From positions 452,514-516,513 of the forward strand of contig JARVJP010000009.1 of the NCBI GenBank assembly GCA_029776065.1: a stretch of DNA of 64,000 nt. Reading direction: 5' to 3'. Of this stretch, positions 1 through 64,000 are shown piece after piece. The translations under genes were made by a program, and so were the position numbers. How positions within the stretch are numbered: position 1 is the first letter of the stretch; each line of letters starts with the position of its first letter. The notes beneath the pieces are model-generated. The model had not been told where the DNA came from, ran no database searches, and saw nothing but the letters and a program-made list of their open reading frames with translations. Source of the DNA: Nitrososphaeria archaeon. Lineage in GTDB: Archaea > Thermoproteota > Nitrososphaeria > JACIWG01.

Positions 1-1041
1 TTATGTTTCTTGGGTCTTTAAACTTCTTTACAACTACCTCATACATCTTCCCATTCTCTTCGAAGATATACTTCTGTGCTACGTTGATTATCTTATCTAC
101 GCCGTCTCCACCAATTTTTTGAGTTCTATAAGCAAATTCACCTGTTATTCCAAGTGCCTCAGCTACCCTCCTGACCCAGGACTTCTCATTGACAAGGAGT
201 GTTCCTTCTGGGACTTCTAGGTACTTTGAAGTGGACTTCAAGTCTTCGAGTGGTGATAGCTTGCTCTGTCTTCTAATCTTAGATTTAAGTTCATTTAGTA
301 TGATGTTGAATCCGACTCTTCCAGAGTATATGTGTGTTGCATAAGATTTCAAGTCTCTCCTGGTTTCTTCTACAGCTGCCTTCAGTTTTCCAACTTTATT
401 AAATTTTTTCACATCAGAGACCCATATCTTGTCTTGGTGAAAAGATATGCTGTTGTTTTCCATGGCAAGTTTTTCAGCTGCCCTTCTAAAACCTCCTAGT
501 GTGAAATCGAGGTTTTGTTTTCTTAATGGTTCACTATAGGTCTTTGTGTAGCTGTATAGTGCAGGTGGATAAAATAGAGCTCTTCTTCTTAGTTTCTCGA
601 AGAGGAAGTATTCGAGTGGAAACTTTATGGTATCTAGTATTGGGTGATACTTCCCGTTAAACTCCATCAATATTTCAAGTATCACCCTCTTCTTGTATTC
701 CACTTCCACCATGTTGAGAAACTCTTTTCCTACTAAGGGCTCGTAAATGTTCAAGAATCTTCCTGAAACGAACTCTCCTAAACCGGATTTTTTAGCGTCG
801 TCAAGAAGCATCTTCTTTTCAATCGTTAGAATTGAGCACATAATAGGTTCCTTAACATATTTGTACCCTATTTTCGCCATGTAATCGCATAGGACAACCA
901 TCATATCGTAGTCGCTGTCTGGTCTAGCGTACCCTGCTGCGTAGGAGCCGTAAATACAGCATGCTAAAACGTTATCTTCCTTGTACTCCTTGAAAATTGC
1001 CTCCAAAATCCTCTCTTTTACTTCATGTTCTATGACCATGT
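1..1041 (-). CDS. Pol-beta-superfamily nucleotidyltransferase domain protein; the C-terminus runs off the window edge
   Basis: Not in the ORF track because no stop lies inside the window. My minus-strand translation from the ATG at 1041 gives MVIEHEVKERILEAIFKEYKEDNVLACCIYGSYAAGYARPDSDYDMMVV..., i.e. the classic GS-x9-DxD minimal nucleotidyltransferase motif. The frame stays open to position 1. Confidence 0.55.
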
Positions 1042-1045
1042 TCAG

Positions 1046-1762
1046 CTACACTATACCTGATTTCTTCTCGATCTCTCTTATCCTTAGGAGAAGAATTGGA
1101 TCAAATTTGATCGTTAGAATCATGTTGACCGGAATCCTGATAACGTTCTCTTCTGGCGGAAGCTCCACTATCGGCTTACCTTTATTTATCCAGTTGTTTA
1201 ATGTCTTGTCTTTTAGCTTAAAATCTTCTAATCCGTTTGCAAACTTCCTTTTGATATTCCTGATAAGTGTTTTATCTGAGTAGATGTACTCTGGTTTTAT
1301 CGCCCTCTCTATGTCTGAGTACATGGCTTCAAAGGTGCTAGTAGAAACCTCGTCTGATATCATTTCAAACTTTGACATCCTTCTAACTAGGTCAATATAA
1401 TGTAACAACTCGTGGGCTAGGACCGTCTTTAACGTGGACTTGGTAGAATACTTCAGAAGTGCTGCTGTTACTTGTACAGCAATATCGAGTCCAGAAGGAG
1501 AGGTATAAGGCAAGGTTCTAGCGTAGTACACAGCTATCCCCCCTGAACTCCCAGAATAGATGGGTAGAATAGGCTCTACATAGTATTCAGGATACATCAG
1601 GCTGGAGGCGTCTTCAACCTCTTGAACACACTTCTCTAAGACCTTCACTCTACCTGGTAGTGTGGAAAGGAATCTTTTGTCAAATAGCTTCTGTATTTGA
1701 GGGTCCTCGAACCTGAATAGCCTATTCAATCTTCTTCCATCTAATACTATAAAATAACGCAT
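1046..1762 (-). CDS. HExxH zinc metallopeptidase-like protein (ImmA/IrrE or DUF955-like)
   Basis: Motif VLAHELLHYIDL in a 238-aa soluble protein. Its stop lies 5 nt upstream of the downstream nucleotidyltransferase start, suggesting an operon. Confidence 0.4.
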   Translation of the reverse strand: MRYFIVLDGRRLNRLFRFEDPQIQKLFDKRFLSTLPGRVKVLEKCVQEVEDASSLMYPEYYVEPILPIYSGSSGGIAVYYARTLPYTSPSGLDIAVQVTAALLKYSTKSTLKTVLAHELLHYIDLVRRMSKFEMISDEVSTSTFEAMYSDIERAIKPEYIYSDKTLIRNIKRKFANGLEDFKLKDKTLNNWINKGKPIVELPPEENVIRIPVNMILTIKFDPILLLRIREIEKKSGIV

Positions 1763-1869
1763 CTATAAAATTATAGAAAGATGCTTCCGGCTAACTATGA
1801 AGCTATACAATGCATTAGTTCTAATACCTTCATGGAATGCTCCATCTTTGTTCTACATCGCTCTTCACG

Positions 1870-2328
1870 TCACTTCATTAAGCTGAACTTTCTCATCGTA
1901 GTTTTCTTCTTCAGTTGAATGAACGTCTCGGTGTGGTTTACTCCAGGTAGTATCGCGATCTTCTTTGAAACAACGCTATAGAGGTCCTCTAAGTTCCTAA
2001 CATTCACTTCTATTAACATGTCAAACCTTCCAGTGACCTCTGAAACTAGCACCACTTCAGGGATCTTTGATATCTCTTCAGCAGCCTTCTCCCTCTCCAA
2101 GGACTCTACGTTCACACCTACGAAGGCCTTCACGTTAAAGCCCAATGCCTCTTCGTTAACCTTTATCGTCATCCTCTGGATTACCCCTTTTCTTATCAAC
2201 CTCTTTACCCTACTGTAGACTTTAGACTGTTTAACACCAAGCTTCTTCGACAACTTTGGGATTGAAGAACCTGCGTTTTCGTAGAGTTCATCTAAAATTT
2301 TTAAATCAAGCTCATCTAATTTCTTCAT
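1870..2328 (-). CDS. lrp: Lrp/AsnC family transcriptional regulator
   Basis: N-terminal HTH (LDELDLKILDELYENAGSSIPKLSKKLGVKQSKVYSRVKRL) plus a C-terminal RAM domain; 152 aa. Confidence 0.85.
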   Translation of the reverse strand: MKKLDELDLKILDELYENAGSSIPKLSKKLGVKQSKVYSRVKRLIRKGVIQRMTIKVNEEALGFNVKAFVGVNVESLEREKAAEEISKIPEVVLVSEVTGRFDMLIEVNVRNLEDLYSVVSKKIAILPGVNHTETFIQLKKKTTMRKFSLMK

Positions 2329-2483
2329 ATTAACCGCTTTACTATAATAAAGGGTAAAATATAAACAAAACGGTTTAAAAAACTAAAAAAGAAGTCAATA
2401 GAATGACCTTTTTATTTATATAAAGCTTATCAGAGCTTTCCTAATTAAATTTAAAGTAAAAAGGAATAGACGACTTGTCCATA

Positions 2484-2497
2484 AAGCTTATATACCG
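2484..2497 (+). promoter_or_regulatory. putative TATA box (AAAGCTTATATACC) for the surface-protein gene
   Basis: AT-rich TATA-like element about 45 nt upstream of the ATG at 2541. A second TTTATTTATATAAAG lies at ~2412 in the divergent region shared with lrp. Confidence 0.3.
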
Positions 2498-2540
2498 ATT
2501 TTTCAGTCTCAAGAATCACACGTAAAGGTGAAAAGACTAA

Positions 2541-4667
2541 ATGAGTAAAATAAAGACAACCATATTGCTAACAATACTTCTCGCTTCCACTTTCACAGCA
2601 TTTCTACCATTCGCAAAAGCATCAACAGGTTACATCATAATACACGACCCTGCTTACCCTCACGAAATTGAAGCCGGTGGCACGGTTACACTCAACTTCA
2701 GTTCAGTAACCTTCTCAGGTGGGCAGTTCTACCTCGTTTGGAGTGCTGACGGTTATTCACAGATCTCTTCAGGAGACTTTAAATTCAGCCCGGTGTTCAA
2801 GGTTTCCGACCTTCATGCTAGTGCATGGACAGAGGTCGGCGACTTCGAAATAGGTTATGATCAAGTTGTTGGTCCTATACCTAAGGAGATTGCTGGCGGA
2901 GAATACTATGTTAAAGCGTTCGACGGTTCAGCCACATCTGTTGCAGTAACCTCTGCACCTCTGATAATACTTCCCAGCTTTGAAGTCGTCCCAGAATGGG
3001 GTCCTGGTGGATGCAGCATTCAGTTGAAGGGTTACGCCTTCTCAGCAAACAATTATGTGAACCTAAGCTACTGGGATCCTGTTGAAGGAGAAGAGGTTAC
3101 GATAAAGAACTTGTACGCAACCGATTCAATAGGAAAGTTCGTCTATAGTATGCTTGCGCCCGATCTAAAGCTTGTTGTAGACGCTGATGAAAACCTTGTC
3201 GAAGACTACATAGAGACTATAACCTTCTATGCCTTAGACAACAAGACAGGTTATCCTACATCATTTGATTGGGACGAATATCCTAGGGGTCTAATCCAAG
3301 TTGACGATATAACTGCAGACTGGGAGGATGGCTACCTATTCGGAAACGAAACATACTTCAACGACTGGTATGGCCTAGAAGTTGAAGTCTTCGAGGAGCT
3401 TGTTATCGCAGGGAACTACTTCCATCCCGGAAACGTCACCTTCTGGTTCGATGGATCGAAATACATGGGTTCTGTGGCAGCAAACCAGACAGGCTTCTTC
3501 AACACAACAGTAACGATACCTGAGACAAGCGTAGGAGAACACTATATTCTAATTAAAGATGCTGGATTAAAGTTCGTCTTATACCTAGATGTCATACCAA
3601 CGCTAGTCCTCGAGCCGTCTAAAGGCCCTGTTGGAACAGTCGTTACAGTTAAAGCGTACGGCTTCCCAGAGAAGATACTGGTCCTTATATGGTGGTACGA
3701 GAAGTCATACGGCGAAGATGAGTGGTATAACTTCGTTAATGGCACGACAGGCACCGATGGTAAATTCAACGTCACAGTTAAGTTTACGGTGCCACACGCT
3801 TACGGTGGAGACCACATAGTCGAAGCAGACGATATAGATGGCAATTGGATTGCTGAAACAACCTTCACAATAACTCCTACAATGTGGATCGAGCCAGCGA
3901 CCTTCACAAACGACGGTTCACTTGTCACAGTTTACGGTACAGGCTTTGACCCGACAATAGGCTACACGCCTAATATCGACAACAACTATCTAGCTGTTGA
4001 CCCCCAGAACTGGGACTATCCATCATCTGTATACGCTAACGAAACAGGCGATCTCAATCTAAAGTTCGTAGCCGCTGGTTTCGCAGCAGGCGTACACGTG
4101 TTCTCAATGTATGCTGGTGGTGAGCTAGAACCATCATTCATCCTATTCACTGTAACAGGCACCTCACCAGATACCCAAGCAATATTAGCCAAACTCAATG
4201 CCACATCCACAGACTTAACGACAAAGTTAAACTCGCTGATCAACTCTGTAGGGTCTCTATCATCTGCTATCAGCGCTCTGAACTCACTACTATCTAAGGG
4301 TGTCTTAGATATTAGGAATGATATAGTTGGAGTGAAGAATGACGTTGCGATGCTATCAGAGGCTACAACAAAGGGCTTCAACAGCGTCAACAGTGCACTA
4401 GGAACATTAAGCTCTGGAATAAACAGCCTAGGTCAACAACTATCTGGTAAGATAGACAACGTAGGCAGCAGCGTCAACAACGTCGGCAAGGCAGTAACCG
4501 ATAACGCCAACAGCATAATGTCCGCTATACAGAGCCAGCAGACAGCTTTATCACAGGACATCAAATCTTCCGTCGGAGATCTATCAACATTCCTGATAAT
4601 AATCGGAATACTAGCAGCAATAGTATTGGTTGTTGAAGTAGCAATTTTGATAAGAAGGCTATCATAA
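2541..4667 (+). CDS. large secreted cell-surface (S-layer-like) glycoprotein with a C-terminal TM anchor
   Basis: N-terminal signal peptide MSKIKTTILLTILLASTFTAFLPFAKA|S. At least 11 N-x-S/T sequons. A Ser/Asn/Leu-rich heptad-like stalk (LNSLINSVGSLSSAISALNSLLSKG...). A C-terminal hydrophobic anchor LIIIGILAAIVLVVEVAILIRRLS. Confidence 0.55.
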   Translation: MSKIKTTILLTILLASTFTAFLPFAKASTGYIIIHDPAYPHEIEAGGTVTLNFSSVTFSGGQFYLVWSADGYSQISSGDFKFSPVFKVSDLHASAWTEVGDFEIGYDQVVGPIPKEIAGGEYYVKAFDGSATSVAVTSAPLIILPSFEVVPEWGPGGCSIQLKGYAFSANNYVNLSYWDPVEGEEVTIKNLYATDSIGKFVYSMLAPDLKLVVDADENLVEDYIETITFYALDNKTGYPTSFDWDEYPRGLIQVDDITADWEDGYLFGNETYFNDWYGLEVEVFEELVIAGNYFHPGNVTFWFDGSKYMGSVAANQTGFFNTTVTIPETSVGEHYILIKDAGLKFVLYLDVIPTLVLEPSKGPVGTVVTVKAYGFPEKILVLIWWYEKSYGEDEWYNFVNGTTGTDGKFNVTVKFTVPHAYGGDHIVEADDIDGNWIAETTFTITPTMWIEPATFTNDGSLVTVYGTGFDPTIGYTPNIDNNYLAVDPQNWDYPSSVYANETGDLNLKFVAAGFAAGVHVFSMYAGGELEPSFILFTVTGTSPDTQAILAKLNATSTDLTTKLNSLINSVGSLSSAISALNSLLSKGVLDIRNDIVGVKNDVAMLSEATTKGFNSVNSALGTLSSGINSLGQQLSGKIDNVGSSVNNVGKAVTDNANSIMSAIQSQQTALSQDIKSSVGDLSTFLIIIGILAAIVLVVEVAILIRRLS

Positions 4668-4733
4668 GTAGCCTTCACACCTTTCTTTTTATTAAAAAAC
4701 TTTTATATAGTGATTTTATATCCACTTTCTTAG

Positions 4734-4958
4734 GTGCAATATATGGGAAGAATAACGATTCTAACCGGTTTCTCTCTTCTAGGCTTCGCAGTGGGATTTA
4801 TCGCATACCTCTTAGCCCCTGACCTCATACAGTTTTTGGTGAAAGCCCTTCCGATGATCTTCTCCAACGAAGCAATAGCTGGCGCTTTCCTATCAGGGCT
4901 AGCGGGAGCGATAATCATGGACATCACGATAATACTCTGGTCATATCTGTCAAAGTAG
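4734..4958 (+). CDS. small two-TM membrane protein (hypothetical)
   Basis: 74-aa ORF with two hydrophobic helices. An overlapping minus-strand ORF is judged less likely. Confidence 0.25.
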   Translation: MQYMGRITILTGFSLLGFAVGFIAYLLAPDLIQFLVKALPMIFSNEAIAGAFLSGLAGAIIMDITIILWSYLSK

Positions 4959-6200
4959 TTAGGAGAGAAGCTTCTTTTCTATTTTTGCTTGGATCACGTG
5001 CTTCCCCTCAACAGGTATGCTCGTGTTTTGAAGTACCTTGAACGTGAGCTCACTCCTTCTCGCAGCCCCTGATAACGCGAAAAGCCATATCGTAGCTGGT
5101 AACCCCTTAGAGGTCATAGGAGCCTCTAGAGTGTAGAGCCTCGTTAGAGGATCATACCTTGTTGAAGAGTTTCCTCCTAAGCTTTCCGACATCAACGCTG
5201 ATAAAACAGGCTGCTGTATCTCGAATGCCTTGCTGAACAGATCTACTTGAAGTGAGGTGGCTAGGTTATCAACGAACCTCTCCCCGATTTGGTAGAGGGT
5301 TTCCTCGTCTAAGACCGTCTCAGCGACCGCTTGAACGAAAGCCTCGTAAACCTTCTCTTCACCCGAATAAAGGTTTATCAGGTCCTCTCCACCAAGTTGG
5401 ACTATCTGGAATGCTTTCTTCCAGTTCAATGACCTTCTGTAGAACCCTACTACAACCTCCTTTGCCAGCTTACAAACCTCTCTGTCTTCTATTTCAGCTA
5501 TCCTCCCAGACTCCCCAAGGAGTACTGTCACGCTCTCGTCGAAGACCATCATGTTCACTTCGATACTTCTGCCTGTTACCCTAATATCCACCTTCGGATC
5601 GAACGCCTCCAACGTCTTCTCGTCGTTGTAAGCTCTAATCACGATCTTCACATTAGCCTCTTTCGAAAGGCTGTTGAGGGCTTCGACGTTCGCAGCTATG
5701 GTATTCAACCCCCACCAGTTCAAGCATGCGAAAAAGCTCCTTGTTGTATTGGAAAGCATTTCACCGAGCCTTTTCTCAAAAACTTTAGGATTATATACCC
5801 TGTATTTTCTTTCCTCGCAGTCGGTGAACAGAGGCAGGTCTCTTCGCAGTTCTTGCATCTTCTTAAACGTGAGAATCATCTTCTTAAACCTCCTTTTCTC
5901 TTGATTAAGCCTCTTTGCAAACACGTCCTCAGGCATCACTGGGCTACAGAACACAGGGTCCTTTCCTAATATCTCAACTAGACCCTTCCCCTTTAAGGCT
6001 TTTACCACGCCGTAAACCTTTGTCCTTGGAACACCTGATTTTATTGAGATATCCTTCACTTTCAAATGGCCAAACTTTAGCAGTGTAATGTAAACTCTGG
6101 ACTCGTATTCGCTTAAGCCAAACTCCTCTAAGGAAATGTTTTCATCCCCTACACCTGCCACTGTCACCGTCACCTCTGTCACTCTGGTTACAGCTAACAC
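4959..6200 (-). CDS. TrmB family transcriptional regulator
   Basis: N-terminal TrmB-type winged HTH (LSEYESRVYITLLKFGHLKVKDISIKSGVPRTKVYGVVKALKGKGLVE) followed by a long C-terminal effector-like domain. Confidence 0.75.
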   Translation of the reverse strand: MLAVTRVTEVTVTVAGVGDENISLEEFGLSEYESRVYITLLKFGHLKVKDISIKSGVPRTKVYGVVKALKGKGLVEILGKDPVFCSPVMPEDVFAKRLNQEKRRFKKMILTFKKMQELRRDLPLFTDCEERKYRVYNPKVFEKRLGEMLSNTTRSFFACLNWWGLNTIAANVEALNSLSKEANVKIVIRAYNDEKTLEAFDPKVDIRVTGRSIEVNMMVFDESVTVLLGESGRIAEIEDREVCKLAKEVVVGFYRRSLNWKKAFQIVQLGGEDLINLYSGEEKVYEAFVQAVAETVLDEETLYQIGERFVDNLATSLQVDLFSKAFEIQQPVLSALMSESLGGNSSTRYDPLTRLYTLEAPMTSKGLPATIWLFALSGAARRSELTFKVLQNTSIPVEGKHVIQAKIEKKLLS

Positions 6201-6255
6201 GGTAACATATAGAATAATAACAGAATGTTAGAGATTTAAGACTCAGTGGTAAAAA

Positions 6256-6894
6256 ATGTCTAACTTCGGACAAAGGTGGGTTAAAGAACAGAAGCCAGGT
6301 ATGGGTGACAAGGTTAGAGAGGCTATAAGGCCCTCTGGCCCGCTAAAACCAAGATTAGAGGACGCTATACGAGCTATACAGACGCAAATCGCTCGACTTG
6401 ACGCTACTGCAACAAAGTTGAAGGAGAGAGATGCCGCGATATTCAACAAGGTCGTCACCGCGATCCAAAAGCACGACACTCAGCATGCTAGTGTTTACGC
6501 TAACGAGCTCGCAGAAGTTCGCAAAATGAACAAGATGGTTACTTCATCAAAGCTCGCTTTAGAGCAGATTGTACTTAGGCTCAACACTGTAACAGAACTA
6601 GGAGATATAGTGGTCACGTTAGCTCCTGCGATGTCTGTTATCAGAAGTGTTAAGTCAGGCATAATAAGCGTACTACCTGAGGCAGAAAGGGAGATCAACG
6701 AGATAAGTGGCCTATTGAGCAGTATACTAGTTGACGCAGGCCAAGTAAGCGGATCTACACTGAACTTCGAAGCCGCAAACGAAGACGCAGAGAAGATACT
6801 TGCAGAGGCCTCAGCAGTAGCAGAGCAGAGGATGAAGGACAAGTTCCCAGAGCTTCCTACAGGCGTTCCTACAGGAGAATCGACTTTCACATAA
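6256..6894 (+). CDS. cdvB: ESCRT-III / Snf7 family protein (CdvB paralogue)
   Basis: 212 aa, predicted helical Snf7-like core. It is clearly paralogous to the next ORF: KLKERDAAIFNKVVTAIQKHDTQHASVYANELAEVRKMNKMVTSSKLALEQIVLRLNTVTELGDIVV aligns with RLETRREKLFNLTVKALETKDQLHAKVYATEHGELKRVIKVVTMSELALTQIVIRLESILDTGDVIA. Confidence 0.7.
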   Translation: MSNFGQRWVKEQKPGMGDKVREAIRPSGPLKPRLEDAIRAIQTQIARLDATATKLKERDAAIFNKVVTAIQKHDTQHASVYANELAEVRKMNKMVTSSKLALEQIVLRLNTVTELGDIVVTLAPAMSVIRSVKSGIISVLPEAEREINEISGLLSSILVDAGQVSGSTLNFEAANEDAEKILAEASAVAEQRMKDKFPELPTGVPTGESTFT

Positions 6895-6967
6895 GCACCT
6901 TGGGTTGAAGACGGTTTGCTTAAACCTGAGGAAGGTTTGGTGACCGTCTTCTCCACGTCTTGTTTTT

Positions 6968-7825
6968 TTGGTGGTTTGGTTGAACTGGAGAATTTGGAGG
7001 AGTAATAATAGTACGAAATCTACGCGCGAACGTATTGTAGAAGCTATGCGTTCTATTGAAGTTTATAGAAAGGAACTTGATACCATAAAAAGACGCTTGG
7101 AAACGAGGCGTGAAAAACTCTTTAATTTGACTGTGAAAGCCTTGGAGACGAAGGATCAGCTTCACGCCAAAGTTTATGCGACTGAACATGGGGAGCTTAA
7201 ACGCGTTATAAAGGTCGTTACTATGAGTGAGTTAGCGCTTACGCAGATAGTGATACGGCTTGAAAGTATTTTAGACACGGGGGATGTAATCGCGCAGGTG
7301 TCATCTGCTTTCCGCGTTGTTAAGAAGACAGGGGAAGAAATCAAATCTATTATGCCACAACTGGAGAGCACATTGCAAGAAGTGAACAATGTTTTGACCG
7401 ACACTATGGCTAGCCTGCAACAGGTGAGCCCTGAGAGTTCCATCGTATTAGACGTAAGTCAAGGAGAAGAGATACTGGAGTCTGCGAAGAGGTACGTTGA
7501 AGAAAGGATAAACACTTTAGAAGAGCCGATACCGGAAACGATACAGGCGAGCCCAGGCAAGTATTCGCTTGATAAGATTCAAAACATAGTTTTACTGGCT
7601 ACTGGGGAGGATGACGAGGAACCCTTTAAAGCGACTCTTCTGAATGCGCCTCATCCAACACCGGATCAAGCGGATTTAGATGAGAAGGTCTTAGACTATA
7701 TGAAGGTGAAGGAAACGTATAATGTCGTAGAGATCGCGACAAGTCTTGGTGTGCCTGTTGAAAAGGTTGAACAGTCTATATTTCGTTTAGCTTCCACTGG
7801 GAGGATCAGGATAGGAGATGATTAA
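6968..7825 (+). CDS. cdvB: ESCRT-III / CdvB with a C-terminal winged-helix-like tail
   Basis: Snf7-like core plus a C-terminal VLDYMKVKETYNVVEIATSLGVPVEKVEQSIFRLASTGRIRIGDD (wH-like, as in CdvB). The track start is TTG; the true start may be the ATG at 7046 (MRSIEVYRKEL). Confidence 0.7.
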   Translation: MVVWLNWRIWRSNNSTKSTRERIVEAMRSIEVYRKELDTIKRRLETRREKLFNLTVKALETKDQLHAKVYATEHGELKRVIKVVTMSELALTQIVIRLESILDTGDVIAQVSSAFRVVKKTGEEIKSIMPQLESTLQEVNNVLTDTMASLQQVSPESSIVLDVSQGEEILESAKRYVEERINTLEEPIPETIQASPGKYSLDKIQNIVLLATGEDDEEPFKATLLNAPHPTPDQADLDEKVLDYMKVKETYNVVEIATSLGVPVEKVEQSIFRLASTGRIRIGDD

Positions 7826-7827
7826 TT

Positions 7828-9018
7828 TTGAGTAATCAAGCAGCAAAAGAACTTGAAGACTCAGCTTATAGTTACGCGTCACAAGCAATAAAAATGGACT
7901 CCCAAGGTTCTTATGGTTCTGCGATAACATATTACCAGAAGGCCATTACTACCTTGATTAGACTTGCACAGCTCTATCCTGATTATAAACTTAACAGGAT
8001 GTATCTTGAGAGGGCTGCTGCCTATCAAGAGAGAGTAAAGGCTTTGCAGGCTGCTAGAGGAGCTGCGCCACCCATTGAATCGATGTCGAGCGATGTTTCT
8101 GGTCCAGCTTCATCTCCTTCAGCGAGGCCGGTTGAAACCCTGAAAGCAACATTCGACGAGCTCGTGATAAAGGAAAAACCTAATGTGAAGTGGGAGGAAG
8201 TAATAGGGATAGAGGATGCGAAAAGGGCAATAAAAGAGTCAATAATCTTCCCTGTAAAGAGGCCTGATCTCTTCCCCCTAGGCTGGCCTCGTGGGATGCT
8301 TCTCTACGGACCTCCAGGCTGTGGTAAAACCATGCTTGCTGCGGCTGCTGCCAGCGAAATTGAAGGCTACTTCTTAACCGTTGATGCTGCTTCAATAATG
8401 TCTAAATGGCTTGGGGAAGCGGAAAAGAACGTTGCTAAGCTCTTCAACTATGCCCGTAAACTTTTAGATGATAACGGCCCTGTGCTGATCTTTATAGATG
8501 AACTAGACTCGCTTCTGGGGGCACGCTCCCAAGAAGTGGGTGGGGAAATAAGGGTTAGAAATCAGTTCCTGAAGGAGATGGATGGTATCATGGATAAAGG
8601 GAAGACCATACAACTTTATGTAATTGGTGCGACAAACAAACCTTGGTCACTAGACTCACCGTTCTTAAGACGTTTCCAAAAGAGGATATACGTTCCCCTG
8701 CCTGATCTTAAGGCGAGACTTGAAATGTTCAAGCTTTACACCGCCCCTCTTAAACTCGATGCAACTGTAGACCTTAACCAACTTGCAAAACTTACAGAAG
8801 GATATTCGGGGAGCGATATAAGGGACATATGTCAATCGGTTCAATTAAGGGTCGTATCTGAACTGTTCGAGTCAGGTGCTGCGGTCGATAAGAACTCCCA
8901 AACTAGGGAGATTAAGATGCAGGACTTTAAGGAGGTCTTAAGGTTTAGGAGACCTAGCGTATCCTCTGAAATGTTGCGTGCCTATATTACTTGGACCGAA
9001 AACTTTAAGGCTCTATAA
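7828..9018 (+). CDS. cdvC: Vps4-like AAA+ ATPase CdvC (MIT domain plus AAA)
   Basis: N-terminal MIT domain (AITYYQKAITTLIRLAQLYPD...), Walker A LLYGPPGCGKTMLA, Walker B IFIDELD. It sits 3 nt after the CdvB stop. Confidence 0.9.
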   Translation: MSNQAAKELEDSAYSYASQAIKMDSQGSYGSAITYYQKAITTLIRLAQLYPDYKLNRMYLERAAAYQERVKALQAARGAAPPIESMSSDVSGPASSPSARPVETLKATFDELVIKEKPNVKWEEVIGIEDAKRAIKESIIFPVKRPDLFPLGWPRGMLLYGPPGCGKTMLAAAAASEIEGYFLTVDAASIMSKWLGEAEKNVAKLFNYARKLLDDNGPVLIFIDELDSLLGARSQEVGGEIRVRNQFLKEMDGIMDKGKTIQLYVIGATNKPWSLDSPFLRRFQKRIYVPLPDLKARLEMFKLYTAPLKLDATVDLNQLAKLTEGYSGSDIRDICQSVQLRVVSELFESGAAVDKNSQTREIKMQDFKEVLRFRRPSVSSEMLRAYITWTENFKAL

Positions 9019-9041
9019 TAGATGGAGCCTAAAACTTGTTT

Positions 9042-10343
9042 TTAAGGCGTTAGTCTCTTAGGGTCTCTTGGGTAAAGAATCGCCTCCCTGATATTCTTTA
9101 AGCCTGTGATGGCCATTAAAAGCCTGTCAACTCCAAGACCCCACCCTGAATGAGGTGGCATCCCGTAATCAAATGTTTGTATGTGTGACTTGAATTCATC
9201 TAGATTCAGATTCGAACTTTTTAGCCTTCGAATGAGTTCCTCTTTATCGCTTACTCTTTTCCCTCCTGAAGCTAGTTCTAGATAACCGTACATCAGGTCA
9301 AATGATTTAGATACCTTATTATCCCTTCTTTCTATATAGAAAGGTTTTATCACTACAGGCCAGTCGTATATAAAATAGAATTCTTTATAGACCTTCCCCA
9401 ATCTCCTTAGGTCATTGGTTTCAAGGTCTTCACCCCACTCTATTTTCTTCTTTCCCTTCAACCTCTCTACCGCTTCGGTGTAGGTTACCCTCTTGAATGG
9501 TCTTGTGGGAGAAGTAAGTGTTTTACCTAAAATCATCAATTCTTCTTCGTTCTCTCTCTTGACATCTTCTATTATGTTACATACCACCTCCTCAGCTATT
9601 TCCATAGACTCAAATTCGTTCATATACGCTGCCTCCATGTCTAAGCTCGTGAATTCACACACATGGCGAAGTGTGTTGGATTTCTCTGCCCTAAAGTACT
9701 GTGCAATTTCAAACACCTTTTCAAAGGATTCTGTAAGTTGTTCCTTGTAAAGCTGCGGGCTTTGGGCGAGGTAGGCACTTTGTTTGAAGTACTTCAGTGT
9801 AAATAGGTTTGCTCCACCTTCAGCTGCTTGGCCTATAAGCTTTGGTGTGTTAACTTCTATAAAGCCCAACCTATAGAACGTGTTTCTTATCGACTTTAGT
9901 AGTGTGTGCCTTATCTTGAAGATCGCAGCTGTTTTAGGGTTTCTAAGATCTAAAGCACGTGCATCTAATCTTTTATCAAGACTCGAAGCTACTCTCCCTG
10001 TTGGGTCTATTGGGAGGGGTGGATGTGCCTTGGATAATACTTCGAACTTCTTTGCCAATACCTCTTTTAAAACGTTCTTTGACCTACTCGGTTTGATCTC
10101 CCCAACAACTTCCACTATACTCTGTCTGTTTACCTCGTTCCCAACTCTAAAGACTTCATCTCCAACAGCATTCCTATTAAGGACTATCTGCGTTAGTCCA
10201 GTAAGGTCCCTTACTGTTATAAAACAGATCTTGCCTAATGGCCTTATATCTTCTATCCACCCTCTTATCGTGCAAAGTTGTCCCTCGTTTGCTTGAAACA
10301 CTTCCTTTGCGTATAATCTCTTAGGGCGCTGTTCTACGCTCAT
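9042..10343 (-). CDS. aspS: aspartyl-tRNA synthetase, archaeal/eukaryotic type
   Basis: 433 aa with class II motifs (FRAEKSNTLRHVCEFTSLDMEAAY; GGKRVSD; GLGVDRLLM) and an N-terminal OB anticodon-binding domain. Confidence 0.9.
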   Translation of the reverse strand: MSVEQRPKRLYAKEVFQANEGQLCTIRGWIEDIRPLGKICFITVRDLTGLTQIVLNRNAVGDEVFRVGNEVNRQSIVEVVGEIKPSRSKNVLKEVLAKKFEVLSKAHPPLPIDPTGRVASSLDKRLDARALDLRNPKTAAIFKIRHTLLKSIRNTFYRLGFIEVNTPKLIGQAAEGGANLFTLKYFKQSAYLAQSPQLYKEQLTESFEKVFEIAQYFRAEKSNTLRHVCEFTSLDMEAAYMNEFESMEIAEEVVCNIIEDVKRENEEELMILGKTLTSPTRPFKRVTYTEAVERLKGKKKIEWGEDLETNDLRRLGKVYKEFYFIYDWPVVIKPFYIERRDNKVSKSFDLMYGYLELASGGKRVSDKEELIRRLKSSNLNLDEFKSHIQTFDYGMPPHSGWGLGVDRLLMAITGLKNIREAILYPRDPKRLTP

Positions 10344-10839
10344 ATTCTATCATCACATCTAATCCTCTGAGGGTTTTCAGGACCCTCTTTATCACATTCT
10401 CATCGACTTTTCCTTCTAATCCTTTAAAAGATGGTAATACAACTTTTGTAAGCTTACTTCCATCAGGTAACCATACCATGTTCACTGTCAAGACCCTAAC
10501 TGGGTAAAAGACTTCTTCAAGGAGTTTTCTATCTGAGATGTCTGCTTCAAAGAGCCAGACCTTTGTTCCAAACGCTCTATTTATTGATTCTATTGATTGA
10601 GGGTTCATTCTAAGTGTTTTAAGATTTCCACTCCCTAAGAGTAGAATAATCTCTCCATTAGACCTCAGCGCTTTGACAAGGGTTAACTTATCTATGACTT
10701 TATCTTTTTCAGCTAGTTTTGTGAGCTTAACAGATGATTCGACATCTAATTGGGAAATCTGCCCTGCCTTTAGTTTTTTACTGTCTTCAGGGCATAGAGC
10801 TCCTGTCTTTGCGCAAAAGTTACATATAGGTGTCCTCAA
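10321..10839 (-). CDS. hypothetical protein, possibly a KH/NusA-like RNA-binding protein with an N-terminal Cys cluster
   Basis: CNFCAKTGALC at the N-terminus and LLLGSGNLKTL KH-like segments. This is only a weak motif-level impression. Confidence 0.25.
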   Translation of the reverse strand: MRTPICNFCAKTGALCPEDSKKLKAGQISQLDVESSVKLTKLAEKDKVIDKLTLVKALRSNGEIILLLGSGNLKTLRMNPQSIESINRAFGTKVWLFEADISDRKLLEEVFYPVRVLTVNMVWLPDGSKLTKVVLPSFKGLEGKVDENVIKRVLKTLRGLDVMIEYERRTAP

Positions 10840-10920
10840 ATATAATCATTAACGTTAGATTTCTAATAGTAAATAAGACTTTTGATTCTAAAAATAAAAA
10901 ATTTGGGCCGGCTTACCCAT

Positions 10921-11196
10921 TTACTTACCTATCTCGATAAGTATTGAGCTTACATTGCTCATTGTGCCAGTTTCAGCGTTTTTAACCTGCTCCGTATCTA
11001 TGGAGATGCTTTTAACCTTAACGTCGGTTGCAAATCTTTTCATAAGGATCTGTGCTGTGTCGACTGCTTTTGAGATAGCCCTTCCTCTTGCTTTAAGTGT
11101 AACTGACTCTGAACCATTTTGAATTAGAGTAAGACAGGCCAAAACGTAGTTCATTACCGGTTTCTTTCCAATTAATACAGTACTTGTTTCTGACAT
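10921..11196 (-). CDS. albA: DNA/RNA-binding protein Alba
   Basis: 91 aa: ...VMNYVLACLTLIQNGSESVTLKARGRAISKAVDTAQIL... is the typical Alba fold signature. Confidence 0.9.
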   Translation of the reverse strand: MSETSTVLIGKKPVMNYVLACLTLIQNGSESVTLKARGRAISKAVDTAQILMKRFATDVKVKSISIDTEQVKNAETGTMSNVSSILIEIGK

Positions 11197-11373
11197 TTGA
11201 ATCGCCGTTGTTCAACATCGATAAAGAAAACTATTCGTTTATATATGTTATGGTTGAAAGATAATATTCGAGTCTGTTGAAAGGCTTTGTAGATAGGCTT
11301 TCACCCTTGTACTTAGTTCCATACATAAAAAAGATAAAAAGCCCTGAATTAACCATCTTATGGATGATATGAT

Positions 11374-11541
11374 ATGCCGATTACAGATGCTATTAAGAAA
11401 CAGATAGCACAGAAGAGACGCCTTTTCTTTAAAATCTGTCTGAACTGTGGTTCAAAAAATAGTTTTCGAGCTGAGAGATGTAGGAAATGCGGGTCTAAGT
11501 CTCTAAGGTTAAAGAATAGGCAAGTAGGACCTAAAAAGTAA
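11374..11541 (+). CDS. rpl40e: 50S ribosomal protein L40e
   Basis: Not in the ORF track because it is only 55 aa. My translation is MPITDAIKKQIAQKRRLFFKICLNCGSKNSFRAERCRKCGSKSLRLKNRQVGPKK, which carries the C4 zinc-ribbon pattern and basic tail of L40e. Confidence 0.75.
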   Translation: MPITDAIKKQIAQKRRLFFKICLNCGSKNSFRAERCRKCGSKSLRLKNRQVGPKK

Positions 11542-11559
11542 GACGTTGTGCTTTAACAC

Positions 11560-11633
11560 GGGCCAGTGGTCTAGACTGGTAGGACGAATCCCTCACACGG
11601 ATTAGGTCGTCGGTTCAAGTCCGACCTGGCCCG
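11560..11633 (+). tRNA. tRNA-Val (anticodon CAC)
   Basis: Cloverleaf folded by eye: acceptor GGGCCAG/CTGGCCC, anticodon stem AATCC/GGATT, loop CTCACAC (U33, CAC, A37), T-arm GTCGG-TTCAAGT-CCGAC, discriminator G. No encoded CCA. Confidence 0.8.
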
Positions 11634-11785
11634 CTCAAATCGTTACTGTGTGAAATTTGACATCATCTGCAAATTCAACTTGATTTATCCTCAAGCAAGA
11701 TTGAAGAGTCAGATACAGTAGGTTACGTTCTTATTATATAAGGTTATATTAGGTCCATAATCTAAGTTAAATGTAAACTTTATAA

Positions 11786-12256
11786 GTGAAATGTCTCACC
11801 TTAAATAATATGGCACAGTATCGTCATCCTGATCTCGAATCGGCTCGTACCCTAATATTTGTGGCGTGGATATTCGCAATATTAGGGTTCATAGCTGATG
11901 TATTTTTACTGGTCCTACTTTGGTGGACTATAATAGGCGCGATATTCCCAATTATAGGGATATGGGTTTTCTCCAGAATTAATAATATAAAGGCAGCTTT
12001 GGACAAAGGGGATGTAGAAACTGCGTCAAAGTTGAATACGACCCTATTTGGCATAATCGCCATCTTCTTTGGTGGGGTAGTGCCAGGAATCCTACTTTTA
12101 GTTGCTAAAGGAAACATAGATAGAGTTACATCTCAACGGATACCAACACCACCAACTCCTTCATTTATCACTGAGACGTATTGCACCTATTGTGGTGTAA
12201 AGAACCCTATTGATGCAAAATATTGTAAAGCATGCGGTAAAGAACTTAAGAAATGA
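11786..12256 (+). CDS. membrane protein with a C-terminal cytoplasmic zinc ribbon
   Basis: Four hydrophobic helices then CTYCGVKNPIDAKYCKACGKELKK. Same architecture as the ORF at 37490..37933. Confidence 0.45.
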   Translation: MKCLTLNNMAQYRHPDLESARTLIFVAWIFAILGFIADVFLLVLLWWTIIGAIFPIIGIWVFSRINNIKAALDKGDVETASKLNTTLFGIIAIFFGGVVPGILLLVAKGNIDRVTSQRIPTPPTPSFITETYCTYCGVKNPIDAKYCKACGKELKK

Positions 12257-12356
12257 TTCAACATAGAAATCATCATGCAATTTCTATCCGATTCAAAGGT
12301 AATCAACTATTTCAATTAAATTTAAATAAGTCATTTTTTATCCTCACAATAGGAAA

Positions 12357-12908
12357 ATGTCTACCTTTATACCGACAAAATTCTTCTTGACGAAAGGGGT
12401 TGGCGTGCACAAGGATAAATTATCTAGTTTTGAACTGGCCTTAAGGGACGCTGGTATACAACACTGCAATCTTGTCTCCGTATCAAGTATTATACCCCCA
12501 AAAGCTAAGCAGATACCAAAGAAGGAGGGGTTGAACTACATAAAACCTGGCCAGATAATATATGTCGTTATAAGTAGGAATGAAACCAATGAACCCAATC
12601 GTTTGATCTCTGCTTCAATTGGCCTAGCCATTCCCCAGGACAAGAACATGTATGGTTACCTATCAGAGTTTCACTCTTATGGTATGACCGGCGAAAAGAG
12701 TGGGGACTACGCAGAAGACCTGGCTGCCTACATGTTAGCCTCAACTCTAGGACTTGAAATTGACCCTGATAAAGGCTATGATGAGCAGAAGGAGCTGTGG
12801 CGTATCTCAGGAAAGATAGTCAAGACTTCAAACATTACCCAGTCTATGGAAGGCGATAAGAACGGAAAATGGACTACAGTTGTCGCTGCTGCAGTGCTTC
12901 TGCCATAG
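12357..12908 (+). CDS. pdaD: pyruvoyl-dependent arginine decarboxylase
   Basis: [11 protein letters not shown] and [10 protein letters not shown] align with the PdaD self-cleavage (Ser-Ser) region and core; 183 aa. Confidence 0.8.
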
Positions 12909-12959
12909 TTATCCTATACTTTTTTATATAGTTCCAAAGAAGCTTAAGAGGATAAGTAC

Positions 12960-13262
12960 ATGCCTAAGGAGATACAAGATCCTAAGGACTTTGGAAAACT
13001 CGCTTTAGGAGCTGGCCAGATTACTATAGTTTGGAAGGAAGATCTTGCAAAGGTAAAGGCGAGAGTTGGCTCATACCTCTATACCTGCAAGATGCCTTTT
13101 GAAATGGTTGAAAAGTTTCTATCCGGATTTAAAGGGCAGGTTAAGGAAATAAATAAAAGACCCGAGCAAGGAGTAAAGATAAAGAAGTCACGGAAACGGA
13201 AAGCAAAACAGGTATCGGAAGACCAGGAAGCATCCGATGTTTCTCAAGAAGCTTCAAAGTGA
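12960..13262 (+). CDS. rpl38e: ribosomal protein L38e-like
   Basis: MPKEIQDPKDFGKL...RVGSYLYTCKMPFEMVEKF matches the L38e N-terminal pattern (MPKxIxxxKDF...YLYT). It has a lysine-rich C-terminal tail. Confidence 0.55.
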   Translation: MPKEIQDPKDFGKLALGAGQITIVWKEDLAKVKARVGSYLYTCKMPFEMVEKFLSGFKGQVKEINKRPEQGVKIKKSRKRKAKQVSEDQEASDVSQEASK

Positions 13263-13941
13263 CCCATATCCCTATTTTTAACGAAATCAAAGCTAAGACT
13301 GCGATGAAGATCCCGCCACTACTATAGGCAAACCCTACTGAAAGCGAGTAAAACAAGACATCTCCAAGGCCAACTTCTATTGAACCCACCCTTAATAATA
13401 AAGGTGCTACAACCTTTCCATGGGTTGATTGTGCGAGATGTTTTAAAGGACCTTTAAAAACGTCGTATATATCAAATAAGGAGAAACCTATCAATAGAAC
13501 TCCAACAGCAACATCTGAGAACATGACCTTAATCAAAAAGGCGCTAGCCCCTGTCAACCATAAAGATATCGCTATAGAAACCATTTTCCAATCTTTAATA
13601 AAAGAAGCATAAGATATAACCATTACAAGTATACTCAAACCTGTGACTAAAGTCTCTTGTTCAAAGGTTATCTCTGTAGATAATAGGAGAACAGTAATCC
13701 AAACCAATGCTCCACATAATATTGCTTTAACCCCTGCTATAAAGTACAAGAACTTGATCATTCTTTTTTTGATGATCCAAACGAAAAGAAATGAGAAGAT
13801 TGATGAGATGGCTACTAAGTAGAGCATGTTTCCCATCGCGATAAACGGATCTGTCGTCTCAGGGATAAGGGGTCCTTGGTATAACTGGTTTGCAAAGATC
13901 AATAGGCTCAACGTTAAGAGCTCAGATACTAAGACAAGCAA
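13141..13941 (-). CDS. presenilin / signal-peptide-peptidase-like intramembrane aspartyl protease
   Basis: Multi-TM protein with a YD motif (FSLFDIYDVF), a GxGD motif (VGLGDVLFYS) and a PAL-like segment (MLPGLPIP) in the canonical order. Confidence 0.6.
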   Translation of the reverse strand: MLVLVSELLTLSLLIFANQLYQGPLIPETTDPFIAMGNMLYLVAISSIFSFLFVWIIKKRMIKFLYFIAGVKAILCGALVWITVLLLSTEITFEQETLVTGLSILVMVISYASFIKDWKMVSIAISLWLTGASAFLIKVMFSDVAVGVLLIGFSLFDIYDVFKGPLKHLAQSTHGKVVAPLLLRVGSIEVGLGDVLFYSLSVGFAYSSGGIFIAVLALISLKIGIWVTLKLLEKHRMLPGLPIPVLLSVSVTSLSLLLARVFYLFP

Positions 13942-13972
13942 TGAAAGCTTGTAGAAGACTTTGAAAGCCTAT

Positions 13973-14527
13973 TCACCCTCTGCTCTTTAATTTCTCTTTA
14001 CAAGAGTTACACAGTAATGGGAGCTTGTCGTCTACCTCCTTGATCGAGTTAGCAAACGACATTATACACGTGGTTTCAAAACAGTGGGTCAATCCGAGAA
14101 GATGCCCTATTTCATGAGCACTTTCCTTGAAGACCCTTTCTTCAACGGTTTTCAAACCTAGATGTATTCCTAAAGGTAAAATTGTTAGCCTTGCAAAGGA
14201 TAAAACAGATGCCTTTTTTACTGTATTAGTCACGCCAAATACATAATTCATTTTAGGCATAGATATGTCAACAGTTGTGATACCGAGGGCCTTTCCTTTT
14301 TTGTCTACGTCTCTTCTAGCCACGATTCTGTCGATGATCATATCTGCTTTATACTGCTTTCTCATCACATCGTATTCTTGAGCGGACAACGATATGACTT
14401 CTAATGACACATCTGGTTCTTTATCGTAGAACCTTATTGCTGCCTCTATTTGGGTCATATATTTGTAACCGTCCATGCTATGTACAGGGTAGACAGCTAC
14501 CTTCTCTTTATAACTCATATTCTCCAC
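13973..14527 (-). CDS. amzA: archaemetzincin
   Basis: HEIGHLLGLTHC (HExxHxxGxxHC) plus a C-terminal CxxC motif; 184 aa. Confidence 0.85.
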   Translation of the reverse strand: MENMSYKEKVAVYPVHSMDGYKYMTQIEAAIRFYDKEPDVSLEVISLSAQEYDVMRKQYKADMIIDRIVARRDVDKKGKALGITTVDISMPKMNYVFGVTNTVKKASVLSFARLTILPLGIHLGLKTVEERVFKESAHEIGHLLGLTHCFETTCIMSFANSIKEVDDKLPLLCNSCKEKLKSRG

Positions 14528-15767
14528 CAGCCTTGGGCGCTACTGCATCTAAGCCAAATTTCTCTTTTATATCTTTTGCAAAGTTTACGCAGTTTTCTTC
14601 TTCCCCATGCATTGTAAAAACCTTTGGGCTTCCTTTGATCCTTTTTATCATGTCAAAAAGCTCACTCCTACCACTATGCGATGAGAAGTTAAAGTTCCTC
14701 ACTTCTGCCTTTACCTTCTGAGGTTTTCCATTAATCAAAGATATCTTGCTTTCTAGAAGTTGTCTGCCAGGAGTTCCTTTGACTTGATAGGACACAAAGG
14801 AAATACCATTCTTCGGGTTCTCGCTTATTTTTTCATTATAGAATGCAGCTGCTCCACCAACCAACATCCCAGCGGGTGAAATTATGACACATCTGTCTTT
14901 TACGATTCTTTTCCTATCCTTCCATCCCTCAACCCTTTTTAACCAGTTAAGAGTTTTTGCGAAGAGCTGTATATCTCGAACGTAATCCCCATGCCTTAGA
15001 AGGATTTCGTTGGTTTTAAGCGCCATTCCATCCATGTAGACATCATGGTTAAACTTCTCCTTGTAAAGTACCATCGCAATTTCTTGAGCCCTTCCAACGG
15101 CGAATGCAGGCGCAAGAAGGGTTCCACCACCCTCTACAATTTCGCGTGCATATTCTACAAAACTTTTTTCAACCTTCTCTCTATTAGGGTGCTCTTGTAA
15201 TGCATATGTGCTTTCAGTTATTAAAATGTCGACCTCTCCTAGATCTATATCCGCTCCTCTTAAGAGGCTGGTCTTCCTTGCATTAATATCACCTGTGTAG
15301 ACAACTCTCTTCCCATCTATCTCAATAAGGGCTATTCCAGCTCCAGGAAGGTGTCCACCCTCCTTAAACGAGATCGAGGCGTCTTTCAAGTTCACTTTTT
15401 TATTGAAAGAAATAGGGTTAAGGTTTTTTCTGGTGTTTAAGAGATCTATGTATTCGTATGGTAAGTAAAAACCTGAAAGGTTGATAAAATCTTCTATTAA
15501 GAGTTCTGTCAACTCGAAGGTTAGATTAGTTGTTACTAGGGGTATGGATTCGTCTATATAAATGAGCGGTATGGCACCTGAATGATCCAAGTGAGCATGT
15601 GTAAGAATTACACCATTAACTAACTTAGGTTGTACATGTATTGGGAACCCCGGTTCTTCTCTTGAGAGCATTACTCCATAGTCTAATAATAGACTGGTTT
15701 TCTCGCCACTTAAAAGGACACCTGACTTGCCAACTTGTCGAGTGCCACCTAGGAATTTTAATCGCAT
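14508..15767 (-). CDS. beta-CASP metallo-beta-lactamase fold ribonuclease (aCPSF2-like)
   Basis: HAHLDHSGA MBL motif, no KH domains, 419 aa. It overlaps amzA by 20 nt in tandem. Confidence 0.8.
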   Translation of the reverse strand: MRLKFLGGTRQVGKSGVLLSGEKTSLLLDYGVMLSREEPGFPIHVQPKLVNGVILTHAHLDHSGAIPLIYIDESIPLVTTNLTFELTELLIEDFINLSGFYLPYEYIDLLNTRKNLNPISFNKKVNLKDASISFKEGGHLPGAGIALIEIDGKRVVYTGDINARKTSLLRGADIDLGEVDILITESTYALQEHPNREKVEKSFVEYAREIVEGGGTLLAPAFAVGRAQEIAMVLYKEKFNHDVYMDGMALKTNEILLRHGDYVRDIQLFAKTLNWLKRVEGWKDRKRIVKDRCVIISPAGMLVGGAAAFYNEKISENPKNGISFVSYQVKGTPGRQLLESKISLINGKPQKVKAEVRNFNFSSHSGRSELFDMIKRIKGSPKVFTMHGEEENCVNFAKDIKEKFGLDAVAPKAGGEYEL

Positions 15768-15822
15768 ATTGTTTATATCAGCATAGACATCATTTTATAC
15801 ATCTTTAACTATTTCCCTTGCG

Positions 15823-16533
15823 ATGGTAATAAAGATCTATGCAAATGATGAAAAGTTTGAGGGCTGCTCTTTAATTACTGGTTTTCATGGTATAGGTTTT
15901 ACTGGGTACTGGAGCGTCAAGTTTCTTATACAACAGTTAAAGGCAGAACGCGTTGGTTTTGTTGAGAGCATTTTCTCCCCTCCAATATGCACTATTCATG
16001 ACAGAAAGATAGTCACACCATTTGAACTTTACAGAAAAGACAAACTTGTCTTCTTTAAGGCGGAAGTTTCTCCTCCAAGAGAAAAGGAATATAGCTTTTA
16101 TAGCAAGTTAGCTGACTGGATTGCCTCCTCTGGGTTTAAAGAGGCTTTTCTGATAGGAGGGTTAGATTCTTCCCTTAAAGTTGATAACACTTCTTATCGC
16201 CTAGTTCACACAAGTAAGTATGTAATGCCAGAAGTGTTAAAGGACTCCCTGATATTAGAAGACGATCGCTTAATAGTTGGACCAATTGCAATCCTCCTGA
16301 ATCATTTTGAAGCTATCGGTTTTCCTACGCTCTCTGTTCTCTCATTTGCTGCGCAAAACCGTCTTGATCCTAGAGCCTGCGCAGAAGCTTTATCAGTTTT
16401 TTCTAAAGTTTACGATGTTACGATTGATGTTAAACCGTTGATAGAAGGTGCTGAGGCAATAGAGGCAGAGCTTGCTAAACCTGCAGTTAAGGAAGAAGGG
16501 TCTGGAAAAGAGTTAGGGTCATTCTATTCATAA
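15823..16533 (+). CDS. PAC2-family proteasome assembly chaperone-like protein
   Basis: ITGFHGIGFTGY motif typical of PAC2/PbaA; 236 aa. Confidence 0.55.
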   Translation: MVIKIYANDEKFEGCSLITGFHGIGFTGYWSVKFLIQQLKAERVGFVESIFSPPICTIHDRKIVTPFELYRKDKLVFFKAEVSPPREKEYSFYSKLADWIASSGFKEAFLIGGLDSSLKVDNTSYRLVHTSKYVMPEVLKDSLILEDDRLIVGPIAILLNHFEAIGFPTLSVLSFAAQNRLDPRACAEALSVFSKVYDVTIDVKPLIEGAEAIEAELAKPAVKEEGSGKELGSFYS

Positions 16534-18096
16534 ACTGGTAAACTCTTTTAGGATGCGTTCGGTTTGTCTGTCAGTTACCACTTTCTTTGCTTGAATTGTC
16601 TTCTCTTTTGTAAACCAATTTATTATTTGCTTATATTTGTCATTTGAGTGATCTATTAGCAATACTTTTTTAAATTTATACTTTGAGAGGAACTGTTTAA
16701 ACTTCCTTATGGACATCTTCTCCATTTCTTTATCTAATGGTAACGATATATCGTATTGTGAAAAAGGGTAGATGTCACATACCTCGATTGGAGCTATCGC
16801 TATAGGAAGGGGCGCTACGCAAAATTGTATTTCTTCAGAATTCATTCCAACTTCTTTTTCAAAGGTATTTCTTAGGTTATAAAGAAATGTATGATCATTT
16901 GTCTTAGAAAAGTACACAACCAAGCTTTTTTTGTTGATTTTAATATTTCTTATTAACCGTTTGTAGGCGTTCTCTACCTCCGGTCTGTGTTCGTCAGGGG
17001 TGCTACATAAGTAAAGCCCGCAGCTCTTAAAGAGGGGCGTTCCTTCTCCGAGGTACTCCTTGATTTTGCTGAAGTGCTTAAACGCTGTCCATGCCCTAGG
17101 ATGTGCTCTTGACTTTGCGGCGACGTACTCCCAAAGCCTTCCTTCATATATGGCCTGCTTTATGCTTTTAATTTCTCTTGAAAGTACATGTAGGTTATGT
17201 AAAGCTAATAATCTAACCCTATCTTTGCTGTTCTTTAATTCTCCTACAAAATATTTTGAGCATACTTCGCATTCGCAGGTTAAGTATTTTAAATCGTCTA
17301 GATACTTCGTCCCACTTTCCGTCATGTAAGCCCCTCTTTTCGCATAGAGTATGTATGATGCTGAATCAAACAAGTCGCATCCTAAGGCTACGGCTATAGG
17401 AAGGGTTAACGGGTGTCCTGCTCCAAAGAGGTGGAGGGGTTTGTCTAAAGGTAGGTTTCTCTTGGCAGCAAGGATCATGTATAAAAGTTGTTCAAGATCA
17501 TACTGCTCCATTACCTGGGTGGGGCTTCCAAGTGCGTATACGTCGAAGTTGAGCTTTGACATTTCTTTCGCGCTTTTCTCTATAAGGTCGTAGAAAACTC
17601 CGCCTTGAATTGGCCCTGTCCAAAGAATGTTTTTGTCTTTGAATAAAGGTATCGATCTTATCGCTGCATCAATAGTTTTGCTTACTGTTTCCTCTGCCCT
17701 TTTCTTATTTCTTGTGAGGCCCGTTGGGGTGTCTAATATCACCCCTATGTCACTTCCTATATTCGTTTCAAAATTTATTATCTCCTCTGGGGTCGTATCA
17801 ACCTCTCCATATTCGAGTAGTTGGTAGGCTCCAGAATCTGTCATTACGGTTTTCTTATAATTTAGTAAATCGTGTACTTCAAACGTTCGTCCAATAGCTT
17901 TACTCTTCTTTAGAATCAGATAAGAGTTTGTCATTAATGCGTTATACCCCATCCTTTCCATTTCGATCGGTTTTACAATTTGATTGAAGGGGTGTATTAC
18001 TGGGAGAACAGCGGGTGTCTCTACTACACCACTTTTGGTTTTAAGATACCCCAGCCTAGCCGCTAGGTCTGTCTTCCTTACTTCAAAAGTTGGCAT
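16528..18096 (-). CDS. tgtA: archaeosine tRNA-guanine transglycosylase
   Basis: TGT catalytic core (DSGAYQ..), zinc site CECEVCSKY, and C-terminal extension domains; 522 aa. Confidence 0.85.
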   Translation of the reverse strand: MPTFEVRKTDLAARLGYLKTKSGVVETPAVLPVIHPFNQIVKPIEMERMGYNALMTNSYLILKKSKAIGRTFEVHDLLNYKKTVMTDSGAYQLLEYGEVDTTPEEIINFETNIGSDIGVILDTPTGLTRNKKRAEETVSKTIDAAIRSIPLFKDKNILWTGPIQGGVFYDLIEKSAKEMSKLNFDVYALGSPTQVMEQYDLEQLLYMILAAKRNLPLDKPLHLFGAGHPLTLPIAVALGCDLFDSASYILYAKRGAYMTESGTKYLDDLKYLTCECEVCSKYFVGELKNSKDRVRLLALHNLHVLSREIKSIKQAIYEGRLWEYVAAKSRAHPRAWTAFKHFSKIKEYLGEGTPLFKSCGLYLCSTPDEHRPEVENAYKRLIRNIKINKKSLVVYFSKTNDHTFLYNLRNTFEKEVGMNSEEIQFCVAPLPIAIAPIEVCDIYPFSQYDISLPLDKEMEKMSIRKFKQFLSKYKFKKVLLIDHSNDKYKQIINWFTKEKTIQAKKVVTDRQTERILKEFTSL

Positions 18097-18100
18097 CTGA

Positions 18101-18520
18101 TCATTGCCTTTTGGTCGTTTCTCTTAAATATTCTTCGTATATCTCTCTAACCCTAATAGTTGCTAAACCCGATCCTTCTACTCCTTTATCTGTCACCTTT
18201 ATTTTATCCATTACTAGAATTGCTCCTAATTCTTCTATTAATTTGACATTATTCGGGAAGACCTTCTCAAGTTTATTAGCTAAGGCTCTTAGGTCAAAAA
18301 GTTTTTCAGTTAGTTCGATTTTCTTAACAAAACTACCATTAATAACTAGTTTAGTGATGTTCTCTTCACCGGACAAGTTACTCAATATAATATTAAGATC
18401 TTCATTTATCCCGGAAAGTTGTCCACTGTATTTTATCCCATCCATGGTTTCGATTAAGACCTTTTTGCCAACTAGGTTTGCCAACTCTTCCGCAAATTTC
18501 TTAGTCGCTATAGAAGACAT
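18101..18520 (-). CDS. Sm-like (LSm) protein with a C-terminal extension
   Basis: KVLIETMDGIKYSGQLSGINEDLNIILSN Sm1/Sm2-like motifs. Confidence 0.55.
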   Translation of the reverse strand: MSSIATKKFAEELANLVGKKVLIETMDGIKYSGQLSGINEDLNIILSNLSGEENITKLVINGSFVKKIELTEKLFDLRALANKLEKVFPNNVKLIEELGAILVMDKIKVTDKGVEGSGLATIRVREIYEEYLRETTKRQ

Positions 18521-18679
18521 TTACACTCTCTACATTAGCTACTTTCAAGTCGTATTTTAAACTTGTTCATCTCTCCCTCCTTTATTATGCTATGTCAAAA
18601 CTTTCATACAGTTGATAAGATGAAATGTTCGAAACGCAGTTAGATGTCATAAATGTACACTCACTCACTCTAACTCCTT

Positions 18680-19639
18680 ATGGAAAGAGAGGATGTCTGC
18701 CCACTTTGTAGAAATAAGCTTCTTTTAGTGGATTACGAGCTAGTTTGCAAATCTTGTGGATATGTAATACAAAATGACCCTGGCCCTTCGCAAACAGTTC
18801 TAAAAAAATATTCGTTAAAGACAGACCTTTTAACACAATCTGAGCTTGGGAGTTATATAGGCACTGTTGATTTCAACTCAAAAGGTATTTGTAGTTTAAA
18901 CATTAGAGAAGGCGGATCAAGCATCAGATACCTTAAAGTCATTTCAGACTATGGGCTTAAGTCTCAAAGAAGCAATGAAGAAAACTATTGTATGAGAATA
19001 CTTTCACGAATCTGTGACAAGCTTGAATTACCAGAAACTGTTTTAGTTCAAGCTCTCCAACTTTCACAAGCTCTCCTAGATATTAGAGATAAGGTAAAGA
19101 GCATCACCATACCTGCAATATGCCTTTACTCCTTGATCGTCGCCTGTAAAAAATTACATGTTAATAAAGTAAATACTAAAAATTTAATGAACGTCTTTAA
19201 GGCATATGGTTACCGGATTAACTTATCGTCGCTTATCAAGATATCTACGGAAGTTAGTGTCCCTATGGTTCCAAAATCGTCTGAAGACTACCTTCCAGTA
19301 ACTATACCTGCTATAGTCACCCATCCGATAGTAAAAGATAAATTGATGAAATATTATATGTCTCCAACGGAATATGAAAGAAAGCTATATCGTAGTGCAG
19401 TGTCGATACTCAGTCGCATTGACAAATGCAAAAGAGGAGGGCATAACCCATACGCGTTGGCTGCTACCTCAATTTATGCTGGAGAGATGGCTTTGTCGAA
19501 GATGGAAAAGCGCCGACCGCTATTCTCCCAACATATCGTATCAGAGTCAGTAGAAGTTGCCGAGTACACAATAAGGGAACAGTATGGAGAATTTTTCAGA
19601 GAAGCTCTTCTATCATTCTTGTCGCAGATTAGCTATTAA
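18680..19639 (+). CDS. divergent TFIIB-like transcription factor (TFB paralogue)
   Basis: N-terminal zinc ribbon CPLC...CKSCG followed by two cyclin-like repeats (ITIPAICLYSLIVACK; RGGHNPYALAATSIYAGEMA). Confidence 0.5.
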   Translation: MEREDVCPLCRNKLLLVDYELVCKSCGYVIQNDPGPSQTVLKKYSLKTDLLTQSELGSYIGTVDFNSKGICSLNIREGGSSIRYLKVISDYGLKSQRSNEENYCMRILSRICDKLELPETVLVQALQLSQALLDIRDKVKSITIPAICLYSLIVACKKLHVNKVNTKNLMNVFKAYGYRINLSSLIKISTEVSVPMVPKSSEDYLPVTIPAIVTHPIVKDKLMKYYMSPTEYERKLYRSAVSILSRIDKCKRGGHNPYALAATSIYAGEMALSKMEKRRPLFSQHIVSESVEVAEYTIREQYGEFFREALLSFLSQISY

Positions 19640-20386
19640 CTCAAAATCTTGATATATGGTCCTGTTCACATACTTCCTGTCTAAAAAGTTTTGAATTAGA
19701 GCTGATAAAGACACTTTGTAAAATATTCTTGCTGAATTGTTTTCTAATCGAATCTCCATTAAAGTTATTTTTACTGGTAGGCTTTCCTGAACATAGAGGA
19801 TAGAATTGGTGAGTATACTTTGTAGCGTATCACTAGAGAGATTATGTTTAATAACTTCCCCCTCAAACGCCTTTCTTCCATTATCGATTGACTCAAGGAG
19901 TTTTCGAAAGTCCACTGGATAACTTATAGTAGCTCGTTCTCTGCCAGTATACTTTTCTCCTAGGTTGTTGGTAATGAAGTAAAATATGTTGAGAACAAAT
20001 GTTGTCCCTTGATAGGTAGGTAACCCATTTAACTTATCAACATCAAATCCTCCCAAATCACTGAGAGAGGCCTTCCCAACAACATTAATTATGTAATCAT
20101 CTATTATATATGTGTTTGATATAGTTTTCCCAATTAAGATAGATAGTACCTCATTGTAATTGATTGTTTGCTTCTCGTTTACGATCTTGTCAATGGATTT
20201 CAAAAAACTGATGGCTATATTGACCTCTGACTCATAGAGCTTTATTTCTAGGATCCTCATTCTTGTTAACGATTCGTAATGGTTTAAAATCTGCTTCTTA
20301 GATTCAAGTACGATTGTTGAGCAAATTAGAAGGTTAGAGAGCAATATCAAAACTGTTAGTGTGTTTAAAACCGCTCTCCTACCCAA
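19613..20386 (-). CDS. pilin/pseudopilin-like protein with an N-terminal TM helix (hypothetical)
   Basis: MGRRAVLNTLTVLILLSNLLICSTIV then a soluble domain. It is the last of four same-strand genes upstream of the pilus ATPase. Confidence 0.3.
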   Translation of the reverse strand: MGRRAVLNTLTVLILLSNLLICSTIVLESKKQILNHYESLTRMRILEIKLYESEVNIAISFLKSIDKIVNEKQTINYNEVLSILIGKTISNTYIIDDYIINVVGKASLSDLGGFDVDKLNGLPTYQGTTFVLNIFYFITNNLGEKYTGRERATISYPVDFRKLLESIDNGRKAFEGEVIKHNLSSDTLQSILTNSILYVQESLPVKITLMEIRLENNSARIFYKVSLSALIQNFLDRKYVNRTIYQDFELIANLRQE

Positions 20387-20754
20387 ACTTCAATCACCAA
20401 CTTTTTTTCTAACAAGAAGGTTAGACAGCATAAAGCTTTGTTCTTCAGTTTAAGGTTTTTTGTGGCTATTACTACATCATCGCTTTCTACCTTTATGTAG
20501 ACCGTGTCTTGAAGCCCTTTCTTCGTTAAAAATTCCTCGAGCATTTTATTGGCCTCTCCATTATTTATAGCCTGAATAAGCCTTGGTAGATCATACGTTC
20601 CAAGAAGTTCCATCGCAACCACATATGCTTCATTTCCATTTTCTAATGCGATTTGATAGTCTTGAATGTTGTAGAGGTAAAGATTGTTAAGAATGATCGT
20701 TGTCAAAGTCATTAGTAATAATAAAGCCGAAATCTTATCGAAGAACTTGTACAA
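20365..20754 (-). CDS. pilin/pseudopilin-like protein with an N-terminal TM helix (hypothetical)
   Basis: MYKFFDKISALLLLMTLTTIILNNL... Very AT-rich. Confidence 0.3.
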   Translation of the reverse strand: MYKFFDKISALLLLMTLTTIILNNLYLYNIQDYQIALENGNEAYVVAMELLGTYDLPRLIQAINNGEANKMLEEFLTKKGLQDTVYIKVESDDVVIATKNLKLKNKALCCLTFLLEKKLVIEVWVGERF

Positions 20755-20884
20755 TAGCTTTAAACCCCCTATGCGAATCGTCTAATATCGACTACGATGT
20801 GGAGGATTGTAAATGTGAGAACTAAAAGAACTGTTACTAGAACTATTAAGAATATAACCTCCATAGTGGTGTCCAATATTTTGA

Positions 20885-21253
20885 TCATATGCTTTGCACC
20901 GATATTTTTCCTTTTGACTTGGAGATCAATATTTGCTCTTTAAGCTCAATTGATGAATCATAGAATAAGACTTGGGTATCATATATCACAGTTCTATTAT
21001 CTCCTATATGAAACATTATTTTATGTTCCGATGTTTCTAAAATCGCGCCTCTTTGAAACTTATGTACTATAAAGAGTTTAATAGTCATATTTTCCTTTAA
21101 GTGAAGTGCAGTTTTTTCTATCGCCTTTGCTATGATTTCTCCTTGCGTGTCTATGCATTCTTTGTAGAGATTTTCGTTCAGAGGAGTCATTAAAAGTAGA
21201 ATAAGGAATCCTAAAGTAAGATATAGTGCGAAGTCCCATGCGTTTTCAATCAT
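20885..21253 (-). CDS. pilin/pseudopilin-like protein with an N-terminal TM helix (hypothetical)
   Basis: MIENAWDFALYLTLGFLILLLMT... Confidence 0.3.
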   Translation of the reverse strand: MIENAWDFALYLTLGFLILLLMTPLNENLYKECIDTQGEIIAKAIEKTALHLKENMTIKLFIVHKFQRGAILETSEHKIMFHIGDNRTVIYDTQVLFYDSSIELKEQILISKSKGKISVQSI

Positions 21254-21257
21254 CTCA

Positions 21258-21656
21258 TCAGGCGTCCCGCATCACCAAAATTATTTCGTCCATATAACGT
21301 GAGATTTCAATAACTGTCCTATTACTTTGTTTCCTTTTATCTTTGATTAAGATGTCATAGTCGTAGTTGCCAACATATATGTAACCATCACCCATCTTTA
21401 TCTTTAAATTTTCTCCATCCCATATTAGAGATAACTGACTGGGCAATAGAGTGTAGAGAGTAGCTTCCTGGTTTGTCAGATAAGCCTCCTTTATTCTGGA
21501 ATCAATTTCATCTGCAAGTAGGGCGTACTGTTCATTAACAAGCTTTTGACCTACATTAAAACTTAGACTATACTGTAAAGGATAGAGCGTGGATGCTAAA
21601 ATGAAGCTAATACCTATTATTAGGCATTTCTCAAATATCTCTACCATTTTTTTCAA
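21258..21656 (-). CDS. pilin/pseudopilin-like protein with an N-terminal TM helix (hypothetical)
   Basis: MKKMVEIFEKCLIIGISFILASTLYPL... It is transcribed divergently from the ATPase gene at 21709. Confidence 0.3.
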   Translation of the reverse strand: MKKMVEIFEKCLIIGISFILASTLYPLQYSLSFNVGQKLVNEQYALLADEIDSRIKEAYLTNQEATLYTLLPSQLSLIWDGENLKIKMGDGYIYVGNYDYDILIKDKRKQSNRTVIEISRYMDEIILVMRDA

Positions 21657-21708
21657 GATAATAGGTTATTGGTGTATTTAAGCAGCAACATGTTATCTAT
21701 ATTCATAA

Positions 21709-23259
21709 GTGGGTGTGATGCTCTTCTCTAACTTTTTTAGTGTAAAGAGAAAGCCTGTATTCAGCCAATCACCATTACTGCTTGAACTGTTCACAGAGCG
21801 GTTAGATAGAGCGCAGGTGATCGAAAGTTATCCAGTAGACGTATTTGAAGTATCGCACGTAGTTTTAGATGGTAGGCATTATTATCAAATAACGTGTTCT
21901 AAAGATTTTTTAGAGTTAATGAAAAAGACAAAGATCGTCCTAAATGAAATAGTAGACGATCCCCATATAGTGGAGATCGACTTAATTTCATTCAGCACGA
22001 TCCTTAAACATGTATCTAATATAATATTGCAACATTTAAATAAATACGTTTTAGATGATCATTTAAAAAGGAAGTTAAGTTTAATCTACGCATTTGAATT
22101 TATGAGGCTATCAAGGCTTCTCCCATTGATTCTAGACCATAAGGTCCAAGAGTTTTACTCCGACTCCCCTTGCTCTCGGATATACCTTGATCATGTTGAA
22201 TGGGGGCGTTGCCTAACCAACATACAGCTCACTCAAGAAGAAATTCAAGCCATCACCACCCATATGCAGACCTTTAGTGGTTACTCACTAGATTACACAT
22301 CGAACTCTCTAAAGACTGACTGGCAAATAGATGACATCGTATGTAGAATCTCACTCGATATTGCCCCTCTTTCAGTAACTGGTTTCATATTAGATGCTAG
22401 AAAGATTTCTTCAAAGATTTACACACTACCCGAACTTATTAAATCCGATACTTTATCAAAGGACTTAGCTATCTCTCTTTTGTTCTTCTTGAATCTTGGA
22501 AGAAACTTGACTATCATAGGTGAGACAAACTCAGGTAAAACCACATTGTTGAATTCCTTGGATCTTTTTATATCACCAGAAAAAAGACGGGTTTATGTAG
22601 AAGATGTCCTAGAATCGATGAATTTAATTCATTATAACTATCATCAAGCAAAATACAGAGTTACCCCCTACGACGTAGGTGTAGGTGGAAAGACTAAGAG
22701 CTCTGAAGTTATAAAGATATTGCATCGTTCTCCGAATATTATAGTTCTTGGTGAGATCCAAACTGAGGAGCATAGCCGAGCTCTATTTAGCTCTCTTGCT
22801 TCAGGCATTAGAGGGTTACAGACATTCCATTCAACTTCGGTTGACCAAGCCTTTAGACGTTGGATGTTTTCGCATAAGATAAACCCCGTAAGTTTGAACG
22901 AGTTAGACCTTATTATTTTAATGAATAAGACCTCTAACTTCCCCACAAGAAGGCGAGTTGCTTCAGTTTGTGAGGTGATACCAAGGGATAGTTCAGTATC
23001 AACAGGTTTGCTCCCTCCTTCAATTGACGAAGTTTATACAAGGGATATGAATGGTGAGCTCGTTTGCTTGCGTTCTTTTGATAAAACTCATATGTTTAAA
23101 AAATTATGTGAAGTTTACCCTGAAACCTATTTGAGACAGCTTTATGAAAGAATGTACCAGTTGCTCTCGCCGCTCCTTGATGAGAATATGGACTTTAGCA
23201 CATTAGTAACAGAGGTATCTGATTTATGGTGTAAGTTAAATGAGCAATTTCATATCTGA
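21709..23259 (+). CDS. type II/IV secretion-system ATPase (FlaI/TadA/VirB11 family)
   Basis: Walker A GETNSGKTTLLNSL, an Asp/Glu box region and a His box. 516 aa with a long N-terminal domain. Confidence 0.85.
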   Translation: MGVMLFSNFFSVKRKPVFSQSPLLLELFTERLDRAQVIESYPVDVFEVSHVVLDGRHYYQITCSKDFLELMKKTKIVLNEIVDDPHIVEIDLISFSTILKHVSNIILQHLNKYVLDDHLKRKLSLIYAFEFMRLSRLLPLILDHKVQEFYSDSPCSRIYLDHVEWGRCLTNIQLTQEEIQAITTHMQTFSGYSLDYTSNSLKTDWQIDDIVCRISLDIAPLSVTGFILDARKISSKIYTLPELIKSDTLSKDLAISLLFFLNLGRNLTIIGETNSGKTTLLNSLDLFISPEKRRVYVEDVLESMNLIHYNYHQAKYRVTPYDVGVGGKTKSSEVIKILHRSPNIIVLGEIQTEEHSRALFSSLASGIRGLQTFHSTSVDQAFRRWMFSHKINPVSLNELDLIILMNKTSNFPTRRRVASVCEVIPRDSSVSTGLLPPSIDEVYTRDMNGELVCLRSFDKTHMFKKLCEVYPETYLRQLYERMYQLLSPLLDENMDFSTLVTEVSDLWCKLNEQFHI

Positions 23260-23971
23260 ACTTAGAGAAGCGTATAATTATTGTGGTACGAATTTTAGAA
23301 GACATGTTGTAATGTCGTTTTCTACGTCCATCAGCATCTTTATTGTTTGTATGATACTTCTTCCTCTTTCTGATTTAATATTGAAAACATTTCTATCCTC
23401 TATGTTATTTATTCTATGCTTCTACTTGTTGGTCACATATCCATACCTAAAATATTCCCAACATCGCTTCCTTATTTCTTATTATGGATTCTTAGCCCTC
23501 TCTGATTTGAATGTAATAACAGAGTTTTCCTCACTCTTCCATGCGTGTTATCATCTTCTCTTAGCCGACTACCCAATAATTTCAAACTTGTTCAGGAAGG
23601 TAGTTGTTGACGGTATTAGAGGAGAAGATCTTTTTAAACGCCTAAAGGAAGTAGCATATATTCAACCTTCTACTCAGTTTAAAGAAGGCCTTCTATCTAT
23701 TTTGATCGATTTAAGTCCGGATAAAAGCGGCCGCTTAAAGCTTAATGATGAAGCTATCCAAATTTATAAGAATCTTTCTTCTCAAATAGAAATGAGGTTT
23801 TCTATTATAATGGGGGTGACCTTTTTTGCGCCAATTCTCCTTATATTGTTTATTTCAATGTATGTTCAAACCGTGTTTGAAGTAATCGTGTTCGTTGCTT
23901 TTAGCATCTTCTTTTTGAGTCTAGTTTATATGGTTCTCACTAGAAGTCTTAGCAAACATAAAATGGTGTAA
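23240..23971 (+). CDS. TadB/TadC (GspF/FlaJ-like) polytopic membrane protein, first half
   Basis: Multi-TM protein immediately downstream of the ATPase, overlapping it by 20 nt. Confidence 0.5.
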   Translation: MSNFISELREAYNYCGTNFRRHVVMSFSTSISIFIVCMILLPLSDLILKTFLSSMLFILCFYLLVTYPYLKYSQHRFLISYYGFLALSDLNVITEFSSLFHACYHLLLADYPIISNLFRKVVVDGIRGEDLFKRLKEVAYIQPSTQFKEGLLSILIDLSPDKSGRLKLNDEAIQIYKNLSSQIEMRFSIIMGVTFFAPILLILFISMYVQTVFEVIVFVAFSIFFLSLVYMVLTRSLSKHKMV

Positions 23972-23974
23972 TAA

Positions 23975-24619
23975 TTGACTATTTTTCTATCTGGTAAAAG
24001 GAAGTTTTACAAATTTGATGATATTGCCTTTTTAGAAGAACTATCTAAGAGGCTTGTCGAAGGTTGTAGTTTTGAACGCGCATTGTTTGATACGATCCGA
24101 ACTTTGCCCGACAGGTCTTTAAGGAAAAGAATCATCTACCTCATGATGGGTGAAAAAGCGGACAAGGTTATGAATCATCTACCATTCACCAGTGGCCTTC
24201 CTCTATTTTTGGTCGATTTAGTTAAAGTACGTTCTACTTACGCAGGAAAGATAACAAAAGAACTTACAACTATACTTTTAACGAATAGAAGATACGCGAA
24301 GGAGCGTAATAACCTTTTGAATGTTCTTTATTATCGATGTTTGCTAGTTTCATGTCTTCTCGGTCTAACCATGGCCTTTTTATCGCAACTCTCTCCAATT
24401 TTATCTATATTTTATAATTTTGACCTATCCCTCCATATCTCACATGCTGATTCAATAGGAGTGCTTCCTGCTTCGTTTATTCTAGGTTTGTTTGCCACTT
24501 TAATCCTAAATCTTATTTTTAGGAAAGCAAAGACATTACTCAGCCTTTTCCTATTTTCATTGTTCTTTTATATAGGATATCACCTGTCTTCTCCTATCGC
24601 CCTTATCCTGAATTTATGA
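23975..24619 (+). CDS. TadB/TadC (GspF-like) membrane protein, second half
   Basis: GCSFERALFDTIRTLPDRSLRKRIIYLMMGEKADKV matches the T2SSF cytoplasmic-domain signature (G.sl.eal...GE..G). C-terminal TM helices. Confidence 0.55.
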   Translation: MTIFLSGKRKFYKFDDIAFLEELSKRLVEGCSFERALFDTIRTLPDRSLRKRIIYLMMGEKADKVMNHLPFTSGLPLFLVDLVKVRSTYAGKITKELTTILLTNRRYAKERNNLLNVLYYRCLLVSCLLGLTMAFLSQLSPILSIFYNFDLSLHISHADSIGVLPASFILGLFATLILNLIFRKAKTLLSLFLFSLFFYIGYHLSSPIALILNL

Positions 24620-24654
24620 TGTTGGTGATTAAATAAAGTATCAGCCTGTTTTCT

Positions 24655-24876
24655 TTGATAAAAATGGTCATTAAAAATGCTGGTAAATGTTTTAAGAAGC
24701 ATGCGATACAACTCGTCGAAGAAGCGATATTAATTTCAGTCGCCTTAATCATCTTAAGCTTAGTGATAGGTGGTGTTGAATCCATTTTAGAAAAGGTCTC
24801 ACAGTTGACTGTTTCCCTTTGGGATTCGATCTCAAAGTCTATCGAAGATCTCTTCGGATTTCTTTGGAAATGGTAA
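24655..24876 (+). CDS. Flp-like small pilin (class III signal peptide candidate)
   Basis: 73 aa: a basic stretch (KKHA) then IQLVEEAILISVALIILSLVIGGV, a hydrophobic helix with Glu near its start, similar to Flp/Tad pilins. Confidence 0.35.
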   Translation: MIKMVIKNAGKCFKKHAIQLVEEAILISVALIILSLVIGGVESILEKVSQLTVSLWDSISKSIEDLFGFLWKW

Positions 24877-24906
24877 AGCCTCTATCTCTTTCGAAAGGTT
24901 AGACTA

Positions 24907-26646
24907 ATGATAGAAGTAATCGATAAAAAATTCATTTGTATAAAGAGGAAAGACAAGTTAAGGCTTTATATGGTAATACAGCTTAAACCAAAGCAGCTTG
25001 TTCAAAGCAAGAAAGATTATATAGACGTACCTTCTGCTGAGGTCATAGTTTCCTATAGGAAGGCTATTGGTTTCTTTGAAGGAATTTACAAGGCTAACAT
25101 TCCCTTGCTCTACCTTGTATCAATTTCTTCTAAACCACAATCCGCGATTCAGAAAATAGTTAGCAGAGCCATCAAGAGTAGCGACGAGGAATTAACTGAA
25201 ATGTTCGAACAAGCCGTTTTTTCTATAACTTGGGCATCAGGTTCTTCATCTAAGTTAGACTCACTTAAATCTGACCTTGAACAAAGGTCACGAATTCTTT
25301 GCACAGCTATGAGCATCGGCTACGAGGACTTCACCCCTGAAGTTCTTCGAGGGCGGCACCTTGAAAGTTTTGTAAAGTTCCTGATCGAACCTGATGGTTC
25401 ATTTGAAGATTCAGAAGAGGTAGGAGTGTCTAAGCTCCCTTTCCTTCTACAATATTCTTCTCTCCTGCCAACAACGTCTTCAACAGAAAACATTCCTCCT
25501 TTTTATATACCTAATTTTGATGAATCAGGTTCTGAAGGGATTTGTATAGGTAATGTGAAGTCTTCTACTGGCAAAGCTCATAAATTTTTCTTACAAGAAA
25601 ACGATTTCTCACAACACCTTTGTGTAGTTGGTATGACCGGTTCCGGTAAATCTACCACCTGCAAATTGATTCTATCACAGATGATAAGAATGGGAAGAAA
25701 GGTGTTGGTATTTGATTGGCATAACGAGTACAGTGAATTCTTTAGAGAGATAAATGGTCAAGTACTCAATATGGGAAAGGATAACTCATGTGTACTGAAC
25801 CCTCTCGAAGCTATCAACACAACTGACGTATATGAACATATCGCGCTTATAACTGATATATTTTCTGAAATCTACAGGTTTACAAGCCCTCAGTCTTTTA
25901 CATTTAGAACTGCATTAATGAACCTATATGGTGATAGGAACAGAGGATACTCGCGCTCCCCAATTCTATCGAATTTAGTCGATCAGATAGAATCCACTCC
26001 TATAAAATCTGCTTATGACACAGAAACAAAGATGGCTTTGCTTAGAAGGTTGATCCCACTGACACAAGGGCAAGCAGGTCTGGCTTTGAACGGAGAAAAC
26101 ACAGTTTCAATACAGTCACTTCTTGCAGGTAATGTATGTGTAGAGCTAGGCCATTTCAGAGACTTCGAAACTAGGGCAATATTCACATCCATACTTTTAA
26201 AGATGGTTTACGATTATAGACTACTGTCCGGTCTATCGACACCACCTCATACGACGATAATTGAGGAATCGAGAGCAATTGTACCATCAAGAAGAGTTGA
26301 AGACCCCCCATCAATAGGAGAGAAGATGGTCGCAGAACTAAGGAAGTTTGGTGAATGTATGATCTTTATAGCGCAGTACCCAACCCAAATATCTACTGAG
26401 ATAATAAAGAATTCTGGTTTAAGGATCATCCATAAGATTTCATGGCTTGAAGATATGCGCATACTAAGAGAGACACTTGGGTTAAGTGAGGAACAAGTTA
26501 AGTTCTTATCGTCTTTAAAGACCGGTGAAGCCATTGTAAGTATTGGGCGGATTAGAGCACCTTTCTTGGTATCAGTTGACGCGTCATCAGTAGTAGGAGT
26601 CTGGAAAGATTCGTCTGAGGTCACCTTTCTTTCTAACAAGCTCTAA
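24907..26646 (+). CDS. DUF87-type HerA/VirB4/CedB-like hexameric ATPase
   Basis: Walker A CVVGMTGSGKST followed by VFDWHNEYSEF (D-x-H-x-EY, typical of HerA/DUF87). 579 aa. Confidence 0.65.
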   Translation: MIEVIDKKFICIKRKDKLRLYMVIQLKPKQLVQSKKDYIDVPSAEVIVSYRKAIGFFEGIYKANIPLLYLVSISSKPQSAIQKIVSRAIKSSDEELTEMFEQAVFSITWASGSSSKLDSLKSDLEQRSRILCTAMSIGYEDFTPEVLRGRHLESFVKFLIEPDGSFEDSEEVGVSKLPFLLQYSSLLPTTSSTENIPPFYIPNFDESGSEGICIGNVKSSTGKAHKFFLQENDFSQHLCVVGMTGSGKSTTCKLILSQMIRMGRKVLVFDWHNEYSEFFREINGQVLNMGKDNSCVLNPLEAINTTDVYEHIALITDIFSEIYRFTSPQSFTFRTALMNLYGDRNRGYSRSPILSNLVDQIESTPIKSAYDTETKMALLRRLIPLTQGQAGLALNGENTVSIQSLLAGNVCVELGHFRDFETRAIFTSILLKMVYDYRLLSGLSTPPHTTIIEESRAIVPSRRVEDPPSIGEKMVAELRKFGECMIFIAQYPTQISTEIIKNSGLRIIHKISWLEDMRILRETLGLSEEQVKFLSSLKTGEAIVSIGRIRAPFLVSVDASSVVGVWKDSSEVTFLSNKL

Positions 26647-27177
26647 CCAGTCTATATCTAAACCATCGTACTTCGACCGACCTTTTAGTACAGATAAAGC
26701 CTCTCTAGTAACGTCATCAAGCATCTTCGTAGAGGTATCAATAACATGAATCTTATCTATTCCATACCTTTTAATGGAATCAATATAGGTCGTACCAAGT
26801 ACTTCCGCCCCAACATTCATCAGAACCTTCTTTTCAGCGTATTTCCTCTCTTTTAGCCTTTCCTCAAGAACATAAGGGTTACAACGTAATATAAATACGA
26901 TATCTAAATCCTTTTTTGATGTAACATATGGTAGGAGATGGCCGACGATTATGAATTTATCTTCAATAATCTCTTTCTGCACGATCCTCCTAAGTTTGGC
27001 TGTGTCTGCTATTATTCCATACTTATCTCTACCCGATATCGCTCCCCTTGATATACATAGGTAGTTTAAGTTGACTACTCTAAAGGCTGTCTTTCGAGAG
27101 AGCGCCTTTGCCAAAGTCTTCTTTCCAGTGGCAGGTGAGCCAGTGATCCCTATGCGTTGATACCAACTTTTGTACAA
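26587..27177 (-). CDS. Fap7/AK6-like adenylate kinase family NTPase
   Basis: P-loop GITGSPATGKKTLAKAL near the N-terminus, 196 aa. It overlaps the preceding gene convergently by 60 nt. Confidence 0.65.
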   Translation of the reverse strand: MYKSWYQRIGITGSPATGKKTLAKALSRKTAFRVVNLNYLCISRGAISGRDKYGIIADTAKLRRIVQKEIIEDKFIIVGHLLPYVTSKKDLDIVFILRCNPYVLEERLKERKYAEKKVLMNVGAEVLGTTYIDSIKRYGIDKIHVIDTSTKMLDDVTREALSVLKGRSKYDGLDIDWLELVRKKGDLRRIFPDSYY

Positions 27178-27180
27178 AAT

Positions 27181-27348
27181 TTAATCTACTGTCTGTTGGC
27201 GGATGAATGTTGGTGAATACTCGATGACCAACACTGAGTGACACTTTTGGCATACTCCGTGAAGGTATATTGACTTAATCTTAGTACCCTTTAAGTCGAG
27301 TTGTTGATCGATAACGATTTCAGTTGAACCACAAACGGGGCATTTCAT
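27181..27348 (-). CDS. small zinc-ribbon protein (55 aa)
   Basis: Not in the ORF track. My translation is MKCPVCGSTEIVIDQQLDLKGTKIKSIYLHGVCQKCHSVLVIEYSPTFIRQQTVD, with CxxC...CxxC. Confidence 0.35.
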   Translation of the reverse strand: MKCPVCGSTEIVIDQQLDLKGTKIKSIYLHGVCQKCHSVLVIEYSPTFIRQQTVD

Positions 27349-27454
27349 ATATTCCACCACCTTCCTTGGCTATCCTCATGTATATCAAATTTTTAATCTT
27401 TTCCCTCGATCTAATTTTAATCAAAAAAGTATTTTAACATGATTTCTCCCTTCA

Positions 27455-28411
27455 ATGTTGTTTAACTTGATTCCGATCGATGAAGATAAGGTAATAAAGG
27501 CGGTGGAAAGGGCAAGTCGTTTTGTTGTCAGCGTCAATACCATAACATTAGTATCTGACTTTCTCTTTCACAGCATGCCAGTTAGTGGGCTAGGCTCGGG
27601 GATCGTCTTCAGCTCTGAAGGTTATATTGTAACCAATAACCATGTTATCTCTAATGCGAGAAAGGTCTCTGTTACATTGTTTAATGGTAGGGTTCAAGAA
27701 GGTACAATAGTTGGAAGTGATGTGTTGACCGATGTCGCTGTTGTTAAGGTTCCTAAGAGTGATCTGACTGCTGCTGAGTTCTACGACTCTGATATGCTTA
27801 AAGTTGGGCAGTTCGTTCTTGCGCTTGGTAACCCCTTCGGCTTAGCTGGAGGGCCTACAGTAACAGCTGGTGTGATAAGTGCGTTGAAAAGAAGAATTCA
27901 AGCGCAGGGTGGTCCTTTGATCGAGGACTTGATACAGACCGATGCCGCTATCAATCCCGGAAATAGTGGTGGTCCTCTAGTCAACCTGGAGGGGCAGGTT
28001 GTTGCTATGAGCACCGCTATTATCCCATACGCTCAAGGCATCGGTTTCGCAATTACAAGTAATACAATTAAGAGAGTTACTGATGAGATAATAAGATATG
28101 GGCGTGTGATAAGGCCTTGGCTAGGGATAAATGGTATTGATATGAACCGGGGTATAGCTGAATACTATAATCTTGCGGTCGACTTTGGCGTCCTTGTTGT
28201 CTCAGTTGTGAGCGGAAGCCCAGCTGATTATGCGGGCCTTAATGAAGGCGACATAATCGTACAAGTCGATAAGGAAAGAGTTTTATCTCTAAGCGACCTT
28301 TTAAAACAGCTTTGGAAAAGACGAGCAGGGGAGGAGGTCGCACTACGCGTAATAAGAGGTGAAAGAGAGTTTATTTCTAAAGCAAGGCTTGCTGAATCGC
28401 CTATAAGCTAA
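27455..28411 (+). CDS. htrA: HtrA/DegP-like serine protease with a PDZ domain
   Basis: Catalytic triad context TNNHVI, D, GNSGGPLVN, and a C-terminal PDZ. Confidence 0.9.
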   Translation: MLFNLIPIDEDKVIKAVERASRFVVSVNTITLVSDFLFHSMPVSGLGSGIVFSSEGYIVTNNHVISNARKVSVTLFNGRVQEGTIVGSDVLTDVAVVKVPKSDLTAAEFYDSDMLKVGQFVLALGNPFGLAGGPTVTAGVISALKRRIQAQGGPLIEDLIQTDAAINPGNSGGPLVNLEGQVVAMSTAIIPYAQGIGFAITSNTIKRVTDEIIRYGRVIRPWLGINGIDMNRGIAEYYNLAVDFGVLVVSVVSGSPADYAGLNEGDIIVQVDKERVLSLSDLLKQLWKRRAGEEVALRVIRGEREFISKARLAESPIS

Positions 28412-29148
28412 GACGTTGGGAACTCCCCTACTATTACTTCGCACCTTGCGCCATCGAGATAGATTTTGTAGATGTCACCTTTGTACTCATAAGTTATGAA
28501 CCATATTGGGGCATGTAAATAGTTTCTTTCTAATATGTTTACTTCTGTATTTGAAGTGATGATTTTGTCAACATCCCTCAGTATTAGGTACTGGTGTAAG
28601 GATTTGACTCCCTCTATCGCCCTGTCAACTGCTTCCTCAGAGTCTATCTCGCTGTTCAAGACTATCGAATACTTCTCAAGTTTTGTTAGATCGAATGGTG
28701 TCTTTGACTCTAGGCTTAAATGGTATTCTTTTTCTGGAAAGGGCGCGCCCTTTCTAGCTATAACCACCCAATCGTAGGATCTTTTGATCTGACTTTTTTT
28801 AACCACAGTTGGGCCGAGTCTCTCGAAGAAACCCTCATATGTTGTGATTGAGTCGAGTGAAATTACCCATATGGGAACGTAAACAAGCTTCTTCTCGACG
28901 ACCTTCCCTTTCTTCTTCAAGTCATGTGGTTTAAGAAAGCCTTCGCCGAACCAATCTTGTATTAACTGATCTATTTTGTCGATAGGTGCTTGATTTAGGA
29001 ACATGCTGTGTTGGTGTGTGAACGCCTTTGAGAGATCGAATAGTCCGGTAAAACCGCAGTACCCGCAAGTGAATATAATATCTCCTTTGTCAAATTTTAA
29101 TGGTGCACCACAATGTGGGCAACCGACTTCCTTGAGTATCTCAGGCAT
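28408..29148 (-). CDS. hypothetical protein with an N-terminal zinc ribbon
   Basis: CPHCGAPL...CGYCG at the N-terminus; 246 aa. Confidence 0.4.
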   Translation of the reverse strand: MPEILKEVGCPHCGAPLKFDKGDIIFTCGYCGFTGLFDLSKAFTHQHSMFLNQAPIDKIDQLIQDWFGEGFLKPHDLKKKGKVVEKKLVYVPIWVISLDSITTYEGFFERLGPTVVKKSQIKRSYDWVVIARKGAPFPEKEYHLSLESKTPFDLTKLEKYSIVLNSEIDSEEAVDRAIEGVKSLHQYLILRDVDKIITSNTEVNILERNYLHAPIWFITYEYKGDIYKIYLDGARCEVIVGEFPTS

Positions 29149-29198
29149 ACCGACAAGGTTATAAGTAGGTGAAAAGCCTTTTTTAAGGTTGCTATAGC

Positions 29199-30227
29199 AT
29201 GGCGAATTTATTCCAACTTAAGGCGAGGATGGTATTAGTTCTCGTAGCCCTGTTTATCTTCTTCACAGGCTTCTTCTATTTAATTTCATTCATTTTCGAA
29301 ATCAACCCCATCTATAGCTTTATACTCGCTGGTTTTTTCATTCTCTTCCAATTTTTACTAGGTCCTCTAGTTGTCCGGCTATCCACGAGGCTACGTTATC
29401 TGAAAAAAGGGGAGAACCTTTGGCTTGAAGGAATGGTGAAGGAGCTTTGTGATAAAGCTAATTTGGACGTTCCTCGACTCGCGGTCGTCGAAGATCCTTC
29501 TCCTAACGCTTTCACATTCGGCTACTCTGCTAAAGGTGCGACTTTAGCTGTTCATAGAGGACTTCTGGAAAAGTTGAACAACGAAGAGATTCAAGCTGTT
29601 CTCGCGCACGAACTTGGCCATATAAGGCATAGAGATGCACTCGTAATAACTGGGATATCATCGTTGCCCTTGATCGCTTACTTAATTGCGCGAAGCACTC
29701 TCTTTGCTGGGTCGAGCTATGGTAGAAGTAGGAAGGGTAAGGATAATGCTGGTTTCTTGATTTTAGTTGCTATTGTATCTTACGTAATATATGTTGTAGG
29801 CCAGTTATTTGTGTATGGTTTCAGTAGGATGAGAGAGAATTATGCTGATACTTATTCCGCCTTCTTGACAGCGAATCCTAGAGGGTTAATAAGTGCTTTA
29901 TCTAGGATAGCATATGGGCTTGCTTTGGCTCCGAAGGAGCAGGCGGGTGTTAGAGCTTTCTATATTTCAGATCCAATACTCGCTGCACATGAGGTAAAGG
30001 AGATTACAAATAGAAGCGATGTCTATGACTTGAACCGTGATGGCGTACTAGATGAGAAGGAATTGCGTTTGGCTATGGAGAAGGAGGCTGGGTCTACATG
30101 GGTTAGAATTAACAGTCTATTCGCTACCCATCCTCCAACTTATAAACGGATTTTACTTTTGAAGCAGTTAGAAAAAGAAATGAAAACAGGAGTATTTAAC
30201 GAAAAGCAGATTTATCGCTTGATTTAG
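29199..30227 (+). CDS. htpX: M48/HtpX-like membrane zinc metalloprotease
   Basis: Two N-terminal TM helices, HELGHIRHRD (HExxH), and further TM helices. Confidence 0.8.
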   Translation: MANLFQLKARMVLVLVALFIFFTGFFYLISFIFEINPIYSFILAGFFILFQFLLGPLVVRLSTRLRYLKKGENLWLEGMVKELCDKANLDVPRLAVVEDPSPNAFTFGYSAKGATLAVHRGLLEKLNNEEIQAVLAHELGHIRHRDALVITGISSLPLIAYLIARSTLFAGSSYGRSRKGKDNAGFLILVAIVSYVIYVVGQLFVYGFSRMRENYADTYSAFLTANPRGLISALSRIAYGLALAPKEQAGVRAFYISDPILAAHEVKEITNRSDVYDLNRDGVLDEKELRLAMEKEAGSTWVRINSLFATHPPTYKRILLLKQLEKEMKTGVFNEKQIYRLI

Positions 30228-30529
30228 GCTGCTTTCTTAATCTCTTCTTTCAGCTGTTCATCTGTCTTCCCTGTAGGATCTATTCCAAAGGCTTTCGCAG
30301 CCTCTTCGAGTTTCAATCTTTCAGGTGTTTTATTCATCTCTTTTGCTGCTGCTTCGATTTCTTTTTGTATTTCCATCTTTCCTCTTTGAAACTCACCTGT
30401 AGCTTTACCTATTGATCTTGCAACTTCAGGGATTTTACTGGCTCCGAACAAAACGACCACTAAAACTACAACAATCCAGATCCACTCTGTTCCTGCTATG
30501 TTGAGCAGAAGATCTTTTATCATTTCCAT
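30224..30529 (-). CDS. tatA: twin-arginine translocase TatA/E
   Basis: TM helix then an amphipathic helix, FGASKIPEVARSIGKATGEFQRG. Confidence 0.75.
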   Translation of the reverse strand: MEMIKDLLLNIAGTEWIWIVVVLVVVLFGASKIPEVARSIGKATGEFQRGKMEIQKEIEAAAKEMNKTPERLKLEEAAKAFGIDPTGKTDEQLKEEIKKAA

Positions 30530-30553
30530 TCACCAGAATCTCCTATAAAGGTT

Positions 30554-31333
30554 CTATTTAACCGTTTTCTTAGCTAGTATATAGCCAACTCCATATAAAA
30601 CGATCATAGGTAAGGCGATAAACCACATTGTTACACCGCTGCCGTCGGGGGTTATTAGGGCTCCATAAACGACTGAGAAGGCTATAAAGTATCTCACATT
30701 CTTCTTCCAACTTTCAGGCTTTACCAACCCAATCTTTGTTACACCCCACATTATTATTGGCAGCTCGAAGGTGATTCCTACTGCTAAACAGAACATTAAG
30801 ATGAACATTATGAATTCGCTGATCGTTATATAGGTTATTATCCCAATGTTCTGAGCGTAAGCGTAAAGAAACTCAAAGGCGAAGGGGACTACAAAAGCAT
30901 ATCCGAAGGCGCATCCTAACGCAAAAAGGAAGACCGCAGGGACGGTTAGTTTGAGGAGGATCATCTTCTCTTTTGCGTAAAGGCCTGGAGAGACGAATGC
31001 CCAGAACTCATAAGCGATGACAGGCATACCTATAAGGACCCCTAAAAAGATCGAAATGTACATTTCAGATATTAGTGCATCTGATGGTGATGTCACTATG
31101 ATTTTGACATAAGATGGCAAATTCTGGTCTCTAAGTGTTTCAATCAGTGATGAAGCTATGTTATGGTAAACGTTTGGGAATAGATAGGGTATGGAAATAG
31201 AGTCTGTCTTAAAGAACCTTAATTCAAATAGGAAAAAGACTAATGATAAAACCCCTACTGTTATAAAGACCTTTATGAGCCTCTGTCTAAGTTCCTCTAT
31301 ATGGTCAAGTAAAGGCATCTCTTTCTCCGGCAA
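30554..31333 (-). CDS. tatC: twin-arginine translocase TatC
   Basis: 259 aa, six-TM pattern; the N-terminal LDHIEELRQRL is typical of TatC. Confidence 0.85.
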   Translation of the reverse strand: MPEKEMPLLDHIEELRQRLIKVFITVGVLSLVFFLFELRFFKTDSISIPYLFPNVYHNIASSLIETLRDQNLPSYVKIIVTSPSDALISEMYISIFLGVLIGMPVIAYEFWAFVSPGLYAKEKMILLKLTVPAVFLFALGCAFGYAFVVPFAFEFLYAYAQNIGIITYITISEFIMFILMFCLAVGITFELPIIMWGVTKIGLVKPESWKKNVRYFIAFSVVYGALITPDGSGVTMWFIALPMIVLYGVGYILAKKTVK

Positions 31334-31380
31334 TCGACACCACTATATCGCCAAAATACTCTAATGGGTGCTCTTATAGT

Positions 31381-32079
31381 TTACCTAAGCTGTTCCGCCA
31401 TCTCCCTTATTTTAGCCTCTTGGTCTGCTGCTTTGACTATACCGCTAGCTACTAATACCCCTTCTGCTCCTAACTCAAGTGCCTTCCTAACATCTTCTCC
31501 TGCGACAATACCTGCTCCACATATCAACTTTGACCTAGAACCAGCACTCTTTATCCCATTTAGTGAATCTGTTATAACTTCTGGTCTCGCCTTAGAAACT
31601 GCTATCCCGCTCCCAATAAGCTCAGGTGGTTCAACTGCAATTGCATCAGGGTTCATCTTTGCGAAGATTTTCGTCTTCTCGTGATCAGCTGCACAAACGA
31701 CCGCTACAAGCCCTATCTGTCTAAGCCTTTCAATGGTTTGTTGTACAACTTCCACTGGTAACTGATGCTCACTATGGTTGATAAGTGAACCTGTTGCCCC
31801 CATATCTTTTACAAGCTCTGGAACTATAAAACCTGTTGTACTCCCAACCTTAGCCAGGTCAACGTGTTCGGCGTAGACAGGGATATTCACACTCCTTGCA
31901 GTGTAATAGAGTAAAGGGGTTGGAGGGCAGATAATGATGTTAACTCCCAAATCTTTTGCGACTCTTTCAGCTGCTTTCGCTAACTTTATTCCTCTCTCCG
32001 CTGATGATTCTAAATAGTTTTTTGTGTTGATAATTAGAACTGGTGTGTTTAACATACGGCATCCATGTAGGTATGTCAT
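31381..32079 (-). CDS. tpiA: triosephosphate isomerase (archaeal short form)
   Basis: INTKNY, NHSEHQ, AVEPPELIGSG motifs. The probable start is the internal MLNTPV. Confidence 0.85.
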   Translation of the reverse strand: MTYLHGCRMLNTPVLIINTKNYLESSAERGIKLAKAAERVAKDLGVNIIICPPTPLLYYTARSVNIPVYAEHVDLAKVGSTTGFIVPELVKDMGATGSLINHSEHQLPVEVVQQTIERLRQIGLVAVVCAADHEKTKIFAKMNPDAIAVEPPELIGSGIAVSKARPEVITDSLNGIKSAGSRSKLICGAGIVAGEDVRKALELGAEGVLVASGIVKAADQEAKIREMAEQLR

Positions 32080-32291
32080 TTTATGATAATAAATTTACCC
32101 TATTTGATTACTTTAAAAGAAAAATTTGTTGAGGAGTACCTAGAACTCCTCGTCTTCTTCTTCCTCCCAGTCCTCCTCCCAGTCTTCTTCAAAGTCCTCC
32201 TCAAACTCTTCTTCTTCAAAGTCCTCCTCAGAATATGGCAATTAATAACACCGTGATTAAATCAAGTCAAATATATTATTTATAAACTTTT

Positions 32292-32915
32292 ATGCCAAAT
32301 GGTGAGTGTATGTTCATCCACATCAAATCCGATGAAAGTATCCCTATGGCTAAAAAGGTGCTTTTAAGTGGGGGTGTAATTGTATACCCCACAGAAACCG
32401 TATATGGTGTAGGATGTATCCCAACAAATGAGAAAGCTGTTAATAGAATTACTTTAATGAAGGCGAGGGGTGATAAACCTCTTCCTATACTCTGTTCAGA
32501 GGCTGAAATGGCCTTTAAGTTGATAAAATGGAATCCTATCATAGATAAGTTGGCAGAGTTCTTTTGGCCTGGTCCCCTCACAATTGTGGGGAGGCTTAAA
32601 GAGGGTGTAGTGTTGCCTTATAAAGTAACCTGTGGAACTGGAAAGCTAGCTGTCCGCGTTCCAGCATTTGATTGGACGCTTAGACTTCTAAGGGAAGTGA
32701 ATGGTTTTCTAGTAGGGACGAGCGCTAACAGATCAGGATATGGCGCTCCAGTGACTTTATCTCAAACTTTGACAAGGCTTGGTCGTGACGCTGACCTCTA
32801 TATTGATGGCAACGAGACAGTGTACGGGAGAGAATCGACAATTGTTGATGTTTCAGATGGAAAGATGATCATCCTTAGAGAAGGAGCTATTCCAGTAAGA
32901 GACCTTAGGGTTTAG
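32292..32915 (+). CDS. tsaC: threonylcarbamoyl-AMP synthase, YrdC-type (TsaC)
   Basis: YPTETVYGVG motif; 207 aa and lacking the Sua5 C-terminal domain. Confidence 0.85.
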   Translation: MPNGECMFIHIKSDESIPMAKKVLLSGGVIVYPTETVYGVGCIPTNEKAVNRITLMKARGDKPLPILCSEAEMAFKLIKWNPIIDKLAEFFWPGPLTIVGRLKEGVVLPYKVTCGTGKLAVRVPAFDWTLRLLREVNGFLVGTSANRSGYGAPVTLSQTLTRLGRDADLYIDGNETVYGRESTIVDVSDGKMIILREGAIPVRDLRV

Positions 32916-33456
32916 ACCTTAAGAATTTCAAAAGCTTAGTTGCCGCTCTCTCGTAAAGGATTGTTGCTAAATCGTAGTTTTCTAATTCATGAAGGCTAAT
33001 ATCATGATATCTTATTAAAAACTTCTTCTTCGTCTCTGATAGTTCAAGTGCTTTATTGTTTTGTTCACCGATTTCCTTTATTTTCTCTTCTAGAAGATCG
33101 ATTTTATTTTTATCACAGAAACCTAGGATCGCGCAGTTCCTGTCGCCTTCCTTTAAGCCCGCATCCTTCAACGCTGCCTCTATTTTTTTTGTGCAGAGAA
33201 GTCTTAGAAGAATATCTAAACTTGGCTTATTTGCGATGAATATCCCCCTAGTGTATGCTTCATATGTTTGTCTAAGTATCATTTTAGCGTGTTCTATTCC
33301 CGCGATGAAGTTCGGGTCAACTACTTGAATTATAGCGCCAGTATCTCTTATCAACAGCTCTTTGAGCGATGTTATTTCAATTGGTTGTTTCAGATTAAGA
33401 CCGTAACAGAAGAGTTGCACCTCTTTAAACTTGTTCTTTTCCACCTCTCTTTTCAT
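32905..33456 (-). CDS. hypothetical protein, possibly the Cgi121 KEOPS subunit
   Basis: Pattern-level similarity to archaeal Cgi121 (IQVVDPNFIAGIEHAKMIL...; LDILLRLLCTKKIEAALKDAGLKEGDRNCAILGF). The call is tentative. Confidence 0.35.
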   Translation of the reverse strand: MKREVEKNKFKEVQLFCYGLNLKQPIEITSLKELLIRDTGAIIQVVDPNFIAGIEHAKMILRQTYEAYTRGIFIANKPSLDILLRLLCTKKIEAALKDAGLKEGDRNCAILGFCDKNKIDLLEEKIKEIGEQNNKALELSETKKKFLIRYHDISLHELENYDLATILYERAATKLLKFLRSKP

Positions 33457-34015
33457 AAAGCTTTCTCACTTTGTGTAGAACCTCCTTCCTAAGCCCTGTC
33501 TGATCTGCTATCTGATCGATGTTAAACCCTCTGTATTCTAATTCTTTAAAACATTCTAAAAGCTCCCACGGATATATTATCCAAGCAGCTGTTTCCTTTA
33601 TATAAATGTCTGGGTTGAAGATCCTATGAGGTTTCGCATGGAGTGTGAAGACTTTGAGTGTTTTGGGATTAAAGCCTTTAAGATATTCGACTGTTGCTTT
33701 AATACTCTCTCCTGAGTCGACAACGTCATCGACGACTAGAACATTCTTCGAAGATATAGATGTTCTAACAAATTCGGTTATTCTAGGTTTTTCCGCTCTT
33801 TTTCCGATCCCTAGATAGTACTTAACATCGAGTATGATTATGTCCATTATTTCTAGAAGGTCTGAGACGATTCTCCCCGGAACTAGGCCCCCTCTTGAAA
33901 GAGCGATCATCATATCGAAGTCTATCCCTAACCCATGAATTTTATTTGCTCCCTCTAAGCACATGTCAAAAATTTCGTCCCAGCTTGGTGAAATAAACTC
34001 TAAGTCAACCACCAT
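33425..34015 (-). CDS. type I phosphoribosyltransferase (purine PRTase-like)
   Basis: PRPP-binding motif VLVVDDVVDSGESI. Confidence 0.8.
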   Translation of the reverse strand: MVVDLEFISPSWDEIFDMCLEGANKIHGLGIDFDMMIALSRGGLVPGRIVSDLLEIMDIIILDVKYYLGIGKRAEKPRITEFVRTSISSKNVLVVDDVVDSGESIKATVEYLKGFNPKTLKVFTLHAKPHRIFNPDIYIKETAAWIIYPWELLECFKELEYRGFNIDQIADQTGLRKEVLHKVRKLYEKRGGKEQV

Positions 34016-34265
34016 GTGTCACAGGAACTAAGGTAACTATATCATGTTCATTAAGTTTTGTCTTCACCCCATCTAAAGCAGATATTTCTATCTCGTTGAC
34101 CAAAAACAATGTGTTCTCCCTTTTGATGGTAATTTCGTTATCAATCTTTACAGTGTTAAGGTAACGTATTAACTCGGAAATATTTATCAGATGGTCACGA
34201 ATCTGGATATGATTATTTTCGAAGACTTTCTTAAGATATCCTACGAAAACGACATTCATAACCAA
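34005..34265 (-). CDS. MoaD/ThiS/SAMP-like ubiquitin-fold sulfur carrier
   Basis: 86 aa ending in ...VTLVPVTHGG (C-terminal Gly-Gly). Confidence 0.65.
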   Translation of the reverse strand: MVMNVVFVGYLKKVFENNHIQIRDHLINISELIRYLNTVKIDNEITIKRENTLFLVNEIEISALDGVKTKLNEHDIVTLVPVTHGG

Positions 34266-34289
34266 AACCCGAGACGGATTAAAGTATAA

Positions 34290-34499
34290 TTATTCTGCCT
34301 TTTCCTCCTCTGCTTCCACAACTTTCTTAACGTTCTTGTTGACATAGCTTGTAATATACCCTGCAACCATGTTTCTCAAACTCTTGGAGTTGAACTTTAC
34401 ATACTTGTCTAGTATCTGCTTATTCTTCTCGAAGTCATCTGAAAACTCGTTTCCGTATTTGTTGATCAGCAAAAATGCAAGGTTCCTAACTTGTCCCAA
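34290..34499 (-). CDS. rps17e: 30S ribosomal protein S17e
   Basis: MGQVRNLAFLLINKYGNEFSDDFEKNKQ...SKSLRNMVAGYITSY matches S17e (MG.vR...DF..NK...SK.LRN.IAGY.T). Confidence 0.8.
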   Translation of the reverse strand: MGQVRNLAFLLINKYGNEFSDDFEKNKQILDKYVKFNSKSLRNMVAGYITSYVNKNVKKVVEAEEEKAE

Positions 34500-34505
34500 G
34501 AATTT

Positions 34506-35273
34506 TCATCTCCATCTCATTTTTCTCCCTATGTAGTTTTGCGAGTTATTTAACATGATATTTAAAGTTTCTTCCAGATTTTTCTTTAAAATATTTGATA
34601 TGGCATAAGCCACCGAGTAGATGAAGAGGGGGTTTGATGGGGTGTTTCCAAAGCAGGCGTTGTATTCGACAGGCGAATCCGTCTCTACCAATACCCTATC
34701 TAAGCCACATTTTATAAGAAGCTTCTGTGTTTTCTTACTGTACAAGACTGTGGGGCCAAAGCTGAAGAAGTAGCCCCTATCAAGGCCTCTTTCCATCTGA
34801 TCTTCTGTGCCACTAAACCAGTGTAAAAGTACGCTTTTAAGAGAGTATCTTCCAAGTGTATCAAGCACCTCTTGATAAGCCCTTCTTGAATGCACGTTCA
34901 CTGGAAGTAGGTATTTCTCAGCCAGTTGAAGTTGATGTTCTAAAACCCTTCTTTGGGCTTTCATTGGTACTCTATCCAAATATTTCCAATCTAAACCGAT
35001 TTCACCTATCCCACTGATCGAGTTCAATTCACTTACCACTAATCGATCAAAAGCATCTTCTTGGAAATTATTTGCCTCCCATGGATGCACTCCAACAAAC
35101 ACTTTAACCAATTCACTATGCTTTCTACCAAGTTCGATGCTTATGCGACTTGACTCAAGATTCATGCTGTTAGAAAAAATAACTATCCCATTAGCTTCGC
35201 ATGACCTGATTATCAATGGGAGAAACGGCTTAAGGTAGTCATCAACTAGGTGGCAATGGGCGTCTACTATCAA
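34506..35273 (-). CDS. tatD: TatD-family metal-dependent DNase/hydrolase
   Basis: MIVDAHCHL N-terminus with His/Asp/Glu ligand spacing; 255 aa. Confidence 0.85.
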   Translation of the reverse strand: MIVDAHCHLVDDYLKPFLPLIIRSCEANGIVIFSNSMNLESSRISIELGRKHSELVKVFVGVHPWEANNFQEDAFDRLVVSELNSISGIGEIGLDWKYLDRVPMKAQRRVLEHQLQLAEKYLLPVNVHSRRAYQEVLDTLGRYSLKSVLLHWFSGTEDQMERGLDRGYFFSFGPTVLYSKKTQKLLIKCGLDRVLVETDSPVEYNACFGNTPSNPLFIYSVAYAISNILKKNLEETLNIMLNNSQNYIGRKMRWR

Positions 35274-35337
35274 ACATCACATGTAAGCTTAGCTGAGTAC
35301 TAAAATTTTTATATAGAACAACAAAAGAGATGAACAC

Positions 35338-35565
35338 ATGCCTTCAGAAGAATTTGAATTCGGATTGGCCCCAATATACCGAATACTGAAAAAAGCAGGT
35401 GCGACAAGGGCGGGAGAAGACGCAATAATAGAACTCGCAAAAACACTTGACCAAATAGGTACAGAGATAGGCAAACATGCAGTTGAACTCTCCACACACG
35501 CAGGGCGAAAGACAATCAAAGCTGAAGATATTAGACTAGCAGCAAAATATGTGACCAAGACATAA
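35338..35565 (+). CDS. archaeal histone (HMf-like)
   Basis: 75 aa: LAPIYRILKKAGATRAGEDAIIELAKTLDQIGTEIGKHAVELSTHAGRKTIKAEDIRLAAK is a canonical archaeal histone-fold signature. Confidence 0.85.
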   Translation: MPSEEFEFGLAPIYRILKKAGATRAGEDAIIELAKTLDQIGTEIGKHAVELSTHAGRKTIKAEDIRLAAKYVTKT

Positions 35566-35600
35566 GATTCATAAATAGATAGAAAAGACCAATGAGCCAT

Positions 35601-35697
<97 letters not shown>

Positions 35698-35784
35698 TTA
35701 AACCCCACATTTAGAATCTCCACCAAATTTTGTTACAACCCTCTACGCATGAAGTCCACTTCTCCTAGGCAAAGGGGTATTTGA

Positions 35785-36984
35785 GTGCATGTCTTCGAAT
35801 ATTTGTATTCTAATGTTATTAAGGTTTTTATTTACGAAATTTTTGTCATGCTGAGTAGAAAGAATGGAACAAGAATAATGGTTGTTGTTCTCGTAATTCT
35901 AGTTGCATCGACTTCTTTTACAACCTTCCTCTATTTAGATTATAGGTCAAAATATGAGTCTTTGAATGAGAATTATGGTGTACTTCAAAGCCGATATGAA
36001 ATAATGCAAAGAAACTATAGCTCCATCAAGGAAGACTTCAAATCTGTCATCGAAGAATATAGTGCACTTAGGTCGAGCTATGACGCCCTACAGGCAAGTC
36101 ATATCACCTTACAAGACGGCTATGACCGCTTAAGATCAGACTACAGTAACCTGAGCACGCAATACAATAGACTTCAAGACAGCTACTCTAATCTAACCCT
36201 CCACTACGACCAGCTCGTCATTCAATACAACGAGTTACAGCACAAATTTGACAGCTTGGCCACCAGCCATAAGAATTTGGAGTCGAACTACGCTGATCTA
36301 AGCGCCCAATATGCTGTCATCGAACACGATTTATCAACTTGGAAGCAGCTTCACATAGGGACGACGCTTGAAACCTACTACGATCATGTGCGTGCGAACG
36401 TCTTGACCATCGGAGGCTATCCCCTAGGAGAAGAACGGTGGTGGCTCTTTCCCGACTACTATGAGATAAGTGTCAATTTAGCGGCGGAGATGGCGGCACA
36501 TGACGCAGGAAACCTCTACTGGCCAAATCTTGAATCCGAATCAGAATACTATAGTTATGTAGGTGAGTATAGCTACCAGACAGCTAACAGAATACTCTCG
36601 CGAGCACTGGCATTGGCTAATGTTACATACACAGACAATACGATCATAAGGATAGACAAGATAATGAAGTTTACAAGCTCAATCGTACACTATGAATCTA
36701 GGCTGATAGACCACATGTGGTTTCCAACAGAAACCTTGACCTTTAGATCAGGGGACTGCACAAGCTTCTCAATAATTGGAGCAGCACTATTTGAAATGGT
36801 GGGCATAAAGAGTGCAATAGGATTCTTCAAAAATAGCGAAGGAGAAGGCCACGCCATGATCTTAATTCATTTAGACGATCTAGAAGAATACCGCTACTAC
36901 TATTATCCCGACCTGTCTTCATTAGGCTTGAGTAAGGGTAAGTGGATAATTATAGAACCGCAATTTAATTCATTGTACGAGTAG
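35785..36984 (+). CDS. transglutaminase-like cysteine-protease-domain protein with an N-terminal TM helix and a coiled-coil repeat region
   Basis: TM helix VVVLVILVASTSFTTFLYL. Repetitive Y/L/Q heptads (NYSSIKEDF.. / DYSNLSTQY.. / SYSNLTLHY..). C-terminal RSGDCTSFSIIGAALFEMVGI...GHAMILIH...D (Cys-His-Asp). Confidence 0.55.
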   Translation: MHVFEYLYSNVIKVFIYEIFVMLSRKNGTRIMVVVLVILVASTSFTTFLYLDYRSKYESLNENYGVLQSRYEIMQRNYSSIKEDFKSVIEEYSALRSSYDALQASHITLQDGYDRLRSDYSNLSTQYNRLQDSYSNLTLHYDQLVIQYNELQHKFDSLATSHKNLESNYADLSAQYAVIEHDLSTWKQLHIGTTLETYYDHVRANVLTIGGYPLGEERWWLFPDYYEISVNLAAEMAAHDAGNLYWPNLESESEYYSYVGEYSYQTANRILSRALALANVTYTDNTIIRIDKIMKFTSSIVHYESRLIDHMWFPTETLTFRSGDCTSFSIIGAALFEMVGIKSAIGFFKNSEGEGHAMILIHLDDLEEYRYYYYPDLSSLGLSKGKWIIIEPQFNSLYE

Positions 36985-37489
36985 CAGTTGGAGCAGGACG
37001 ACTGGATACCACAATGGAAGCTTATTGTAGCAGCCGGAGTTCCCTATGGCGCATAATTGGAATGCAATATTAATTTATTATTGAACCTAATCGTATCTGC
37101 GGAATCAGCAAATTGTTCTTTTAAAGGTTGGAGCTTCTTGGAGGTTCTACTGAACAATTTTGAGAGGTCTATAACAAGAAATGGTTTGATCTTTATCAAT
37201 ACCTTGGGAATGATTATAGAAGCCTTCGTCTTTAAGCATCCAAAGCCGGTATTAAAAAAGAACATCCGGAATTAAGAGGCAAAGATGTGCTCAATTTTTT
37301 CAAATGGATAGGTTCGAGACCTTAGAAGGTGCAGAGAAGGCGTTGAAGAGCCTCTCACATGACGTGAGTAAGGCTTTCAAAGTATGTCCTGTTACGCACC
37401 TGAGGTTCAGGAATACTATAGGAGGGTTCTACGAAGCGAAGAAAAAACATCGTATTAGAACTAAGCCCTGAAAGTAAAAAAATTTCGTT

Positions 37490-37933
37490 TCAAGGTAGTT
37501 GTTTCCCGCAATGAGGACAATACTTCGCTGTGGGGTCGACGGCCCAGCCACAGTTCGGGCAGTACCTGGTTACTGCCTGAGGCGGTAGGGTTTTGAAGTC
37601 TTGTGGAGGTCTCCAGATGATGCCGAGGATCCCGCCGACCAGGCCGAGGGCGAATCCGATTACGAGGCCTCCGACGGCACCTATCCAGCTGAGGAATGAG
37701 AAGACAATGACGGCTGTTCCCCATGCCACATGGTGCTCTGGGTTTGTGTAAAGCATTACCGCCCCCACTACCATGAGAACACCGCATACCACTCCGAAGA
37801 ATCCGACAACCCCTCCAATGCCGCCTATCCAGAATGTGGCAACTGCGCCAACTGCCATGATAATCAGGCCCATTAATATGACGAATATTCCTCCGATGAG
37901 GGATAGGGTAAAGGCAACGGAAGGACGTGACAT
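37490..37933 (-). CDS. membrane protein with a C-terminal zinc ribbon, on an anomalously GC-rich segment
   Basis: Gly-rich TM helices then CPNCGWAVDPTAKYCPHCGKQLP. It is paralogous in architecture to 11786..12256. Local GC is visibly much higher than the flanks. Confidence 0.5.
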   Translation of the reverse strand: MSRPSVAFTLSLIGGIFVILMGLIIMAVGAVATFWIGGIGGVVGFFGVVCGVLMVVGAVMLYTNPEHHVAWGTAVIVFSFLSWIGAVGGLVIGFALGLVGGILGIIWRPPQDFKTLPPQAVTRYCPNCGWAVDPTAKYCPHCGKQLP

Positions 37934-38227
37934 AATCGTGTTCTATAGCAACTGTTATTTAAAAATTCCTTAATTATTTCATAACCCAAAATATCTAGGC
38001 GCATGTTAACAGGTTTCAGGTTGTTGGCGCCTTAGACATTTAATCAAAGAAATGCCTTGTAACTCTTTAAACATCGGCGAGTATCTTCATCCTATTTCCA
38101 ATTAACAAATGTCACCTTCATACAACTATTCCGTGCATTTATATTTAACACCTAAAGTCTGGTTATAATGATTTGTTATTTACTAGATGAGTTTAAAGAA
38201 TTTAGAACTGCAATAAAAACTACGAAC

Positions 38228-39028
38228 TTACGTTTTTACTTCAAGATGATCTGATATGAAGTTCAAGATTTGGATCACTCCTTCAACCTCTTTTTTAGAA
38301 GCTTTGATAACTTGATTTTGTTTTAATCCTTTTGCGTTTGATATATCTACTACCAGTTTCCCATTAGACTCTACCAGGCTAACGAGTTCTGGGTCAACAT
38401 TCTCAGGTAAAAAAGCGAAATCTGAATAAAGGATGAGCGAGGCATCATTTTGGGAATCGGCAATACCAATAGTATTTTTCCCTTTAGCGACAAATCTTAA
38501 CCCTGTGTACTTGTCATAGCCTCTGGGTTTTATGTCTATGGCCACGCTTGAATGGACAACAGATACTATATTTGTAAAACCCACTGAATCCACGAAAGCT
38601 TGGGCATCTGGCATGTGGCTTTTGGGCGTATTAGTGAACAAACTTATTGTAGCAAGCCTTCTTCGATTCCCTTCGGTTACCCAGTTAAACCCTACTTCAT
38701 CAATCTTCTTTTTGAGTGTGTTAATTGCTTTTAATTCTTCTTCTTTTACTAAAATTTGTTCAGTCTTGCCGTCGAGAGATATCACACACCCCGTTTCCAA
38801 GATATGTCCGTCAAACAAGCTGAATAATCTTCCCAGTTGTTTCTTTACAAAAAGAAGGTCATTTCCTGTACAGGTGTAAATACTTGCAAAGGGTTTAACT
38901 CTTTGAATAGCAAGTTTTAATGTTTTATGAAACTTTTTTGGAATTTTTTCTTCATAATCAAGTAAAGTTCCATGCATGTCTATGCCAATTACGTATTTCT
39001 TATTAATCATCTTAAACCGAACTCCCAA
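38228..39028 (-). CDS. HAD-superfamily (Cof-type IIB) hydrolase
   Basis: IGIDMHGTLLD motif I region and GIADSQNDASL motif IV; 266 aa. Confidence 0.65.
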   Translation of the reverse strand: MGVRFKMINKKYVIGIDMHGTLLDYEEKIPKKFHKTLKLAIQRVKPFASIYTCTGNDLLFVKKQLGRLFSLFDGHILETGCVISLDGKTEQILVKEEELKAINTLKKKIDEVGFNWVTEGNRRRLATISLFTNTPKSHMPDAQAFVDSVGFTNIVSVVHSSVAIDIKPRGYDKYTGLRFVAKGKNTIGIADSQNDASLILYSDFAFLPENVDPELVSLVESNGKLVVDISNAKGLKQNQVIKASKKEVEGVIQILNFISDHLEVKT

Positions 39029-39274
39029 TTAAGTTATTTTAATATCTATCGCATCAATATATTTTTATTAGTAGTGCGTGAAAGATTGTCGTGTTCTAAA
39101 AAGCGTTGATGAAAAATTACTTCATTCATCCTTTTTGCAAAACTTCCACTTAAACCTATTTCCTTCTGATCGTTGTACGAATAAATCTAAAGTTTACACC
39201 TATTTGATATCAATAATTAGCTTATTTGCTATGATAATTATGGCCGTAATTCTTTTATAATTTGCCTCTAATTT

Positions 39275-39769
39275 ATGCGTATGCCTGCCTCATATGCAGT
39301 CAAGAAGCTTAAGGACTTTTTGTCTAGCTCAAAGAAATTCGTCTTCGTTTGTATAGGTAATGAGCTTAGAGGTGATGACCATTTTGGAATATACTTTGGG
39401 CGAAAACTGTTAAAGACACGCTTTAAGTCAAGGACTATCTTAGCTTACAGCACGCCAGAGGCGTACTTAGACGAAGTCCTTAGTAAGGTACCTGATGTCG
39501 TCGTCTTTGTAGATGCAGTTCAAGCTGGGGAGAAGCCTGGGGCGATAGTCGTCGAGGAAATATCTATAGGTTCATCCGTCAGAGTCGGTGTATCTACACA
39601 TAGCATACCTATTGAAGCTGTTGCTTTGTTGATGCAGTCAATGAGCTCTAAAGCGTTAAAGTTCGTTGTTGTCGGTGTCCAGATGGGGCATGTTGAGTTT
39701 GGGAAGGGAATGAGTAAAGAGGTTGTTGAATCTGCGAACTTGCTTTTGAATACAATAAAAGGTCTTTAA
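39275..39769 (+). CDS. hydrogenase-maturation-type endopeptidase (HycI/HyaD/FrhD family)
   Basis: FVCIGNELRGDDHFG matches the GNxxxGDDGxG signature, with the downstream Asp/His ligand region DAVQAG. Confidence 0.6.
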   Translation: MRMPASYAVKKLKDFLSSSKKFVFVCIGNELRGDDHFGIYFGRKLLKTRFKSRTILAYSTPEAYLDEVLSKVPDVVVFVDAVQAGEKPGAIVVEEISIGSSVRVGVSTHSIPIEAVALLMQSMSSKALKFVVVGVQMGHVEFGKGMSKEVVESANLLLNTIKGL

Positions 39770-39775
39770 AACTAT

Positions 39776-40129
39776 TTATGGTAGCGCCTCTTTTTTAGCT
39801 CTCTCAATAGAGAACCTATCAAAGTAGTGTTCTTTGAATCTTTCCACTCTATCATTTCTAACTATTACGCCTTCTTCTTCAAGCATCTTTATCTTCTCTT
39901 TAATTCTTATCTTACCTGAAAAACCTCCTAGTCTACCATCGCTATATACTACTCTATGGCATGGTACAATTGGAGCGTAAGGATTCGTTCTCATGAACGC
40001 TCCTACCGCCCTGGATGCCTTCGGGTTACCTGCGGCTTCTGCAAGAGCCTTGTAAGATGTAACCTTGCCCTTTGGAACCTGTTTGAGTAGTCTATAGACT
40101 AAGTTGCGGTCTATTACTATTGTGCTCAT
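39776..40129 (-). CDS. ogt: methylated-DNA-protein-cysteine methyltransferase (Ogt), C-terminal-domain-only form
   Basis: Active-site PCHRVV and helix-turn-helix YKALAEAAGNPKASRAVG; 117 aa. Confidence 0.8.
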   Translation of the reverse strand: MSTIVIDRNLVYRLLKQVPKGKVTSYKALAEAAGNPKASRAVGAFMRTNPYAPIVPCHRVVYSDGRLGGFSGKIRIKEKIKMLEEEGVIVRNDRVERFKEHYFDRFSIERAKKEALP

Positions 40130-40149
40130 GGAATCTAGGTTTGTTCAAG

Positions 40150-41079
40150 TCATAATAAATCTTCTTGTAATGCTTTATGTCTAAGTACTTCCCTTCTTGT
40201 TGGGAACCCATTTGGCCCTTTATATCTAATCTTTAACCCAGCAGCTATGTTCGCTATCTTTGCAGCCTCCGCTGCGTCGTAACCCCTCAAATATTCTGAT
40301 AGGAAGGCGGCTCCGAAGACATCGCCTGCCCCAGTAGGGTCTTCAACTGCTACGTTAATTGTAGGGACTTCGATTATCGTGTTTTTACTTGCTATGGTAA
40401 CTTTTTCTTTTCCTCGTGTAACTATTCCTACACTAACTCCTATGTCTTTTAACCACTCCATTACGTCCTTAACCTCCATATTGGAAGCTTGGAATTCATC
40501 ATTTCCTATCTTTACTATATCCACTAATTCAAATACAGGCTCGAGTTCTCCTTGGTTAAAAGTTAGTTCAATCCTTCCCTCTTCTCCTATATTTCGCATT
40601 AAACCCTGTGGGTCTAACATCAAAGTTATTTCTTTCCTCCTGAGTTCCTTTAATAATTCTAAATCTACTTCACCCATTATCGGTGCGATGTAGAAGGCTT
40701 TACTGTCAAAGTACTCTCTGGGCAACTCTTTAAAGAGAAGCTTTGGTGTAGTGTTAAAACACTTTTGCCTTCTATTGCCTTCATCGTCATAGGTGTTCTC
40801 AAACGCTAAGGTTCTTTGAGGTAATCTTCTTAAACCTCTAAAATCAATCCCTCTAATTCTACAAAATTGTACTGCTTCTTCATAGTAGTCGAAACCTATC
40901 TGCGAAAACAGAGCTGTCCTGTTTCCGAATAGTGTGAAAATGCTACCTGAGTAGACAGGTGCACCGCCTAAGCTATTTGATATCTGCTCTCCCAGACAGG
41001 TGTTCACGTCTATTGAATAGTTTCCGACTAATATGACGTCGAATAAAGTTGCATCCTTAGGTTTTCTATTTCTAGGCAT
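40150..41079 (-). CDS. PfkB-family sugar/nucleoside kinase
   Basis: C-terminal DPTGAGDVFGAAF motif and N-terminal GG region. Confidence 0.8.
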   Translation of the reverse strand: MPRNRKPKDATLFDVILVGNYSIDVNTCLGEQISNSLGGAPVYSGSIFTLFGNRTALFSQIGFDYYEEAVQFCRIRGIDFRGLRRLPQRTLAFENTYDDEGNRRQKCFNTTPKLLFKELPREYFDSKAFYIAPIMGEVDLELLKELRRKEITLMLDPQGLMRNIGEEGRIELTFNQGELEPVFELVDIVKIGNDEFQASNMEVKDVMEWLKDIGVSVGIVTRGKEKVTIASKNTIIEVPTINVAVEDPTGAGDVFGAAFLSEYLRGYDAAEAAKIANIAAGLKIRYKGPNGFPTRREVLRHKALQEDLL

Positions 41080-41269
41080 CCTAGAATCGTTTAAAGGTGT
41101 ACTTATTTTAAGATAAACCTTCCTCTAGTTCATTGTTGATAAAAATTTTTATAGAGTGGCTATTATCATTTTAATTGTAATATATTTTTTTTTAATTTTC
41201 TGTTTTTAATGGGTTCCCTCATCAAAAGCTTAAATAATATCAAGCTAATATTTTCATGGGTAGAATTAA

Positions 41270-42622
41270 TTGGCTCGTATACTACCAGGTGTTGAAATAC
41301 GTGTAGTTAAAGAAATTGTTCCTCAACAACTTCGTCCCGCCGGTGTCGTAGGCTTATTGGGGACGGCTGAGAAGGGTATTCCATTTGAAGCCGTTCCAGT
41401 AACCAGCTATAGAGAGTATATGGAAAAGTTCGGTTCCAACACTGACTATACGCTAACAAAGGACGCTAGGCTCGCATTTTTAAACGGGGTATCCCAAGTA
41501 TTCGCTGTGAGGGTGGAAGGGGAGCCAGGTAAGCCAGCAGAGATTGGTTTAAAGGACGCTAATGGCAACCCCTCCGTGCTGTTGAAGGCTAGAAGCCCAG
41601 GGCCTGTTGGAAACAATATTGAAGTCGTAGTTATGAGAGGCTCGCAGGAGAACTTGATTCGTCTAGAACTCAGTGATGGAAAGATATCTGAGGCCTTTGA
41701 CGACTTGACAATGGAGGCAGCGAATGAGAGAAATCTTGTTTCATTCTTGAACTCTAAGTCTAAATTGGTTCTAGCAGAAGACGTGAGTAAGAAGAAGTTC
41801 CCTGCGAACACCCCCGCTCCTTTAGAAGCTAAGCTTGCAGGAGGCACTCCTGAGACAATATCAAAGAGCTCTGTGGAAAAGGCCCTTCAAGCCTTTGAAC
41901 TAGAACCAGATATCGATATTGTCTTGGCTGCGGACATAAGTGACCCTGCAGTTCATGCGCTTGTTGACGCCCACTGCAAGAACATGAGTAAAGATGCAAT
42001 GAATAGGATTGGAGTGGGCACAGTGGCTCCTGGTGAAAGCGTTAAGGATATCGTTAAGAGGACAGAGGCGCTTGCAAGCGATAGGTTTGTCTTAGTCGCA
42101 CCTTATGGTGTGGCAGGTGCGGTTGCAGGCCTGCTGAGTAGTCTATCATATTACGAATCACCTACCTTCAAAACTCTGACAGGCATCGATAGTGTAGAGA
42201 AAAGATACTCTCCATCAGAGTTAACGGAACTAGTAAAGGCAGGTGTCTTAGCTGTAGAAATGAGGAGAGGGCGTGGTATAATTGTAGAGAAAGGTATCTC
42301 GACAAGTCAGGAGCAGATCAGTGTAACAAGGGTGGCAGACCGTGCTGTAAGAGGGGTGAAAAACGTAGCTGAAAACTTCATTGGTACATTAAATAGTCCA
42401 GGAGGGAGAACTGCTTTAAAAGAGAAGATAACAGAGTTCCTACTCTCTATGGAAAAGGAGGGTTCTCTTGTGCCTAGTGTTGATGGTAAGAAGCCTCCTT
42501 TCATAGTTGATGTTTACTCTTCAGAAATGGACTTCGCGCAAGGAATAGTTAGAGTAGATGTTGCTGTTAGGCCTGTGAGAGCTATCGATTACGTGTATGC
42601 CACGATAACAGTGGAGGTTTGA
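41270..42622 (+). CDS. contractile tail sheath protein (P2 FI / CIS sheath)
   Basis: N-terminus ILPGVEIRVVKE...PAGVVGLLGTAEKGIPFEAVPVTSYREYMEKFG is the hallmark sheath N-terminal signature. 450 aa. Confidence 0.85.
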   Translation: MARILPGVEIRVVKEIVPQQLRPAGVVGLLGTAEKGIPFEAVPVTSYREYMEKFGSNTDYTLTKDARLAFLNGVSQVFAVRVEGEPGKPAEIGLKDANGNPSVLLKARSPGPVGNNIEVVVMRGSQENLIRLELSDGKISEAFDDLTMEAANERNLVSFLNSKSKLVLAEDVSKKKFPANTPAPLEAKLAGGTPETISKSSVEKALQAFELEPDIDIVLAADISDPAVHALVDAHCKNMSKDAMNRIGVGTVAPGESVKDIVKRTEALASDRFVLVAPYGVAGAVAGLLSSLSYYESPTFKTLTGIDSVEKRYSPSELTELVKAGVLAVEMRRGRGIIVEKGISTSQEQISVTRVADRAVRGVKNVAENFIGTLNSPGGRTALKEKITEFLLSMEKEGSLVPSVDGKKPPFIVDVYSSEMDFAQGIVRVDVAVRPVRAIDYVYATITVEV

Positions 42623-42633
42623 GGTGAAGAAAG

Positions 42634-43035
42634 GTGTCTAATCCGTTTATTGCGTCTGCAAACGTTAGTGTAGTCAAAGTTGACGGGGAGGTCATACCGG
42701 GTGTACAGTCAATCGAATGGAAGATAATAAGAAATAGGCAGAACGTGTACAATATTGGTTCACAAGAGAGAGTTGGTGTTGACGTTGGCCCACTGTATGT
42801 TCATGGGCTGATCAGGGTTAGATCAACTTCAACGAAATTAGATGAGCTTCTACTGAAGGAGGTTAAAGACCTTAAGCCTGTTCAGATTCTTGTCCAAACC
42901 ATGTTAAGGACGGCGAAGGTTAAGGATATATCATTCGACGACGCATACGTTGAAGAAAAGACTTTCTCTATCGACTCTAATGGTGTTGGCATTAGCGTCT
43001 ACACCTTCACAGCAACTAGAGTGAGAGAAACCTAG
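42634..43035 (+). CDS. tail tube protein (P2 FII / CIS tube)
   Basis: 133 aa, VVKVDGEVIPGVQSIEWKIIRNRQNVYNIGSQER tube-family pattern. It sits immediately after the sheath gene. Confidence 0.7.
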   Translation: MSNPFIASANVSVVKVDGEVIPGVQSIEWKIIRNRQNVYNIGSQERVGVDVGPLYVHGLIRVRSTSTKLDELLLKEVKDLKPVQILVQTMLRTAKVKDISFDDAYVEEKTFSIDSNGVGISVYTFTATRVRET

Positions 43036-43037
43036 CT

Positions 43038-43409
43038 ATGCCTAAGAAGCTGTCAAAGGACTTGATCCTTGAGGGAGCGAATAGGAGGGAGACGGTATAC
43101 CTTAGAGAATATGATGCTGAAGTCGTAATAAAACCATTGACAGACGGCGAACTATCAAAGATCTTTTCATCCATAGGAAGTGTTCCTCTAAAAGAAGATG
43201 GAACTCCTGACATAGGGAAGATCGATATCTCAAAGAACTTCGAAATCCTCCGCCTCGCTGCAGTCGAAGGGCTCGTTGAGCCAAAGCTCGCTCTAAAAGA
43301 ACTAGAAGCGATGAAGTTTGGTGTCCCCGAGTTCATAGGTATGAAGGTCTTCGAGATCAGTGGCGTAGTTAGAGGTACTGAGGAGGCTAAAAAAAAAGTT
43401 AGAAGTTGA
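43038..43409 (+). CDS. tail assembly chaperone-like protein (P2 gpE analogue)
   Basis: 123 aa acidic protein between the tube and the tape measure. It ends just after an A9 run, with a long open +1 frame beyond. Confidence 0.4.
   Translation: MPKKLSKDLILEGANRRETVYLREYDAEVVIKPLTDGELSKIFSSIGSVPLKEDGTPDIGKIDISKNFEILRLAAVEGLVEPKLALKELEAMKFGVPEFIGMKVFEISGVVRGTEEAKKKVRS
43389..43397 (+). promoter_or_regulatory. A9 homopolymer: candidate programmed frameshift site (or indel hotspot) at the end of the chaperone gene
   Basis: GCT AAA AAA AAA GTT AGA AGT TGA. The +1 frame is open for 71 codons (43399..43614, including LCLDCGY), and its TGA overlaps the GTG start of the next gene. Confidence 0.4.
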
Positions 43410-43610
43410 AAGCTTCGTAAGAAGCCAGGAAGGCCAAGAACTCGCCACACTATGTCTTGACTGTGGGTACAAGCTTGCCGAGAGTCCCAGAGACTTAACT
43501 CGAGATCAAATTCTTTTTTTGATAGCTGCTCTGGCATTCCGTGCAGAACAGTTAGCGCAGGCAAAGTTGTCTGCACAGGGAATAACAAGAATCAACATAT
43601 CAGAAGGGGG

Positions 43611-45359
43611 GTGAGGAATGAAAGGTTGGAAATTAGGGAAATATTAAGTTCGCTGATTAAAGAAATAAATAGGGTTTTAGCTACGCTTGGGGGAGTACTG
43701 TATAAACCTATAAACAACATCTTCTTGTCTTGTTTGAACATCCTTAAGGTTAGTAGTGACGTTTTCAATAAAATTGCCGATTTCGGTGTCTACGTTTTTC
43801 CCCCTTATTTAAGAGCTATCCAATATAACCTTTTTGAGGAAGGGGTAGAGGTTAAACCGTCTTCATCTCAGCTTATTCAACCGAGTTCGGTTCTACAACC
43901 TCATATTAGCTACTCTCTTGAATTTATTAAGAAGTTGCAACCAACAAGGATAAGAGGTAAAGTGAAAGCTGGTGTTGAAGAGTCTTCAATCTCCTATTAT
44001 CCTTTGACAACGTTTTACGATGATCTTACTGCTCTCACCACTCCTGTCACACTAGTTACTAGTAAAATGGTTAAATCAAAACCTTATACTCTAAAGGCTC
44101 AACAAAGGATGATTAAGGAGCAGATTATTGCTCAAGAAGTTACTCCATCTGTTAAGACGGTTTCAGACTCATTTACCGTGTTAAGAGAAGTTTTTAGAGT
44201 ACTAAGCCTGAAACCAGCTATGATACAGTATGGAAAGAAAACTGCTCTAGGACATACTGATGGAATATATTATGAGATTCTCCCAGAGACGTCTAAAGGC
44301 TTTGATCTAGCGCTTACTTCGGTAATAAGTGCTATCAGTCTACCTTTATATTTGATGTCTGAAGCTGAGTTGTATAAGGTTAAAGGTGAGGCACTACCTT
44401 CTGAGACTGAACTAATTCGCCATATTGAATATTCTTCTGTTCCAGCTTACAGGCCAGTTCTATCCCCTCCTTTAACAGATCGAGACCACCTTTTGATACC
44501 TTTGTTTATATTAGCTTTAAGCTGGGTATCTAAATATATTAAATCACCCCTTCAGCCTCTCCAAAAGAGTTACTTGGACTACATCACTTACTCTAAACAA
44601 GCACTTGATGTTGCAGTTAAACCATCTGGTTTAGGGCCGTCTACTGTCCCCCTATTTATACCACATATTCAAAGTCGAATCGAGTCTTATTTATATTCCA
44701 AAGAGAGTTTAAGCGCTATAGAACAGGCTTACTCGGTCACTCAAAGAGTAGTACCCAGTTTCCCAACATCTAGTGTATTTACTTACTCCCCTGTCAAACA
44801 GCTTACTGAATTTATGGTAGATCTTCAGCCTCTTCTTTTAGGGGCCTCCCATGTCCCATATTCGGACCAACTTGAAGCACATCCTTTGAGTATGTATAAA
44901 GTAAGCGTGTCTTCTATAGCTCTATCAGATTTTCACCCATTTAGACATATGCCTGCTTCCATGGTTAAAGCTTTGATGTTTACTAGACATGCTTTGAATA
45001 AAGTTTTACCATCAAGTTATTTGATGACAGTAGACGGATTTGTCATTAAACAAATAGATATAGTGAGGTTAGAGACCTCATCTCCTCTAGTGACCTCGTC
45101 TATCGAATACACGAGGACGATACGGGAATTTAGGATGGCTGAATTAGAAGCTGAACAGGAAATTTTAGCCTCCAAATCTTACCCATCTTTGAGTACTGAG
45201 AAACCTCTGCTCACCCCATCCTATCTCATACCAGAAGTCCAAAACATCTTTCAAATCACCGTTCCAGAGGAGTCAGATTTAGATCTAAAAGAGTTAGAAA
45301 GAAAGATTACGCGCATTCTTAATGAGCAAGTTCGGAGGTATTATGGTTACCTAAGTTGA
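43611..45359 (+). CDS. tape-measure-like protein (P2 gpT analogue)
   Basis: 582 aa, Ser/Leu/Pro-rich with no enzymatic motifs. It is positioned after the chaperone as in P2 and R-pyocins. Confidence 0.4.
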   Translation: MRNERLEIREILSSLIKEINRVLATLGGVLYKPINNIFLSCLNILKVSSDVFNKIADFGVYVFPPYLRAIQYNLFEEGVEVKPSSSQLIQPSSVLQPHISYSLEFIKKLQPTRIRGKVKAGVEESSISYYPLTTFYDDLTALTTPVTLVTSKMVKSKPYTLKAQQRMIKEQIIAQEVTPSVKTVSDSFTVLREVFRVLSLKPAMIQYGKKTALGHTDGIYYEILPETSKGFDLALTSVISAISLPLYLMSEAELYKVKGEALPSETELIRHIEYSSVPAYRPVLSPPLTDRDHLLIPLFILALSWVSKYIKSPLQPLQKSYLDYITYSKQALDVAVKPSGLGPSTVPLFIPHIQSRIESYLYSKESLSAIEQAYSVTQRVVPSFPTSSVFTYSPVKQLTEFMVDLQPLLLGASHVPYSDQLEAHPLSMYKVSVSSIALSDFHPFRHMPASMVKALMFTRHALNKVLPSSYLMTVDGFVIKQIDIVRLETSSPLVTSSIEYTRTIREFRMAELEAEQEILASKSYPSLSTEKPLLTPSYLIPEVQNIFQITVPEESDLDLKELERKITRILNEQVRRYYGYLS

Positions 45360-45889
45360 TAGGTGGTAGCTTGAATATAAAACTTGATGATATAGATCTT
45401 GTGAAAAGAGTTGACGAGGAAGGCGTTAGGGAGGTTAGGAGCATACTCAACGTTACAATTTTGGGTAAACGTCATGTGAAAGAGTTTAAAGTACCAGGGC
45501 TAGAAGGTAACGTCTTTCAAGACTTAGGACGTGATTCTTTGACGATAATAGTAGAAGGGTTACTTACTGGTCTAAACTCAAAGGATACTTTTAAAGAGAT
45601 GAACTCTAAGTTTAAACTCGGTCGACCGATACCCTTTATCACCGATATTCCATCTTTGACTGAAATATCGGAAGTTGTAGTTGAAGGTTTTAAGGCGAAG
45701 GTTGTCAGCGGGATGTCTTTAAACTATTGGTATCTCCTAACACTTAAGGAGCATAAGAGTAGTCCTCCGAAGCAATCTGAAGTGCCTAGTCAAGAAGAGA
45801 CAGCAAGAGAGGAAACTAAAGAAGCTATAAAGCAGATCCGTAAGGAAGTAGAGTTAAAGTCGGAGGGAAAGGCGCCACTAAAAGGGTGA
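45356..45889 (+). CDS. tail protein, gpU-like by position (hypothetical)
   Basis: 177 aa, overlapping start/stop with its neighbours. Assigned by synteny only. Confidence 0.3.
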   Translation: MIGGSLNIKLDDIDLVKRVDEEGVREVRSILNVTILGKRHVKEFKVPGLEGNVFQDLGRDSLTIIVEGLLTGLNSKDTFKEMNSKFKLGRPIPFITDIPSLTEISEVVVEGFKAKVVSGMSLNYWYLLTLKEHKSSPPKQSEVPSQEETAREETKEAIKQIRKEVELKSEGKAPLKG

Positions 45890-46980
45890 AGGAAGTTGGA
45901 GGGATCTATTCTTTCCGATTAAGTTGGAGAATGGTGACGCAAATGCTCTTTCCAAATTATAAAGTTGAAGTAGGATCTGAAAGCTTTAACCCTGATTCGC
46001 AGTCGATCGTTGGGTTTAATATCAAGTTGGGCTTAGGCCCAAAGGTGGATAGTTTCGAGCTCTTGTTGGTGAAGGATGATCGGAGCTTAAAGATTACTCG
46101 AAACGATTTCGTCAACGTATTTTTAGGGTACGAAGATGATATGGAGAAGGTGTTTTCTGGTTTAGTTGAAACAGTAGAGAAAGGTATCTCGACTGTTAGG
46201 GTTTTTGGGCTAGCTTTCTCAGTGAACTTCCTTTTGTTTAGGATAAATAAGGTGTACCTTAATCAAACGGCAGGGCAGATCGTTTCCGATCTCCTCTCTT
46301 CCGTGAAGCAAAGGATGAAAGAAGTTAAGTGGTTTCCTGTTGAAGAAGGGCAGATAATGGATGGCTTAAGCTTCCCAGTTTACGTTGTTGATAACCGTCT
46401 AAGTGCCTACGAACACATAGAGAAGCTTGCTAAACGATCTAATTACGTATTTTATATATCGTCTGAAAATAAGCTCTTTTTTAAAAAATTTGAAGAAGGC
46501 GAAGTACAAGTACTTAAATACGGAAGGGACATTATTGAAGTGAACGTGACTAAAATGGTTGGTCAATACGATTCGGTTATTGTTTACGGTGAAAGCCCAT
46601 CTAGTTGGTCTGGTCGTGAAACCTACCATTGGCTATCTAAACGAGAGGTTTTTGGGCTTGCCTCTTATAGTTCCACCGAAGGCCAGAAGGAGGTTTCAAG
46701 GAGGCACTTGCTTACAATGCAAGACTCAGTTATAAAGGATGGCGACACAGCATTTACCACAGCAGGAAATGTAGCAAATATTGTTAACAGCGAACTTCAG
46801 GTAGTATTAAAAGTTGTGGGGAGCTCTAAGTTAAAGGTTAACGATACCGTAAAGGTGGAGGGATTAGAAGGTGATGCTTTTAATTCCCAGTTAAGAATTG
46901 TTGAAGTCGAGCATTACTTAAGTAGGGTCGATGGGTTTACTTCGATTATAACATGTGTGCCGGAGGAGAAAGCGTTATGA
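45886..46980 (+). CDS. baseplate hub protein, P2 gpD-like by position
   Basis: 364 aa, a similar size to gpD, in the U-D-V order. Confidence 0.4.
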   Translation: MKEVGGIYSFRLSWRMVTQMLFPNYKVEVGSESFNPDSQSIVGFNIKLGLGPKVDSFELLLVKDDRSLKITRNDFVNVFLGYEDDMEKVFSGLVETVEKGISTVRVFGLAFSVNFLLFRINKVYLNQTAGQIVSDLLSSVKQRMKEVKWFPVEEGQIMDGLSFPVYVVDNRLSAYEHIEKLAKRSNYVFYISSENKLFFKKFEEGEVQVLKYGRDIIEVNVTKMVGQYDSVIVYGESPSSWSGRETYHWLSKREVFGLASYSSTEGQKEVSRRHLLTMQDSVIKDGDTAFTTAGNVANIVNSELQVVLKVVGSSKLKVNDTVKVEGLEGDAFNSQLRIVEVEHYLSRVDGFTSIITCVPEEKAL

Positions 46981-47696
46981 GTATTGTAGAGTTGATAAAG
47001 AAGATCGCAGAAAATGAAGCTAGAAAGATCCACACTATCGAATTAGGTGTTGTAACATCGGTGTTTCCTCACTCGTCTCCTGATGATAAAGATAACTATG
47101 AATGCAACGTAAAACTCAAAAATATGGATTTAGAGCTTCAAAGGGTTCAAATCGCTACACCGATAATCGGTCTAGCTGAGCCACCAAGAGTAGGGGATCT
47201 GGTTCTAATTGCATTTGTCAATGGGGATATCAACTTACCAATTTTGATAGGTCGGCTGTATAATGATGAAGACCGTCCTCCAATAAATGACTTAGAAGAG
47301 GTAGTTTATATCCCCAAATATGAAAGAAACCCCGAACGGAGGCGAGTCTACCTGGAATTTCCTGAAGGGATAGTTCTCAAGGTTACTGACGACGACGTGA
47401 TGGTTAAGACTGGTGAAACGAAGGTGGTTATCCAAAGAGATGGCGATGTTCTGATAGAGTCAAAGGCTAACATAACAGTGAAGGCGGAGGGGGATGCTAA
47501 GATAAAGGTGAAGGGGAGCCTTTCGCTTTCAGCAGCTTCTATAGAAATGGAAAGCGAGAAAAATATGGGTATAAAGGCAGGATCAGATTTGAACATTAAA
47601 TCAGATAGTAATATTGAATTAAAGTCTAGTAGCCAGATGAAGGTTGAGGCTAGTGCTGAAATGAATATAAAAGGAGCGAAGGTGAACATTAACTAG
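46953..47696 (+). CDS. baseplate spike protein (P2 gpV / gp5-like OB-fold plus beta-helix)
   Basis: GDLVLIAFVNGDINLPILIGRLYNDEDRPP matches the Phage_base_V OB-fold motif. The C-terminal repeat run ITVKAEGDAKIKVKGSLSLSAASIEMESEKNMGIKAGSDLNIKSDSNIELKSSSQMKVEASAEMNIKGAKVNIN is beta-helix-like. The true start is probably an internal codon (MSIVEL). Confidence 0.65.
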   Translation: MCAGGESVMSIVELIKKIAENEARKIHTIELGVVTSVFPHSSPDDKDNYECNVKLKNMDLELQRVQIATPIIGLAEPPRVGDLVLIAFVNGDINLPILIGRLYNDEDRPPINDLEEVVYIPKYERNPERRRVYLEFPEGIVLKVTDDDVMVKTGETKVVIQRDGDVLIESKANITVKAEGDAKIKVKGSLSLSAASIEMESEKNMGIKAGSDLNIKSDSNIELKSSSQMKVEASAEMNIKGAKVNIN

Positions 47697-48119
47697 GTGA
47701 AGCTTGTGTCTAATTTGTTGAAAGCAGATTTGAAATTGAAAATTGTTGATGGGGGTGCTGATTTCTCGATTCAGGAGGGGGATTTGGAGATTGTAAGCGA
47801 AGAAGATAATCTAGCACAGTCCATTATACATAGGCTTATGACTGGTAAAGGTGAGCTTTCTGAATTGGGGCATCCAGATTATGGGTCAAGGCTAAATGAT
47901 ATTTTAGGCCAGCCGAATAACGATGAGACAAAGGGTAGAGCTCGAGCTCTAGTATTAGACTGTTTATCCCAGGAAACCAGAATAAAAGATATACTAGATG
48001 TAAAAGTTGAAGCAAATAGGCTTGACTCACATAAGATCGACATAGAGATCTTCGTTGTACCTGTTGGAAGCAATAAGCCTCTAGGTGTTTTTTATTCTCA
48101 ATCTCTCGAAGTGATCTGA
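47697..48119 (+). CDS. gp25/GPW-like baseplate wedge protein
   Basis: LAQSIIHRLMTGKGELSELGHPDYGSRLNDILGQ matches the GPW_gp25 signature; 140 aa. Confidence 0.75.
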   Translation: MKLVSNLLKADLKLKIVDGGADFSIQEGDLEIVSEEDNLAQSIIHRLMTGKGELSELGHPDYGSRLNDILGQPNNDETKGRARALVLDCLSQETRIKDILDVKVEANRLDSHKIDIEIFVVPVGSNKPLGVFYSQSLEVI

Positions 48120-49690
48120 TGCCGTTAGAGAAGAAGAGTTACAGGCAGATTGTAAACGACATCCTGAAGCGACTCGGGGAAACATATGAACAGTTCACCT
48201 ATTCCAAGGCTAAGGCAAGGTATTTTCTATCAGGAAAGGCCATTGAAGTAATCGCAGTACAAGGAATCTCTAAGAACGCGAAAAAGGAGTTTAAGAAGGA
48301 TGTTGACTACAAGTTCTCTGAAAACTTCATCGAATGGCTCTACGAAGGGGAGCGACCAGATGAGGGGACAGAGTTCACAGTTGTGTACAAGTCGCAGAGG
48401 CCAGAGATTACCGATACCGCGCCAGGTAGTGTCGCGAGGACTTTGATAGAAGCGATAAGCAGAGAAATAGAGTACCTAAATGAACTTATATGTCAAGCAT
48501 ATGATGCAGGATTTATTGATACCGCGTCAGGGGACTCATTGGACTTGGTCGTCGCTATATTGGGTATTAGAAGAAAACCACCTCAACCTGCTTCAGGATA
48601 CGTTACCTTTGGAAGGCGCACCGAACCCGAAAGCATCCAAGTAAAAGGTGAAGTGGTCCTATATGACGGGTCAGTTTCATATCAACTTAAGTCTAAGCTC
48701 GTAAAGGAAGTTGTTAGTGTCAAAGGCGTCACCCAAAACGTTAAGAAGAATTACAGAAAGGATATCGATTACTCTTTGGTTGGCAGACAGATAAGATGGC
48801 TGCCTAATGGTGAAAAGCCTGATGAAGGCACTACCTTTACTATCGACTATGAAGCTTATCGTGAAATCATTATCCCAAAGGGTACAAAGATTTCAACCTA
48901 TTCTTCGAAGCCTGAAGAAGTAAAAACCTATATCACAGCTGAAGAAGCTTTTCTCAGCCCTATCTCTGAAGGTGTTTGGGAGGTTGATGTGCCCGTTATT
49001 TCAACAGTCCCTGGACCTTTAGGTAATGTGCTTGCTGGTTCGGTGAATGTTCTTCCTCAGCCTTTGATGGGTATAGAGTATGTGATTAACAAGAACGATA
49101 TTGGAGGAGGGTTGGACACAGAAACCGATAGGGAACTAAGGGATAGAGCTAAACACGCCCTCGAAATAGCTGGTAAGGCGACTCTCCCATCGCTTGAAAC
49201 CGCGGTAAAGTCGGTCGAAGGTGTTAGCTCGGTGTTAGTGAAGGACACACTTGATGGTATGCCTGGTGTTGTTAAGGTTATTGCAGACGGTGGTGACCCG
49301 GATAAGATAAGGAAGGCCATTGAAGACACTAGAGCCGCAGGGATCAAAGTCGAGTTTTCTAGGCCTAGGGCTGTGTATATAGATGTGGAATTGACTCTTA
49401 TTATTGGGAAGGCTGTCTCAGAAGTTGAGGTGTCTAGAAAGGTTGAAATGTTAATTAGAAGTTATATCTCATCACTTGGTATAGGAGATGATGTCTTTTT
49501 TTACAAGATTGCTGCTTTAGCATTAGATGTACAAGGTGTTTTCGACGTTTCTGATATAGTGATCTCTTCGTATCGAGGAGGAGTCGAGGTTGTAAAGAGC
49601 GATAAAGAAAATATAGAAATTTCTGATGAAGAGAAGGCTTTGGCTCGTAACATCGTGATCTCCTTTAGAAAGGTGAATAAGGTTGAGTAG
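48119..49690 (+). CDS. Baseplate_J (P2 gpJ / T4 gp6-like) wedge protein with an internal duplication
   Basis: 523 aa. A repeated module (KKDVDYKFSENFIEWLYEGERPDEGTEFTVVYKSQRPEI vs RKDIDYSLVGRQIRWLPNGEKPDEGTTFTIDYEAYREII). C-terminal region typical of J-family proteins. Confidence 0.65.
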   Translation: MPLEKKSYRQIVNDILKRLGETYEQFTYSKAKARYFLSGKAIEVIAVQGISKNAKKEFKKDVDYKFSENFIEWLYEGERPDEGTEFTVVYKSQRPEITDTAPGSVARTLIEAISREIEYLNELICQAYDAGFIDTASGDSLDLVVAILGIRRKPPQPASGYVTFGRRTEPESIQVKGEVVLYDGSVSYQLKSKLVKEVVSVKGVTQNVKKNYRKDIDYSLVGRQIRWLPNGEKPDEGTTFTIDYEAYREIIIPKGTKISTYSSKPEEVKTYITAEEAFLSPISEGVWEVDVPVISTVPGPLGNVLAGSVNVLPQPLMGIEYVINKNDIGGGLDTETDRELRDRAKHALEIAGKATLPSLETAVKSVEGVSSVLVKDTLDGMPGVVKVIADGGDPDKIRKAIEDTRAAGIKVEFSRPRAVYIDVELTLIIGKAVSEVEVSRKVEMLIRSYISSLGIGDDVFFYKIAALALDVQGVFDVSDIVISSYRGGVEVVKSDKENIEISDEEKALARNIVISFRKVNKVE

Positions 49691-50582
49691 TGCGAATCGG
49701 ATAAGTAGACGTCTTCCTAGCTTCTATAGGTCTTGGGATAAAAATTCAACAATCTTTAGAATTGTTAATGCAACAAGCAGTGAAATTGATAGTAGCCGAA
49801 ATTTGATCTTGGAGATGATGCGCTCCCATTGGGTTGATTCTGCTTCAGACGGTGACTTAGACAAAATGAGCCAATTGTTTGGTCTAAAGAGAATAGTTGG
49901 GGAGGACGATGACCACTTCAGGATGCGTCTAAAGGGAGCTGTTGTTGATTTTACTGGTGGTGGAACACTTACCTCTATAAATTCAATGCTTAGGGCTCTA
50001 ATAGGCAATGACGTTTGTGTAATTGAAAACCCTCCGACTGAAGCCTACTTTGAAGTTAGAGTCATGTCCGGTGACAGTTGGTCTATTGGAAATAACAGCG
50101 TTGAGGAAGTTTCTATACCTGAAATCGTTATCGAAGCTGAAGACGTCATTGAAAACCCCCAAATATTAAATGAAGATTTCGAGCAAACTATAGTTTACAA
50201 CGGTGTGTTGAATAAGGGAGACAAGTTAGTGATAAAGGATGGAAAGTTCCTATTAAATGGGGAAGACGTTTCTGAGAAGGTCTCCTCAAAGGATCTACCT
50301 CGGGTTTATAGACGTGTTTCAAGTTGGAAGTACGTTGAGCTTATAAGGGAGAAGATAGGTGTCTTCGACTCCACGGCATTTGACGAGAGCATATTCGCCG
50401 TGAACGTGCCAAAGGCTAAGATATCTATGAAGTGGGTTCGGCTCCAACCTGCAACCTTCTCAGTTAGATTGAATCGGGATTCTTTAAATAGAAGTAGGGT
50501 TCCTAAGGAATATGTGGAAGAAGTTCTGAACTCAATTAAAGCTGCTGGTGTAAAGGTAATTGTTGAGGAGGTAGGTGAATGA
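49683..50582 (+). CDS. baseplate protein, gpI-like by position
   Basis: 299 aa, overlapping its neighbours; it follows the J-like gene as in P2. Confidence 0.35.
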   Translation: MSSANRISRRLPSFYRSWDKNSTIFRIVNATSSEIDSSRNLILEMMRSHWVDSASDGDLDKMSQLFGLKRIVGEDDDHFRMRLKGAVVDFTGGGTLTSINSMLRALIGNDVCVIENPPTEAYFEVRVMSGDSWSIGNNSVEEVSIPEIVIEAEDVIENPQILNEDFEQTIVYNGVLNKGDKLVIKDGKFLLNGEDVSEKVSSKDLPRVYRRVSSWKYVELIREKIGVFDSTAFDESIFAVNVPKAKISMKWVRLQPATFSVRLNRDSLNRSRVPKEYVEEVLNSIKAAGVKVIVEEVGE

Positions 50583-51232
50583 ATATGCCCAAGTTTAAAC
50601 CTGTAACGAGAAAGTCAGGTGAACTTATTAGAGCTGAAGACTGGAATAAGATTCAAGAGGACATTCAGGCTGACATAGAAGAACTGGATACTAAGATAAC
50701 CCAGCTCAGGAAGTACGTGGACAGCCTTAACGAAAGTACGACGATCCTTAATCCTGCAAGCCCAGTTGGCATGTCTTATAGTCTGACGGAGAACATTCCT
50801 GGAGAAAAGGATAACTACGTGACAACTGTTGTAGGCCCAATTACAAGGCAGTGGGCTATGGAAAGGGGAAAGGTTGGAGAGCTATGCAAATTTGGTCTCG
50901 CAGAATACTTTGAAGTACTAGACTACTGGGCTGGTGCGGAGGACGGGGATAAAAAGGCGTTGGAGATTCTCTTCGAGTACCTTGACGGAACCTCTGCGGT
51001 GGTGAGTGGCCTGTTTATACATGAGTGTTCTAAGCTTAGGCCAAAGGGAACCGAAAACCCCTTTTTAGAGTACCTTTTATCTCCAAACGAAAGAGTGTGG
51101 TACAGGTATAGAGTGAAGAACCCGCACCCAGAAAAGGAGGTTTTTAACATCACGTTTAGAAAGATCGAACCAGGGTGCATTCTAAAGATAGGGAATGTAA
51201 TAAACTTCAAGTCGAAGATGACCACCCTGTGA
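50579..51232 (+). CDS. tail-fibre-like / receptor-binding protein candidate (hypothetical)
   Basis: 217 aa. An N-terminal coiled segment (RAEDWNKIQEDIQADIEELDTKITQLRKYV) resembling fibre N-termini. Position after I. Confidence 0.3.
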   Translation: MNMPKFKPVTRKSGELIRAEDWNKIQEDIQADIEELDTKITQLRKYVDSLNESTTILNPASPVGMSYSLTENIPGEKDNYVTTVVGPITRQWAMERGKVGELCKFGLAEYFEVLDYWAGAEDGDKKALEILFEYLDGTSAVVSGLFIHECSKLRPKGTENPFLEYLLSPNERVWYRYRVKNPHPEKEVFNITFRKIEPGCILKIGNVINFKSKMTTL

Positions 51233-51239
51233 GGTAAAG

Positions 51240-51911
51240 GTGATGTTCGTAGAGTTTGAAGACAAAATCGTCGACGCTTTGAAGGCCAGCGTTAAGGAGG
51301 TTCCCAAGGGGAATATAATAGTGGGCGTAGAAGGTGATAAGGTGCCATCGATATACATATCCAATATTTTCTTCAAGATTGAGAGATCCAATCTATCTGA
51401 AGACGAAGAAGGTGAAAGAATAAATGAAGTCTTTGATGGTGATGGTTCCCAAAAGAGGTACCTGTTAAGGGGGAAACCTGAAAGTGTTCTTAGCGTTGAG
51501 TCGCCTAAGGGTAAGGTGCTTCAGATTTGGGATCAATACACAGTGAACCTAGAAGAAGGTTCGGTGACGTTTCGTCATCCTCCAGCCAAAGACTCAAAGA
51601 TAATCATTAACTATGTCTCAAAGATCAAGAAGTTGAAGGTTGTGCGGTTAAAGCTTAAGGCGAAGTATTCGTTTACCATATCATCAGAAGATCGGAGACA
51701 ACTGGATAGCACTGCTGAGGGTGTTATAAGGTCTCTTCTTAAGGTTGAGAGAGAGCTTGAACAGAAGGGCTTTTCTCTTAAACCTTCTTCTGGAAAGTAC
51801 CTTTCAGATAACAAGATCAAGTTATTTTACCATGTTGAATTAGAGATCGAGTCAGCAGAAGCGATTCCTCCGATAGAGAAGATAGAAATAAGAGAAAGTC
51901 ATGAAGCTTAA
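51240..51911 (+). CDS. hypothetical tail-associated protein
   Basis: 223 aa in the same operon; could be a fibre chaperone or terminator. Confidence 0.25.
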   Translation: MMFVEFEDKIVDALKASVKEVPKGNIIVGVEGDKVPSIYISNIFFKIERSNLSEDEEGERINEVFDGDGSQKRYLLRGKPESVLSVESPKGKVLQIWDQYTVNLEEGSVTFRHPPAKDSKIIINYVSKIKKLKVVRLKLKAKYSFTISSEDRRQLDSTAEGVIRSLLKVERELEQKGFSLKPSSGKYLSDNKIKLFYHVELEIESAEAIPPIEKIEIRESHEA

Positions 51912-51913
51912 CT

Positions 51914-52411
51914 ATGAGCCAGAAGACTAAGCTTCCATATGGGCCAGTGAAGCTATCGGTAGACGCGATTGGTTTCGAGGATGGTAGGATTGTACAGTTT
52001 GAAATATATCGGAAGAAAGGTGGGAAAGAAGAGTTGGTTAGCCAAGTTAATGGCGCTGTAGTAGACCAAAAAGCAGAGGCTAAGTGGGTACCTGAAGCTG
52101 AAGAACGCAGAATAACCTTGGGAGGCGATTCGACGGAGGCTGGCGACGTTCCGGAGGATGAGGAGTACTATTTTAAGGCAAGGATCGACGAATTGGAGGT
52201 GAGCTCTGAAAAGTTTGAGTTCACATATCCGTTAGAAATTTATTTAAAAGACGATCGTGGCAGACCATTAGATGGTCTTAAGTTTGAAATAGAGTTCTCT
52301 GATGGTAGCAAGAGGGAAGGAGTCATCAAGGATGGGTATGCGAAGGTTAAAGATGCTCCAAAGGGGCGCTTCAAGGTGAAGGTCAAAGGGTACAAATTTA
52401 AAGAGGGTTAA
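51914..52411 (+). CDS. hypothetical tail-associated protein
   Basis: 165 aa, acidic/Lys-rich, in the operon. Confidence 0.25.
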   Translation: MSQKTKLPYGPVKLSVDAIGFEDGRIVQFEIYRKKGGKEELVSQVNGAVVDQKAEAKWVPEAEERRITLGGDSTEAGDVPEDEEYYFKARIDELEVSSEKFEFTYPLEIYLKDDRGRPLDGLKFEIEFSDGSKREGVIKDGYAKVKDAPKGRFKVKVKGYKFKEG

Positions 52412-52416
52412 CTGCT

Positions 52417-54558
52417 TTGAAGAAAAAAAATGTTTGGTGTCTGATTTTGAGTGATGGTTCTGGGCAGGGTGTTGTTGGAGCAAACCTGACATTTGCAGAC
52501 GCGACCCTCTCACAAGAAGTATCTTACTGTGTACGTATTAGGCTTGGCGTTCTCCCAGAAGATTCGAACTACTCTTTGGAAGCTGAGGATCTCGCAAGTG
52601 ACGCCTATTCACCTTATGATGAAAGCAAGGATATATTGCATGAGTCCTCTATAAATCTAAGGCTTTGTATCGAAGAAAACATAGCTCATAACGGTCTTTC
52701 AATTAATGACAAGTGTACCTTTTATCGCCACTATGGGCTAATGGATCAAGTGGATGTGTTTCTTCCGTTAAGGCTTGAAGTCGTAAAGATGGAGGGTGAT
52801 GCCCGTTCCGATTTCATGGAAGAAGAAGTTAACGTCGTGTTTGAAGTCATCGATCCGGCAGAGAATTTATCCATAATAAAAGGTCCTAAGGGAAAGGGTA
52901 GAACTGGCAAGGATTTCATTAGAAACCTAGTGTATAAACAAGAGGGAGATGATAACTGCATAAGAGATTTTGCACCACGCCCTATCAGAAATCGATGTCG
53001 TCAATCAAGTTCCGATGTTGTTAATGCTAAAGACATTTTATTTGACAGAAGAAAGAACAGTTTTGAGACAGCTTCAAGTGATCCAAAAAGCGTAGTCGCC
53101 TCGATCCAAGAAACCGAGGTTGAAGAAGGTAAGAAGATAGGCGTATTGAACTTCTTCTTTCACCCGCCACCGATAGCAGGTGACAACTATAAAATTAGAG
53201 TCAAGCTAATATCGAGCTCTGGGGCAGAGGTACTATTACGTGATAAACCAGACTCAGCATTCTATCCACTTTATTTTCAGACACCAACAATCACCATCTG
53301 GAAGAAGGTTAAGGTAGAAATGGTTGCTATACAAGAGGGACTTGATTACAGCATGTTGGGATGGAGCAAGATTAAGAGAGCGTACAGGGACGCATACATT
53401 GAAATCGAAGAGGCTGCGGATGACAGAAGATACATAATCACACGTGATGAATGGATGAGTTATCTAGGTCGCGTGGTCTATGATGAATGGAGGTCACATG
53501 AATGGGAAGAATACATTAAGCAAAGCTACCACCAATACCATATAGACGACTTCAAAAAGTACTCTTTTCCGCAAGATCATACTTTCGACACACCCTCTGT
53601 ACCGAACTCTGACAGGTTAACGCCACCAGATGATGACCCTGACCATCCAAACAATACTACTTGGGAGTTTTTAGGTCGTATCGCTAGAGCGGTGATAAGG
53701 GATAAGCTAGGTAACTCTAACTATAGGAGACTTGGTCAACCAAAGAATGGTTTTAGGCTTGGGATATGTGTCTTGTTCTGTAAACCTCCCTTTGATGGGT
53801 CGACCGTCGGTGGAAGTTATATATGGGACAAGATGTTCTACATGGTCTCATCAGGGGATGTTGCGAATACGTTTGTTCACGAGATGGGGCATGCCCTTTT
53901 CTTAGACCATGGTGCCACCGCTTTCAATACAGAAGCAGATTTCCCATTTACTACTCGTACAGAGGAATCTGGTTCTTCTGGTCCATTCTGGGATAATCAC
54001 GACAGCCAAGATATGATAACTTGCATTATGTCATATGAGGTGGACTCTCCAGTTGAATGGCACTTCTGCGGTCTGTGTCTTCTGGTCTTAAGATTGTATG
54101 ATCGACACCATATGTTAAGCGGTCCAAATGATACCTTGAGGAAAGTACTCTACCCTGGTTCTGCTGACCTGTGCTGGACTGAGACTGTTAAAAATAAGGT
54201 AGTCGAACCGGATGGTTTTGAATATGAAACATTCTTCCTTAAAATTTATCGTGGTAATCCAGGCCCTATGAGTATTGGCAAGAGTCTTAGACTGTTAGCT
54301 CTATATCCCCCAGAGGGGGTAGAAAACAACCTACATCAAGATTTCTGGAAAGATCTGAGCCGTTTCCCCAGAGGTAGATGGGTTTCTAGTAATCCGAGTG
54401 TTGCGACTGTCAGTGTATCGAAAATGGGGGATTTTTGGGTTGCTCAGGTTAGGGCTTTGAGAAAGGGCACTACGAATATTTACCATGAGATAAGGAGAAG
54501 TACAGGTTGGAGTGGCGACGTCGATCGAAGCCTTCCGATGGTGATAACCGTTGTCTGA
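52417..54558 (+). CDS. large metzincin-like zinc metalloprotease domain protein (putative tailocin/eCIS effector)
   Basis: VHEMGHALFLDHG (H-E-x-x-H-x5-H), then ...ITCIMSY (Met-turn-like) in the C-terminal half of a 713-aa protein. The gene starts 6 nt after the preceding one. Confidence 0.5.
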   Translation: MKKKNVWCLILSDGSGQGVVGANLTFADATLSQEVSYCVRIRLGVLPEDSNYSLEAEDLASDAYSPYDESKDILHESSINLRLCIEENIAHNGLSINDKCTFYRHYGLMDQVDVFLPLRLEVVKMEGDARSDFMEEEVNVVFEVIDPAENLSIIKGPKGKGRTGKDFIRNLVYKQEGDDNCIRDFAPRPIRNRCRQSSSDVVNAKDILFDRRKNSFETASSDPKSVVASIQETEVEEGKKIGVLNFFFHPPPIAGDNYKIRVKLISSSGAEVLLRDKPDSAFYPLYFQTPTITIWKKVKVEMVAIQEGLDYSMLGWSKIKRAYRDAYIEIEEAADDRRYIITRDEWMSYLGRVVYDEWRSHEWEEYIKQSYHQYHIDDFKKYSFPQDHTFDTPSVPNSDRLTPPDDDPDHPNNTTWEFLGRIARAVIRDKLGNSNYRRLGQPKNGFRLGICVLFCKPPFDGSTVGGSYIWDKMFYMVSSGDVANTFVHEMGHALFLDHGATAFNTEADFPFTTRTEESGSSGPFWDNHDSQDMITCIMSYEVDSPVEWHFCGLCLLVLRLYDRHHMLSGPNDTLRKVLYPGSADLCWTETVKNKVVEPDGFEYETFFLKIYRGNPGPMSIGKSLRLLALYPPEGVENNLHQDFWKDLSRFPRGRWVSSNPSVATVSVSKMGDFWVAQVRALRKGTTNIYHEIRRSTGWSGDVDRSLPMVITVV

Positions 54559-56029
54559 AAGAAAGCCCTTAAAGTCTTCGGAAACCCCTATTTCGGTTTC
54601 AGTAGATTTTGAAGAACGTGAATACGTCAGATACGAATCAATACCTCTTTCAGTATCTATTGAAAACAAGGGTTCTTTACCAGTGAAGATCGATGAATTT
54701 ACAGTATCGAGTGAGACTTTGCAGGTTCGCATGATAGATGATTCAGGGGAAAGATACTCTGGGTCACCACTTAGTTGGCTGGCGAGGGAGGGAATACTCG
54801 TTCCACCTAAGAAGAGAAAGTCGTTCTTTCTCAGCTCAGGGCAAAAGAAGTCAATCTCAATAGATTTGATCAAGATCTTTGGAGAGCTCAAGGAGGGAAC
54901 TTATAGGGTAAGAGTTACATATCATTCTGGTGGTGTTCTGTTCGTCGACTCTAAAGTTTTTAAGGTGAAGGTTGTATCCGCTGGACCAGTGTACTCATTT
55001 ACCCCTAGGGATCTTTTTCAGCTTAATGCGCCGATACGCACTGTGTGGGTTAACTATGAAAATAACAGTTTCTATCTGTTTATTCTTGAAAACAGTCCTA
55101 ATATGCCAAAGAATATTTGGAGTTGTAGACGTATTATGGAACTGGAAAGTCGCCAGGAACCGCAGCTATCGCTTCTTGAAAGCTACGATCAAAGATATGA
55201 GCATGTAATTTGGTATAGCCAGAAGTCTGTCACAATTTTGACTATCTTGAGAACTCAGAAGTCTGAGTTCAAGAAGTTCACATCATATCTCCCGTTTCAT
55301 AAGATCATTGGCCCTCCGTTTACAATCGAAGATGGCACTTTATTCCTTCTTATAGTATCAAAAGATGATAAATGGGGATCTGCAAGCTTGTTCACGCTCT
55401 CTCCTGATGGAAGGGCGAAGTTGACAAAGTTCTTGTCATTCAAGGGTATGCTTGTTGAATGTAGTGTTCTATTTAAGCGTAGGCGGGCTTACATTGTTTA
55501 CATGCTAGAAAAGGAGCCAGTTATACACTATCTTGAATTAGACTTAAATAACTATGAAGTTTGTACAACAAGATCGATCACTTTGGAGAGTATAAAAACG
55601 CCTTATACAGGATTAACCCTCTACTACGCTTGCAGAGATAAGGAGGGGGAGCGAATGCTTTGTGCACACATCATGACCGAAGAAGTAGGTAAATATTGTT
55701 CCCAAGTAATAGATGTTGGACGATGCAGAAATGTTTTCAACCTCTTCTTCCCATCAGCTGAACGCATGAATCTAAAGTTGTTAGATTTAACCCTAGACCC
55801 AGAATGTATGCCACATTACCTTTTTCAAGATCAGTGGGGTGCCCTCTGGTATCAGTCGCCAAAGGAGATAGGGCTTCAGAAGGTCACCGCGGACGATGAG
55901 ATCTGCCCAGGTAACGTGGTTTCTCCTACACTTATTATTTCCTCTCCATCCAGTCGCCACTATGGAGTATACTTAAGATACATAAAGGACAGATCACATT
56001 TTATATACAAGGACGTTGAAAAGCTATAA
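54551..56029 (+). CDS. hypothetical protein (effector-associated or accessory?)
   Basis: 492 aa, overlapping the end of the metalloprotease gene by 8 nt. No recognisable motifs. Confidence 0.3.
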   Translation: MSERKPLKSSETPISVSVDFEEREYVRYESIPLSVSIENKGSLPVKIDEFTVSSETLQVRMIDDSGERYSGSPLSWLAREGILVPPKKRKSFFLSSGQKKSISIDLIKIFGELKEGTYRVRVTYHSGGVLFVDSKVFKVKVVSAGPVYSFTPRDLFQLNAPIRTVWVNYENNSFYLFILENSPNMPKNIWSCRRIMELESRQEPQLSLLESYDQRYEHVIWYSQKSVTILTILRTQKSEFKKFTSYLPFHKIIGPPFTIEDGTLFLLIVSKDDKWGSASLFTLSPDGRAKLTKFLSFKGMLVECSVLFKRRRAYIVYMLEKEPVIHYLELDLNNYEVCTTRSITLESIKTPYTGLTLYYACRDKEGERMLCAHIMTEEVGKYCSQVIDVGRCRNVFNLFFPSAERMNLKLLDLTLDPECMPHYLFQDQWGALWYQSPKEIGLQKVTADDEICPGNVVSPTLIISSPSSRHYGVYLRYIKDRSHFIYKDVEKL

Positions 56030-56056
56030 TTCAAACATGTGCCTTACTAAGGCCAT

Positions 56057-56605
56057 CTATTCAGGTTGAACTTTAGGATTAGCTAACCATGTGAAAGGTT
56101 TAACTTGAGGTCTCTCAAGTTTCTTCTCCTTTGACTTGATACTTGTTGGTGGCCGAGGCATCGGTACACCAACTTCTCCTATAAAGACAGTGCCGGATGC
56201 GATGACCTTACCGACAGGCAAGTCTACTGGATCATTACAAGTCATGGCTGTATCCCCGTTTCTAGCTGCTGGTTTACCGTTTATGAAGACACCAATACTT
56301 CCAACAATGATTCTACCCTGATTCGTTGGCGGCTTCTGGAAGCTTGGTCCACCAATCGGAGTATGGGCTGGAGTATTTGTTGCCGTGCTTCCAACAATCG
56401 CTGCTGGCCTTCCTTCAATAAAGACGTCGTTGCTTAGGTTGTTGTCGATTATACCATTGAATGGGTGGGGAATAGGAGTTGGCACCGGAGAACCTGGTGG
56501 TGCTGGAACCATAACAATGTGGATGTCTTGGGCAGTGATCTTGTCTCCTTGTTTAGCTGCTGGCTGCCCCACCTTTATCGCTCTCCTTGGGTTGAGCTGC
56601 ACCAC
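56057..56605 (-). CDS. PAAR-repeat protein (spike-tip protein)
   Basis: GRPAAIVGS and GKPAARNGD repeats with a Pro-rich linker; 182 aa (GTG start, which may be an internal Met). Confidence 0.7.
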   Translation of the reverse strand: MVQLNPRRAIKVGQPAAKQGDKITAQDIHIVMVPAPPGSPVPTPIPHPFNGIIDNNLSNDVFIEGRPAAIVGSTATNTPAHTPIGGPSFQKPPTNQGRIIVGSIGVFINGKPAARNGDTAMTCNDPVDLPVGKVIASGTVFIGEVGVPMPRPPTSIKSKEKKLERPQVKPFTWLANPKVQPE

Positions 56606-57494
56606 ATTTTGGACAGAATGAAGCTAGTATATTTATAACTGCTCCACAGTTTGGACAGGTCTTCGTATCTGGTCCACCAGCTGGTTGTTTGCCACACTTC
56701 GGGCATGATAAAGCATTTTCCGCCATCGATGAGCCACAATGCATGCAGAATCTCTTTGGTGGAGGCGTCGGCGGTTTCTTCCTCATTAAGAAGAACGCGA
56801 TCGCGATTACCGTTATTATAACTATGACCACGATTACTACGACTAATGTCATATCTGATTCACCGGATAGAGTCGTTGTAGTAGTCGAGGTAGTGTTTAT
56901 TGTAGTTGTAGGGGTGGTTATTGTTGAGCTAGGAGATGTAGTGGTTGAAGTTGGGAGTGTAGTAGTTGTTATTATTGTTGTCGTGCTTGTTGTGGTTGAT
57001 GTTGTAGTGGGTGTTGTTGTGGTGGTTGTTAAAGCGGTGACTTTAATGCTTAGATTTGCATAATTTTTGGCTGTACCATCTGTTCCGTTGATAAATGCGG
57101 TGTAGACCCCTGCTGCGACTGTTTTTTCAACATTTATGAAAGCTGTTGTGCTTATATTGCCATTTACTGGGGGTGTTAACTTAGAGAGTGCAAAGGATAT
57201 TGTTATACCTGTTGGCGTGGTAGAAAACAGAGACACGGTTTTATTATATCCAAAATACGAGCTAACCGTAACCACAACTTGTTTGTTACTGCCTTGTTCT
57301 ATTGTAATATTAGTGGGCTTTACAGAAATTGCATACCATGGCATAAGTGTGAAGGTTGGGGTTGGGAATGTAGGTGATATGGTTATGGTTTGTGGTGACA
57401 ATTTAGATGAGGAAACCGGTGAACTTAATATAATAAAAGTAACTACAAATAAAATCGTTATTAAATGCACTCTAGTTCTCATCTTCTTAGCCAT
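56553..57494 (-). CDS. cell-surface protein: signal peptide, Thr-rich linker, TM helix, cytoplasmic double zinc ribbon
   Basis: MAKKMRTRVHLITILFVVTFIILSS signal. Poly-Thr/Ser stretch. TM helix LVVVIVVIVIITVIAIAFFL. Then CMHCG...CPKCG and CPNCG...CPKCG. Confidence 0.5.
   Translation of the reverse strand: MAKKMRTRVHLITILFVVTFIILSSPVSSSKLSPQTITISPTFPTPTFTLMPWYAISVKPTNITIEQGSNKQVVVTVSSYFGYNKTVSLFSTTPTGITISFALSKLTPPVNGNISTTAFINVEKTVAAGVYTAFINGTDGTAKNYANLSIKVTALTTTTTTPTTTSTTTSTTTIITTTTLPTSTTTSPSSTITTPTTTINTTSTTTTTLSGESDMTLVVVIVVIVIITVIAIAFFLMRKKPPTPPPKRFCMHCGSSMAENALSCPKCGKQPAGGPDTKTCPNCGAVINILASFCPKCGAAQPKESDKGGAASS
56850..57020 (-). repeat. low-complexity Thr/Ser codon repeat inside the surface-protein gene
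   Basis: Runs of ACN/AGT-complement codons (gttgtagtagtcgaggtagtg...), coding TTTTTTPTTTSTTTSTTT... Confidence 0.6.
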
Positions 57495-57610
57495 CTCTTT
57501 AATTTCAGTCTAGGTGTTTATATACTTTAAGAAGCTTTCAATTACGTGATAATTAACAGGTCAATAACTGTGCTTAGCTGGTTCAATACAGCCTGTCCAA
57601 TGAACCTAAG

Positions 57611-64000: not shown

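Follow-up and report, generated by a model that had tools for sequence, protein, structure and literature searches.

Analysis of a 64-kb stretch of DNA from a member of the Nitrososphaeria (hereafter the window) revealed an ancient chromosomal module that combines a TFB paralogue, an Epd/Tad-type type IV filament machine, and a CedD-type ATPase, with the genes in the order TFB paralogue, divergent minor pilins, and then pilus ATPase–platform–platform–pilin–CedD-like ATPase. Comparison across genomes shows that the CedD-like ATPase is inherited together with the pilus genes as a single compact operon and does not simply lie next to them. We assign a probability of about 0.55 to this module being a chromosomal system that depends on its pilus to import or exchange DNA. 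A sequence-only reading had listed the ORFs of the locus, all of which were found at their coordinates with their motifs and spacings, and had proposed a pilus coupled to a DNA-moving ATPase. The linkage of a pilus to a VirB4/Ced-class ATPase was upheld, whereas DNA transfer itself is what we infer, as are DNA as the substrate, the way in which it would move, and control by DNA damage.

The CedD-like ATPase (579 aa; 24907..26646, plus strand) carries the motifs GMTGSGKST and DWHNEY and, as had been noted, starts exactly 30 nt past the pilin gene in the same direction. The protein matched the Pfam HMM for DUF87 (73.7 bits, 3e-20) and the NCBIfam HMM for CedD (170 bits, 5.7e-50, model positions 199–525 of 527), with 68 bits for HerA, 51–66 for VirB4, and 14 for CedB. 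CedD was also the top curated family in every tested relative (124–248 bits, with HerA at most 76, VirB4 at most 66, and CedB at most 50). Housekeeping HerA was considered and rejected based on these scores (CedD 170 versus HerA 68 bits) and on an N-terminal domain that matches VirB4/TrwK only; the protein did not cluster with housekeeping HerA in the HMM classification, where CedD was best by a wide margin, and no NurA/Mre11/Rad50 context surrounds the gene. The earlier assignment to the VirB4/Ced class therefore stands as to class, but the closest family is CedD and not CedB or VirB4 proper, and the score is below the curated CedD cut-off (170 versus 600 bits; the VirB4 cut-off is 643). Over the whole motor domain the ATPase aligned with genuine CedD at 26% identity (355 aa, E = 3e-34), and Walker A, Walker B, and further catalytic columns were invariant in 18 homologues. 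In a rough tree, the window ATPase fell in a clade separate from genuine CedD; given this separation and the score of 170 bits against the cut-off of 600, functional transfer from CedD is uncertain.

An AlphaFold2 (AF2) model of residues 1–205 (24907..25521, plus strand; pLDDT 72.7, pTM 0.69) predicted a VirB4-NTD-like alpha/beta fold, and the top 12 Foldseek matches in the PDB were all TrwK/VirB4 of R388 and none HerA (best E = 1.3e-4, TMq 0.51). The remainder of the protein (25522..26646, plus strand) comprises the HerA/VirB4/CedD-type P-loop domain and a C-terminal region, according to Pfam and NCBIfam. A VirB4-like N-terminal domain has been published for CedD (PMC11868833), and CedD/TedD of the crenarchaeal Ced/Ted systems (Saci_0667, SiRe_1715; NF053655) has the same HerA/VirB4-class motor. 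No TM segment was detected in the window protein, N-terminal domain included, whereas its orthologues from Bathyarchaeia and Brockarchaeota-like genomes have two TM helices followed by the N-terminal domain and the ATPase, which is the published CedD architecture. Two Sulfolobales species cannot import DNA without CedD (PMC11823120, PMC11868833). CedD stands alone in Sulfolobales and with VirB2/VirB4/VirB6-like Ted genes in Thermoproteales, while the window ATPase is in a type IV pilus operon, without CedA or CedB nearby. The N-terminal fold and motor-domain fold are also shared with VirB4 of bacterial type IV secretion, and the small membrane-protein gene directly upstream is reminiscent of the virB2–virB3–virB4 order; however, the window protein is about 200 residues shorter and accompanies T2SSF platform proteins and class III pilins, with no VirB3, VirB6, VirB8, or VirB2 homologues detected alongside it.

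The pilus half comprises genes for a T2SSE ATPase and two single-domain platform proteins and belongs to the Epd/Tad-type type IV filament systems, an identity that follows from the T2SSE and T2SSF/ComGB matches, from class III as well as Flp-type motifs, and from the Peptidase_A24 gene carried by one related module (L082). Outgroup modules also encode a MinD/CbiA-like ATPase together with a prepilin peptidase. The anticipated FlaI/TadA-family ATPase with its GETNSGKTT motif was found at 21709..23259 (plus strand, 516 aa, alternative ATG start at 21718), and matched Pfam T2SSE at 42 bits (cut-off 24.9, E = 5e-11) and the NCBIfam models for FlaI (80 bits), BasE (61), and TadA (60). Among its homologues, Walker A is conserved in 50/50 and the His box in 49/50. 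The predicted split TadB/TadC pair and 73-aa Flp-like pilin were likewise present. The first half-size platform protein, m243 (243 aa; 23240..23971, plus strand), is encoded by a gene that overlaps that of the pilus ATPase and has one TadB/TadC-like T2SSF domain according to matches of its orthologues (E = 4.6e-4 in L002; a precomputed match in L082). The second, m214 (214 aa; 23975..24619, plus strand), contains EGCSFERALFD...MMGEKADKV, matched NCBIfam ComGB (E = 1.7e-5), has an L082 orthologue with a T2SSF match, and shows weak profile similarity to m243. The Flp/Epd-type minimal pilin s73 (73 aa; 24655..24876, plus strand), assigned by family motif and position, is the most conserved protein in the locus. 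Its predicted cleavage between KKHA and IQLVEEAILI... would yield a mature protein of ~54 aa with one hydrophobic and one amphipathic helix. The motif basic-[GAS][AVST][QP][LMI][IVL]EE[AG][LI]L is present in 61/62 family members, and s73 is always encoded directly 5' of the CedD-like ATPase, including in Marsarchaeota and Bathyarchaeia. It has no Pfam or PDB match and no detected similarity to any known pilin family.

Epd-like/Tad systems are defined by having two platform genes and a short pilin (PMC6668835; 10.64898/2026.04.22.720090). Like Methanococcus maripaludis Epd, archaeal TFF 'System 1' (clade 1), and bacterial Tad (T4cP), the module has a single PilB-like ATPase, a two-gene platform with one T2SSF domain each, a very short major pilin without a globular domain, and several minor pilins. 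The differences are the order ATPase, platform, platform, pilin, and the occurrence in TACK lineages; the likeness to System 1 is drawn without phylogenetic placement of the ATPase, and two platform genes also occur in subsystem 4A. A VirB4/CedD-class ATPase in a pilus operon is absent from both archaeal TFF surveys (PMC4858521; 10.64898/2026.04.22.720090), and we found no published description of a pilus–CedD-like ATPase module in the literature.

Four genes on the minus strand were confirmed to encode one N-terminal hydrophobic helix each, and their pilin-like assignment was retained. The candidate tip or minor pilin p257 (257 aa; 19613..20386) has an archaeal class III signal, MGRRA followed by VLNTLTVLILL..., and an extracellular domain of ~230 aa; the motif RR[AG], then [VI] and a hydrophobic helix, recurs in its positional homologues. 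The small pilin-like p129 (129 aa; 20365..20754) has an N-terminal helix (MYKFFDK...), the family motif M[RQ][FL][IV]D[IV], and positional homologues in relatives and outgroups. Neither p257 nor p129 matched a Pfam or NCBIfam family. An iterative HMM for p122, a small N-terminally anchored pilin-like protein (122 aa; 20885..21253), matched at 44 loci with the motif MP[SA]E/S.[VI][ES], and this N-terminus is kept into Bathyarchaeia and Brockarchaeota-like loci (LPSETVE, LPVETAE). The TadE/Flp-like minor pilin p132 (132 aa; 21258..21656) probably uses the ATG at 21647 as its start codon, which makes it 129 aa long, as in the public gene call, with MVEIFEKCLII... at its N-terminus. It is essentially without a leader, and its motif [MVL][VTA]E[IL][ILF]E[YK] with a hydrophobic helix was found at 39/42 loci.

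The putative promoters of both operons must fit in the 52-nt divergent intergenic region (21657..21708), which is A/T-rich and contains the TATA-like sequences TATTTAAG and TATCTATATT. In the 30-nt spacer between s73 and the CedD-like ATPase (24877..24906), an SD-like GAAAGGT precedes the start codon, implying co-transcription of the two genes. Upstream, and part of the conserved module, lies the divergent TFB/TFIIB paralogue described previously (319 aa; 18680..19639, plus strand), with a Zn ribbon and a cyclin-like core (Pfam TFIIB and Zn_Ribbon_TF) and an NCBIfam TFIIB score of 39.6 bits, far under the cut-off of 384. A TFB paralogue was upstream in 40/52 loci with at least 7 kb of flank, as well as in L083, L086, and L088. 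A TFIIB homologue beside archaeal pilus loci is a known pattern (PMC4858521), and the paralogue is a candidate dedicated regulator of the module. Genuine CedD (623 bits) sits amid S17e, Urm1, thermosome, Lsm, and arcTGT genes, beside a 186-aa TFB3-type Zn-ribbon factor with which the Zn ribbon of the window paralogue aligns; the same housekeeping genes neighbour the window module and those of L083/L084, and in Sulfurisphaera, TFB3 and CedD are near neighbours in the equivalent chromosomal position. Given this shared neighbourhood, Sulfolobales CedD and TFB3 seem to have their positional counterparts in the window ATPase and TFB paralogue, respectively. TFB3 turns on ups, ced, and SiRe_1715 (cedD) upon DNA damage (PMC6101594). 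The Sulfolobales regulon thus comprises the same three classes of TFB paralogue, type IV pilus, and Ced-type ATPase, but its components are dispersed, its TFB3 is truncated without a cyclin core where the window paralogue is full length, and the Ups pilus is built with larger pilins and only one platform gene.

Homologous modules were identified in Nitrososphaeria, Conexivisphaerales, Bathyarchaeia, Brockarchaeota-like, and Marsarchaeota genomes and one unplaced lineage. Of the loci with enough flank to judge, 50/59 carry the pilus ATPase in the gene order given above; s73 was present in 59/71. These counts bear out the suggested co-occurrence and not chance adjacency. Dozens of genomes sharing only about 40% protein identity retain this gene order, which is more than chance. 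From the pilus ATPase to the CedD-like ATPase, median junctions were -4, -4, +32, and +24 nt, the last being at most 50 nt in 85% of 61 loci.

The possibility that the pilus genes and the ATPase are independent, held together by an old, slowly rearranging syntenic block with the ATPase in a cytoplasmic DNA repair/segregation-type role, appears improbable. Unrelated housekeeping genes (AAA_18 kinase, S17e, Lsm, arcTGT, PAC2) are also conserved in the block, CedD occurs without pilus genes beside it in Sulfolobales and L087, and the halves are separable in L048, which has lost the pilus genes and s73 with the ATPase intact, and L063, where s73 and the ATPase remain but no pilus genes lie close by. 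However, the ATPase gene shares the strand of the pilus genes, is joined to them by short or overlapping junctions, and has an SD-like site, unlike the convergent kinase gene. In every class the pilin gene precedes that of the ATPase, although the genes around the module have been shuffled, and the two TM helices of outgroup ATPases disfavour a purely cytoplasmic role. Since the convergent AAA_18 kinase gene is a conserved neighbour too, adjacency at this locus alone is no proof of shared function. Far less probable, and largely refuted already, are an origin by horizontal acquisition as a conjugative or mobile element and a role in anti-phage defence of the HerA type. The locus is AT-richer than its surroundings, as had been stated (GC of the pilus genes 0.354 versus 0.412 in the remaining window), being the window's lowest-GC 5.2-kb stretch at about 2.5 sd under the mean; the ATPase has weak Pfam matches to TrwB/TraG-type coupling proteins, and HerA-like ATPases occur in defence systems, with PADLOC HerA models matching up to 70 bits. 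These models match fragments only, though, and no Sir2, DUF4297, or other effector partner was found. The GC deviation tracks each genome's own bias (30 genomes, mean difference +0.007) and reverses sign in GC-rich genomes, so that the low GC reflects drift in the composition of fast-evolving genes and not foreign origin. Housekeeping flanks are kept across classes, no integrase, relaxase, att-like repeat, or tRNA junction was found at the locus borders, no relatives were found on IMG/VR viral contigs, and the ATPase phylogeny roughly mirrors organismal groups. The conjugation-like machinery once suggested is therefore not a conjugative or acquired island.

VirB4-class ATPases act on pilins as well as DNA; in type IV secretion systems, the VirB4 N-terminal domain contacts small membrane proteins and VirB4 participates in pilus biogenesis. 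The CedD-like ATPase could accordingly be a second filament motor, a VirB4-like pilin dislocase or retraction/assembly ATPase acting on s73 in a pilus for adhesion, aggregation, or motility. We regard this as unlikely, if worth serious attention: s73 and the ATPase are the module's tightest pair, found together in Marsarchaeota and in a Bathyarchaeon without nearby pilus genes, and the N-terminal domain resembles that of VirB4. PilT is missing from archaea, and twitching takes place there without an ATPase dedicated to retraction (10.64898/2026.04.22.720090). Nor was a DNA channel gene found in the module: searches for the CedA-like polytopic protein and VirB2-like pilin that had been suggested recovered neither, and no CedA/VirB6-like channel or CedB/VirB4 was detected in the module or the 64-kb window. 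On the other hand, archaeal TFF systems are described with one ATPase each, the L048 ATPase outlives s73, and Sulfolobus cells from which cedD is deleted no longer import DNA yet still aggregate by means of Ups pili (PMC11823120). In two Bathyarchaeal modules, an Mrr-type nuclease gene directly 3' of the ATPase also suggests a nucleic-acid substrate.

For a DNA import or exchange system, the TFB paralogue would switch on both divergent operons, a class III signal peptidase encoded elsewhere would process the pilins, and the PilB-like ATPase and platform would build a thin filament of s73, with the minor pilins as its tip or primer, that may bind DNA or a partner cell. The hexameric CedD-like ATPase would dock at the membrane base of the machine, via its own two TM helices in the Bathyarchaeia and Brockarchaeota-like forms and presumably via s73 or the platform in Nitrososphaeria, and pull DNA into the cytoplasm for recombination. 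The same capture-then-ATPase logic is found in bacterial competence (Com pseudopilus or T4P with ComEC/ComFA) and Thermus transjugation (T4P with HerA-like TdtA/HepA), although here homologues of ComEC and ComFA are missing, the motor belongs to the VirB4/HerA class, and all components are in one operon. In methanogens, which have no known DNA transporter, natural transformation requires Epd pili (PMC10133366). In this uncultured thaumarchaeon, one of the archaea without any known DNA-uptake machine, the module is a strong candidate for one driven by a pilus.

All of the ORFs described in the sequence-only reading were present at the coordinates assigned to them. Four minus-strand genes (19613-21656) encode proteins of 257, 129, 122, and 132 amino acids (p257, p129, p122, and p132), each with a single N-terminal hydrophobic helix. 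A divergent gap of 52 nt separates them from a plus-strand operon that encodes, in order, a 516-aa ATPase of the T2SSE/FlaI family (the pilus ATPase, 21709-23259), membrane proteins of 243 and 214 aa (m243 and m214), a 73-aa protein (s73), and a 579-aa DUF87 ATPase (the CedD-like ATPase, 24907-26646). The last of these genes starts 30 nt past the s73 gene, and the spacer contains an SD-like GAAAGGT. A terminator-like hairpin (24842-24866, plus strand; TCGAAGATCTCTTCGG then ATTTCTTTGG) is located in the 3'-terminal part of the s73 gene, shortly ahead of the ATPase gene, and attenuated read-through there could yield pilin in excess. A scan for sigma-70-type promoters and terminators, a type of scan not applicable to archaea, returned fewer sites than shuffled controls. 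Upstream of the module, the gene for a divergent TFIIB homologue (the TFB paralogue, 18680-19639, plus strand) overlaps at its 3' end with the 3' end of the first minus-strand gene; TFIIB homologues are the commonest regulators at archaeal pilus loci (PMC4858521). On the other side, an AAA_18 (Fap7/adenylate-kinase-like) gene (26587-27177, minus strand) is convergent with the CedD-like gene and overlaps its 3' end by 60 nt, an arrangement kept in most homologous loci across classes; the AAA_18 gene is probably a housekeeping neighbor. It is followed by a 59-aa Zn-ribbon ORF with two CxxC pairs (27181-27360, minus strand), at the position of which two homologous loci in other genomes (L001 and L080) have a 55-83-aa ORF without a Pfam match.

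The family of the second ATPase was assigned with NCBIfam profiles. The CedD model (NF053655) ranked first at 170.5 bits, covering the whole motor and the C-terminal region and lying about 100 bits ahead of the next model, with HerA at 68 bits, VirB4-type models at 66 bits or less, and CedB at 14 bits. This CedD-first ranking was repeated in all relatives tested, none of which attains the 600-bit equivalog cut-off that genuine CedD proteins from Sulfurisphaera (623 bits) and Acidianus (649 bits) exceed. Aligned over 355 residues, the window protein and genuine CedD show 26% identity and have the DWH.EY, Walker A/B, and C-terminal motifs in common; the catalytic columns are invariant among homologues of the window protein. 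In a rough neighbor-joining tree without support values, the pilus-linked ATPases form their own clade, which is apart from genuine CedD and mirrors the organismal groups. A full-length AF2 model (pLDDT 75) matched HerA and VirB4 about equally, and with a model of residues 1-205 (pLDDT 72.7) the top 12 matches were all TrwK/VirB4 of the R388 T4SS, HerA being absent. The N-terminal domain is therefore predicted to adopt an alpha/beta VirB4-like fold and not a barrel, the same relationship to VirB4 as has been published for the N-terminal domain of CedD (PMC11868833). Orthologues from Bathyarchaeia and Brockarchaeota-like genomes have two N-terminal TM helices, which is the published CedD architecture, and the window protein has no TM segment, the helices having been lost in the Nitrososphaeria form. 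Some CedD homologues likewise lack TM segments (PMC11823120).

Other families of HerA- and VirB4-class ATPases were considered and rejected. For housekeeping HerA, the HerA models gave 42-68 bits against cut-offs of 800-970, the HAS-barrel N-terminal domain is absent, and the neighbors are pilus genes and a kinase gene instead of nurA, mre11, and rad50. With CedD at 170 bits versus 68 for HerA and a predicted VirB4-like N-terminal domain in place of a HAS-barrel, the housekeeping-HerA alternative raised in the sequence-only reading is not borne out. For conjugative VirB4/TrbE/TraC ATPases, TIGR00929 scored 50.6 versus 643 bits, TraC 40.7, and TrbE 18; the similarity is at the level of fold only. 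The wider proposal of a VirB4/Ced-class ATPase thus holds for the predicted fold of the N-terminal domain and for the first rank of CedD, and fails for CedB, at 14 bits, and for the VirB4 HMM, which is far under its cut-off. Profile searches and tblastn of the window detected no VirB2/3/6/8-type partner genes with the CedD-like ATPase, and neither a CedA/VirB6-like channel nor CedB was found in the 64 kb.

The pilus ATPase matched Pfam PF00437 at 42.3 bits (cut-off 24.9) as well as the NCBIfam models for FlaI (80 bits), TadA (60 bits), and BasE, and its homologues conserve the Walker A motif and the His box. The s73 family is highly conserved and has a basic N-terminus followed by the motif [GAS][AVST][QP][LMI][IVL]EE[AG][LI]L in 61/62 members, and past this motif a hydrophobic helix, a GG turn, and an amphipathic helix with an aromatic motif at its end. 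From its sequence, s73 has the layout of an Flp/Epd-type prepilin with a glutamate at +5 and a predicted mature form of about 54 aa. Searches of Pfam and PDB sequences with the s73 profile returned nothing meaningful, and no CedA1/TedC or Flp entry was matched. A VirB2-like identity of s73 is thus unsupported, if still conceivable, and of the two companions that the sequence-only reading recommended looking for, a CedA-like polytopic protein and a VirB2-like pilin, neither was found in the window. The gene beside the promoter encodes p132, which starts with M-V-E-[IL]-[ILF]-E-[YK], of the E5-Y6 type, in 39/42 loci, and its N-terminus appears TadE/Flp-like with an almost absent leader. The p257 family has the canonical archaeal class III signal RR[AG]|[VI], and the pilin-like N-termini of p129 and p122 are conserved as far as Bathyarchaeia and Brockarchaeota-like genomes. 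Strict regular expressions for the p257, p129, and p122 motifs matched in only 15-22 of 42 loci because the ORFs were over-extended and the filters strict, and the assignment of these families relies on inspected examples. At the motif level only, the locus would encode class III (prepilin) pilins, one of them a short major pilin that lacks a globular domain; none of the curated pilin families matches them.

The two membrane proteins have a size, topology, and position compatible with tandem single-T2SSF platform genes, with profile matches below cut-off: m214 matched NCBIfam ComGB (E = 1.7e-5), both window proteins fell below the Pfam T2SSF cut-off, the m243 orthologue at L002 (a homologous locus) scored 20.6 bits, under the 25.2 cut-off, and the orthologues of both proteins in the Bathyarchaeia locus L082 have weak precomputed T2SSF matches. 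An hhalign comparison of m243 with m214 gave a mere 24-column match at 44% probability. The Epd-like/Tad class ("System 1") is defined by two platform genes and a short pilin without a globular domain (PMC6668835; PMC4858521; 10.64898/2026.04.22.720090), and the window pilus would fall into this Epd-like/two-platform class by platform-gene number and pilin type, with subsystem 4A likewise having two platform genes. A Peptidase_A24 gene, for the class III signal peptidase PibD/EppA, was not found in the 64-kb window by tblastn; such a prepilin peptidase gene lies within the L082 module and probably within that of L084, also from Bathyarchaeia, and the class III signal peptidase may be encoded elsewhere in the same genome. 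The outgroup modules (L082, L084, and L083, the last from a Brockarchaeota-like Thermoproteota MAG) have longer pilus ATPases (610-707 aa) with a UCP018868-like region. Upstream of the pilus ATPase, they also have extra cytoplasmic genes (L082:4170-4893, L084:2510-3901, L083:4900-5139), which are missing from the Nitrososphaeria module. Two of these code for small coiled-coil or helical proteins, and L084 has a further one for a CbiA/MinD-like ATPase.

A scan of species-representative genomes yielded 77 loci, the genes of which were labeled by iterative HMM. The third-iteration DUF87 HMM also caught the T2SSE ATPase via shared P-loop features; each label followed the best-scoring model, and NCBIfam served for a second check of key cases. 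As to ammonia oxidizers as possible carriers, all hits were MAGs, the high-GC ones being within the GC range of Gagatemarchaeaceae. The pilus ATPase occurs in 50 of the 59 loci having at least 3.6 kb of upstream sequence, s73 in 59/71, and the TFB paralogue in 40/52, with median junctions along the plus-strand operon of -4, -4, +32, and +24 nt. The same architecture is found in Conexivisphaerales (L086), Bathyarchaeia (L082, L084, L055), Marsarchaeota (L072-74), the Brockarchaeota-like MAG, and an unplaced lineage (L088). Chance adjacency, the alternative that the sequence-only reading had left to relatives to decide, does not account for co-occurrence in 50/59 loci from several classes: the linkage of the pilus genes and the CedD-like ATPase is not chance.

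Partial forms of the module also occur. The natural deletion variant L048 (L048:9763-11635) has none of the pilus genes and no s73; there, H+-PPase and deoxyhypusine synthase genes are followed by an N-terminal TFB remnant of 85 aa, a CedD-like ATPase that is intact at 564 aa, and the kinase gene. In L063 the module is reduced to s73 and the ATPase, and Thermoprotei have the ATPase without the rest. Several Nitrososphaerales loci (L060, L061, L065, L066, L067, and L038:18585-19911) have an additional, partial copy of the ATPase gene, which covers the C-terminal part only (residues ~266-560), lacks Walker A, and directly precedes the AAA_18 gene, with the intact gene 7-20 kb off; in L038, the 7 kb between the two encode two Na+/H+ exchangers and a P-type ATPase. 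This arrangement suggests insertion of cargo in the 3' region of the gene, with duplication of that region. In Bathyarchaeal-type loci (L082:11990-12343, L084:10752-11099), the ATPase is followed on the same strand by a gene for a ~116-aa Mrr_cat protein (restriction-endonuclease fold), which tblastn did not find in the window.

The AT-richness pointed out in the sequence-only reading is real, in that no other 5.2 kb of the window is as AT-rich as the pilus genes. Across 30 genomes, the AT content of the pilus genes exceeds that of their flanks in AT-rich genomes only, and in GC-rich genomes it is their GC content that is higher (mean difference +0.007); the deviation therefore tracks the bias of each genome, and horizontal transfer is rejected as its cause. 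Upstream of the module, the window encodes beta-CASP, PAC2, arcTGT, and Lsm proteins and, downstream, the AAA_18 kinase, HtrA, Tat, TIM, Sua5, Cgi121, S17e, and histone, and many of these housekeeping genes recur beside the module in other classes. No relatives were found on IMG/VR viral contigs. On these grounds the module is not a mobile island. Anti-phage HerA systems (Sir2-HerA, DUF4297-HerA, and the like) were likewise rejected: the PADLOC HerA models matched at 70 bits or less and in fragments only, with no effector at the window locus. That the locus is a mobile element or a defense system is thus largely refuted and highly improbable. Elsewhere in the window, an Rfam tRNA match (35606-35690, plus strand; 34.9 bits, model positions 6-65) without an ARAGORN call may represent an archaeal tRNA that has an intron or is atypical in some other way. 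The cumulative GC skew is lowest near 41 kb and climbs steadily from there (~41000-60000); a long series of plus-strand genes spans much of this part (41270-56029), so that the climb probably reflects gene strand and not a replication landmark.

The genomic position of the module is shared with genuine CedD. In Sulfurisphaera ohwakuensis, CedD is flanked on one side by S17e-Urm1 and on the other by thermosome, 186-aa Zn-ribbon factor, tRNA endonuclease, HisRS, proteasome, Rpo8, Lsm, and arcTGT genes, and this neighborhood is that of the window module and of L083 and L084. Here (L085:6001-9992, AP031374.1), cedD, a thermosome subunit gene, and the gene for the TFB3-type 186-aa factor are immediate neighbors; no mention of the adjacency of this type of regulator to its target cedD was found in the searched literature. 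Zn_Ribbon_TF is the sole domain of the 186-aa protein, with cysteines at 3, 6, 22, and 25. Truncated TFB3 has been studied as a C3/C25 (C3S/C25T) mutant and binds the promoter of SiRe_1715 (cedD) (PMC6101594). The assignment of the Sulfurisphaera protein to TFB3 is based on its length, its Zn-ribbon-only content, and its cysteine positions, which fit that mutant. The tfb3 locus tags are probably saci_0665 and SiRe_1717, and in both S. acidocaldarius and S. islandicus tfb3 presumably lies two genes from cedD. Given the common neighborhood and the TFB3-type factor, the window ATPase and TFB paralogue look like positional counterparts of CedD and TFB3, and Sulfolobales appear either to have lost the pilus genes or to have moved them elsewhere.

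Two Sulfolobales species cannot import DNA without CedD, which they do not need for pilus-mediated aggregation (PMC11823120, PMC11868833), and M. maripaludis requires its Epd pili for natural transformation, a process for which neither a ComEC homologue nor a motor has been identified (PMC10133366). From these analogies and the Mrr-type nuclease gene in two Bathyarchaeal modules, we regard pilus-dependent DNA import or exchange as the function of the module with the best support, and assign it a probability of roughly 55%. Caveats to DNA import are the absence of a channel or CedB from the window, the lack of a TM anchor in the Nitrososphaeria form, the distance from genuine CedD, and the position of s73 outside known pilin families. 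VirB4-class motors can act on pilins, and the chief rival, that the CedD-like ATPase drives the filament itself as a second pilus motor, is accordingly worth weighing, if unlikely. That the pilus genes and the ATPase, linked as they are across classes, are functionally independent neighbors seems more doubtful still. Beyond DNA import as such, we tentatively suggest that the module may represent an ancestral, intact archaeal pilus-plus-Ced apparatus, in which the type IV filament machine and the VirB4/CedD-type motor would work as one hybrid complex with a TFB paralogue dedicated to it. What Sulfolobales have as a dispersed TFB3-Ups-CedD regulon would then be a rearranged remnant of the module, and the CedD-like ATPase the cytoplasmic motor long sought for pilus-dependent archaeal DNA uptake, acting without ComEC and possibly without a VirB6-type channel.

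The module joins two known kinds of machinery, an Epd-like pilus and a Ced-type ATPase, in a new combination. The searched literature describes no archaeal type IV filament operon that includes a VirB4/CedD-class ATPase, and in the newest survey of archaeal TFF systems the ATPase is single-copy per system. This natural fusion of a type IV filament with type IV secretion-class components is thus unreported by archaeal TFF surveys. CedD and TedD have been reported from Crenarchaeota only (PMC11868833, PMC11823120), and Ced-type ATPases are hereby extended to Thaumarchaeota, Bathyarchaeia, Brockarchaeota-like, and Marsarchaeota genomes. These groups abound in soils, peat, sediments, and hot springs, and recombination shapes their evolution. 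A possible evolutionary origin of the Sulfolobales DNA-damage regulon is suggested by the chromosomal position that genuine CedD shares with a TFB3-type factor. By offering a concrete candidate motor that is physically tied to an Epd-type pilus, the module makes the question of archaeal DNA uptake testable, and Conexivisphaerales, an order of module carriers with a cultured member, could provide a test system.

Follow-up and report, generated by a model that had tools for sequence, protein, structure and literature searches.

A probable virus-free contractile injection system of phage-tail origin in the chromosome of a Nitrososphaeria archaeon

The locus lies in a 64-kb stretch (the window) of a 775-kb contig from a metagenome-assembled genome, and the contractile injection system (CIS) described here is predicted from its genes. 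Between positions 41270 and 56029 of the forward strand, 15 co-directional ORFs, whose coordinates were verified, form one tightly packed operon with intergenic spacings of -28 to +11 nt, the exception being a 201-nt recoding gap. Downstream, a convergent two-gene unit encodes a PAAR protein and a zinc-ribbon membrane protein. None of the 17 ORFs is disrupted, and their lengths match those of homologues. A preliminary description had recognized a contractile tail module in an archaeal chromosome, and the module indeed looks complete: Pfam and profile searches confirmed the sheath, hub, OB-fold spike, gp25-like initiator, Baseplate_J protein, and wedge protein, while position served to assign the tube, chaperone, tape measure, and tube-initiator-like genes. 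The tail families that HMM searches were expected to recover were found above Pfam cut-offs for the sheath, spike, gp25-like, J, and PAAR proteins, whereas the tube, tape measure, and U-like proteins were left without a family match. The sheath, spike, and gp25-like translations contain the three peptide motifs quoted at that stage. Of the sixteen co-directional genes then counted, the common direction and tight packing hold, with 15 ORFs and a sixteenth product that is the recoded extension of the chaperone. That five independent structural families share one co-directional operon of 16 kb, and do so again in 37 other archaeal loci, is far beyond what chance would produce.

The first operon gene (41270–42622) encodes a 450-aa contractile sheath protein (Pfam Phage_sheath_1, 2.9e-18; 66.7 bits against a curated cut-off of 31.4). 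This protein has more than 1100 homologues, is 100% identical to an NCBI protein from a "Nitrososphaeria archaeon" MAG, and is at best 26–27% identical to any deposited phage sheath. Its best solved sequence relative is H. borinquense Cis2 (PDB 9EZM, E 7.5e-9), matched in the N-terminal part only. The next product (42634–43035, 133 aa) is a putative tube protein by its position after the sheath, its size, and its strong conservation (mean column identity 69%); it gave no Pfam, PHROG, NCBIfam, or PDB-profile match. It is followed by a 123-aa tail assembly chaperone (43038–43409; weak match to PHROG 344 "tail assembly chaperone", 4.5e-3), conserved in 31 loci and ending in a slippery run. Comparison of loci bore out the frameshift site proposed here: an A9 run at 43389–43397 leads into an extension of some 72 codons in the +1 frame, up to the tape-measure start (43389–43611). 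The extension peptide shows 55–79% identity across 31 loci and is always preceded by an A7–A10 run; its frame is +1 in the window and eight loci, and -1 in 23. The conservation of both recoding site and extension peptide in 31 loci argues for selection on function. The 582-aa protein at 43611–45359 is tape-measure-like by position; Pfam, PHROG, and a further profile search gave no family match, and its homologues range from 440 to 919 aa with conservation restricted to the C-terminal 40–130 residues. At the P2 gpU or tube-initiator position lies a 177-aa protein (45356–45889) that is kept in all loci. It has a weak DUF6046 match (5e-3), also recorded on homologues and unmarked in L042, and no match in a PDB-profile search.

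Hub and spike are separate proteins. The hub (45886–46980; gp27/P2 gpD/Mu gp44-like) was identified by comparing its family profile (A7) with PDB sequences, which matched VgrG (9rce, 8.3e-11), Mu gp44 (1wru, 1.1e-7), tCIS (7b5h, 3.8e-7), and the pyocin R2 hub (6u5h_C, 2e-3); the Pfam Phage_GPD match is weak. The spike (46953–47696) combines an OB-fold domain (Phage_base_V, 4.2e-5; 24.2 against a curated cut-off of 23.8) with C-terminal beta-helix-like repeats. Then come the gp25-like sheath initiator (47697–48119; Sheath_initiator, 2e-8, 34.7 against a curated cut-off of 32.9; GPW_gp25, 3.6e-5), the J/gp6/Mu gp47-like wedge protein (48119–49690; Baseplate_J, 2.1e-26, 93.2 against a curated cut-off of 21.1; DUF4815, 5e-16), which has 317 homologues and is about 32% identical to the J proteins of haloarchaeal myoviruses, and the gpI/gp7-like wedge protein (49683–50582; PHROG 1160 "baseplate protein", 6e-16), whose profile (A8) matches the solved wedge proteins TmpF (9euf, 1.8e-5) and phi92 gp146 (1.7e-4). 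A family-specific 217-aa protein (50579–51232) with an N-terminal long helix and a beta-rich C-terminus is possibly a short fibre or a peripheral baseplate protein. Its mean column identity is 66% across archaeal classes, a set of 1.84 billion proteins contains just 26 representatives of its family, no relatives were found in Pfam or the PDB, and its single-sequence structure model is poor (pLDDT 41). The last core gene (51240–51911) encodes a conserved 223-aa protein with weak family matches (DUF2460 in 8 of 26 members, Tail_completion_gp17 in 2 of 26, and GTA distal tail protein 6tba by PDB profile at E 0.21), possibly a tube-fold protein of the terminator or distal-tail-like kind. Neither a tail terminator/cap nor an AAA+ ATPase was identified in the window cluster; the cap may be absent, or hidden in the 217- or the 223-aa protein.

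Three accessory genes complete the operon. The metzincin motif noted earlier in the 713-aa protein (52417–54558; 703 aa by NCBI annotation) is backed by a fold match, which defines a metzincin-fold zinc peptidase with flanking Ig-like domains and no peptidoglycan-binding domain. We regard it as a candidate effector or enzymatic appendage; of the "protease cargo" proposed before, the fold is confirmed and the cargo role is one that we infer. The 165-aa accessory protein (51914–52411) is found in only some loci and is linked to the metzincin, being fused to the N-terminus in the homologues P0252 and P0258. The 492-aa protein (54551–56029), which gave no match in Pfam and profile searches, co-occurs with the metzincin and is confined to loci having a 713-aa homologue (L004, L006, L009, L027, and L044).

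The convergent PAAR gene (56057–56605, reverse strand; PAAR_motif, 1.4e-11; 44.8 bits against a curated cut-off of 27) encodes a spike-tip protein as previously described, and proved to belong to a two-gene unit. Its start is likely the GTG at codon 12 (about 56572), because homologue alignments start at residue 12. In a subgroup of loci the PAAR gene stands in line, flanked by the spike and gp25 genes. Upstream of it in the unit (56553–57494, reverse strand), Pfam matches (DZR, Zn_Ribbon), topology analysis, and a C-terminal motif identified a bitopic membrane protein composed of a signal peptide, an ectodomain, a Ser/Thr-rich stalk, a TM helix, and a conserved C-terminal double zinc ribbon predicted to face the cytoplasm. 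The C-terminal motif is conserved, and an HMM search for it gave 23 matches with E < 1e-20 in 784 kb, each adjoining a cluster. As far as these sequences tell, the protein is family-specific and paired with PAAR; it is absent from about a third of the loci with enough downstream sequence. Homologues join variable receptor-like ectodomains (PQQ propeller, PKD, fn3, ANF_receptor) to a cytoplasmic Ig domain and DZR; the Ig domain, present in most of them, is missing from the window copy. The zinc-ribbon motif is also fused to the metzincin homologue P0260. An anchor or sensor role for this protein would be pure conjecture, and membrane partners of CIS have precedent (PMC11566945, PMC12237407).

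The GC content of the locus is unremarkable, and its flanks are archaeal housekeeping genes as stated before, except that the reported histone was not located; the ORF at 10921–11196 is presumably Alba-like. The claimed absence of capsid, portal, terminase, and integrase families stood, with no match among the scanned ORFs of at least 110 aa in the 64-kb window. At the locus, no lysis genes were recognized and no variable fibre or receptor-binding protein was identified. The comparison with related genomes suggested earlier yielded 37 syntenic archaeal loci from Nitrososphaeria, Bathyarchaeia, Methanomethylicia, Hadarchaeota, and others, including one in the complete genome of Methanosuratincola verstraetei LCB70 (Methanomethylicia), and no head, packaging, or integration genes were seen beside those with precomputed Pfam annotation. 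Thirteen core genes keep the same order in these 37 loci from several archaeal phyla, with 30–87% identity. Their neighbours are cellular genes that vary by lineage, and HycI-MGMT-PfkB neighbours recur in the closest relatives; the chromosomal position is kept in near relatives. Among 2.9 million viral contigs (IMG/VR), we found only three to four short fragments of the module and no long viral contig bearing it. The lineage is distinct, widespread, and so far almost exclusively archaeal. It seems undescribed in the literature searched and is apparently uncatalogued. The phrase "at most sparsely described" does not suit archaeal CIS clusters in general, which have been catalogued since 2014–2021, and a haloarchaeal T6SS-like one was shown working in 2024 (PMC11566945). 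Accessory genes in related loci include Amidase_2 with PG_binding_1 (muramoyl-L-alanine amidase) in the L021 operon and, elsewhere, S8 with PG_binding_1, PAAR-OmpA-PG_binding_1, Zn-PLC with LCAT, and LysM. The peptidoglycan-directed genes belong to related loci and none to the window. LysM proteins and cell-wall hydrolases are ordinary phage-tail components too, and could be inherited leftovers or modules gained by horizontal transfer.

The P2 order and lineage assigned to the cluster at first have to be revised. The order of sheath, tube, recoded chaperone, tape measure, small protein, hub, spike, gp25-like, J, and I-like genes differs from that of P2 and pyocins and is shared with Mu/PBSX tails and the haloarchaeal myovirus HSTV-2 (Hafunaviridae), where hub and spike are likewise separate. 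The window's spike, gp25, J, and I-like family HMMs match HSTV-2 gp27 (7e-7), gp29, gp30, and gp33, and among deposited viruses the baseplate has its closest relatives in haloarchaeal myoviruses (about 32% identity). Unlike these myoviruses, the cluster lacks capsid, portal, terminase, connector, and tail-completion genes. It also departs from Mu/PBSX and haloarchaeal myovirus tails in its sheath and tube, which have no detectable similarity to viral ones, in its PAAR tip, zinc-ribbon membrane partner, and enzyme-like accessory genes, and in its chromosomal location with conserved synteny. R-type tailocins (P2-like pyocin R2, PBSX-like diffocin) are also chromosome-encoded, capsid-less contractile tails with a minimal baseplate (hub, spike, gp25-like, J-like, I-like), a tape measure, and a chaperone, and the pyocin R2 hub is matched by our hub profile. 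In contrast to them, the cluster has an archaeal host, contains a PAAR protein, and shows no recognizable fibre and fibre-chaperone pair, lysis cassette, or collar/terminator; P2-type spikes terminate in their own apex domain. The label of tailocin is therefore not borne out, and the conserved membrane partner points at least as much to cell-bound action.

Afp/PVC eCIS, as defined in dbeCIS and eCIStem, and the H. borinquense T6SS-like CIS (cis1–16) resemble the cluster in standing alone, in carrying a PAAR tip, and in having enzyme- or toxin-like genes downstream; the latter system is also archaeal, with an associated membrane protein. Chen et al. 2019 (PMC6899500) count an AAA+ ATPase, an Afp16 cap, and a LysM protein among the core backbone components of Afp/PVC-type eCIS, whereas Afp15/Cis15 (AAA+ ATPase), the Afp16/Cis16 cap, and LysM Afp7 were not found in the window cluster. 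VgrG/Afp8 is a fused hub-spike in place of two proteins, the tape measure gene comes after the fibres in Afp/PVC-type and haloarchaeal systems instead of before the hub, and the haloarchaeal membrane protein has six TM helices rather than being a bitopic zinc-ribbon protein. The cluster thus falls outside the Afp/PVC definition of an eCIS, the other label given to it, and catalogue pipelines requiring Cis15/Cis6 would miss such clusters. A further parallel is Streptomyces CIS-Sc, where the gene of a bitopic membrane protein, CisA, occupies the usual fibre position and conventional fibres are absent, as here. CisA has one cytoplasmic face and a ligand-binding-type domain outside, and one zinc-ribbon homologue carries an ANF_receptor (periplasmic-binding-protein-like) ectodomain. 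This is a likeness without a demonstrated sequence relationship, and the orientation is inverted, the conserved cytoplasmic module of the zinc-ribbon protein being C-terminal. CIS-Sc belongs to the Afp type and has a Cis16 cap and an ATPase, neither of which was identified in the window cluster.

We conclude that the locus probably encodes an autonomous, chromosomal, phage-tail-derived CIS without a virus, from a distinct and almost only archaeal lineage. The baseplate would form around hub, spike, and PAAR, tube polymerization would be guided by the tape measure and by the chaperone, whose C-terminal extension is reached by slippage on the conserved poly-A run, and the sheath would polymerize on the tube in a high-energy state. 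Contraction, set off by a signal at the baseplate, would then push tube and spike through a membrane. For the site of action, we tentatively favour the inside of the producer cell: the zinc-ribbon protein would tether or trigger the particle at the cytoplasmic membrane and detect the target with its variable ectodomain. Such a device would be closer to T6SS or Streptomyces CisA than to a free tailocin.

Less likely is a released tailocin or extracellular CIS, assembled in the cytoplasm, freed by producer lysis, and killing or delivering the protease from outside, with the 217- and 223-aa proteins or the Ig-bearing 713-aa protein as target-binding fibres. The cluster matches a simple myovirus tail in gene content and order, tape measure and chaperone included, the absence of a ClpV-like recycling ATPase fits single use, the helix and beta-rich domain of the 217-aa protein resemble short fibres (in a low-confidence model), and the Ig-like domains of the 713-aa protein resemble phage appendages. 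However, no lysis genes were recognized and no cap/terminator was identified, and the putative fibres are among the cluster's most conserved proteins (66% mean column identity) whereas receptor-binding proteins normally vary fast; variable receptor-like domains are found on the membrane-anchored protein instead. An intracellular CIS with its own producer as target, for example in stress-induced death or development as in Streptomyces CIS-Sc or cyanobacterial tCIS, and with the zinc-ribbon protein as a CisA-like firing factor, is improbable. It would agree with a bitopic membrane partner at the 3' end of the cluster, the usual fibre place, and with the lack of an evident fibre and of a recycling ATPase, but PAAR tips and the PAAR-OmpA-PG_binding fusion, amidase, phospholipases, and LysM of related loci make little sense against an archaeal producer without peptidoglycan and ester lipids. 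We consider it very unlikely that the genes are the tail module of an unrecognized archaeal virus or GTA-like element with head and packaging genes elsewhere in the genome. Some CIS and GTAs are known to have split loci, the baseplate has relatives in haloarchaeal myoviruses, and the window covers 64 kb of the 775-kb contig; on the other hand, the region upstream of the sheath contains neither a head-to-tail connector nor a tail-completion gene in any locus, PAAR and toxin-like accessory genes typify CIS rather than virions, and the module is on no long viral contig. Least credible is a functionless, decaying myovirus prophage remnant, which would explain a phage-derived module lacking head genes and the few fragments classed as viral in IMG/VR but not 17 intact ORFs of homologue-like length, 13 core genes co-ordered in 37 loci of several archaeal phyla, a conserved recoding site and out-of-frame peptide, and a chromosomal position kept in near relatives.

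The amidase, peptidoglycan-binding, LysM, and ester-lipid phospholipase genes in related loci suggest that the family's targets could be bacteria, a tentative proposal for the family and a weaker one for the window locus. These cell-wall-attacking enzymes in related genomes hint that these archaea may use the nano-syringe against bacteria. The locus-specific payload or enzymatic appendage in the window would then be the 713-aa metzincin-fold protein together with its partners of 165 and 492 aa.

Fifteen co-directional ORFs on the + strand fill positions 41270–56029 of the window, separated by intergenic gaps of −28 to +11 nt with a single exception of 201 nt, and two convergent genes on the − strand (56057–56605 and 56553–57494) lie 3′ of this operon. 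The tail module noted in the preliminary description was confirmed, the peptide motifs quoted there being found in the ORF translations. Five proteins matched Pfam families at or above the curated thresholds, namely Phage_sheath_1 (41270–42622, +; 66.7 bits against a cut-off of 31.4), Phage_base_V (46953–47696, +; the spike, 247 aa), Sheath_initiator/GPW_gp25 (47697–48119, +), Baseplate_J (48119–49690, +; J below), and PAAR_motif (56057–56605, −). We assigned the 364-aa protein as a hub of the gp27/gpD type on the strength of its family profile, which matches VgrG (8e-11), Mu gp44 (1e-7), the pyocin R2 hub, and the hub of a cyanobacterial tCIS. The 299-aa protein has a match to PHROG 1160 "baseplate protein" (6e-16), and searching with its profile recovered baseplate wedge proteins of solved structure. 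The locus possesses the contractile sheath of a contractile injection system (CIS) in the broad sense (Phage_sheath_1), and the baseplate core of such a system is complete, with a gp25-like protein, a gp6/J-like and a gp7/I-like wedge protein, a gp27-like hub, and a gp5-like spike.

Position, size, and conservation are the basis for labeling the 133-aa, 582-aa, and 177-aa proteins as a putative tube, a putative tape measure, and a putative gpU-like protein, respectively. The tube candidate had no match in Pfam, PHROG, NCBIfam, or PDB profiles, though it is highly conserved, and neither the tape measure nor the gpU-like protein matched any family or PDB profile significantly. The family profiles of the tube, the 177-aa protein, and the last two core proteins (217 aa and 223 aa) retrieved nothing significant from PDB sequences, hhalign of the tube, 177-aa, and hub profiles against single proteins of the haloarchaeal myovirus HSTV-2 gave nothing, NCBIfam yielded nothing useful for ten unannotated cluster proteins, and no tail terminator or cap family was matched in the cluster. 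Weak matches to DUF2460 in 8 of 26 members of the 223-aa family, and to Tail_completion_gp17 in two, provide weak hints of a tube-fold or distal-tail kinship. The 217-aa protein is a marker of this lineage: a search of 1.84 billion proteins gave 26 representatives, and no kin beyond them. Its single-sequence structure model was unusable (pLDDT 41). As a candidate fiber it is unusually conserved, to the same degree as the tube, which makes it unlike a receptor-binding fiber.

An ordinary prophage, for which the preliminary description would have expected adjacent capsid or terminase genes, is not what the surroundings indicate: a family scan covering the majority of the ORFs in the 64-kb window that reach 110 aa matched no capsid, portal, terminase, or integrase. 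The upstream flank encodes TIM, Sua5, Cgi121, a phosphoribosyltransferase, TatD, a HAD hydrolase, HycI, MGMT, and a PfkB kinase, and the downstream flank encodes tRNA-Arg, NucS, LSm, an archaeal SAM synthetase, Rio2, CTP synthase, and methionine aminopeptidase. The histone reported near the locus was not found in the window; a 91-aa ORF at 10921–11196, one of the lineage markers in the window, appears to resemble the chromatin protein Alba. The 3′ end of the tRNA-Arg gene (57610–57686) directly borders the locus; integration at this site was nevertheless rejected, since no att-like direct repeat was found near it and no tRNA lies beside the related loci. A compositional island was rejected as well, the GC content of the cluster being the same as that of its flanks.

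A 775-kb contig of an NCBI "Nitrososphaeria archaeon" MAG encodes a protein with 100% identity to the sheath. Homologues of the sheath number more than 1100, at 60–87% identity, compared with 317 for J. Scanning the J alignment against one genome per species gave 37 archaeal loci and one weak bacterial match. The hosts belong to Nitrososphaeria, Bathyarchaeia, Methanomethylicia (including the complete genome of Methanosuratincola verstraetei LCB70), Hadarchaeota, Thermococci, Methanoperedens, Methanomicrobiales, and Altiarchaeales. Thirteen genes, from the sheath through the 223-aa gene, are kept in identical order between loci; the sheath is the first gene in every locus and unrelated cellular genes lie upstream. 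The HycI-MGMT-PfkB neighbors recur in the nearest relatives, and this shared gene context indicates vertical inheritance in that closest lineage. Among 2.9 million viral contigs, close relatives were limited to three or four short fragments of 7–15 kb.

Close inspection of the chaperone gene revealed a recoding site. Its 3′ end reads ...GCT AAA AAA AAA GTT AGA AGT TGA, and from the A9 run (43389–43397) the +1 frame stays open for approximately 72 codons until the start of the tape measure. All 31 related loci having a chaperone gene possess both an A7–A10 run and the extension peptide (KKKLEIEKFVRSPEG.ELAALCLDCGYKLAE.P.DLTRDQILFL...GVTRIVV), whose frame is −1 in 23 loci and +1 in the other eight, as in the window. 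The site is the counterpart of the phage tail-chaperone frameshift (G/GT, E/E′). Because the sign of the shift varies between loci while the A-run is kept, the comparison suggests homopolymer slippage, transcriptional or ribosomal, rather than a fixed −1 ribosomal frameshift. A poly-A site working in either direction is a neat example of conserved recoding in archaea, and the conservation of an out-of-frame peptide provides strong evidence that the clusters are under selection.

We then compared the cluster with known tails and CIS classes. The assignment to the P2 lineage did not hold. The P2 arrangement is V-W-J-I-H-G ... FI-FII-E-T-U-D, whereas the order here, with the sheath first and the baseplate last, is that of Mu/PBSX-type tails and matches HSTV-2; moreover, the sheath has no P2-like match among 50,697 phage records. 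The best relatives of J in these records are haloarchaeal myoviruses at approximately 32% identity, and the family HMMs of the spike, gp25, J, and I-like proteins match HSTV-2 gp27, gp29, gp30, and gp33. The sheath itself is highly divergent from every deposited phage sheath, and among solved structures its sequence comes closest to the CIS sheath of H. borinquense (PDB 9EZM), in the N-terminal part only. The cluster also departs from a canonical T6SS, in that it has a single phage-type sheath instead of the two-part TssB/TssC, lacks matches to ClpV and TssJLM, and includes a tape-measure-like gene. Compared with the haloarchaeal T6SS-like CIS, which comprises cis1-16 and an ATPase (Zachs et al. 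2024), it contains no ATPase, and its membrane protein, bitopic with a C-terminal double zinc ribbon, is set apart by description from the conserved 6-TM protein of haloarchaea (Hbor_38620-like).

Two further labels put forward previously, extracellular CIS (eCIS) and tailocin, are not established. The core backbone of the Afp/PVC-type eCIS comprises Afp1/5, 2/3/4, 7, 8, 9, 11, 15, and 16 (Chen et al. 2019, PMC6899500). The AAA+ ATPase (Afp15) is absent from all cluster ORFs and from the related loci with precomputed Pfam annotation, and the sole AAA ATPase in the window, of the Vps4/CdvC type, is 33 kb away. Neither an Afp16-type cap nor a LysM-containing Afp7 was matched in the window cluster, LysM being confined to certain homologues of the 713-aa accessory protein, in which it forms an insert. 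In contrast to the fused gp27-gp5 VgrG-like Afp8 of the Afp/PVC eCIS, the hub (364 aa) and the spike (247 aa) are encoded by separate genes, as in phages, and the tape measure is in the phage position. As for an R-type tailocin, both the window and the related loci resemble that class in having genes for a tail but none for head, packaging, or replication. With regard to the tail fiber and chaperone that determine killing specificity in that class, and to its lysis cassette, no fiber, holin, or endolysin family was matched in the window; archaeal lysis genes are poorly known, so such a cassette may have gone unrecognized.

CIS in archaea are a known kind, but the lineage here is a distinct one that appears absent from the catalogues consulted, whose archaeal CIS come from one archaeal phylum. 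It is distinguished by a phage-like organization, the lack of ATPase and cap, a PAAR-linked zinc-ribbon partner, poly-A recoding, and a wide range across Thermoproteota and beyond. Because it has neither ATPase nor cap, the lineage escapes eCIS pipelines; one recent metagenome survey discards clusters without Cis15 and Cis6, and such removal may explain why the surveys consulted reported a single archaeal phylum. Full-text literature searches on sheath or contractile genes in the relevant taxa, on archaeal tailocins, and on PAAR with zinc ribbons retrieved no description of this lineage, with the reservation that the ANME "PLTS" papers may include its Methanoperedens members.

The zinc-ribbon partner, which had been omitted from the preliminary description, is encoded at 56553–57494 (−), where it precedes PAAR in the convergent gene pair. 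In this protein, a signal peptide is followed by an ectodomain of 140 aa and a stalk rich in Ser/Thr; a single TM helix then leads through RKKPP...KR to a C-terminal double zinc ribbon, which this topology predicts to face the cytoplasm. The C-terminal motif (KRYCMHCG..M....CP.CG..PP.G.DTK.CPNCG.VIP.VAKFC.ECGA.Q) occurs in proteins of 216–744 aa beside the cluster in most loci; the gene is absent from approximately one-third of the loci whose downstream sequence is long enough. An HMM of this motif gave 23 matches with E < 1e-20 in 784 kb, every one adjoining a cluster, and other zinc ribbons scored 4e-10 or worse. The ectodomains of the homologues vary (PQQ beta-propeller, PKD, Big, fn3, ANF_receptor, and InlB repeats), and in most homologues an Invasin_D3/Big_1 Ig domain lies between the TM helix and the zinc ribbon. 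The window encodes two further small membrane proteins with a terminal zinc ribbon, at 37490–37933 (−; DUF6114 + Zn_Ribbon) and 11786–12256 (+), which score weakly with the motif HMM (1.8e-5 and 3.3e-4, respectively), indicating that this combination is common in the genome and that the cluster version is a distinct subfamily.

The PAAR-linked zinc-ribbon protein is a new candidate for coupling a CIS to the archaeal envelope. In haloarchaea, the conserved 6-TM protein correlates with a T6SS mode of action (PMC11566945), and in Streptomyces the bitopic CisA, encoded at the usual fiber position, is required for firing (PMC12237407). The zinc-ribbon protein could similarly tether, load, or trigger the machine at the membrane, with its variable ectodomain serving as the recognition element. 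A homologue of the 713-aa metzincin protein (P0260) ends in a fused cluster-specific double zinc ribbon, and because of this fusion we propose that the zinc ribbon may be a docking module of proteins to the machine.

The 165-, 713-, and 492-aa accessory genes (51914–52411, 52417–54558, and 54551–56029) are confined to a subset of loci. The 713-aa protein has the HExxHxxGxxH zinc site, the Met-turn, and the fold of a metzincin; a fold search of its model in a viral library returned Ig-domain matches only. The 165-aa protein is fused to the metzincin N-terminus in two homologues (P0252 and P0258), indicating a functional link between the two, and some metzincin homologues have the LysM insert. 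In one related locus (L021), the structural operon contains an Amidase_2 protein (N-acetylmuramoyl-L-alanine amidase, 2.4e-30) with PG_binding_1, and other variable positions in related loci are occupied by a subtilase with PG_binding_1, further PG_binding_1 proteins, and a reprolysin-like protein. Toxin-like genes lie at the 3′ end of clusters, at 18396–20519 (−) in locus L009 and 18768–20636 (−) in locus L011. One such gene combines a zinc phospholipase C with an LCAT-type lipase in a single fusion, and another codes for a PAAR protein of 623 aa that continues into OmpA and PG_binding_1 domains and resembles the "evolved PAAR" effectors of bacterial T6SS. Enzyme-like inserts in the structural operon sit between the tape measure or a small protein and the hub in L001, L021 (5018–6328), and L040 (6219–7514); in L001, on a 2.25-Mb contig, the insert (15217–18727) encodes CarboxypepD_reg, reprolysin-like, and TPR proteins, and no spike homologue was found in this locus by BLAST.

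Neither peptidoglycan nor ester-linked phospholipids are known from these archaea. On the simplest reading, bacteria would be the target of the family, with the caveat that cell-wall hydrolases and LysM are also common phage-tail baggage; the metzincin of the window is without a peptidoglycan-binding domain. Between a released tailocin and a cell-bound injector, we lean slightly to the latter, since the domains that vary and resemble receptors belong to a membrane protein rather than to a component of the particle. A fuller model, offered tentatively and rather doubtful as a whole, is a membrane-coupled archaeal CIS, with an ectodomain sensor or anchor and a cytoplasmic zinc ribbon, that would inject muramoyl-alanine amidase, metzincin, and phospholipases into bacteria and would be used by Bathyarchaeia, Nitrososphaeria, Methanomethylicia, and others. 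If true, it would represent a contact-dependent inter-domain weapon of archaea against bacteria. The sole functional study of an archaeal CIS concerns haloarchaea killing haloarchaea, and a 2025 paper states that the targeting of bacteria by archaeal CIS remains untested (PMC12352652), a question on which the association with peptidoglycan-directed enzymes bears. This question is testable because a cultured methanogen, M. verstraetei LCB70, has the locus, at approximately 1.363–1.385 Mb of its complete genome (CP186953.1). The lineage occurs in abundant, mostly uncultured archaea of sediments and hot springs (Bathyarchaeia, Nitrososphaeria, Methanomethylicia, and Hadarchaeota).

Other features were observed in the window. 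Farther upstream of the cluster lie additional housekeeping genes and one low-GC patch (18680–26646, 35–37%), which contains a weak TFIIB-like ORF, several small ORFs without a family match, a T2SSE-type secretion ATPase (21709–23259), and a HerA/TraG-like P-loop ATPase (24907–26646). An integrated mobile element, or else a system of the DNA-transfer or pilus type, may account for this patch, which appears unrelated to the tail cluster. An archaemetzincin (Peptidase_M54) at 13973–14527 is a lineage marker, and the Vps4/CdvC-type ATPase, which has an MIT domain (7828–9018), adjoins an unassigned 285-aa ORF (marker region 6968–9018). A third tRNA-like match from Rfam at 35606–35690 (+; 34.9 bits, 85 nt) is not called by ARAGORN and overlaps an antisense ORF without a family match (35289–35726); it may be an intron-containing archaeal tRNA.

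Follow-up and report, generated by a model that had tools for sequence, protein, structure and literature searches.

The window analysed in this study, a 64-kb stretch of DNA from a Nitrososphaeria archaeon, carries on its plus strand a chromosomal, tail-only contractile phage-tail-like cluster. The cluster opens with a contractile tail sheath gene (41270..42622, 450 aa), whose product matches Pfam Phage_sheath_1 at E=2.9e-18 and shows further weak matches to sheath N- and C-domains. Directly after it lies the probable tail tube gene (42634..43035, 133 aa), for which position and weak similarity are the evidence: the sole family match of its product is to Hcp/TssD (E=0.088), and its single-sequence model, of low confidence (pLDDT 53), best matches chains of about 140 residues, namely phage 812 neck/neck-tail-junction chains and the lambda gpU terminator (E~0.02-0.2). 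The short-form chaperone gene (43038..43409) comes next, followed by a gene in the tape-measure position (43611..45359), which encodes 582 aa from a GTG at 43611 or 577 aa from a TTG at 43626. The product of this long gene has no match in Pfam or PHROG and none by tblastn in the phage collection, and two database homologues were all that was found; across the related loci described below its C-terminal 40-100 aa alone are conserved, with the N-terminal part also shared among close relatives, a pattern of conserved termini that, together with the position, hints at a tape measure. The tube and tape-measure labels of the original prediction therefore fit in position, but family searches and models identify the two proteins weakly. 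The full order is sheath, tube-like gene, tail assembly chaperone (TAC), the 582-aa gene, a DUF6046-like gene, gpD hub, spike, gp25 and baseplate J, and the sheath gene is preceded by cellular genes on the opposite strand. A prophage was considered and rejected, since capsid, portal and terminase genes are absent from the window and the flanks are housekeeping.

Archaeal contractile injection systems (CIS), such as the T6SS-like system of haloarchaea (PMC11566945) and the PLTS/eCIS of methanogens and ANME (PMC12180501), are likewise encoded by chromosomal phage-tail-like contractile clusters that contain genes for sheath, tube, spike, gp25 and baseplate J. Unlike the Afp/PVC-type eCIS, however, the present cluster yielded neither an AAA+ ATPase (Cis15/Afp15) nor a DUF4255 cap (Cis16/Afp16) in a Pfam scan of the ORFs of 41270-56029, a scan in which five cluster ORFs were matchless and which a divergent ATPase or cap could escape. 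The frameshifted TAC and the P2-like gene order bring the cluster closer in appearance to an R-type tailocin or to the tail module of a myovirus. The haloarchaeal paper does not contain the word 'chaperone', a statement that concerns this one paper among the eCIS/CIS literature (PMC11566945).

Inspection of the sequence places a run of nine A's at 43389-43397 of the plus strand, near the end of the chaperone gene. The window has no second A9, and an intergenic T9 at 41185-41193 is its one further homopolymer of that length. Frame 0 reads the run as AAA AAA AAA (GCT AAA AAA AAA GTT AGA AGT TGA) and reaches its stop 9 nt 3' of it, ending at 43409 with a protein of 123 aa and the C-terminus ...EEAKKKVRS*. 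Immediately upstream, the purine-rich, SD-like segment GAGGAGGCT (43380..43388) ends in a conserved T that abuts the run. The +1 frame contains a TAG at 43366, is open from 43369 and is closed by a TGA at 43612-14, leaving 43369..43409 as the overlap within which a change of frame would have to occur. The resulting +1-frame extension (43396..43614) has 71 codons after KKK, and its translation, KKKLEVESFVRSQEG...ISEGG, is the same as the one first reported; joined to the N part it gives a predicted long form of 191 aa, or 192 aa with two A's inserted. No ATG, GTG or TTG is present in the +1 frame for its first 40 codons, the first possible start being a TTG about 122 nt past the run, and the ORF list of the window holds no ORF of >=40 aa that ends at 43614. 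Our re-reading thus agrees with the original prediction on the A9, on the frame-0 end at 43409 and on the 71-codon +1 extension. The proposed stop/start overlap with the tape-measure-position gene is less certain: the TGA at 43612-14 does overlap the possible GTG start at 43611, but in NCBI the identical protein (P0156, 577 aa) is annotated from the TTG at 43626, five codons further on.

Searches of Pfam and PHROG with the short or the fused chaperone gave no match to a TAC family, so a structure model was needed for the assignment. The model of the fused protein reached a pLDDT of 82.6, with the extension modelled as a helical domain (pLDDT about 85-94). The top PDB match of the N-domain model is the HK97 TAC 2ob9 (prob 0.90, E=0.2), and many TAC-annotated proteins in BFVD match the model at E 1e-3 to 1e-1; annotated TACs with a matching fold include, besides HK97 2ob9, those of HCTV-1, HHTV-2 and ChaoS9 and Mu FS-gp41. 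At the sequence level, ORF20 of PhiF3 (a Methanobacterium virus) is a detectable homologue with 35% identity and a +1 extension, and it has no A-run. These results support the view that the site is a two-product tail assembly chaperone gene of the G/GT (P2 E/E') type, as known from the frameshifts of lambda gpG/gpGT and P2 gpE/gpE+E' (Levin 1993; Xu, Hendrix & Duda 2004; Christie 2002; see also PMC5009743). As in lambda and P2, the chaperone gene lies between the tube or major tail gene and the gene in the tape-measure position, a short product is accompanied by a predicted C-terminally extended trans-frame product whose second ORF is startless, and the modelled fold is probably TAC-like; moreover, the P2 operon order FI-FII-E-E'-T-U-D is matched by sheath, tube, E/E', T, (U), D. 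The analogy drawn in the original prediction thus holds in gene order and two-ORF architecture and, probably, in fold. In contrast to lambda and P2, however, the host is an archaeon, head genes are absent from the cluster, a homopolymer of 9 nt takes the place of a slippery heptamer such as G GGA AAG or T TTT TTG, and the protein belongs by sequence to none of the Pfam or PHROG TAC families. The direction also differs, being +1 in the window and flipping between +1 and -1 among orthologues, and the site in the window departs in this from the usual -1 shift on an X_XXY_YYZ heptamer.

We compared 137 related loci, in 132 of which the junction was readable. They span at least eight archaeal lineages, among them Nitrososphaeria, Methanomethylicia, Bathyarchaeia, Hadarchaeota, Methanocella, Methanoregula and Methanoperedens, and include closed genomes, such as Methanocella sp. 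MCL-LM, whose locus is of the +1 type, and Ca. Methanosuratincola verstraetei, that have both the out-of-frame layout and the A-run. Every readable junction has a run of at least six A's (132/132), exactly nine in 104 of them (79%), and the extension is out of frame in 127; a 96%-identical relative of the window (L058) has the same A9 and the same +1 layout. The C-termini of more than 180 chaperone homologues of 118-128 aa all consist of KKK plus 0-5 residues. All 82 phase-0 loci use AAA AAA AAA, although elsewhere in the same genes 65% of the Lys codons are AAG and 35% AAA. The GC content of the loci ranges from 0.36 to 0.69, and 750 kb of flanking sequence contain just 6 other A/T runs of >=9. 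The A9 is found in all three codon phases, where it encodes KKK, QKK+R/S, VKKK or RKKN, which indicates that the conserved quantity is the length of the run and not the peptide. In some loci the run is bracketed by an extension-frame TAA and the frame-0 stop, so that there the frame change must fall within the run. A T stands immediately 5' of the run in 83 of 118 loci, and in 79 of 82 among those of phase 0, whereas elsewhere T makes up 19% of the four-fold third positions. The 15 nt before the run contain GAGG or GGAG in 77 of 118 loci (65%) against a background of 20%, although the motif may simply encode a Glu-rich linker, since the third position of the Glu codon is G in just 57%. An RNAalifold analysis of 37 loci from -45 to +100 revealed no conserved RNA structure (2 invariant pairs, -0.2 kcal/mol).

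Sequence comparison further indicates that the extension is a coding sequence under purifying selection. Its frame has no stop in 113 non-identical loci, whereas the other two frames have 6-8 stops per 100 codons, more of a difference than chance would give, and its dN/dS is 0.15 compared with 0.21 for the N part. The extension frame is conserved from the run onward, with the motif KKK-[R/L/S]-[L/I]-E-x-E-x-F, and homologues of the extension form the C-terminal halves of proteins that are naturally in frame through an A10 (P0004, P0006 and P0013) and share 56-60% full-length identity with the query. Comparison of orthologous loci had been suggested as a check on the original prediction, with a lack of coding-type conservation in the extension as evidence against it; instead, the run recurs in about 130 relatives and the extension is conserved as coding sequence. 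With two overlapping ORFs, of which the downstream one is shifted, startless in the window and conserved as coding, we regard it as very probable that the A9 is a programmed recoding site that yields two products.

Of the extensions, 91 are of the -1 type and 37 of the +1 type (about 70% and 30%), so the +1 direction, which the original prediction had read correctly for the window and thought unusual, is shared by a good part of the family. A neighbour-joining tree requires at least eight parsimony switches between -1 and +1, which arise from 1- or 4-nt indels just 3' of the run. Runs shorter than nine occur in 11 of 91 loci of -1 type and in none of the 37 of +1 type. Nine of the loci have an A7, all of them -1-type and all with the canonical-phase heptamer (C/A)GA AAA AAA, that is A_AAA_AAA, and the independence of the run from codon phase is weakened to this extent. 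Fused in-frame versions are present in 5 of 137 loci (about 4%); each has an A10, with the spacing of the -1 type plus one A over the usual A9, and they are scattered singletons that form no clade on the tree. Two of them can be paired with a relative in the set that shares their flanks but has the A9 and the extension out of frame (L056/L130 and L057/L027). No in-frame A8 allele was seen at any +1-type locus of the set. In one population of 98-99% identical contigs with identical flanks, 6 contigs carry A10 and 11 carry A9 (ENA ERZ25073474-502, Logan SRR26215703/05 and JGI, from libraries of DNA or perhaps cDNA); a literature search on the run and analysis accessions yielded no paper. The A10 contigs lie on at least three SNP backgrounds, and a strain lineage was rejected as their explanation because they have no common SNP haplotype. 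In three of them the first base lies 2-86 nt before the sheath gene, as it might in an assembled transcript, but this was rejected as evidence: the contig ends are assembly breakpoints, since the same breaks are seen in many A9 contigs and every contig of the population also stops in the first kilobase of the next gene.

How the frame is changed is a separate question. Slippage of RNA polymerase on the T9 template is the mechanism that we propose, and from the sequences compared we would give it about an even chance. Standard expression would produce the 123-aa short form, the analogue of gpG or P2 gpE, and in a fraction of expression events the frame would shift inside the run to give the long form of about 191 aa, which would carry the conserved helical C-terminal domain as a fusion, the analogue of gpGT or E+E'. 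The RNA:DNA hybrid would realign within the homopolymer and generate a mixed mRNA population, in which transcripts with A8 (or A11) would bring the extension of the window in frame and those with A10 would do so in the -1-type relatives that make up about 70% of the loci. By analogy with lambda and P2, we infer that both forms would be needed, in a set ratio, to load the tape-measure-position protein and start the polymerisation of tube and sheath. The length of the run and its conservation at the nucleotide level match a slippage site, as does its use in any phase and in either direction. In many genomes, moreover, selection against runs prone to slippage sets in at nine A or T residues (PMC1088944). 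Precedents for programmed transcriptional realignment at A9/T9 are Thermus thermophilus dnaX, whose A9 run leads to mRNAs of varying A length (PMC1088944), IS elements, Shigella mxiE and Citrobacter T6SS tssM, the last a T6SS gene that uses a poly-A transcriptional frameshift (PMC1088944, PMC3711429, PMC4256274). The archaeal site resembles these in its homopolymer of about 9 nt, its phase-independent length, the lack of RNA structure and the usability of both alternative frames; unlike them, which are bacterial or viral, it is known from DNA sequence alone. The presence of insertion and deletion transcripts at all times would have left lineages free to flip between -1 and +1 at least eight times with the long form kept.

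The main competing explanation, which we hold to be a realistic but less probable one, is ribosomal frameshifting, in which the mRNA would stay A9 and tRNA-Lys would re-pair on the A-run during translation, as a -1 shift on the classic A_AAA_AAA in the -1-type loci (about 70%) and as a +1 (or -2) slip from AAA to AAG/AAA in the window and the other +1 loci. The in-phase heptamer is contained in every run of at least seven A's and hence in an A9 of any phase, the canonical phase of all nine A7 loci is what -1 ribosomal shifting would require, and the confinement of the shorter runs to the -1 type also speaks for it. Ribosomal shifting is likewise the mechanism of the TAC frameshifts that have been characterised and of the ones predicted in haloarchaeal viruses, with a predicted +1 case in the myovirus HSTV-2 (PMC5009743, PMC8211752), and the +1 extension of the homologous PhiF3 TAC must be reached by the ribosome, as there is no A-run there. 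The upstream SD-like motif could be a ribosomal stimulator as well; however, at about 7 nt it lies nearer to the heptamer than the spacing of 10-14 nt reported as best for -1 stimulation in E. coli, a value that may not apply to archaea. A heptamer would also be enough for such a shift, yet 104 of 132 loci keep nine A's, including positions that the heptamer leaves unused in phase-1/-2 loci, and a synonymous change of the last frame-0 Lys codon from AAA to AAG, which would give A_AAA_AAG, is never found in -1-type loci. A single site would furthermore have to serve opposite directions through at least eight evolutionary flips, and at the +1 loci the run is followed by no consistent rare, slow or stop codon, nor is it accompanied by a stimulatory RNA structure that is conserved. 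The presence of A9 in all three phases, its use in two directions and the lack of RNA structure favour polymerase slippage over a ribosomal +1/-2 shift, and the length constraint together with the two-way use makes polymerase slippage at least as likely as ribosomal shifting in general.

Other explanations of the layout are improbable to differing degrees. Phase variation at the DNA level, in which replication slippage would toggle the gene between A9 (short form only, OFF) and A10 (fused, ON), is an unlikely one. It could account for the five A10 loci in frame and for the mixture of A9 and A10 in one population, but that mixture could equally stem from cDNA or from homopolymer miscalls, the in-frame alleles are rare and never clade-forming, an in-frame A8 is missing from the +1-type loci, and the run length is nearly fixed at nine rather than spread as in contingency loci. 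In an A10 genome nearly all of the product would, in addition, be the long form, contrary to the G/GT paradigm, in which the short form has to be in excess. Independent translation of the extension from an internal start, for instance by termination-reinitiation, would make two separate genes that are never fused, and we consider it very unlikely. Some genomes do have ORFs of 56-85 aa annotated for the extension, and an ATG or GTG in the extension frame lies within about 24 nt of the run in 41 of 112 loci, sometimes as an ATGA overlapping the frame-0 stop. However, the distance from run to start has a median of 30 nt and an upper quartile of 126 nt, in the window 122 nt separate the run from the first start codon, another locus (L005) has none at all, and the extension-frame conservation begins directly at the run; an explanation independent of a start codon is needed in 63% of loci. 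A single-A sequencing or assembly error, or a decaying pseudogene, was a natural concern for the window, which derives from a MAG (P0001) and in which a one-A homopolymer miscall would give the same picture if only one genome were considered. The out-of-frame layout, however, is common to about 130 independently assembled genomes, which belong to many archaeal classes and include closed ones, the 96%-identical L058 shares the A9 and the +1 layout, and the extension is under purifying selection; this recurrence and the coding conservation exclude the error allowed for in the original prediction, and the chance of either an indel or a pseudogene is negligible.

Tail-chaperone frameshifts are among the most conserved viral recoding events, and the evidence for them is almost all bacterial and ribosomal. 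We know of no demonstration of programmed transcriptional slippage in Archaea, the documented cases being bacterial or viral. The sequence pattern T-A9-G may represent the first conserved site of this kind in Archaea, where A8, A10 and A11 transcripts would supply both chaperone forms from one gene and leave the extension frame free to flip, a proposal for which we see slightly less than an even chance. In the reviews consulted, the only archaeal frameshift shown by experiment is the ribosomal one of fucA1 (PMC8211752). TAC frameshifts have been predicted in archaeal tailed viruses, -1 in HVTV-1 and HCTV-1/2/5 and +1 in HSTV-2 (PMC5009743, PMC8211752), and +1 and -2 exceptions are known among phage TACs and in HSTV-2 (PMC5009743). 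The present chaperone is like these viral TACs in its archaeal context and in its fold matches to HCTV-1, HHTV-2 and ChaoS9, and like PhiF3 ORF20 in sequence homology and in the out-of-frame +1 extension; it differs from those of the archaeal tailed viruses in its conserved T-A9-G and in its location in a cellular tail-only island. The site contributes an archaeal family with a fixed 9-nt homopolymer signal used in both frame directions. Such a family, which includes the cultured Methanocella, offers a natural and phylogenetically replicated test bed for whether archaeal RNA polymerases slip productively and for how the ratio of short to long chaperone is set. The site is also a marker of a tail-only (tailocin-like) cluster that is widespread in archaea and has kept the assembly logic of phages. 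In all sources compared, the family is annotated as two hypothetical ORFs or as one truncated ORF, and gene callers therefore need a rule for it.

[quoted passage not shown] The frame-0 ORF (43038-43409) encodes 123 aa and ends ...GCT AAA AAA AAA GTT AGA AGT TGA, and the +1 frame is free of stops from 43369, just 3' of a TAG (43366), up to the TGA at 43612-43614. In the window, this +1 frame first offers a possible start codon (ATG, GTG or TTG) about 122 nt past the run, a TTG, and the window ORF listing contains no ORF of at least 40 aa that stands alone and ends at 43614. The proposed stop/start overlap with the next gene holds in part: GTG 43611 can serve as a start and overlaps the TGA, but the NCBI start for an identical protein (P0156, 577 aa) is the TTG at 43626. 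No second A9 occurs in the 64-kb window. Its one other 9-nt homopolymer, a T9 (41185-41193), lies in the intergenic space between a divergent PfkB kinase gene on the minus strand and the sheath gene and may be part of a promoter region. There is also an A8 run (52417-52440) at codons 3-5 of a 713-aa ORF (TTG AAG AAA AAA AAT GTT TGG...), which encodes MKKKN followed by hydrophobic residues and resembles the n-region of a signal peptide more than a site of recoding.

With the conceptual fusion of the N part and the extension as query, we found more than 180 homologues, nearly all of 118-128 aa with a C-terminus of KKK plus 0-5 residues; four span both halves in one frame. Loci were fetched from species-representative genomes (53) and metagenomes (80), and the N part and the extension were placed separately in each by tblastn. 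A total of 137 loci were examined, and those with usable junctions were tabulated, omitting one anomalous A7 locus (L131). Among A9 loci the extension lies in the -1 frame in 75, in the +1 frame in 29 and in frame in none. Shorter runs are all of the -1 type (one A6, nine A7, one A8), A10 runs are divided among -1 (5), +1 (6) and in-frame (5) layouts, and both A11 runs are of the +1 type. These loci cover Nitrososphaeria, Methanomethylicia, Bathyarchaeia, Geoarchaeota, Hadarchaeota, Methanoperedenaceae, Methanocella, Methanoregula and others. A one-base sequencing or assembly error, suggested originally as an alternative, does not explain the layout, because the out-of-frame arrangement with its A-run recurs across the locus set, including the closed genomes of Methanocella sp. 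MCL-LM and Ca. Methanosuratincola verstraetei. Both the homopolymer and an out-of-frame extension are kept among orthologues. In some loci the run is bracketed by an extension-frame TAA, formed from the T before the run, and a frame-0 stop 0-3 nt past it, so the frame can change there only inside the run. Switches between the -1 and +1 layouts, via 1- or 4-nt indels directly past the run, have occurred at least 8 times. A few loci are unusual. A Methanoregulaceae locus (L050) has a degenerate A6 site (CAA CAA AAA AGG TAG) and retains its -1 extension; L131, also degenerate, has a stop in its conceptual fusion and a truncated extension, and may be a decaying copy. Two archaeal clusters carry bacterial MAG labels, L021 (DATLAV010000049.1, Patescibacteria) and L029 (DATKWN010000118.1, Krumholzibacteriaceae), probably through binning contamination, since the L029 junction is near-identical to those of Bathyarchaeota loci L023-L025.

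All five in-frame loci have A10, that is, the -1-type spacing plus one A beyond the usual A9, and two of them, L056 and L057, are matched by A9 loci that share their flanks but have the extension out of frame (L130 and L027, respectively). In one population (98-99% identical; ENA ERZ25073474-502, Logan SRR26215703/05 and JGI contigs), A10 occurs in 6 contigs (L056, L137-L141) and A9 in 11 (L130, L142-L151) with identical flanks, and A10 appears on several SNP backgrounds. Phase variation of the DNA, cDNA among the source libraries or miscalled homopolymers could each produce such a mixture. All contigs of this population break within about 1 kb of the next gene's start, which suggests a strain-variable region in that gene. 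In-frame alleles form no clade in the tree, which argues that the out-of-frame state is what selection maintains.

The run is under selection as nucleotides and the extension as protein. Lysine is encoded by AAG in 65% of cases elsewhere in these genes, yet the run reads AAA AAA AAA in 82/82 phase-0 loci, across locus GC of 0.36-0.69, and only six other A/T runs of at least 9 occur in 750 kb of flanking sequence. The A9 is retained in all three codon phases, where the encoded residues differ. The base 5' of the run is T in 83/118 unique loci (43388 in the window) and the base 3' is G in 107/118, pointing to T-A9-G as the conserved motif. Among phase-0 loci, 79/82 have a T at the end of the codon before the run (GCT, AGT, CCT, TCT, GTT and others), as against only 19% T at four-fold third positions in the rest of these genes; this T creates a TAA in the -1 frame. 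After a minimal correction of one A added or removed, all loci align from the run onward, with the consensus KKK-[R/L/S]-[L/I]-E-x-E-x-F-V-x-S-P-E-G-x-E-L-A-x-L-C-L-D-x-G-Y-K-L-A... The extension shows the coding-type conservation whose absence would have refuted the original prediction: its dN/dS is 0.15 (0.21 for the N part), and its frame contains no stops, compared with 6-8 per 100 codons in other frames. A start codon is found near the run in only 37% of loci, which argues that independent initiation of the extension cannot be the general route.

On these comparisons, a programmed site with two products is well supported. We give about even chances to slippage by RNA polymerase as the frame-changing step. 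The run length is fixed at 9, although a heptamer would do, and selection on slippage-prone runs sets in at nine, which is also the length that T. thermophilus dnaX uses (PMC1088944). If insertion and deletion transcripts were always present together, the repeated switches between layouts through 1- or 4-nt indels would be easy. Inserting two A's in +1-type loci brings the linker to precisely the length seen in -1-type relatives, K replacing R. Ribosomal +1/-2 slippage at the run is possible, though we regard it with some doubt: the independence of codon phase, the lack of conserved RNA structure found around the run and the lack of a slow or stop codon past it in +1 loci count against it and for transcriptional slippage. 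In its favor, all nine A7 loci are -1-type and read exactly (C/A)GA AAA AAA, the canonical A_AAA_AAA phase, and no +1-type locus has a run of fewer than 9. Known frameshifts of tail assembly chaperones are ribosomal, as is the only proven archaeal frameshift (PMC5009743, PMC8211752). A purine-rich, SD-like GAGG/GGAG lies within 15 nt upstream in 65% of loci versus 20% background (43380-43386 in the window), which may act as a stimulator of ribosomal shifting or just encode a Glu-rich linker. A mixture is also possible, in which -1-type loci shift by -1 on a heptamer and +1-type loci, the one in the window included, rely on slippage or sliding. If transcriptional slippage is confirmed, the site would be the first case of conserved, programmed transcriptional realignment in Archaea.

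The run belongs to a co-oriented gene block of about 15 kb (41270-56029), with the order sheath (Pfam Phage_sheath_1, E=2.9e-18), tube-like protein (133 aa), the chaperone gene, a 582-aa protein without family match (43611-45359), a DUF6046-like protein, a gpD-like hub, an OB-fold spike, a gp25-like sheath initiator, baseplate J, a baseplate protein (PHROG 1160) and five 3' ORFs without any match. This order resembles FI-FII-E/E'-T-U-D, then V-W-J-I, of P2. Archaeal housekeeping genes flank both sides (PfkB kinase, HycI, NucS, AdoMet synthetase, CTP synthase, archaeosine TGT, TatD), no capsid, portal or terminase genes are found in the window, and neither an eCIS-type AAA+ ATPase nor a DUF4255 cap is detected in the cluster. 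Together these features indicate a tail-only, P2-like module carried on a Nitrososphaeria chromosome; a database protein identical to the 123-aa ORF (P0001) likewise comes from a Nitrososphaeria MAG. An AlphaFold2 model of the fused protein, built from a 40-sequence alignment (pLDDT 82.6, pTM 0.74), has an alpha/beta N domain and a helical C domain. Among PDB entries it best matches 2ob9, the tail assembly chaperone of HK97 (prob 0.90), and Foldseek against viral models gives many matches annotated as tail assembly chaperones, including those of archaeal viruses HCTV-1, HHTV-2 and ChaoS9 and phage Mu FS-gp41, together with an uncharacterised protein of Methanobacterium virus Drs3. ORF20 of Methanobacterium virus PhiF3 (MN737622.1, 3995-4558) is a sequence homologue (35% identity) with an unannotated +1-frame extension but without an A-run. 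Its +1 frame is open from 4380 to the stop at 4556-4558, and the product contains the conserved LGYKL...DLT motif; probably an archaeal siphovirus here has a chaperone frameshift that annotation missed, with CAA TTT CAT or CGA TGA as candidate shift sites. Gene order, predicted fold and this homologue all back the earlier reading of the A9 gene as a G/GT- or E/E'-type chaperone. Frameshifted two-product chaperones are already known as a kind; as far as we searched the literature, the combination of a pan-archaeal cellular tail-only cluster, a T-A9-G site and both frame directions is new. The 582-aa protein at the tape-measure position evolves very rapidly: it has two database homologues only, and its similarity across loci is limited to the C-terminal 40-100 aa. 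Its richness in Ser (11.7%) and Pro (7%) would be an unusual composition for a helical tape measure. A block at 21709-26646, upstream of the tail genes, encodes a T2SSE-type ATPase along with a HerA/TraG-like ATPase; it may represent a pilus/archaellum or a conjugation-like system and appears unrelated to the A9 finding.
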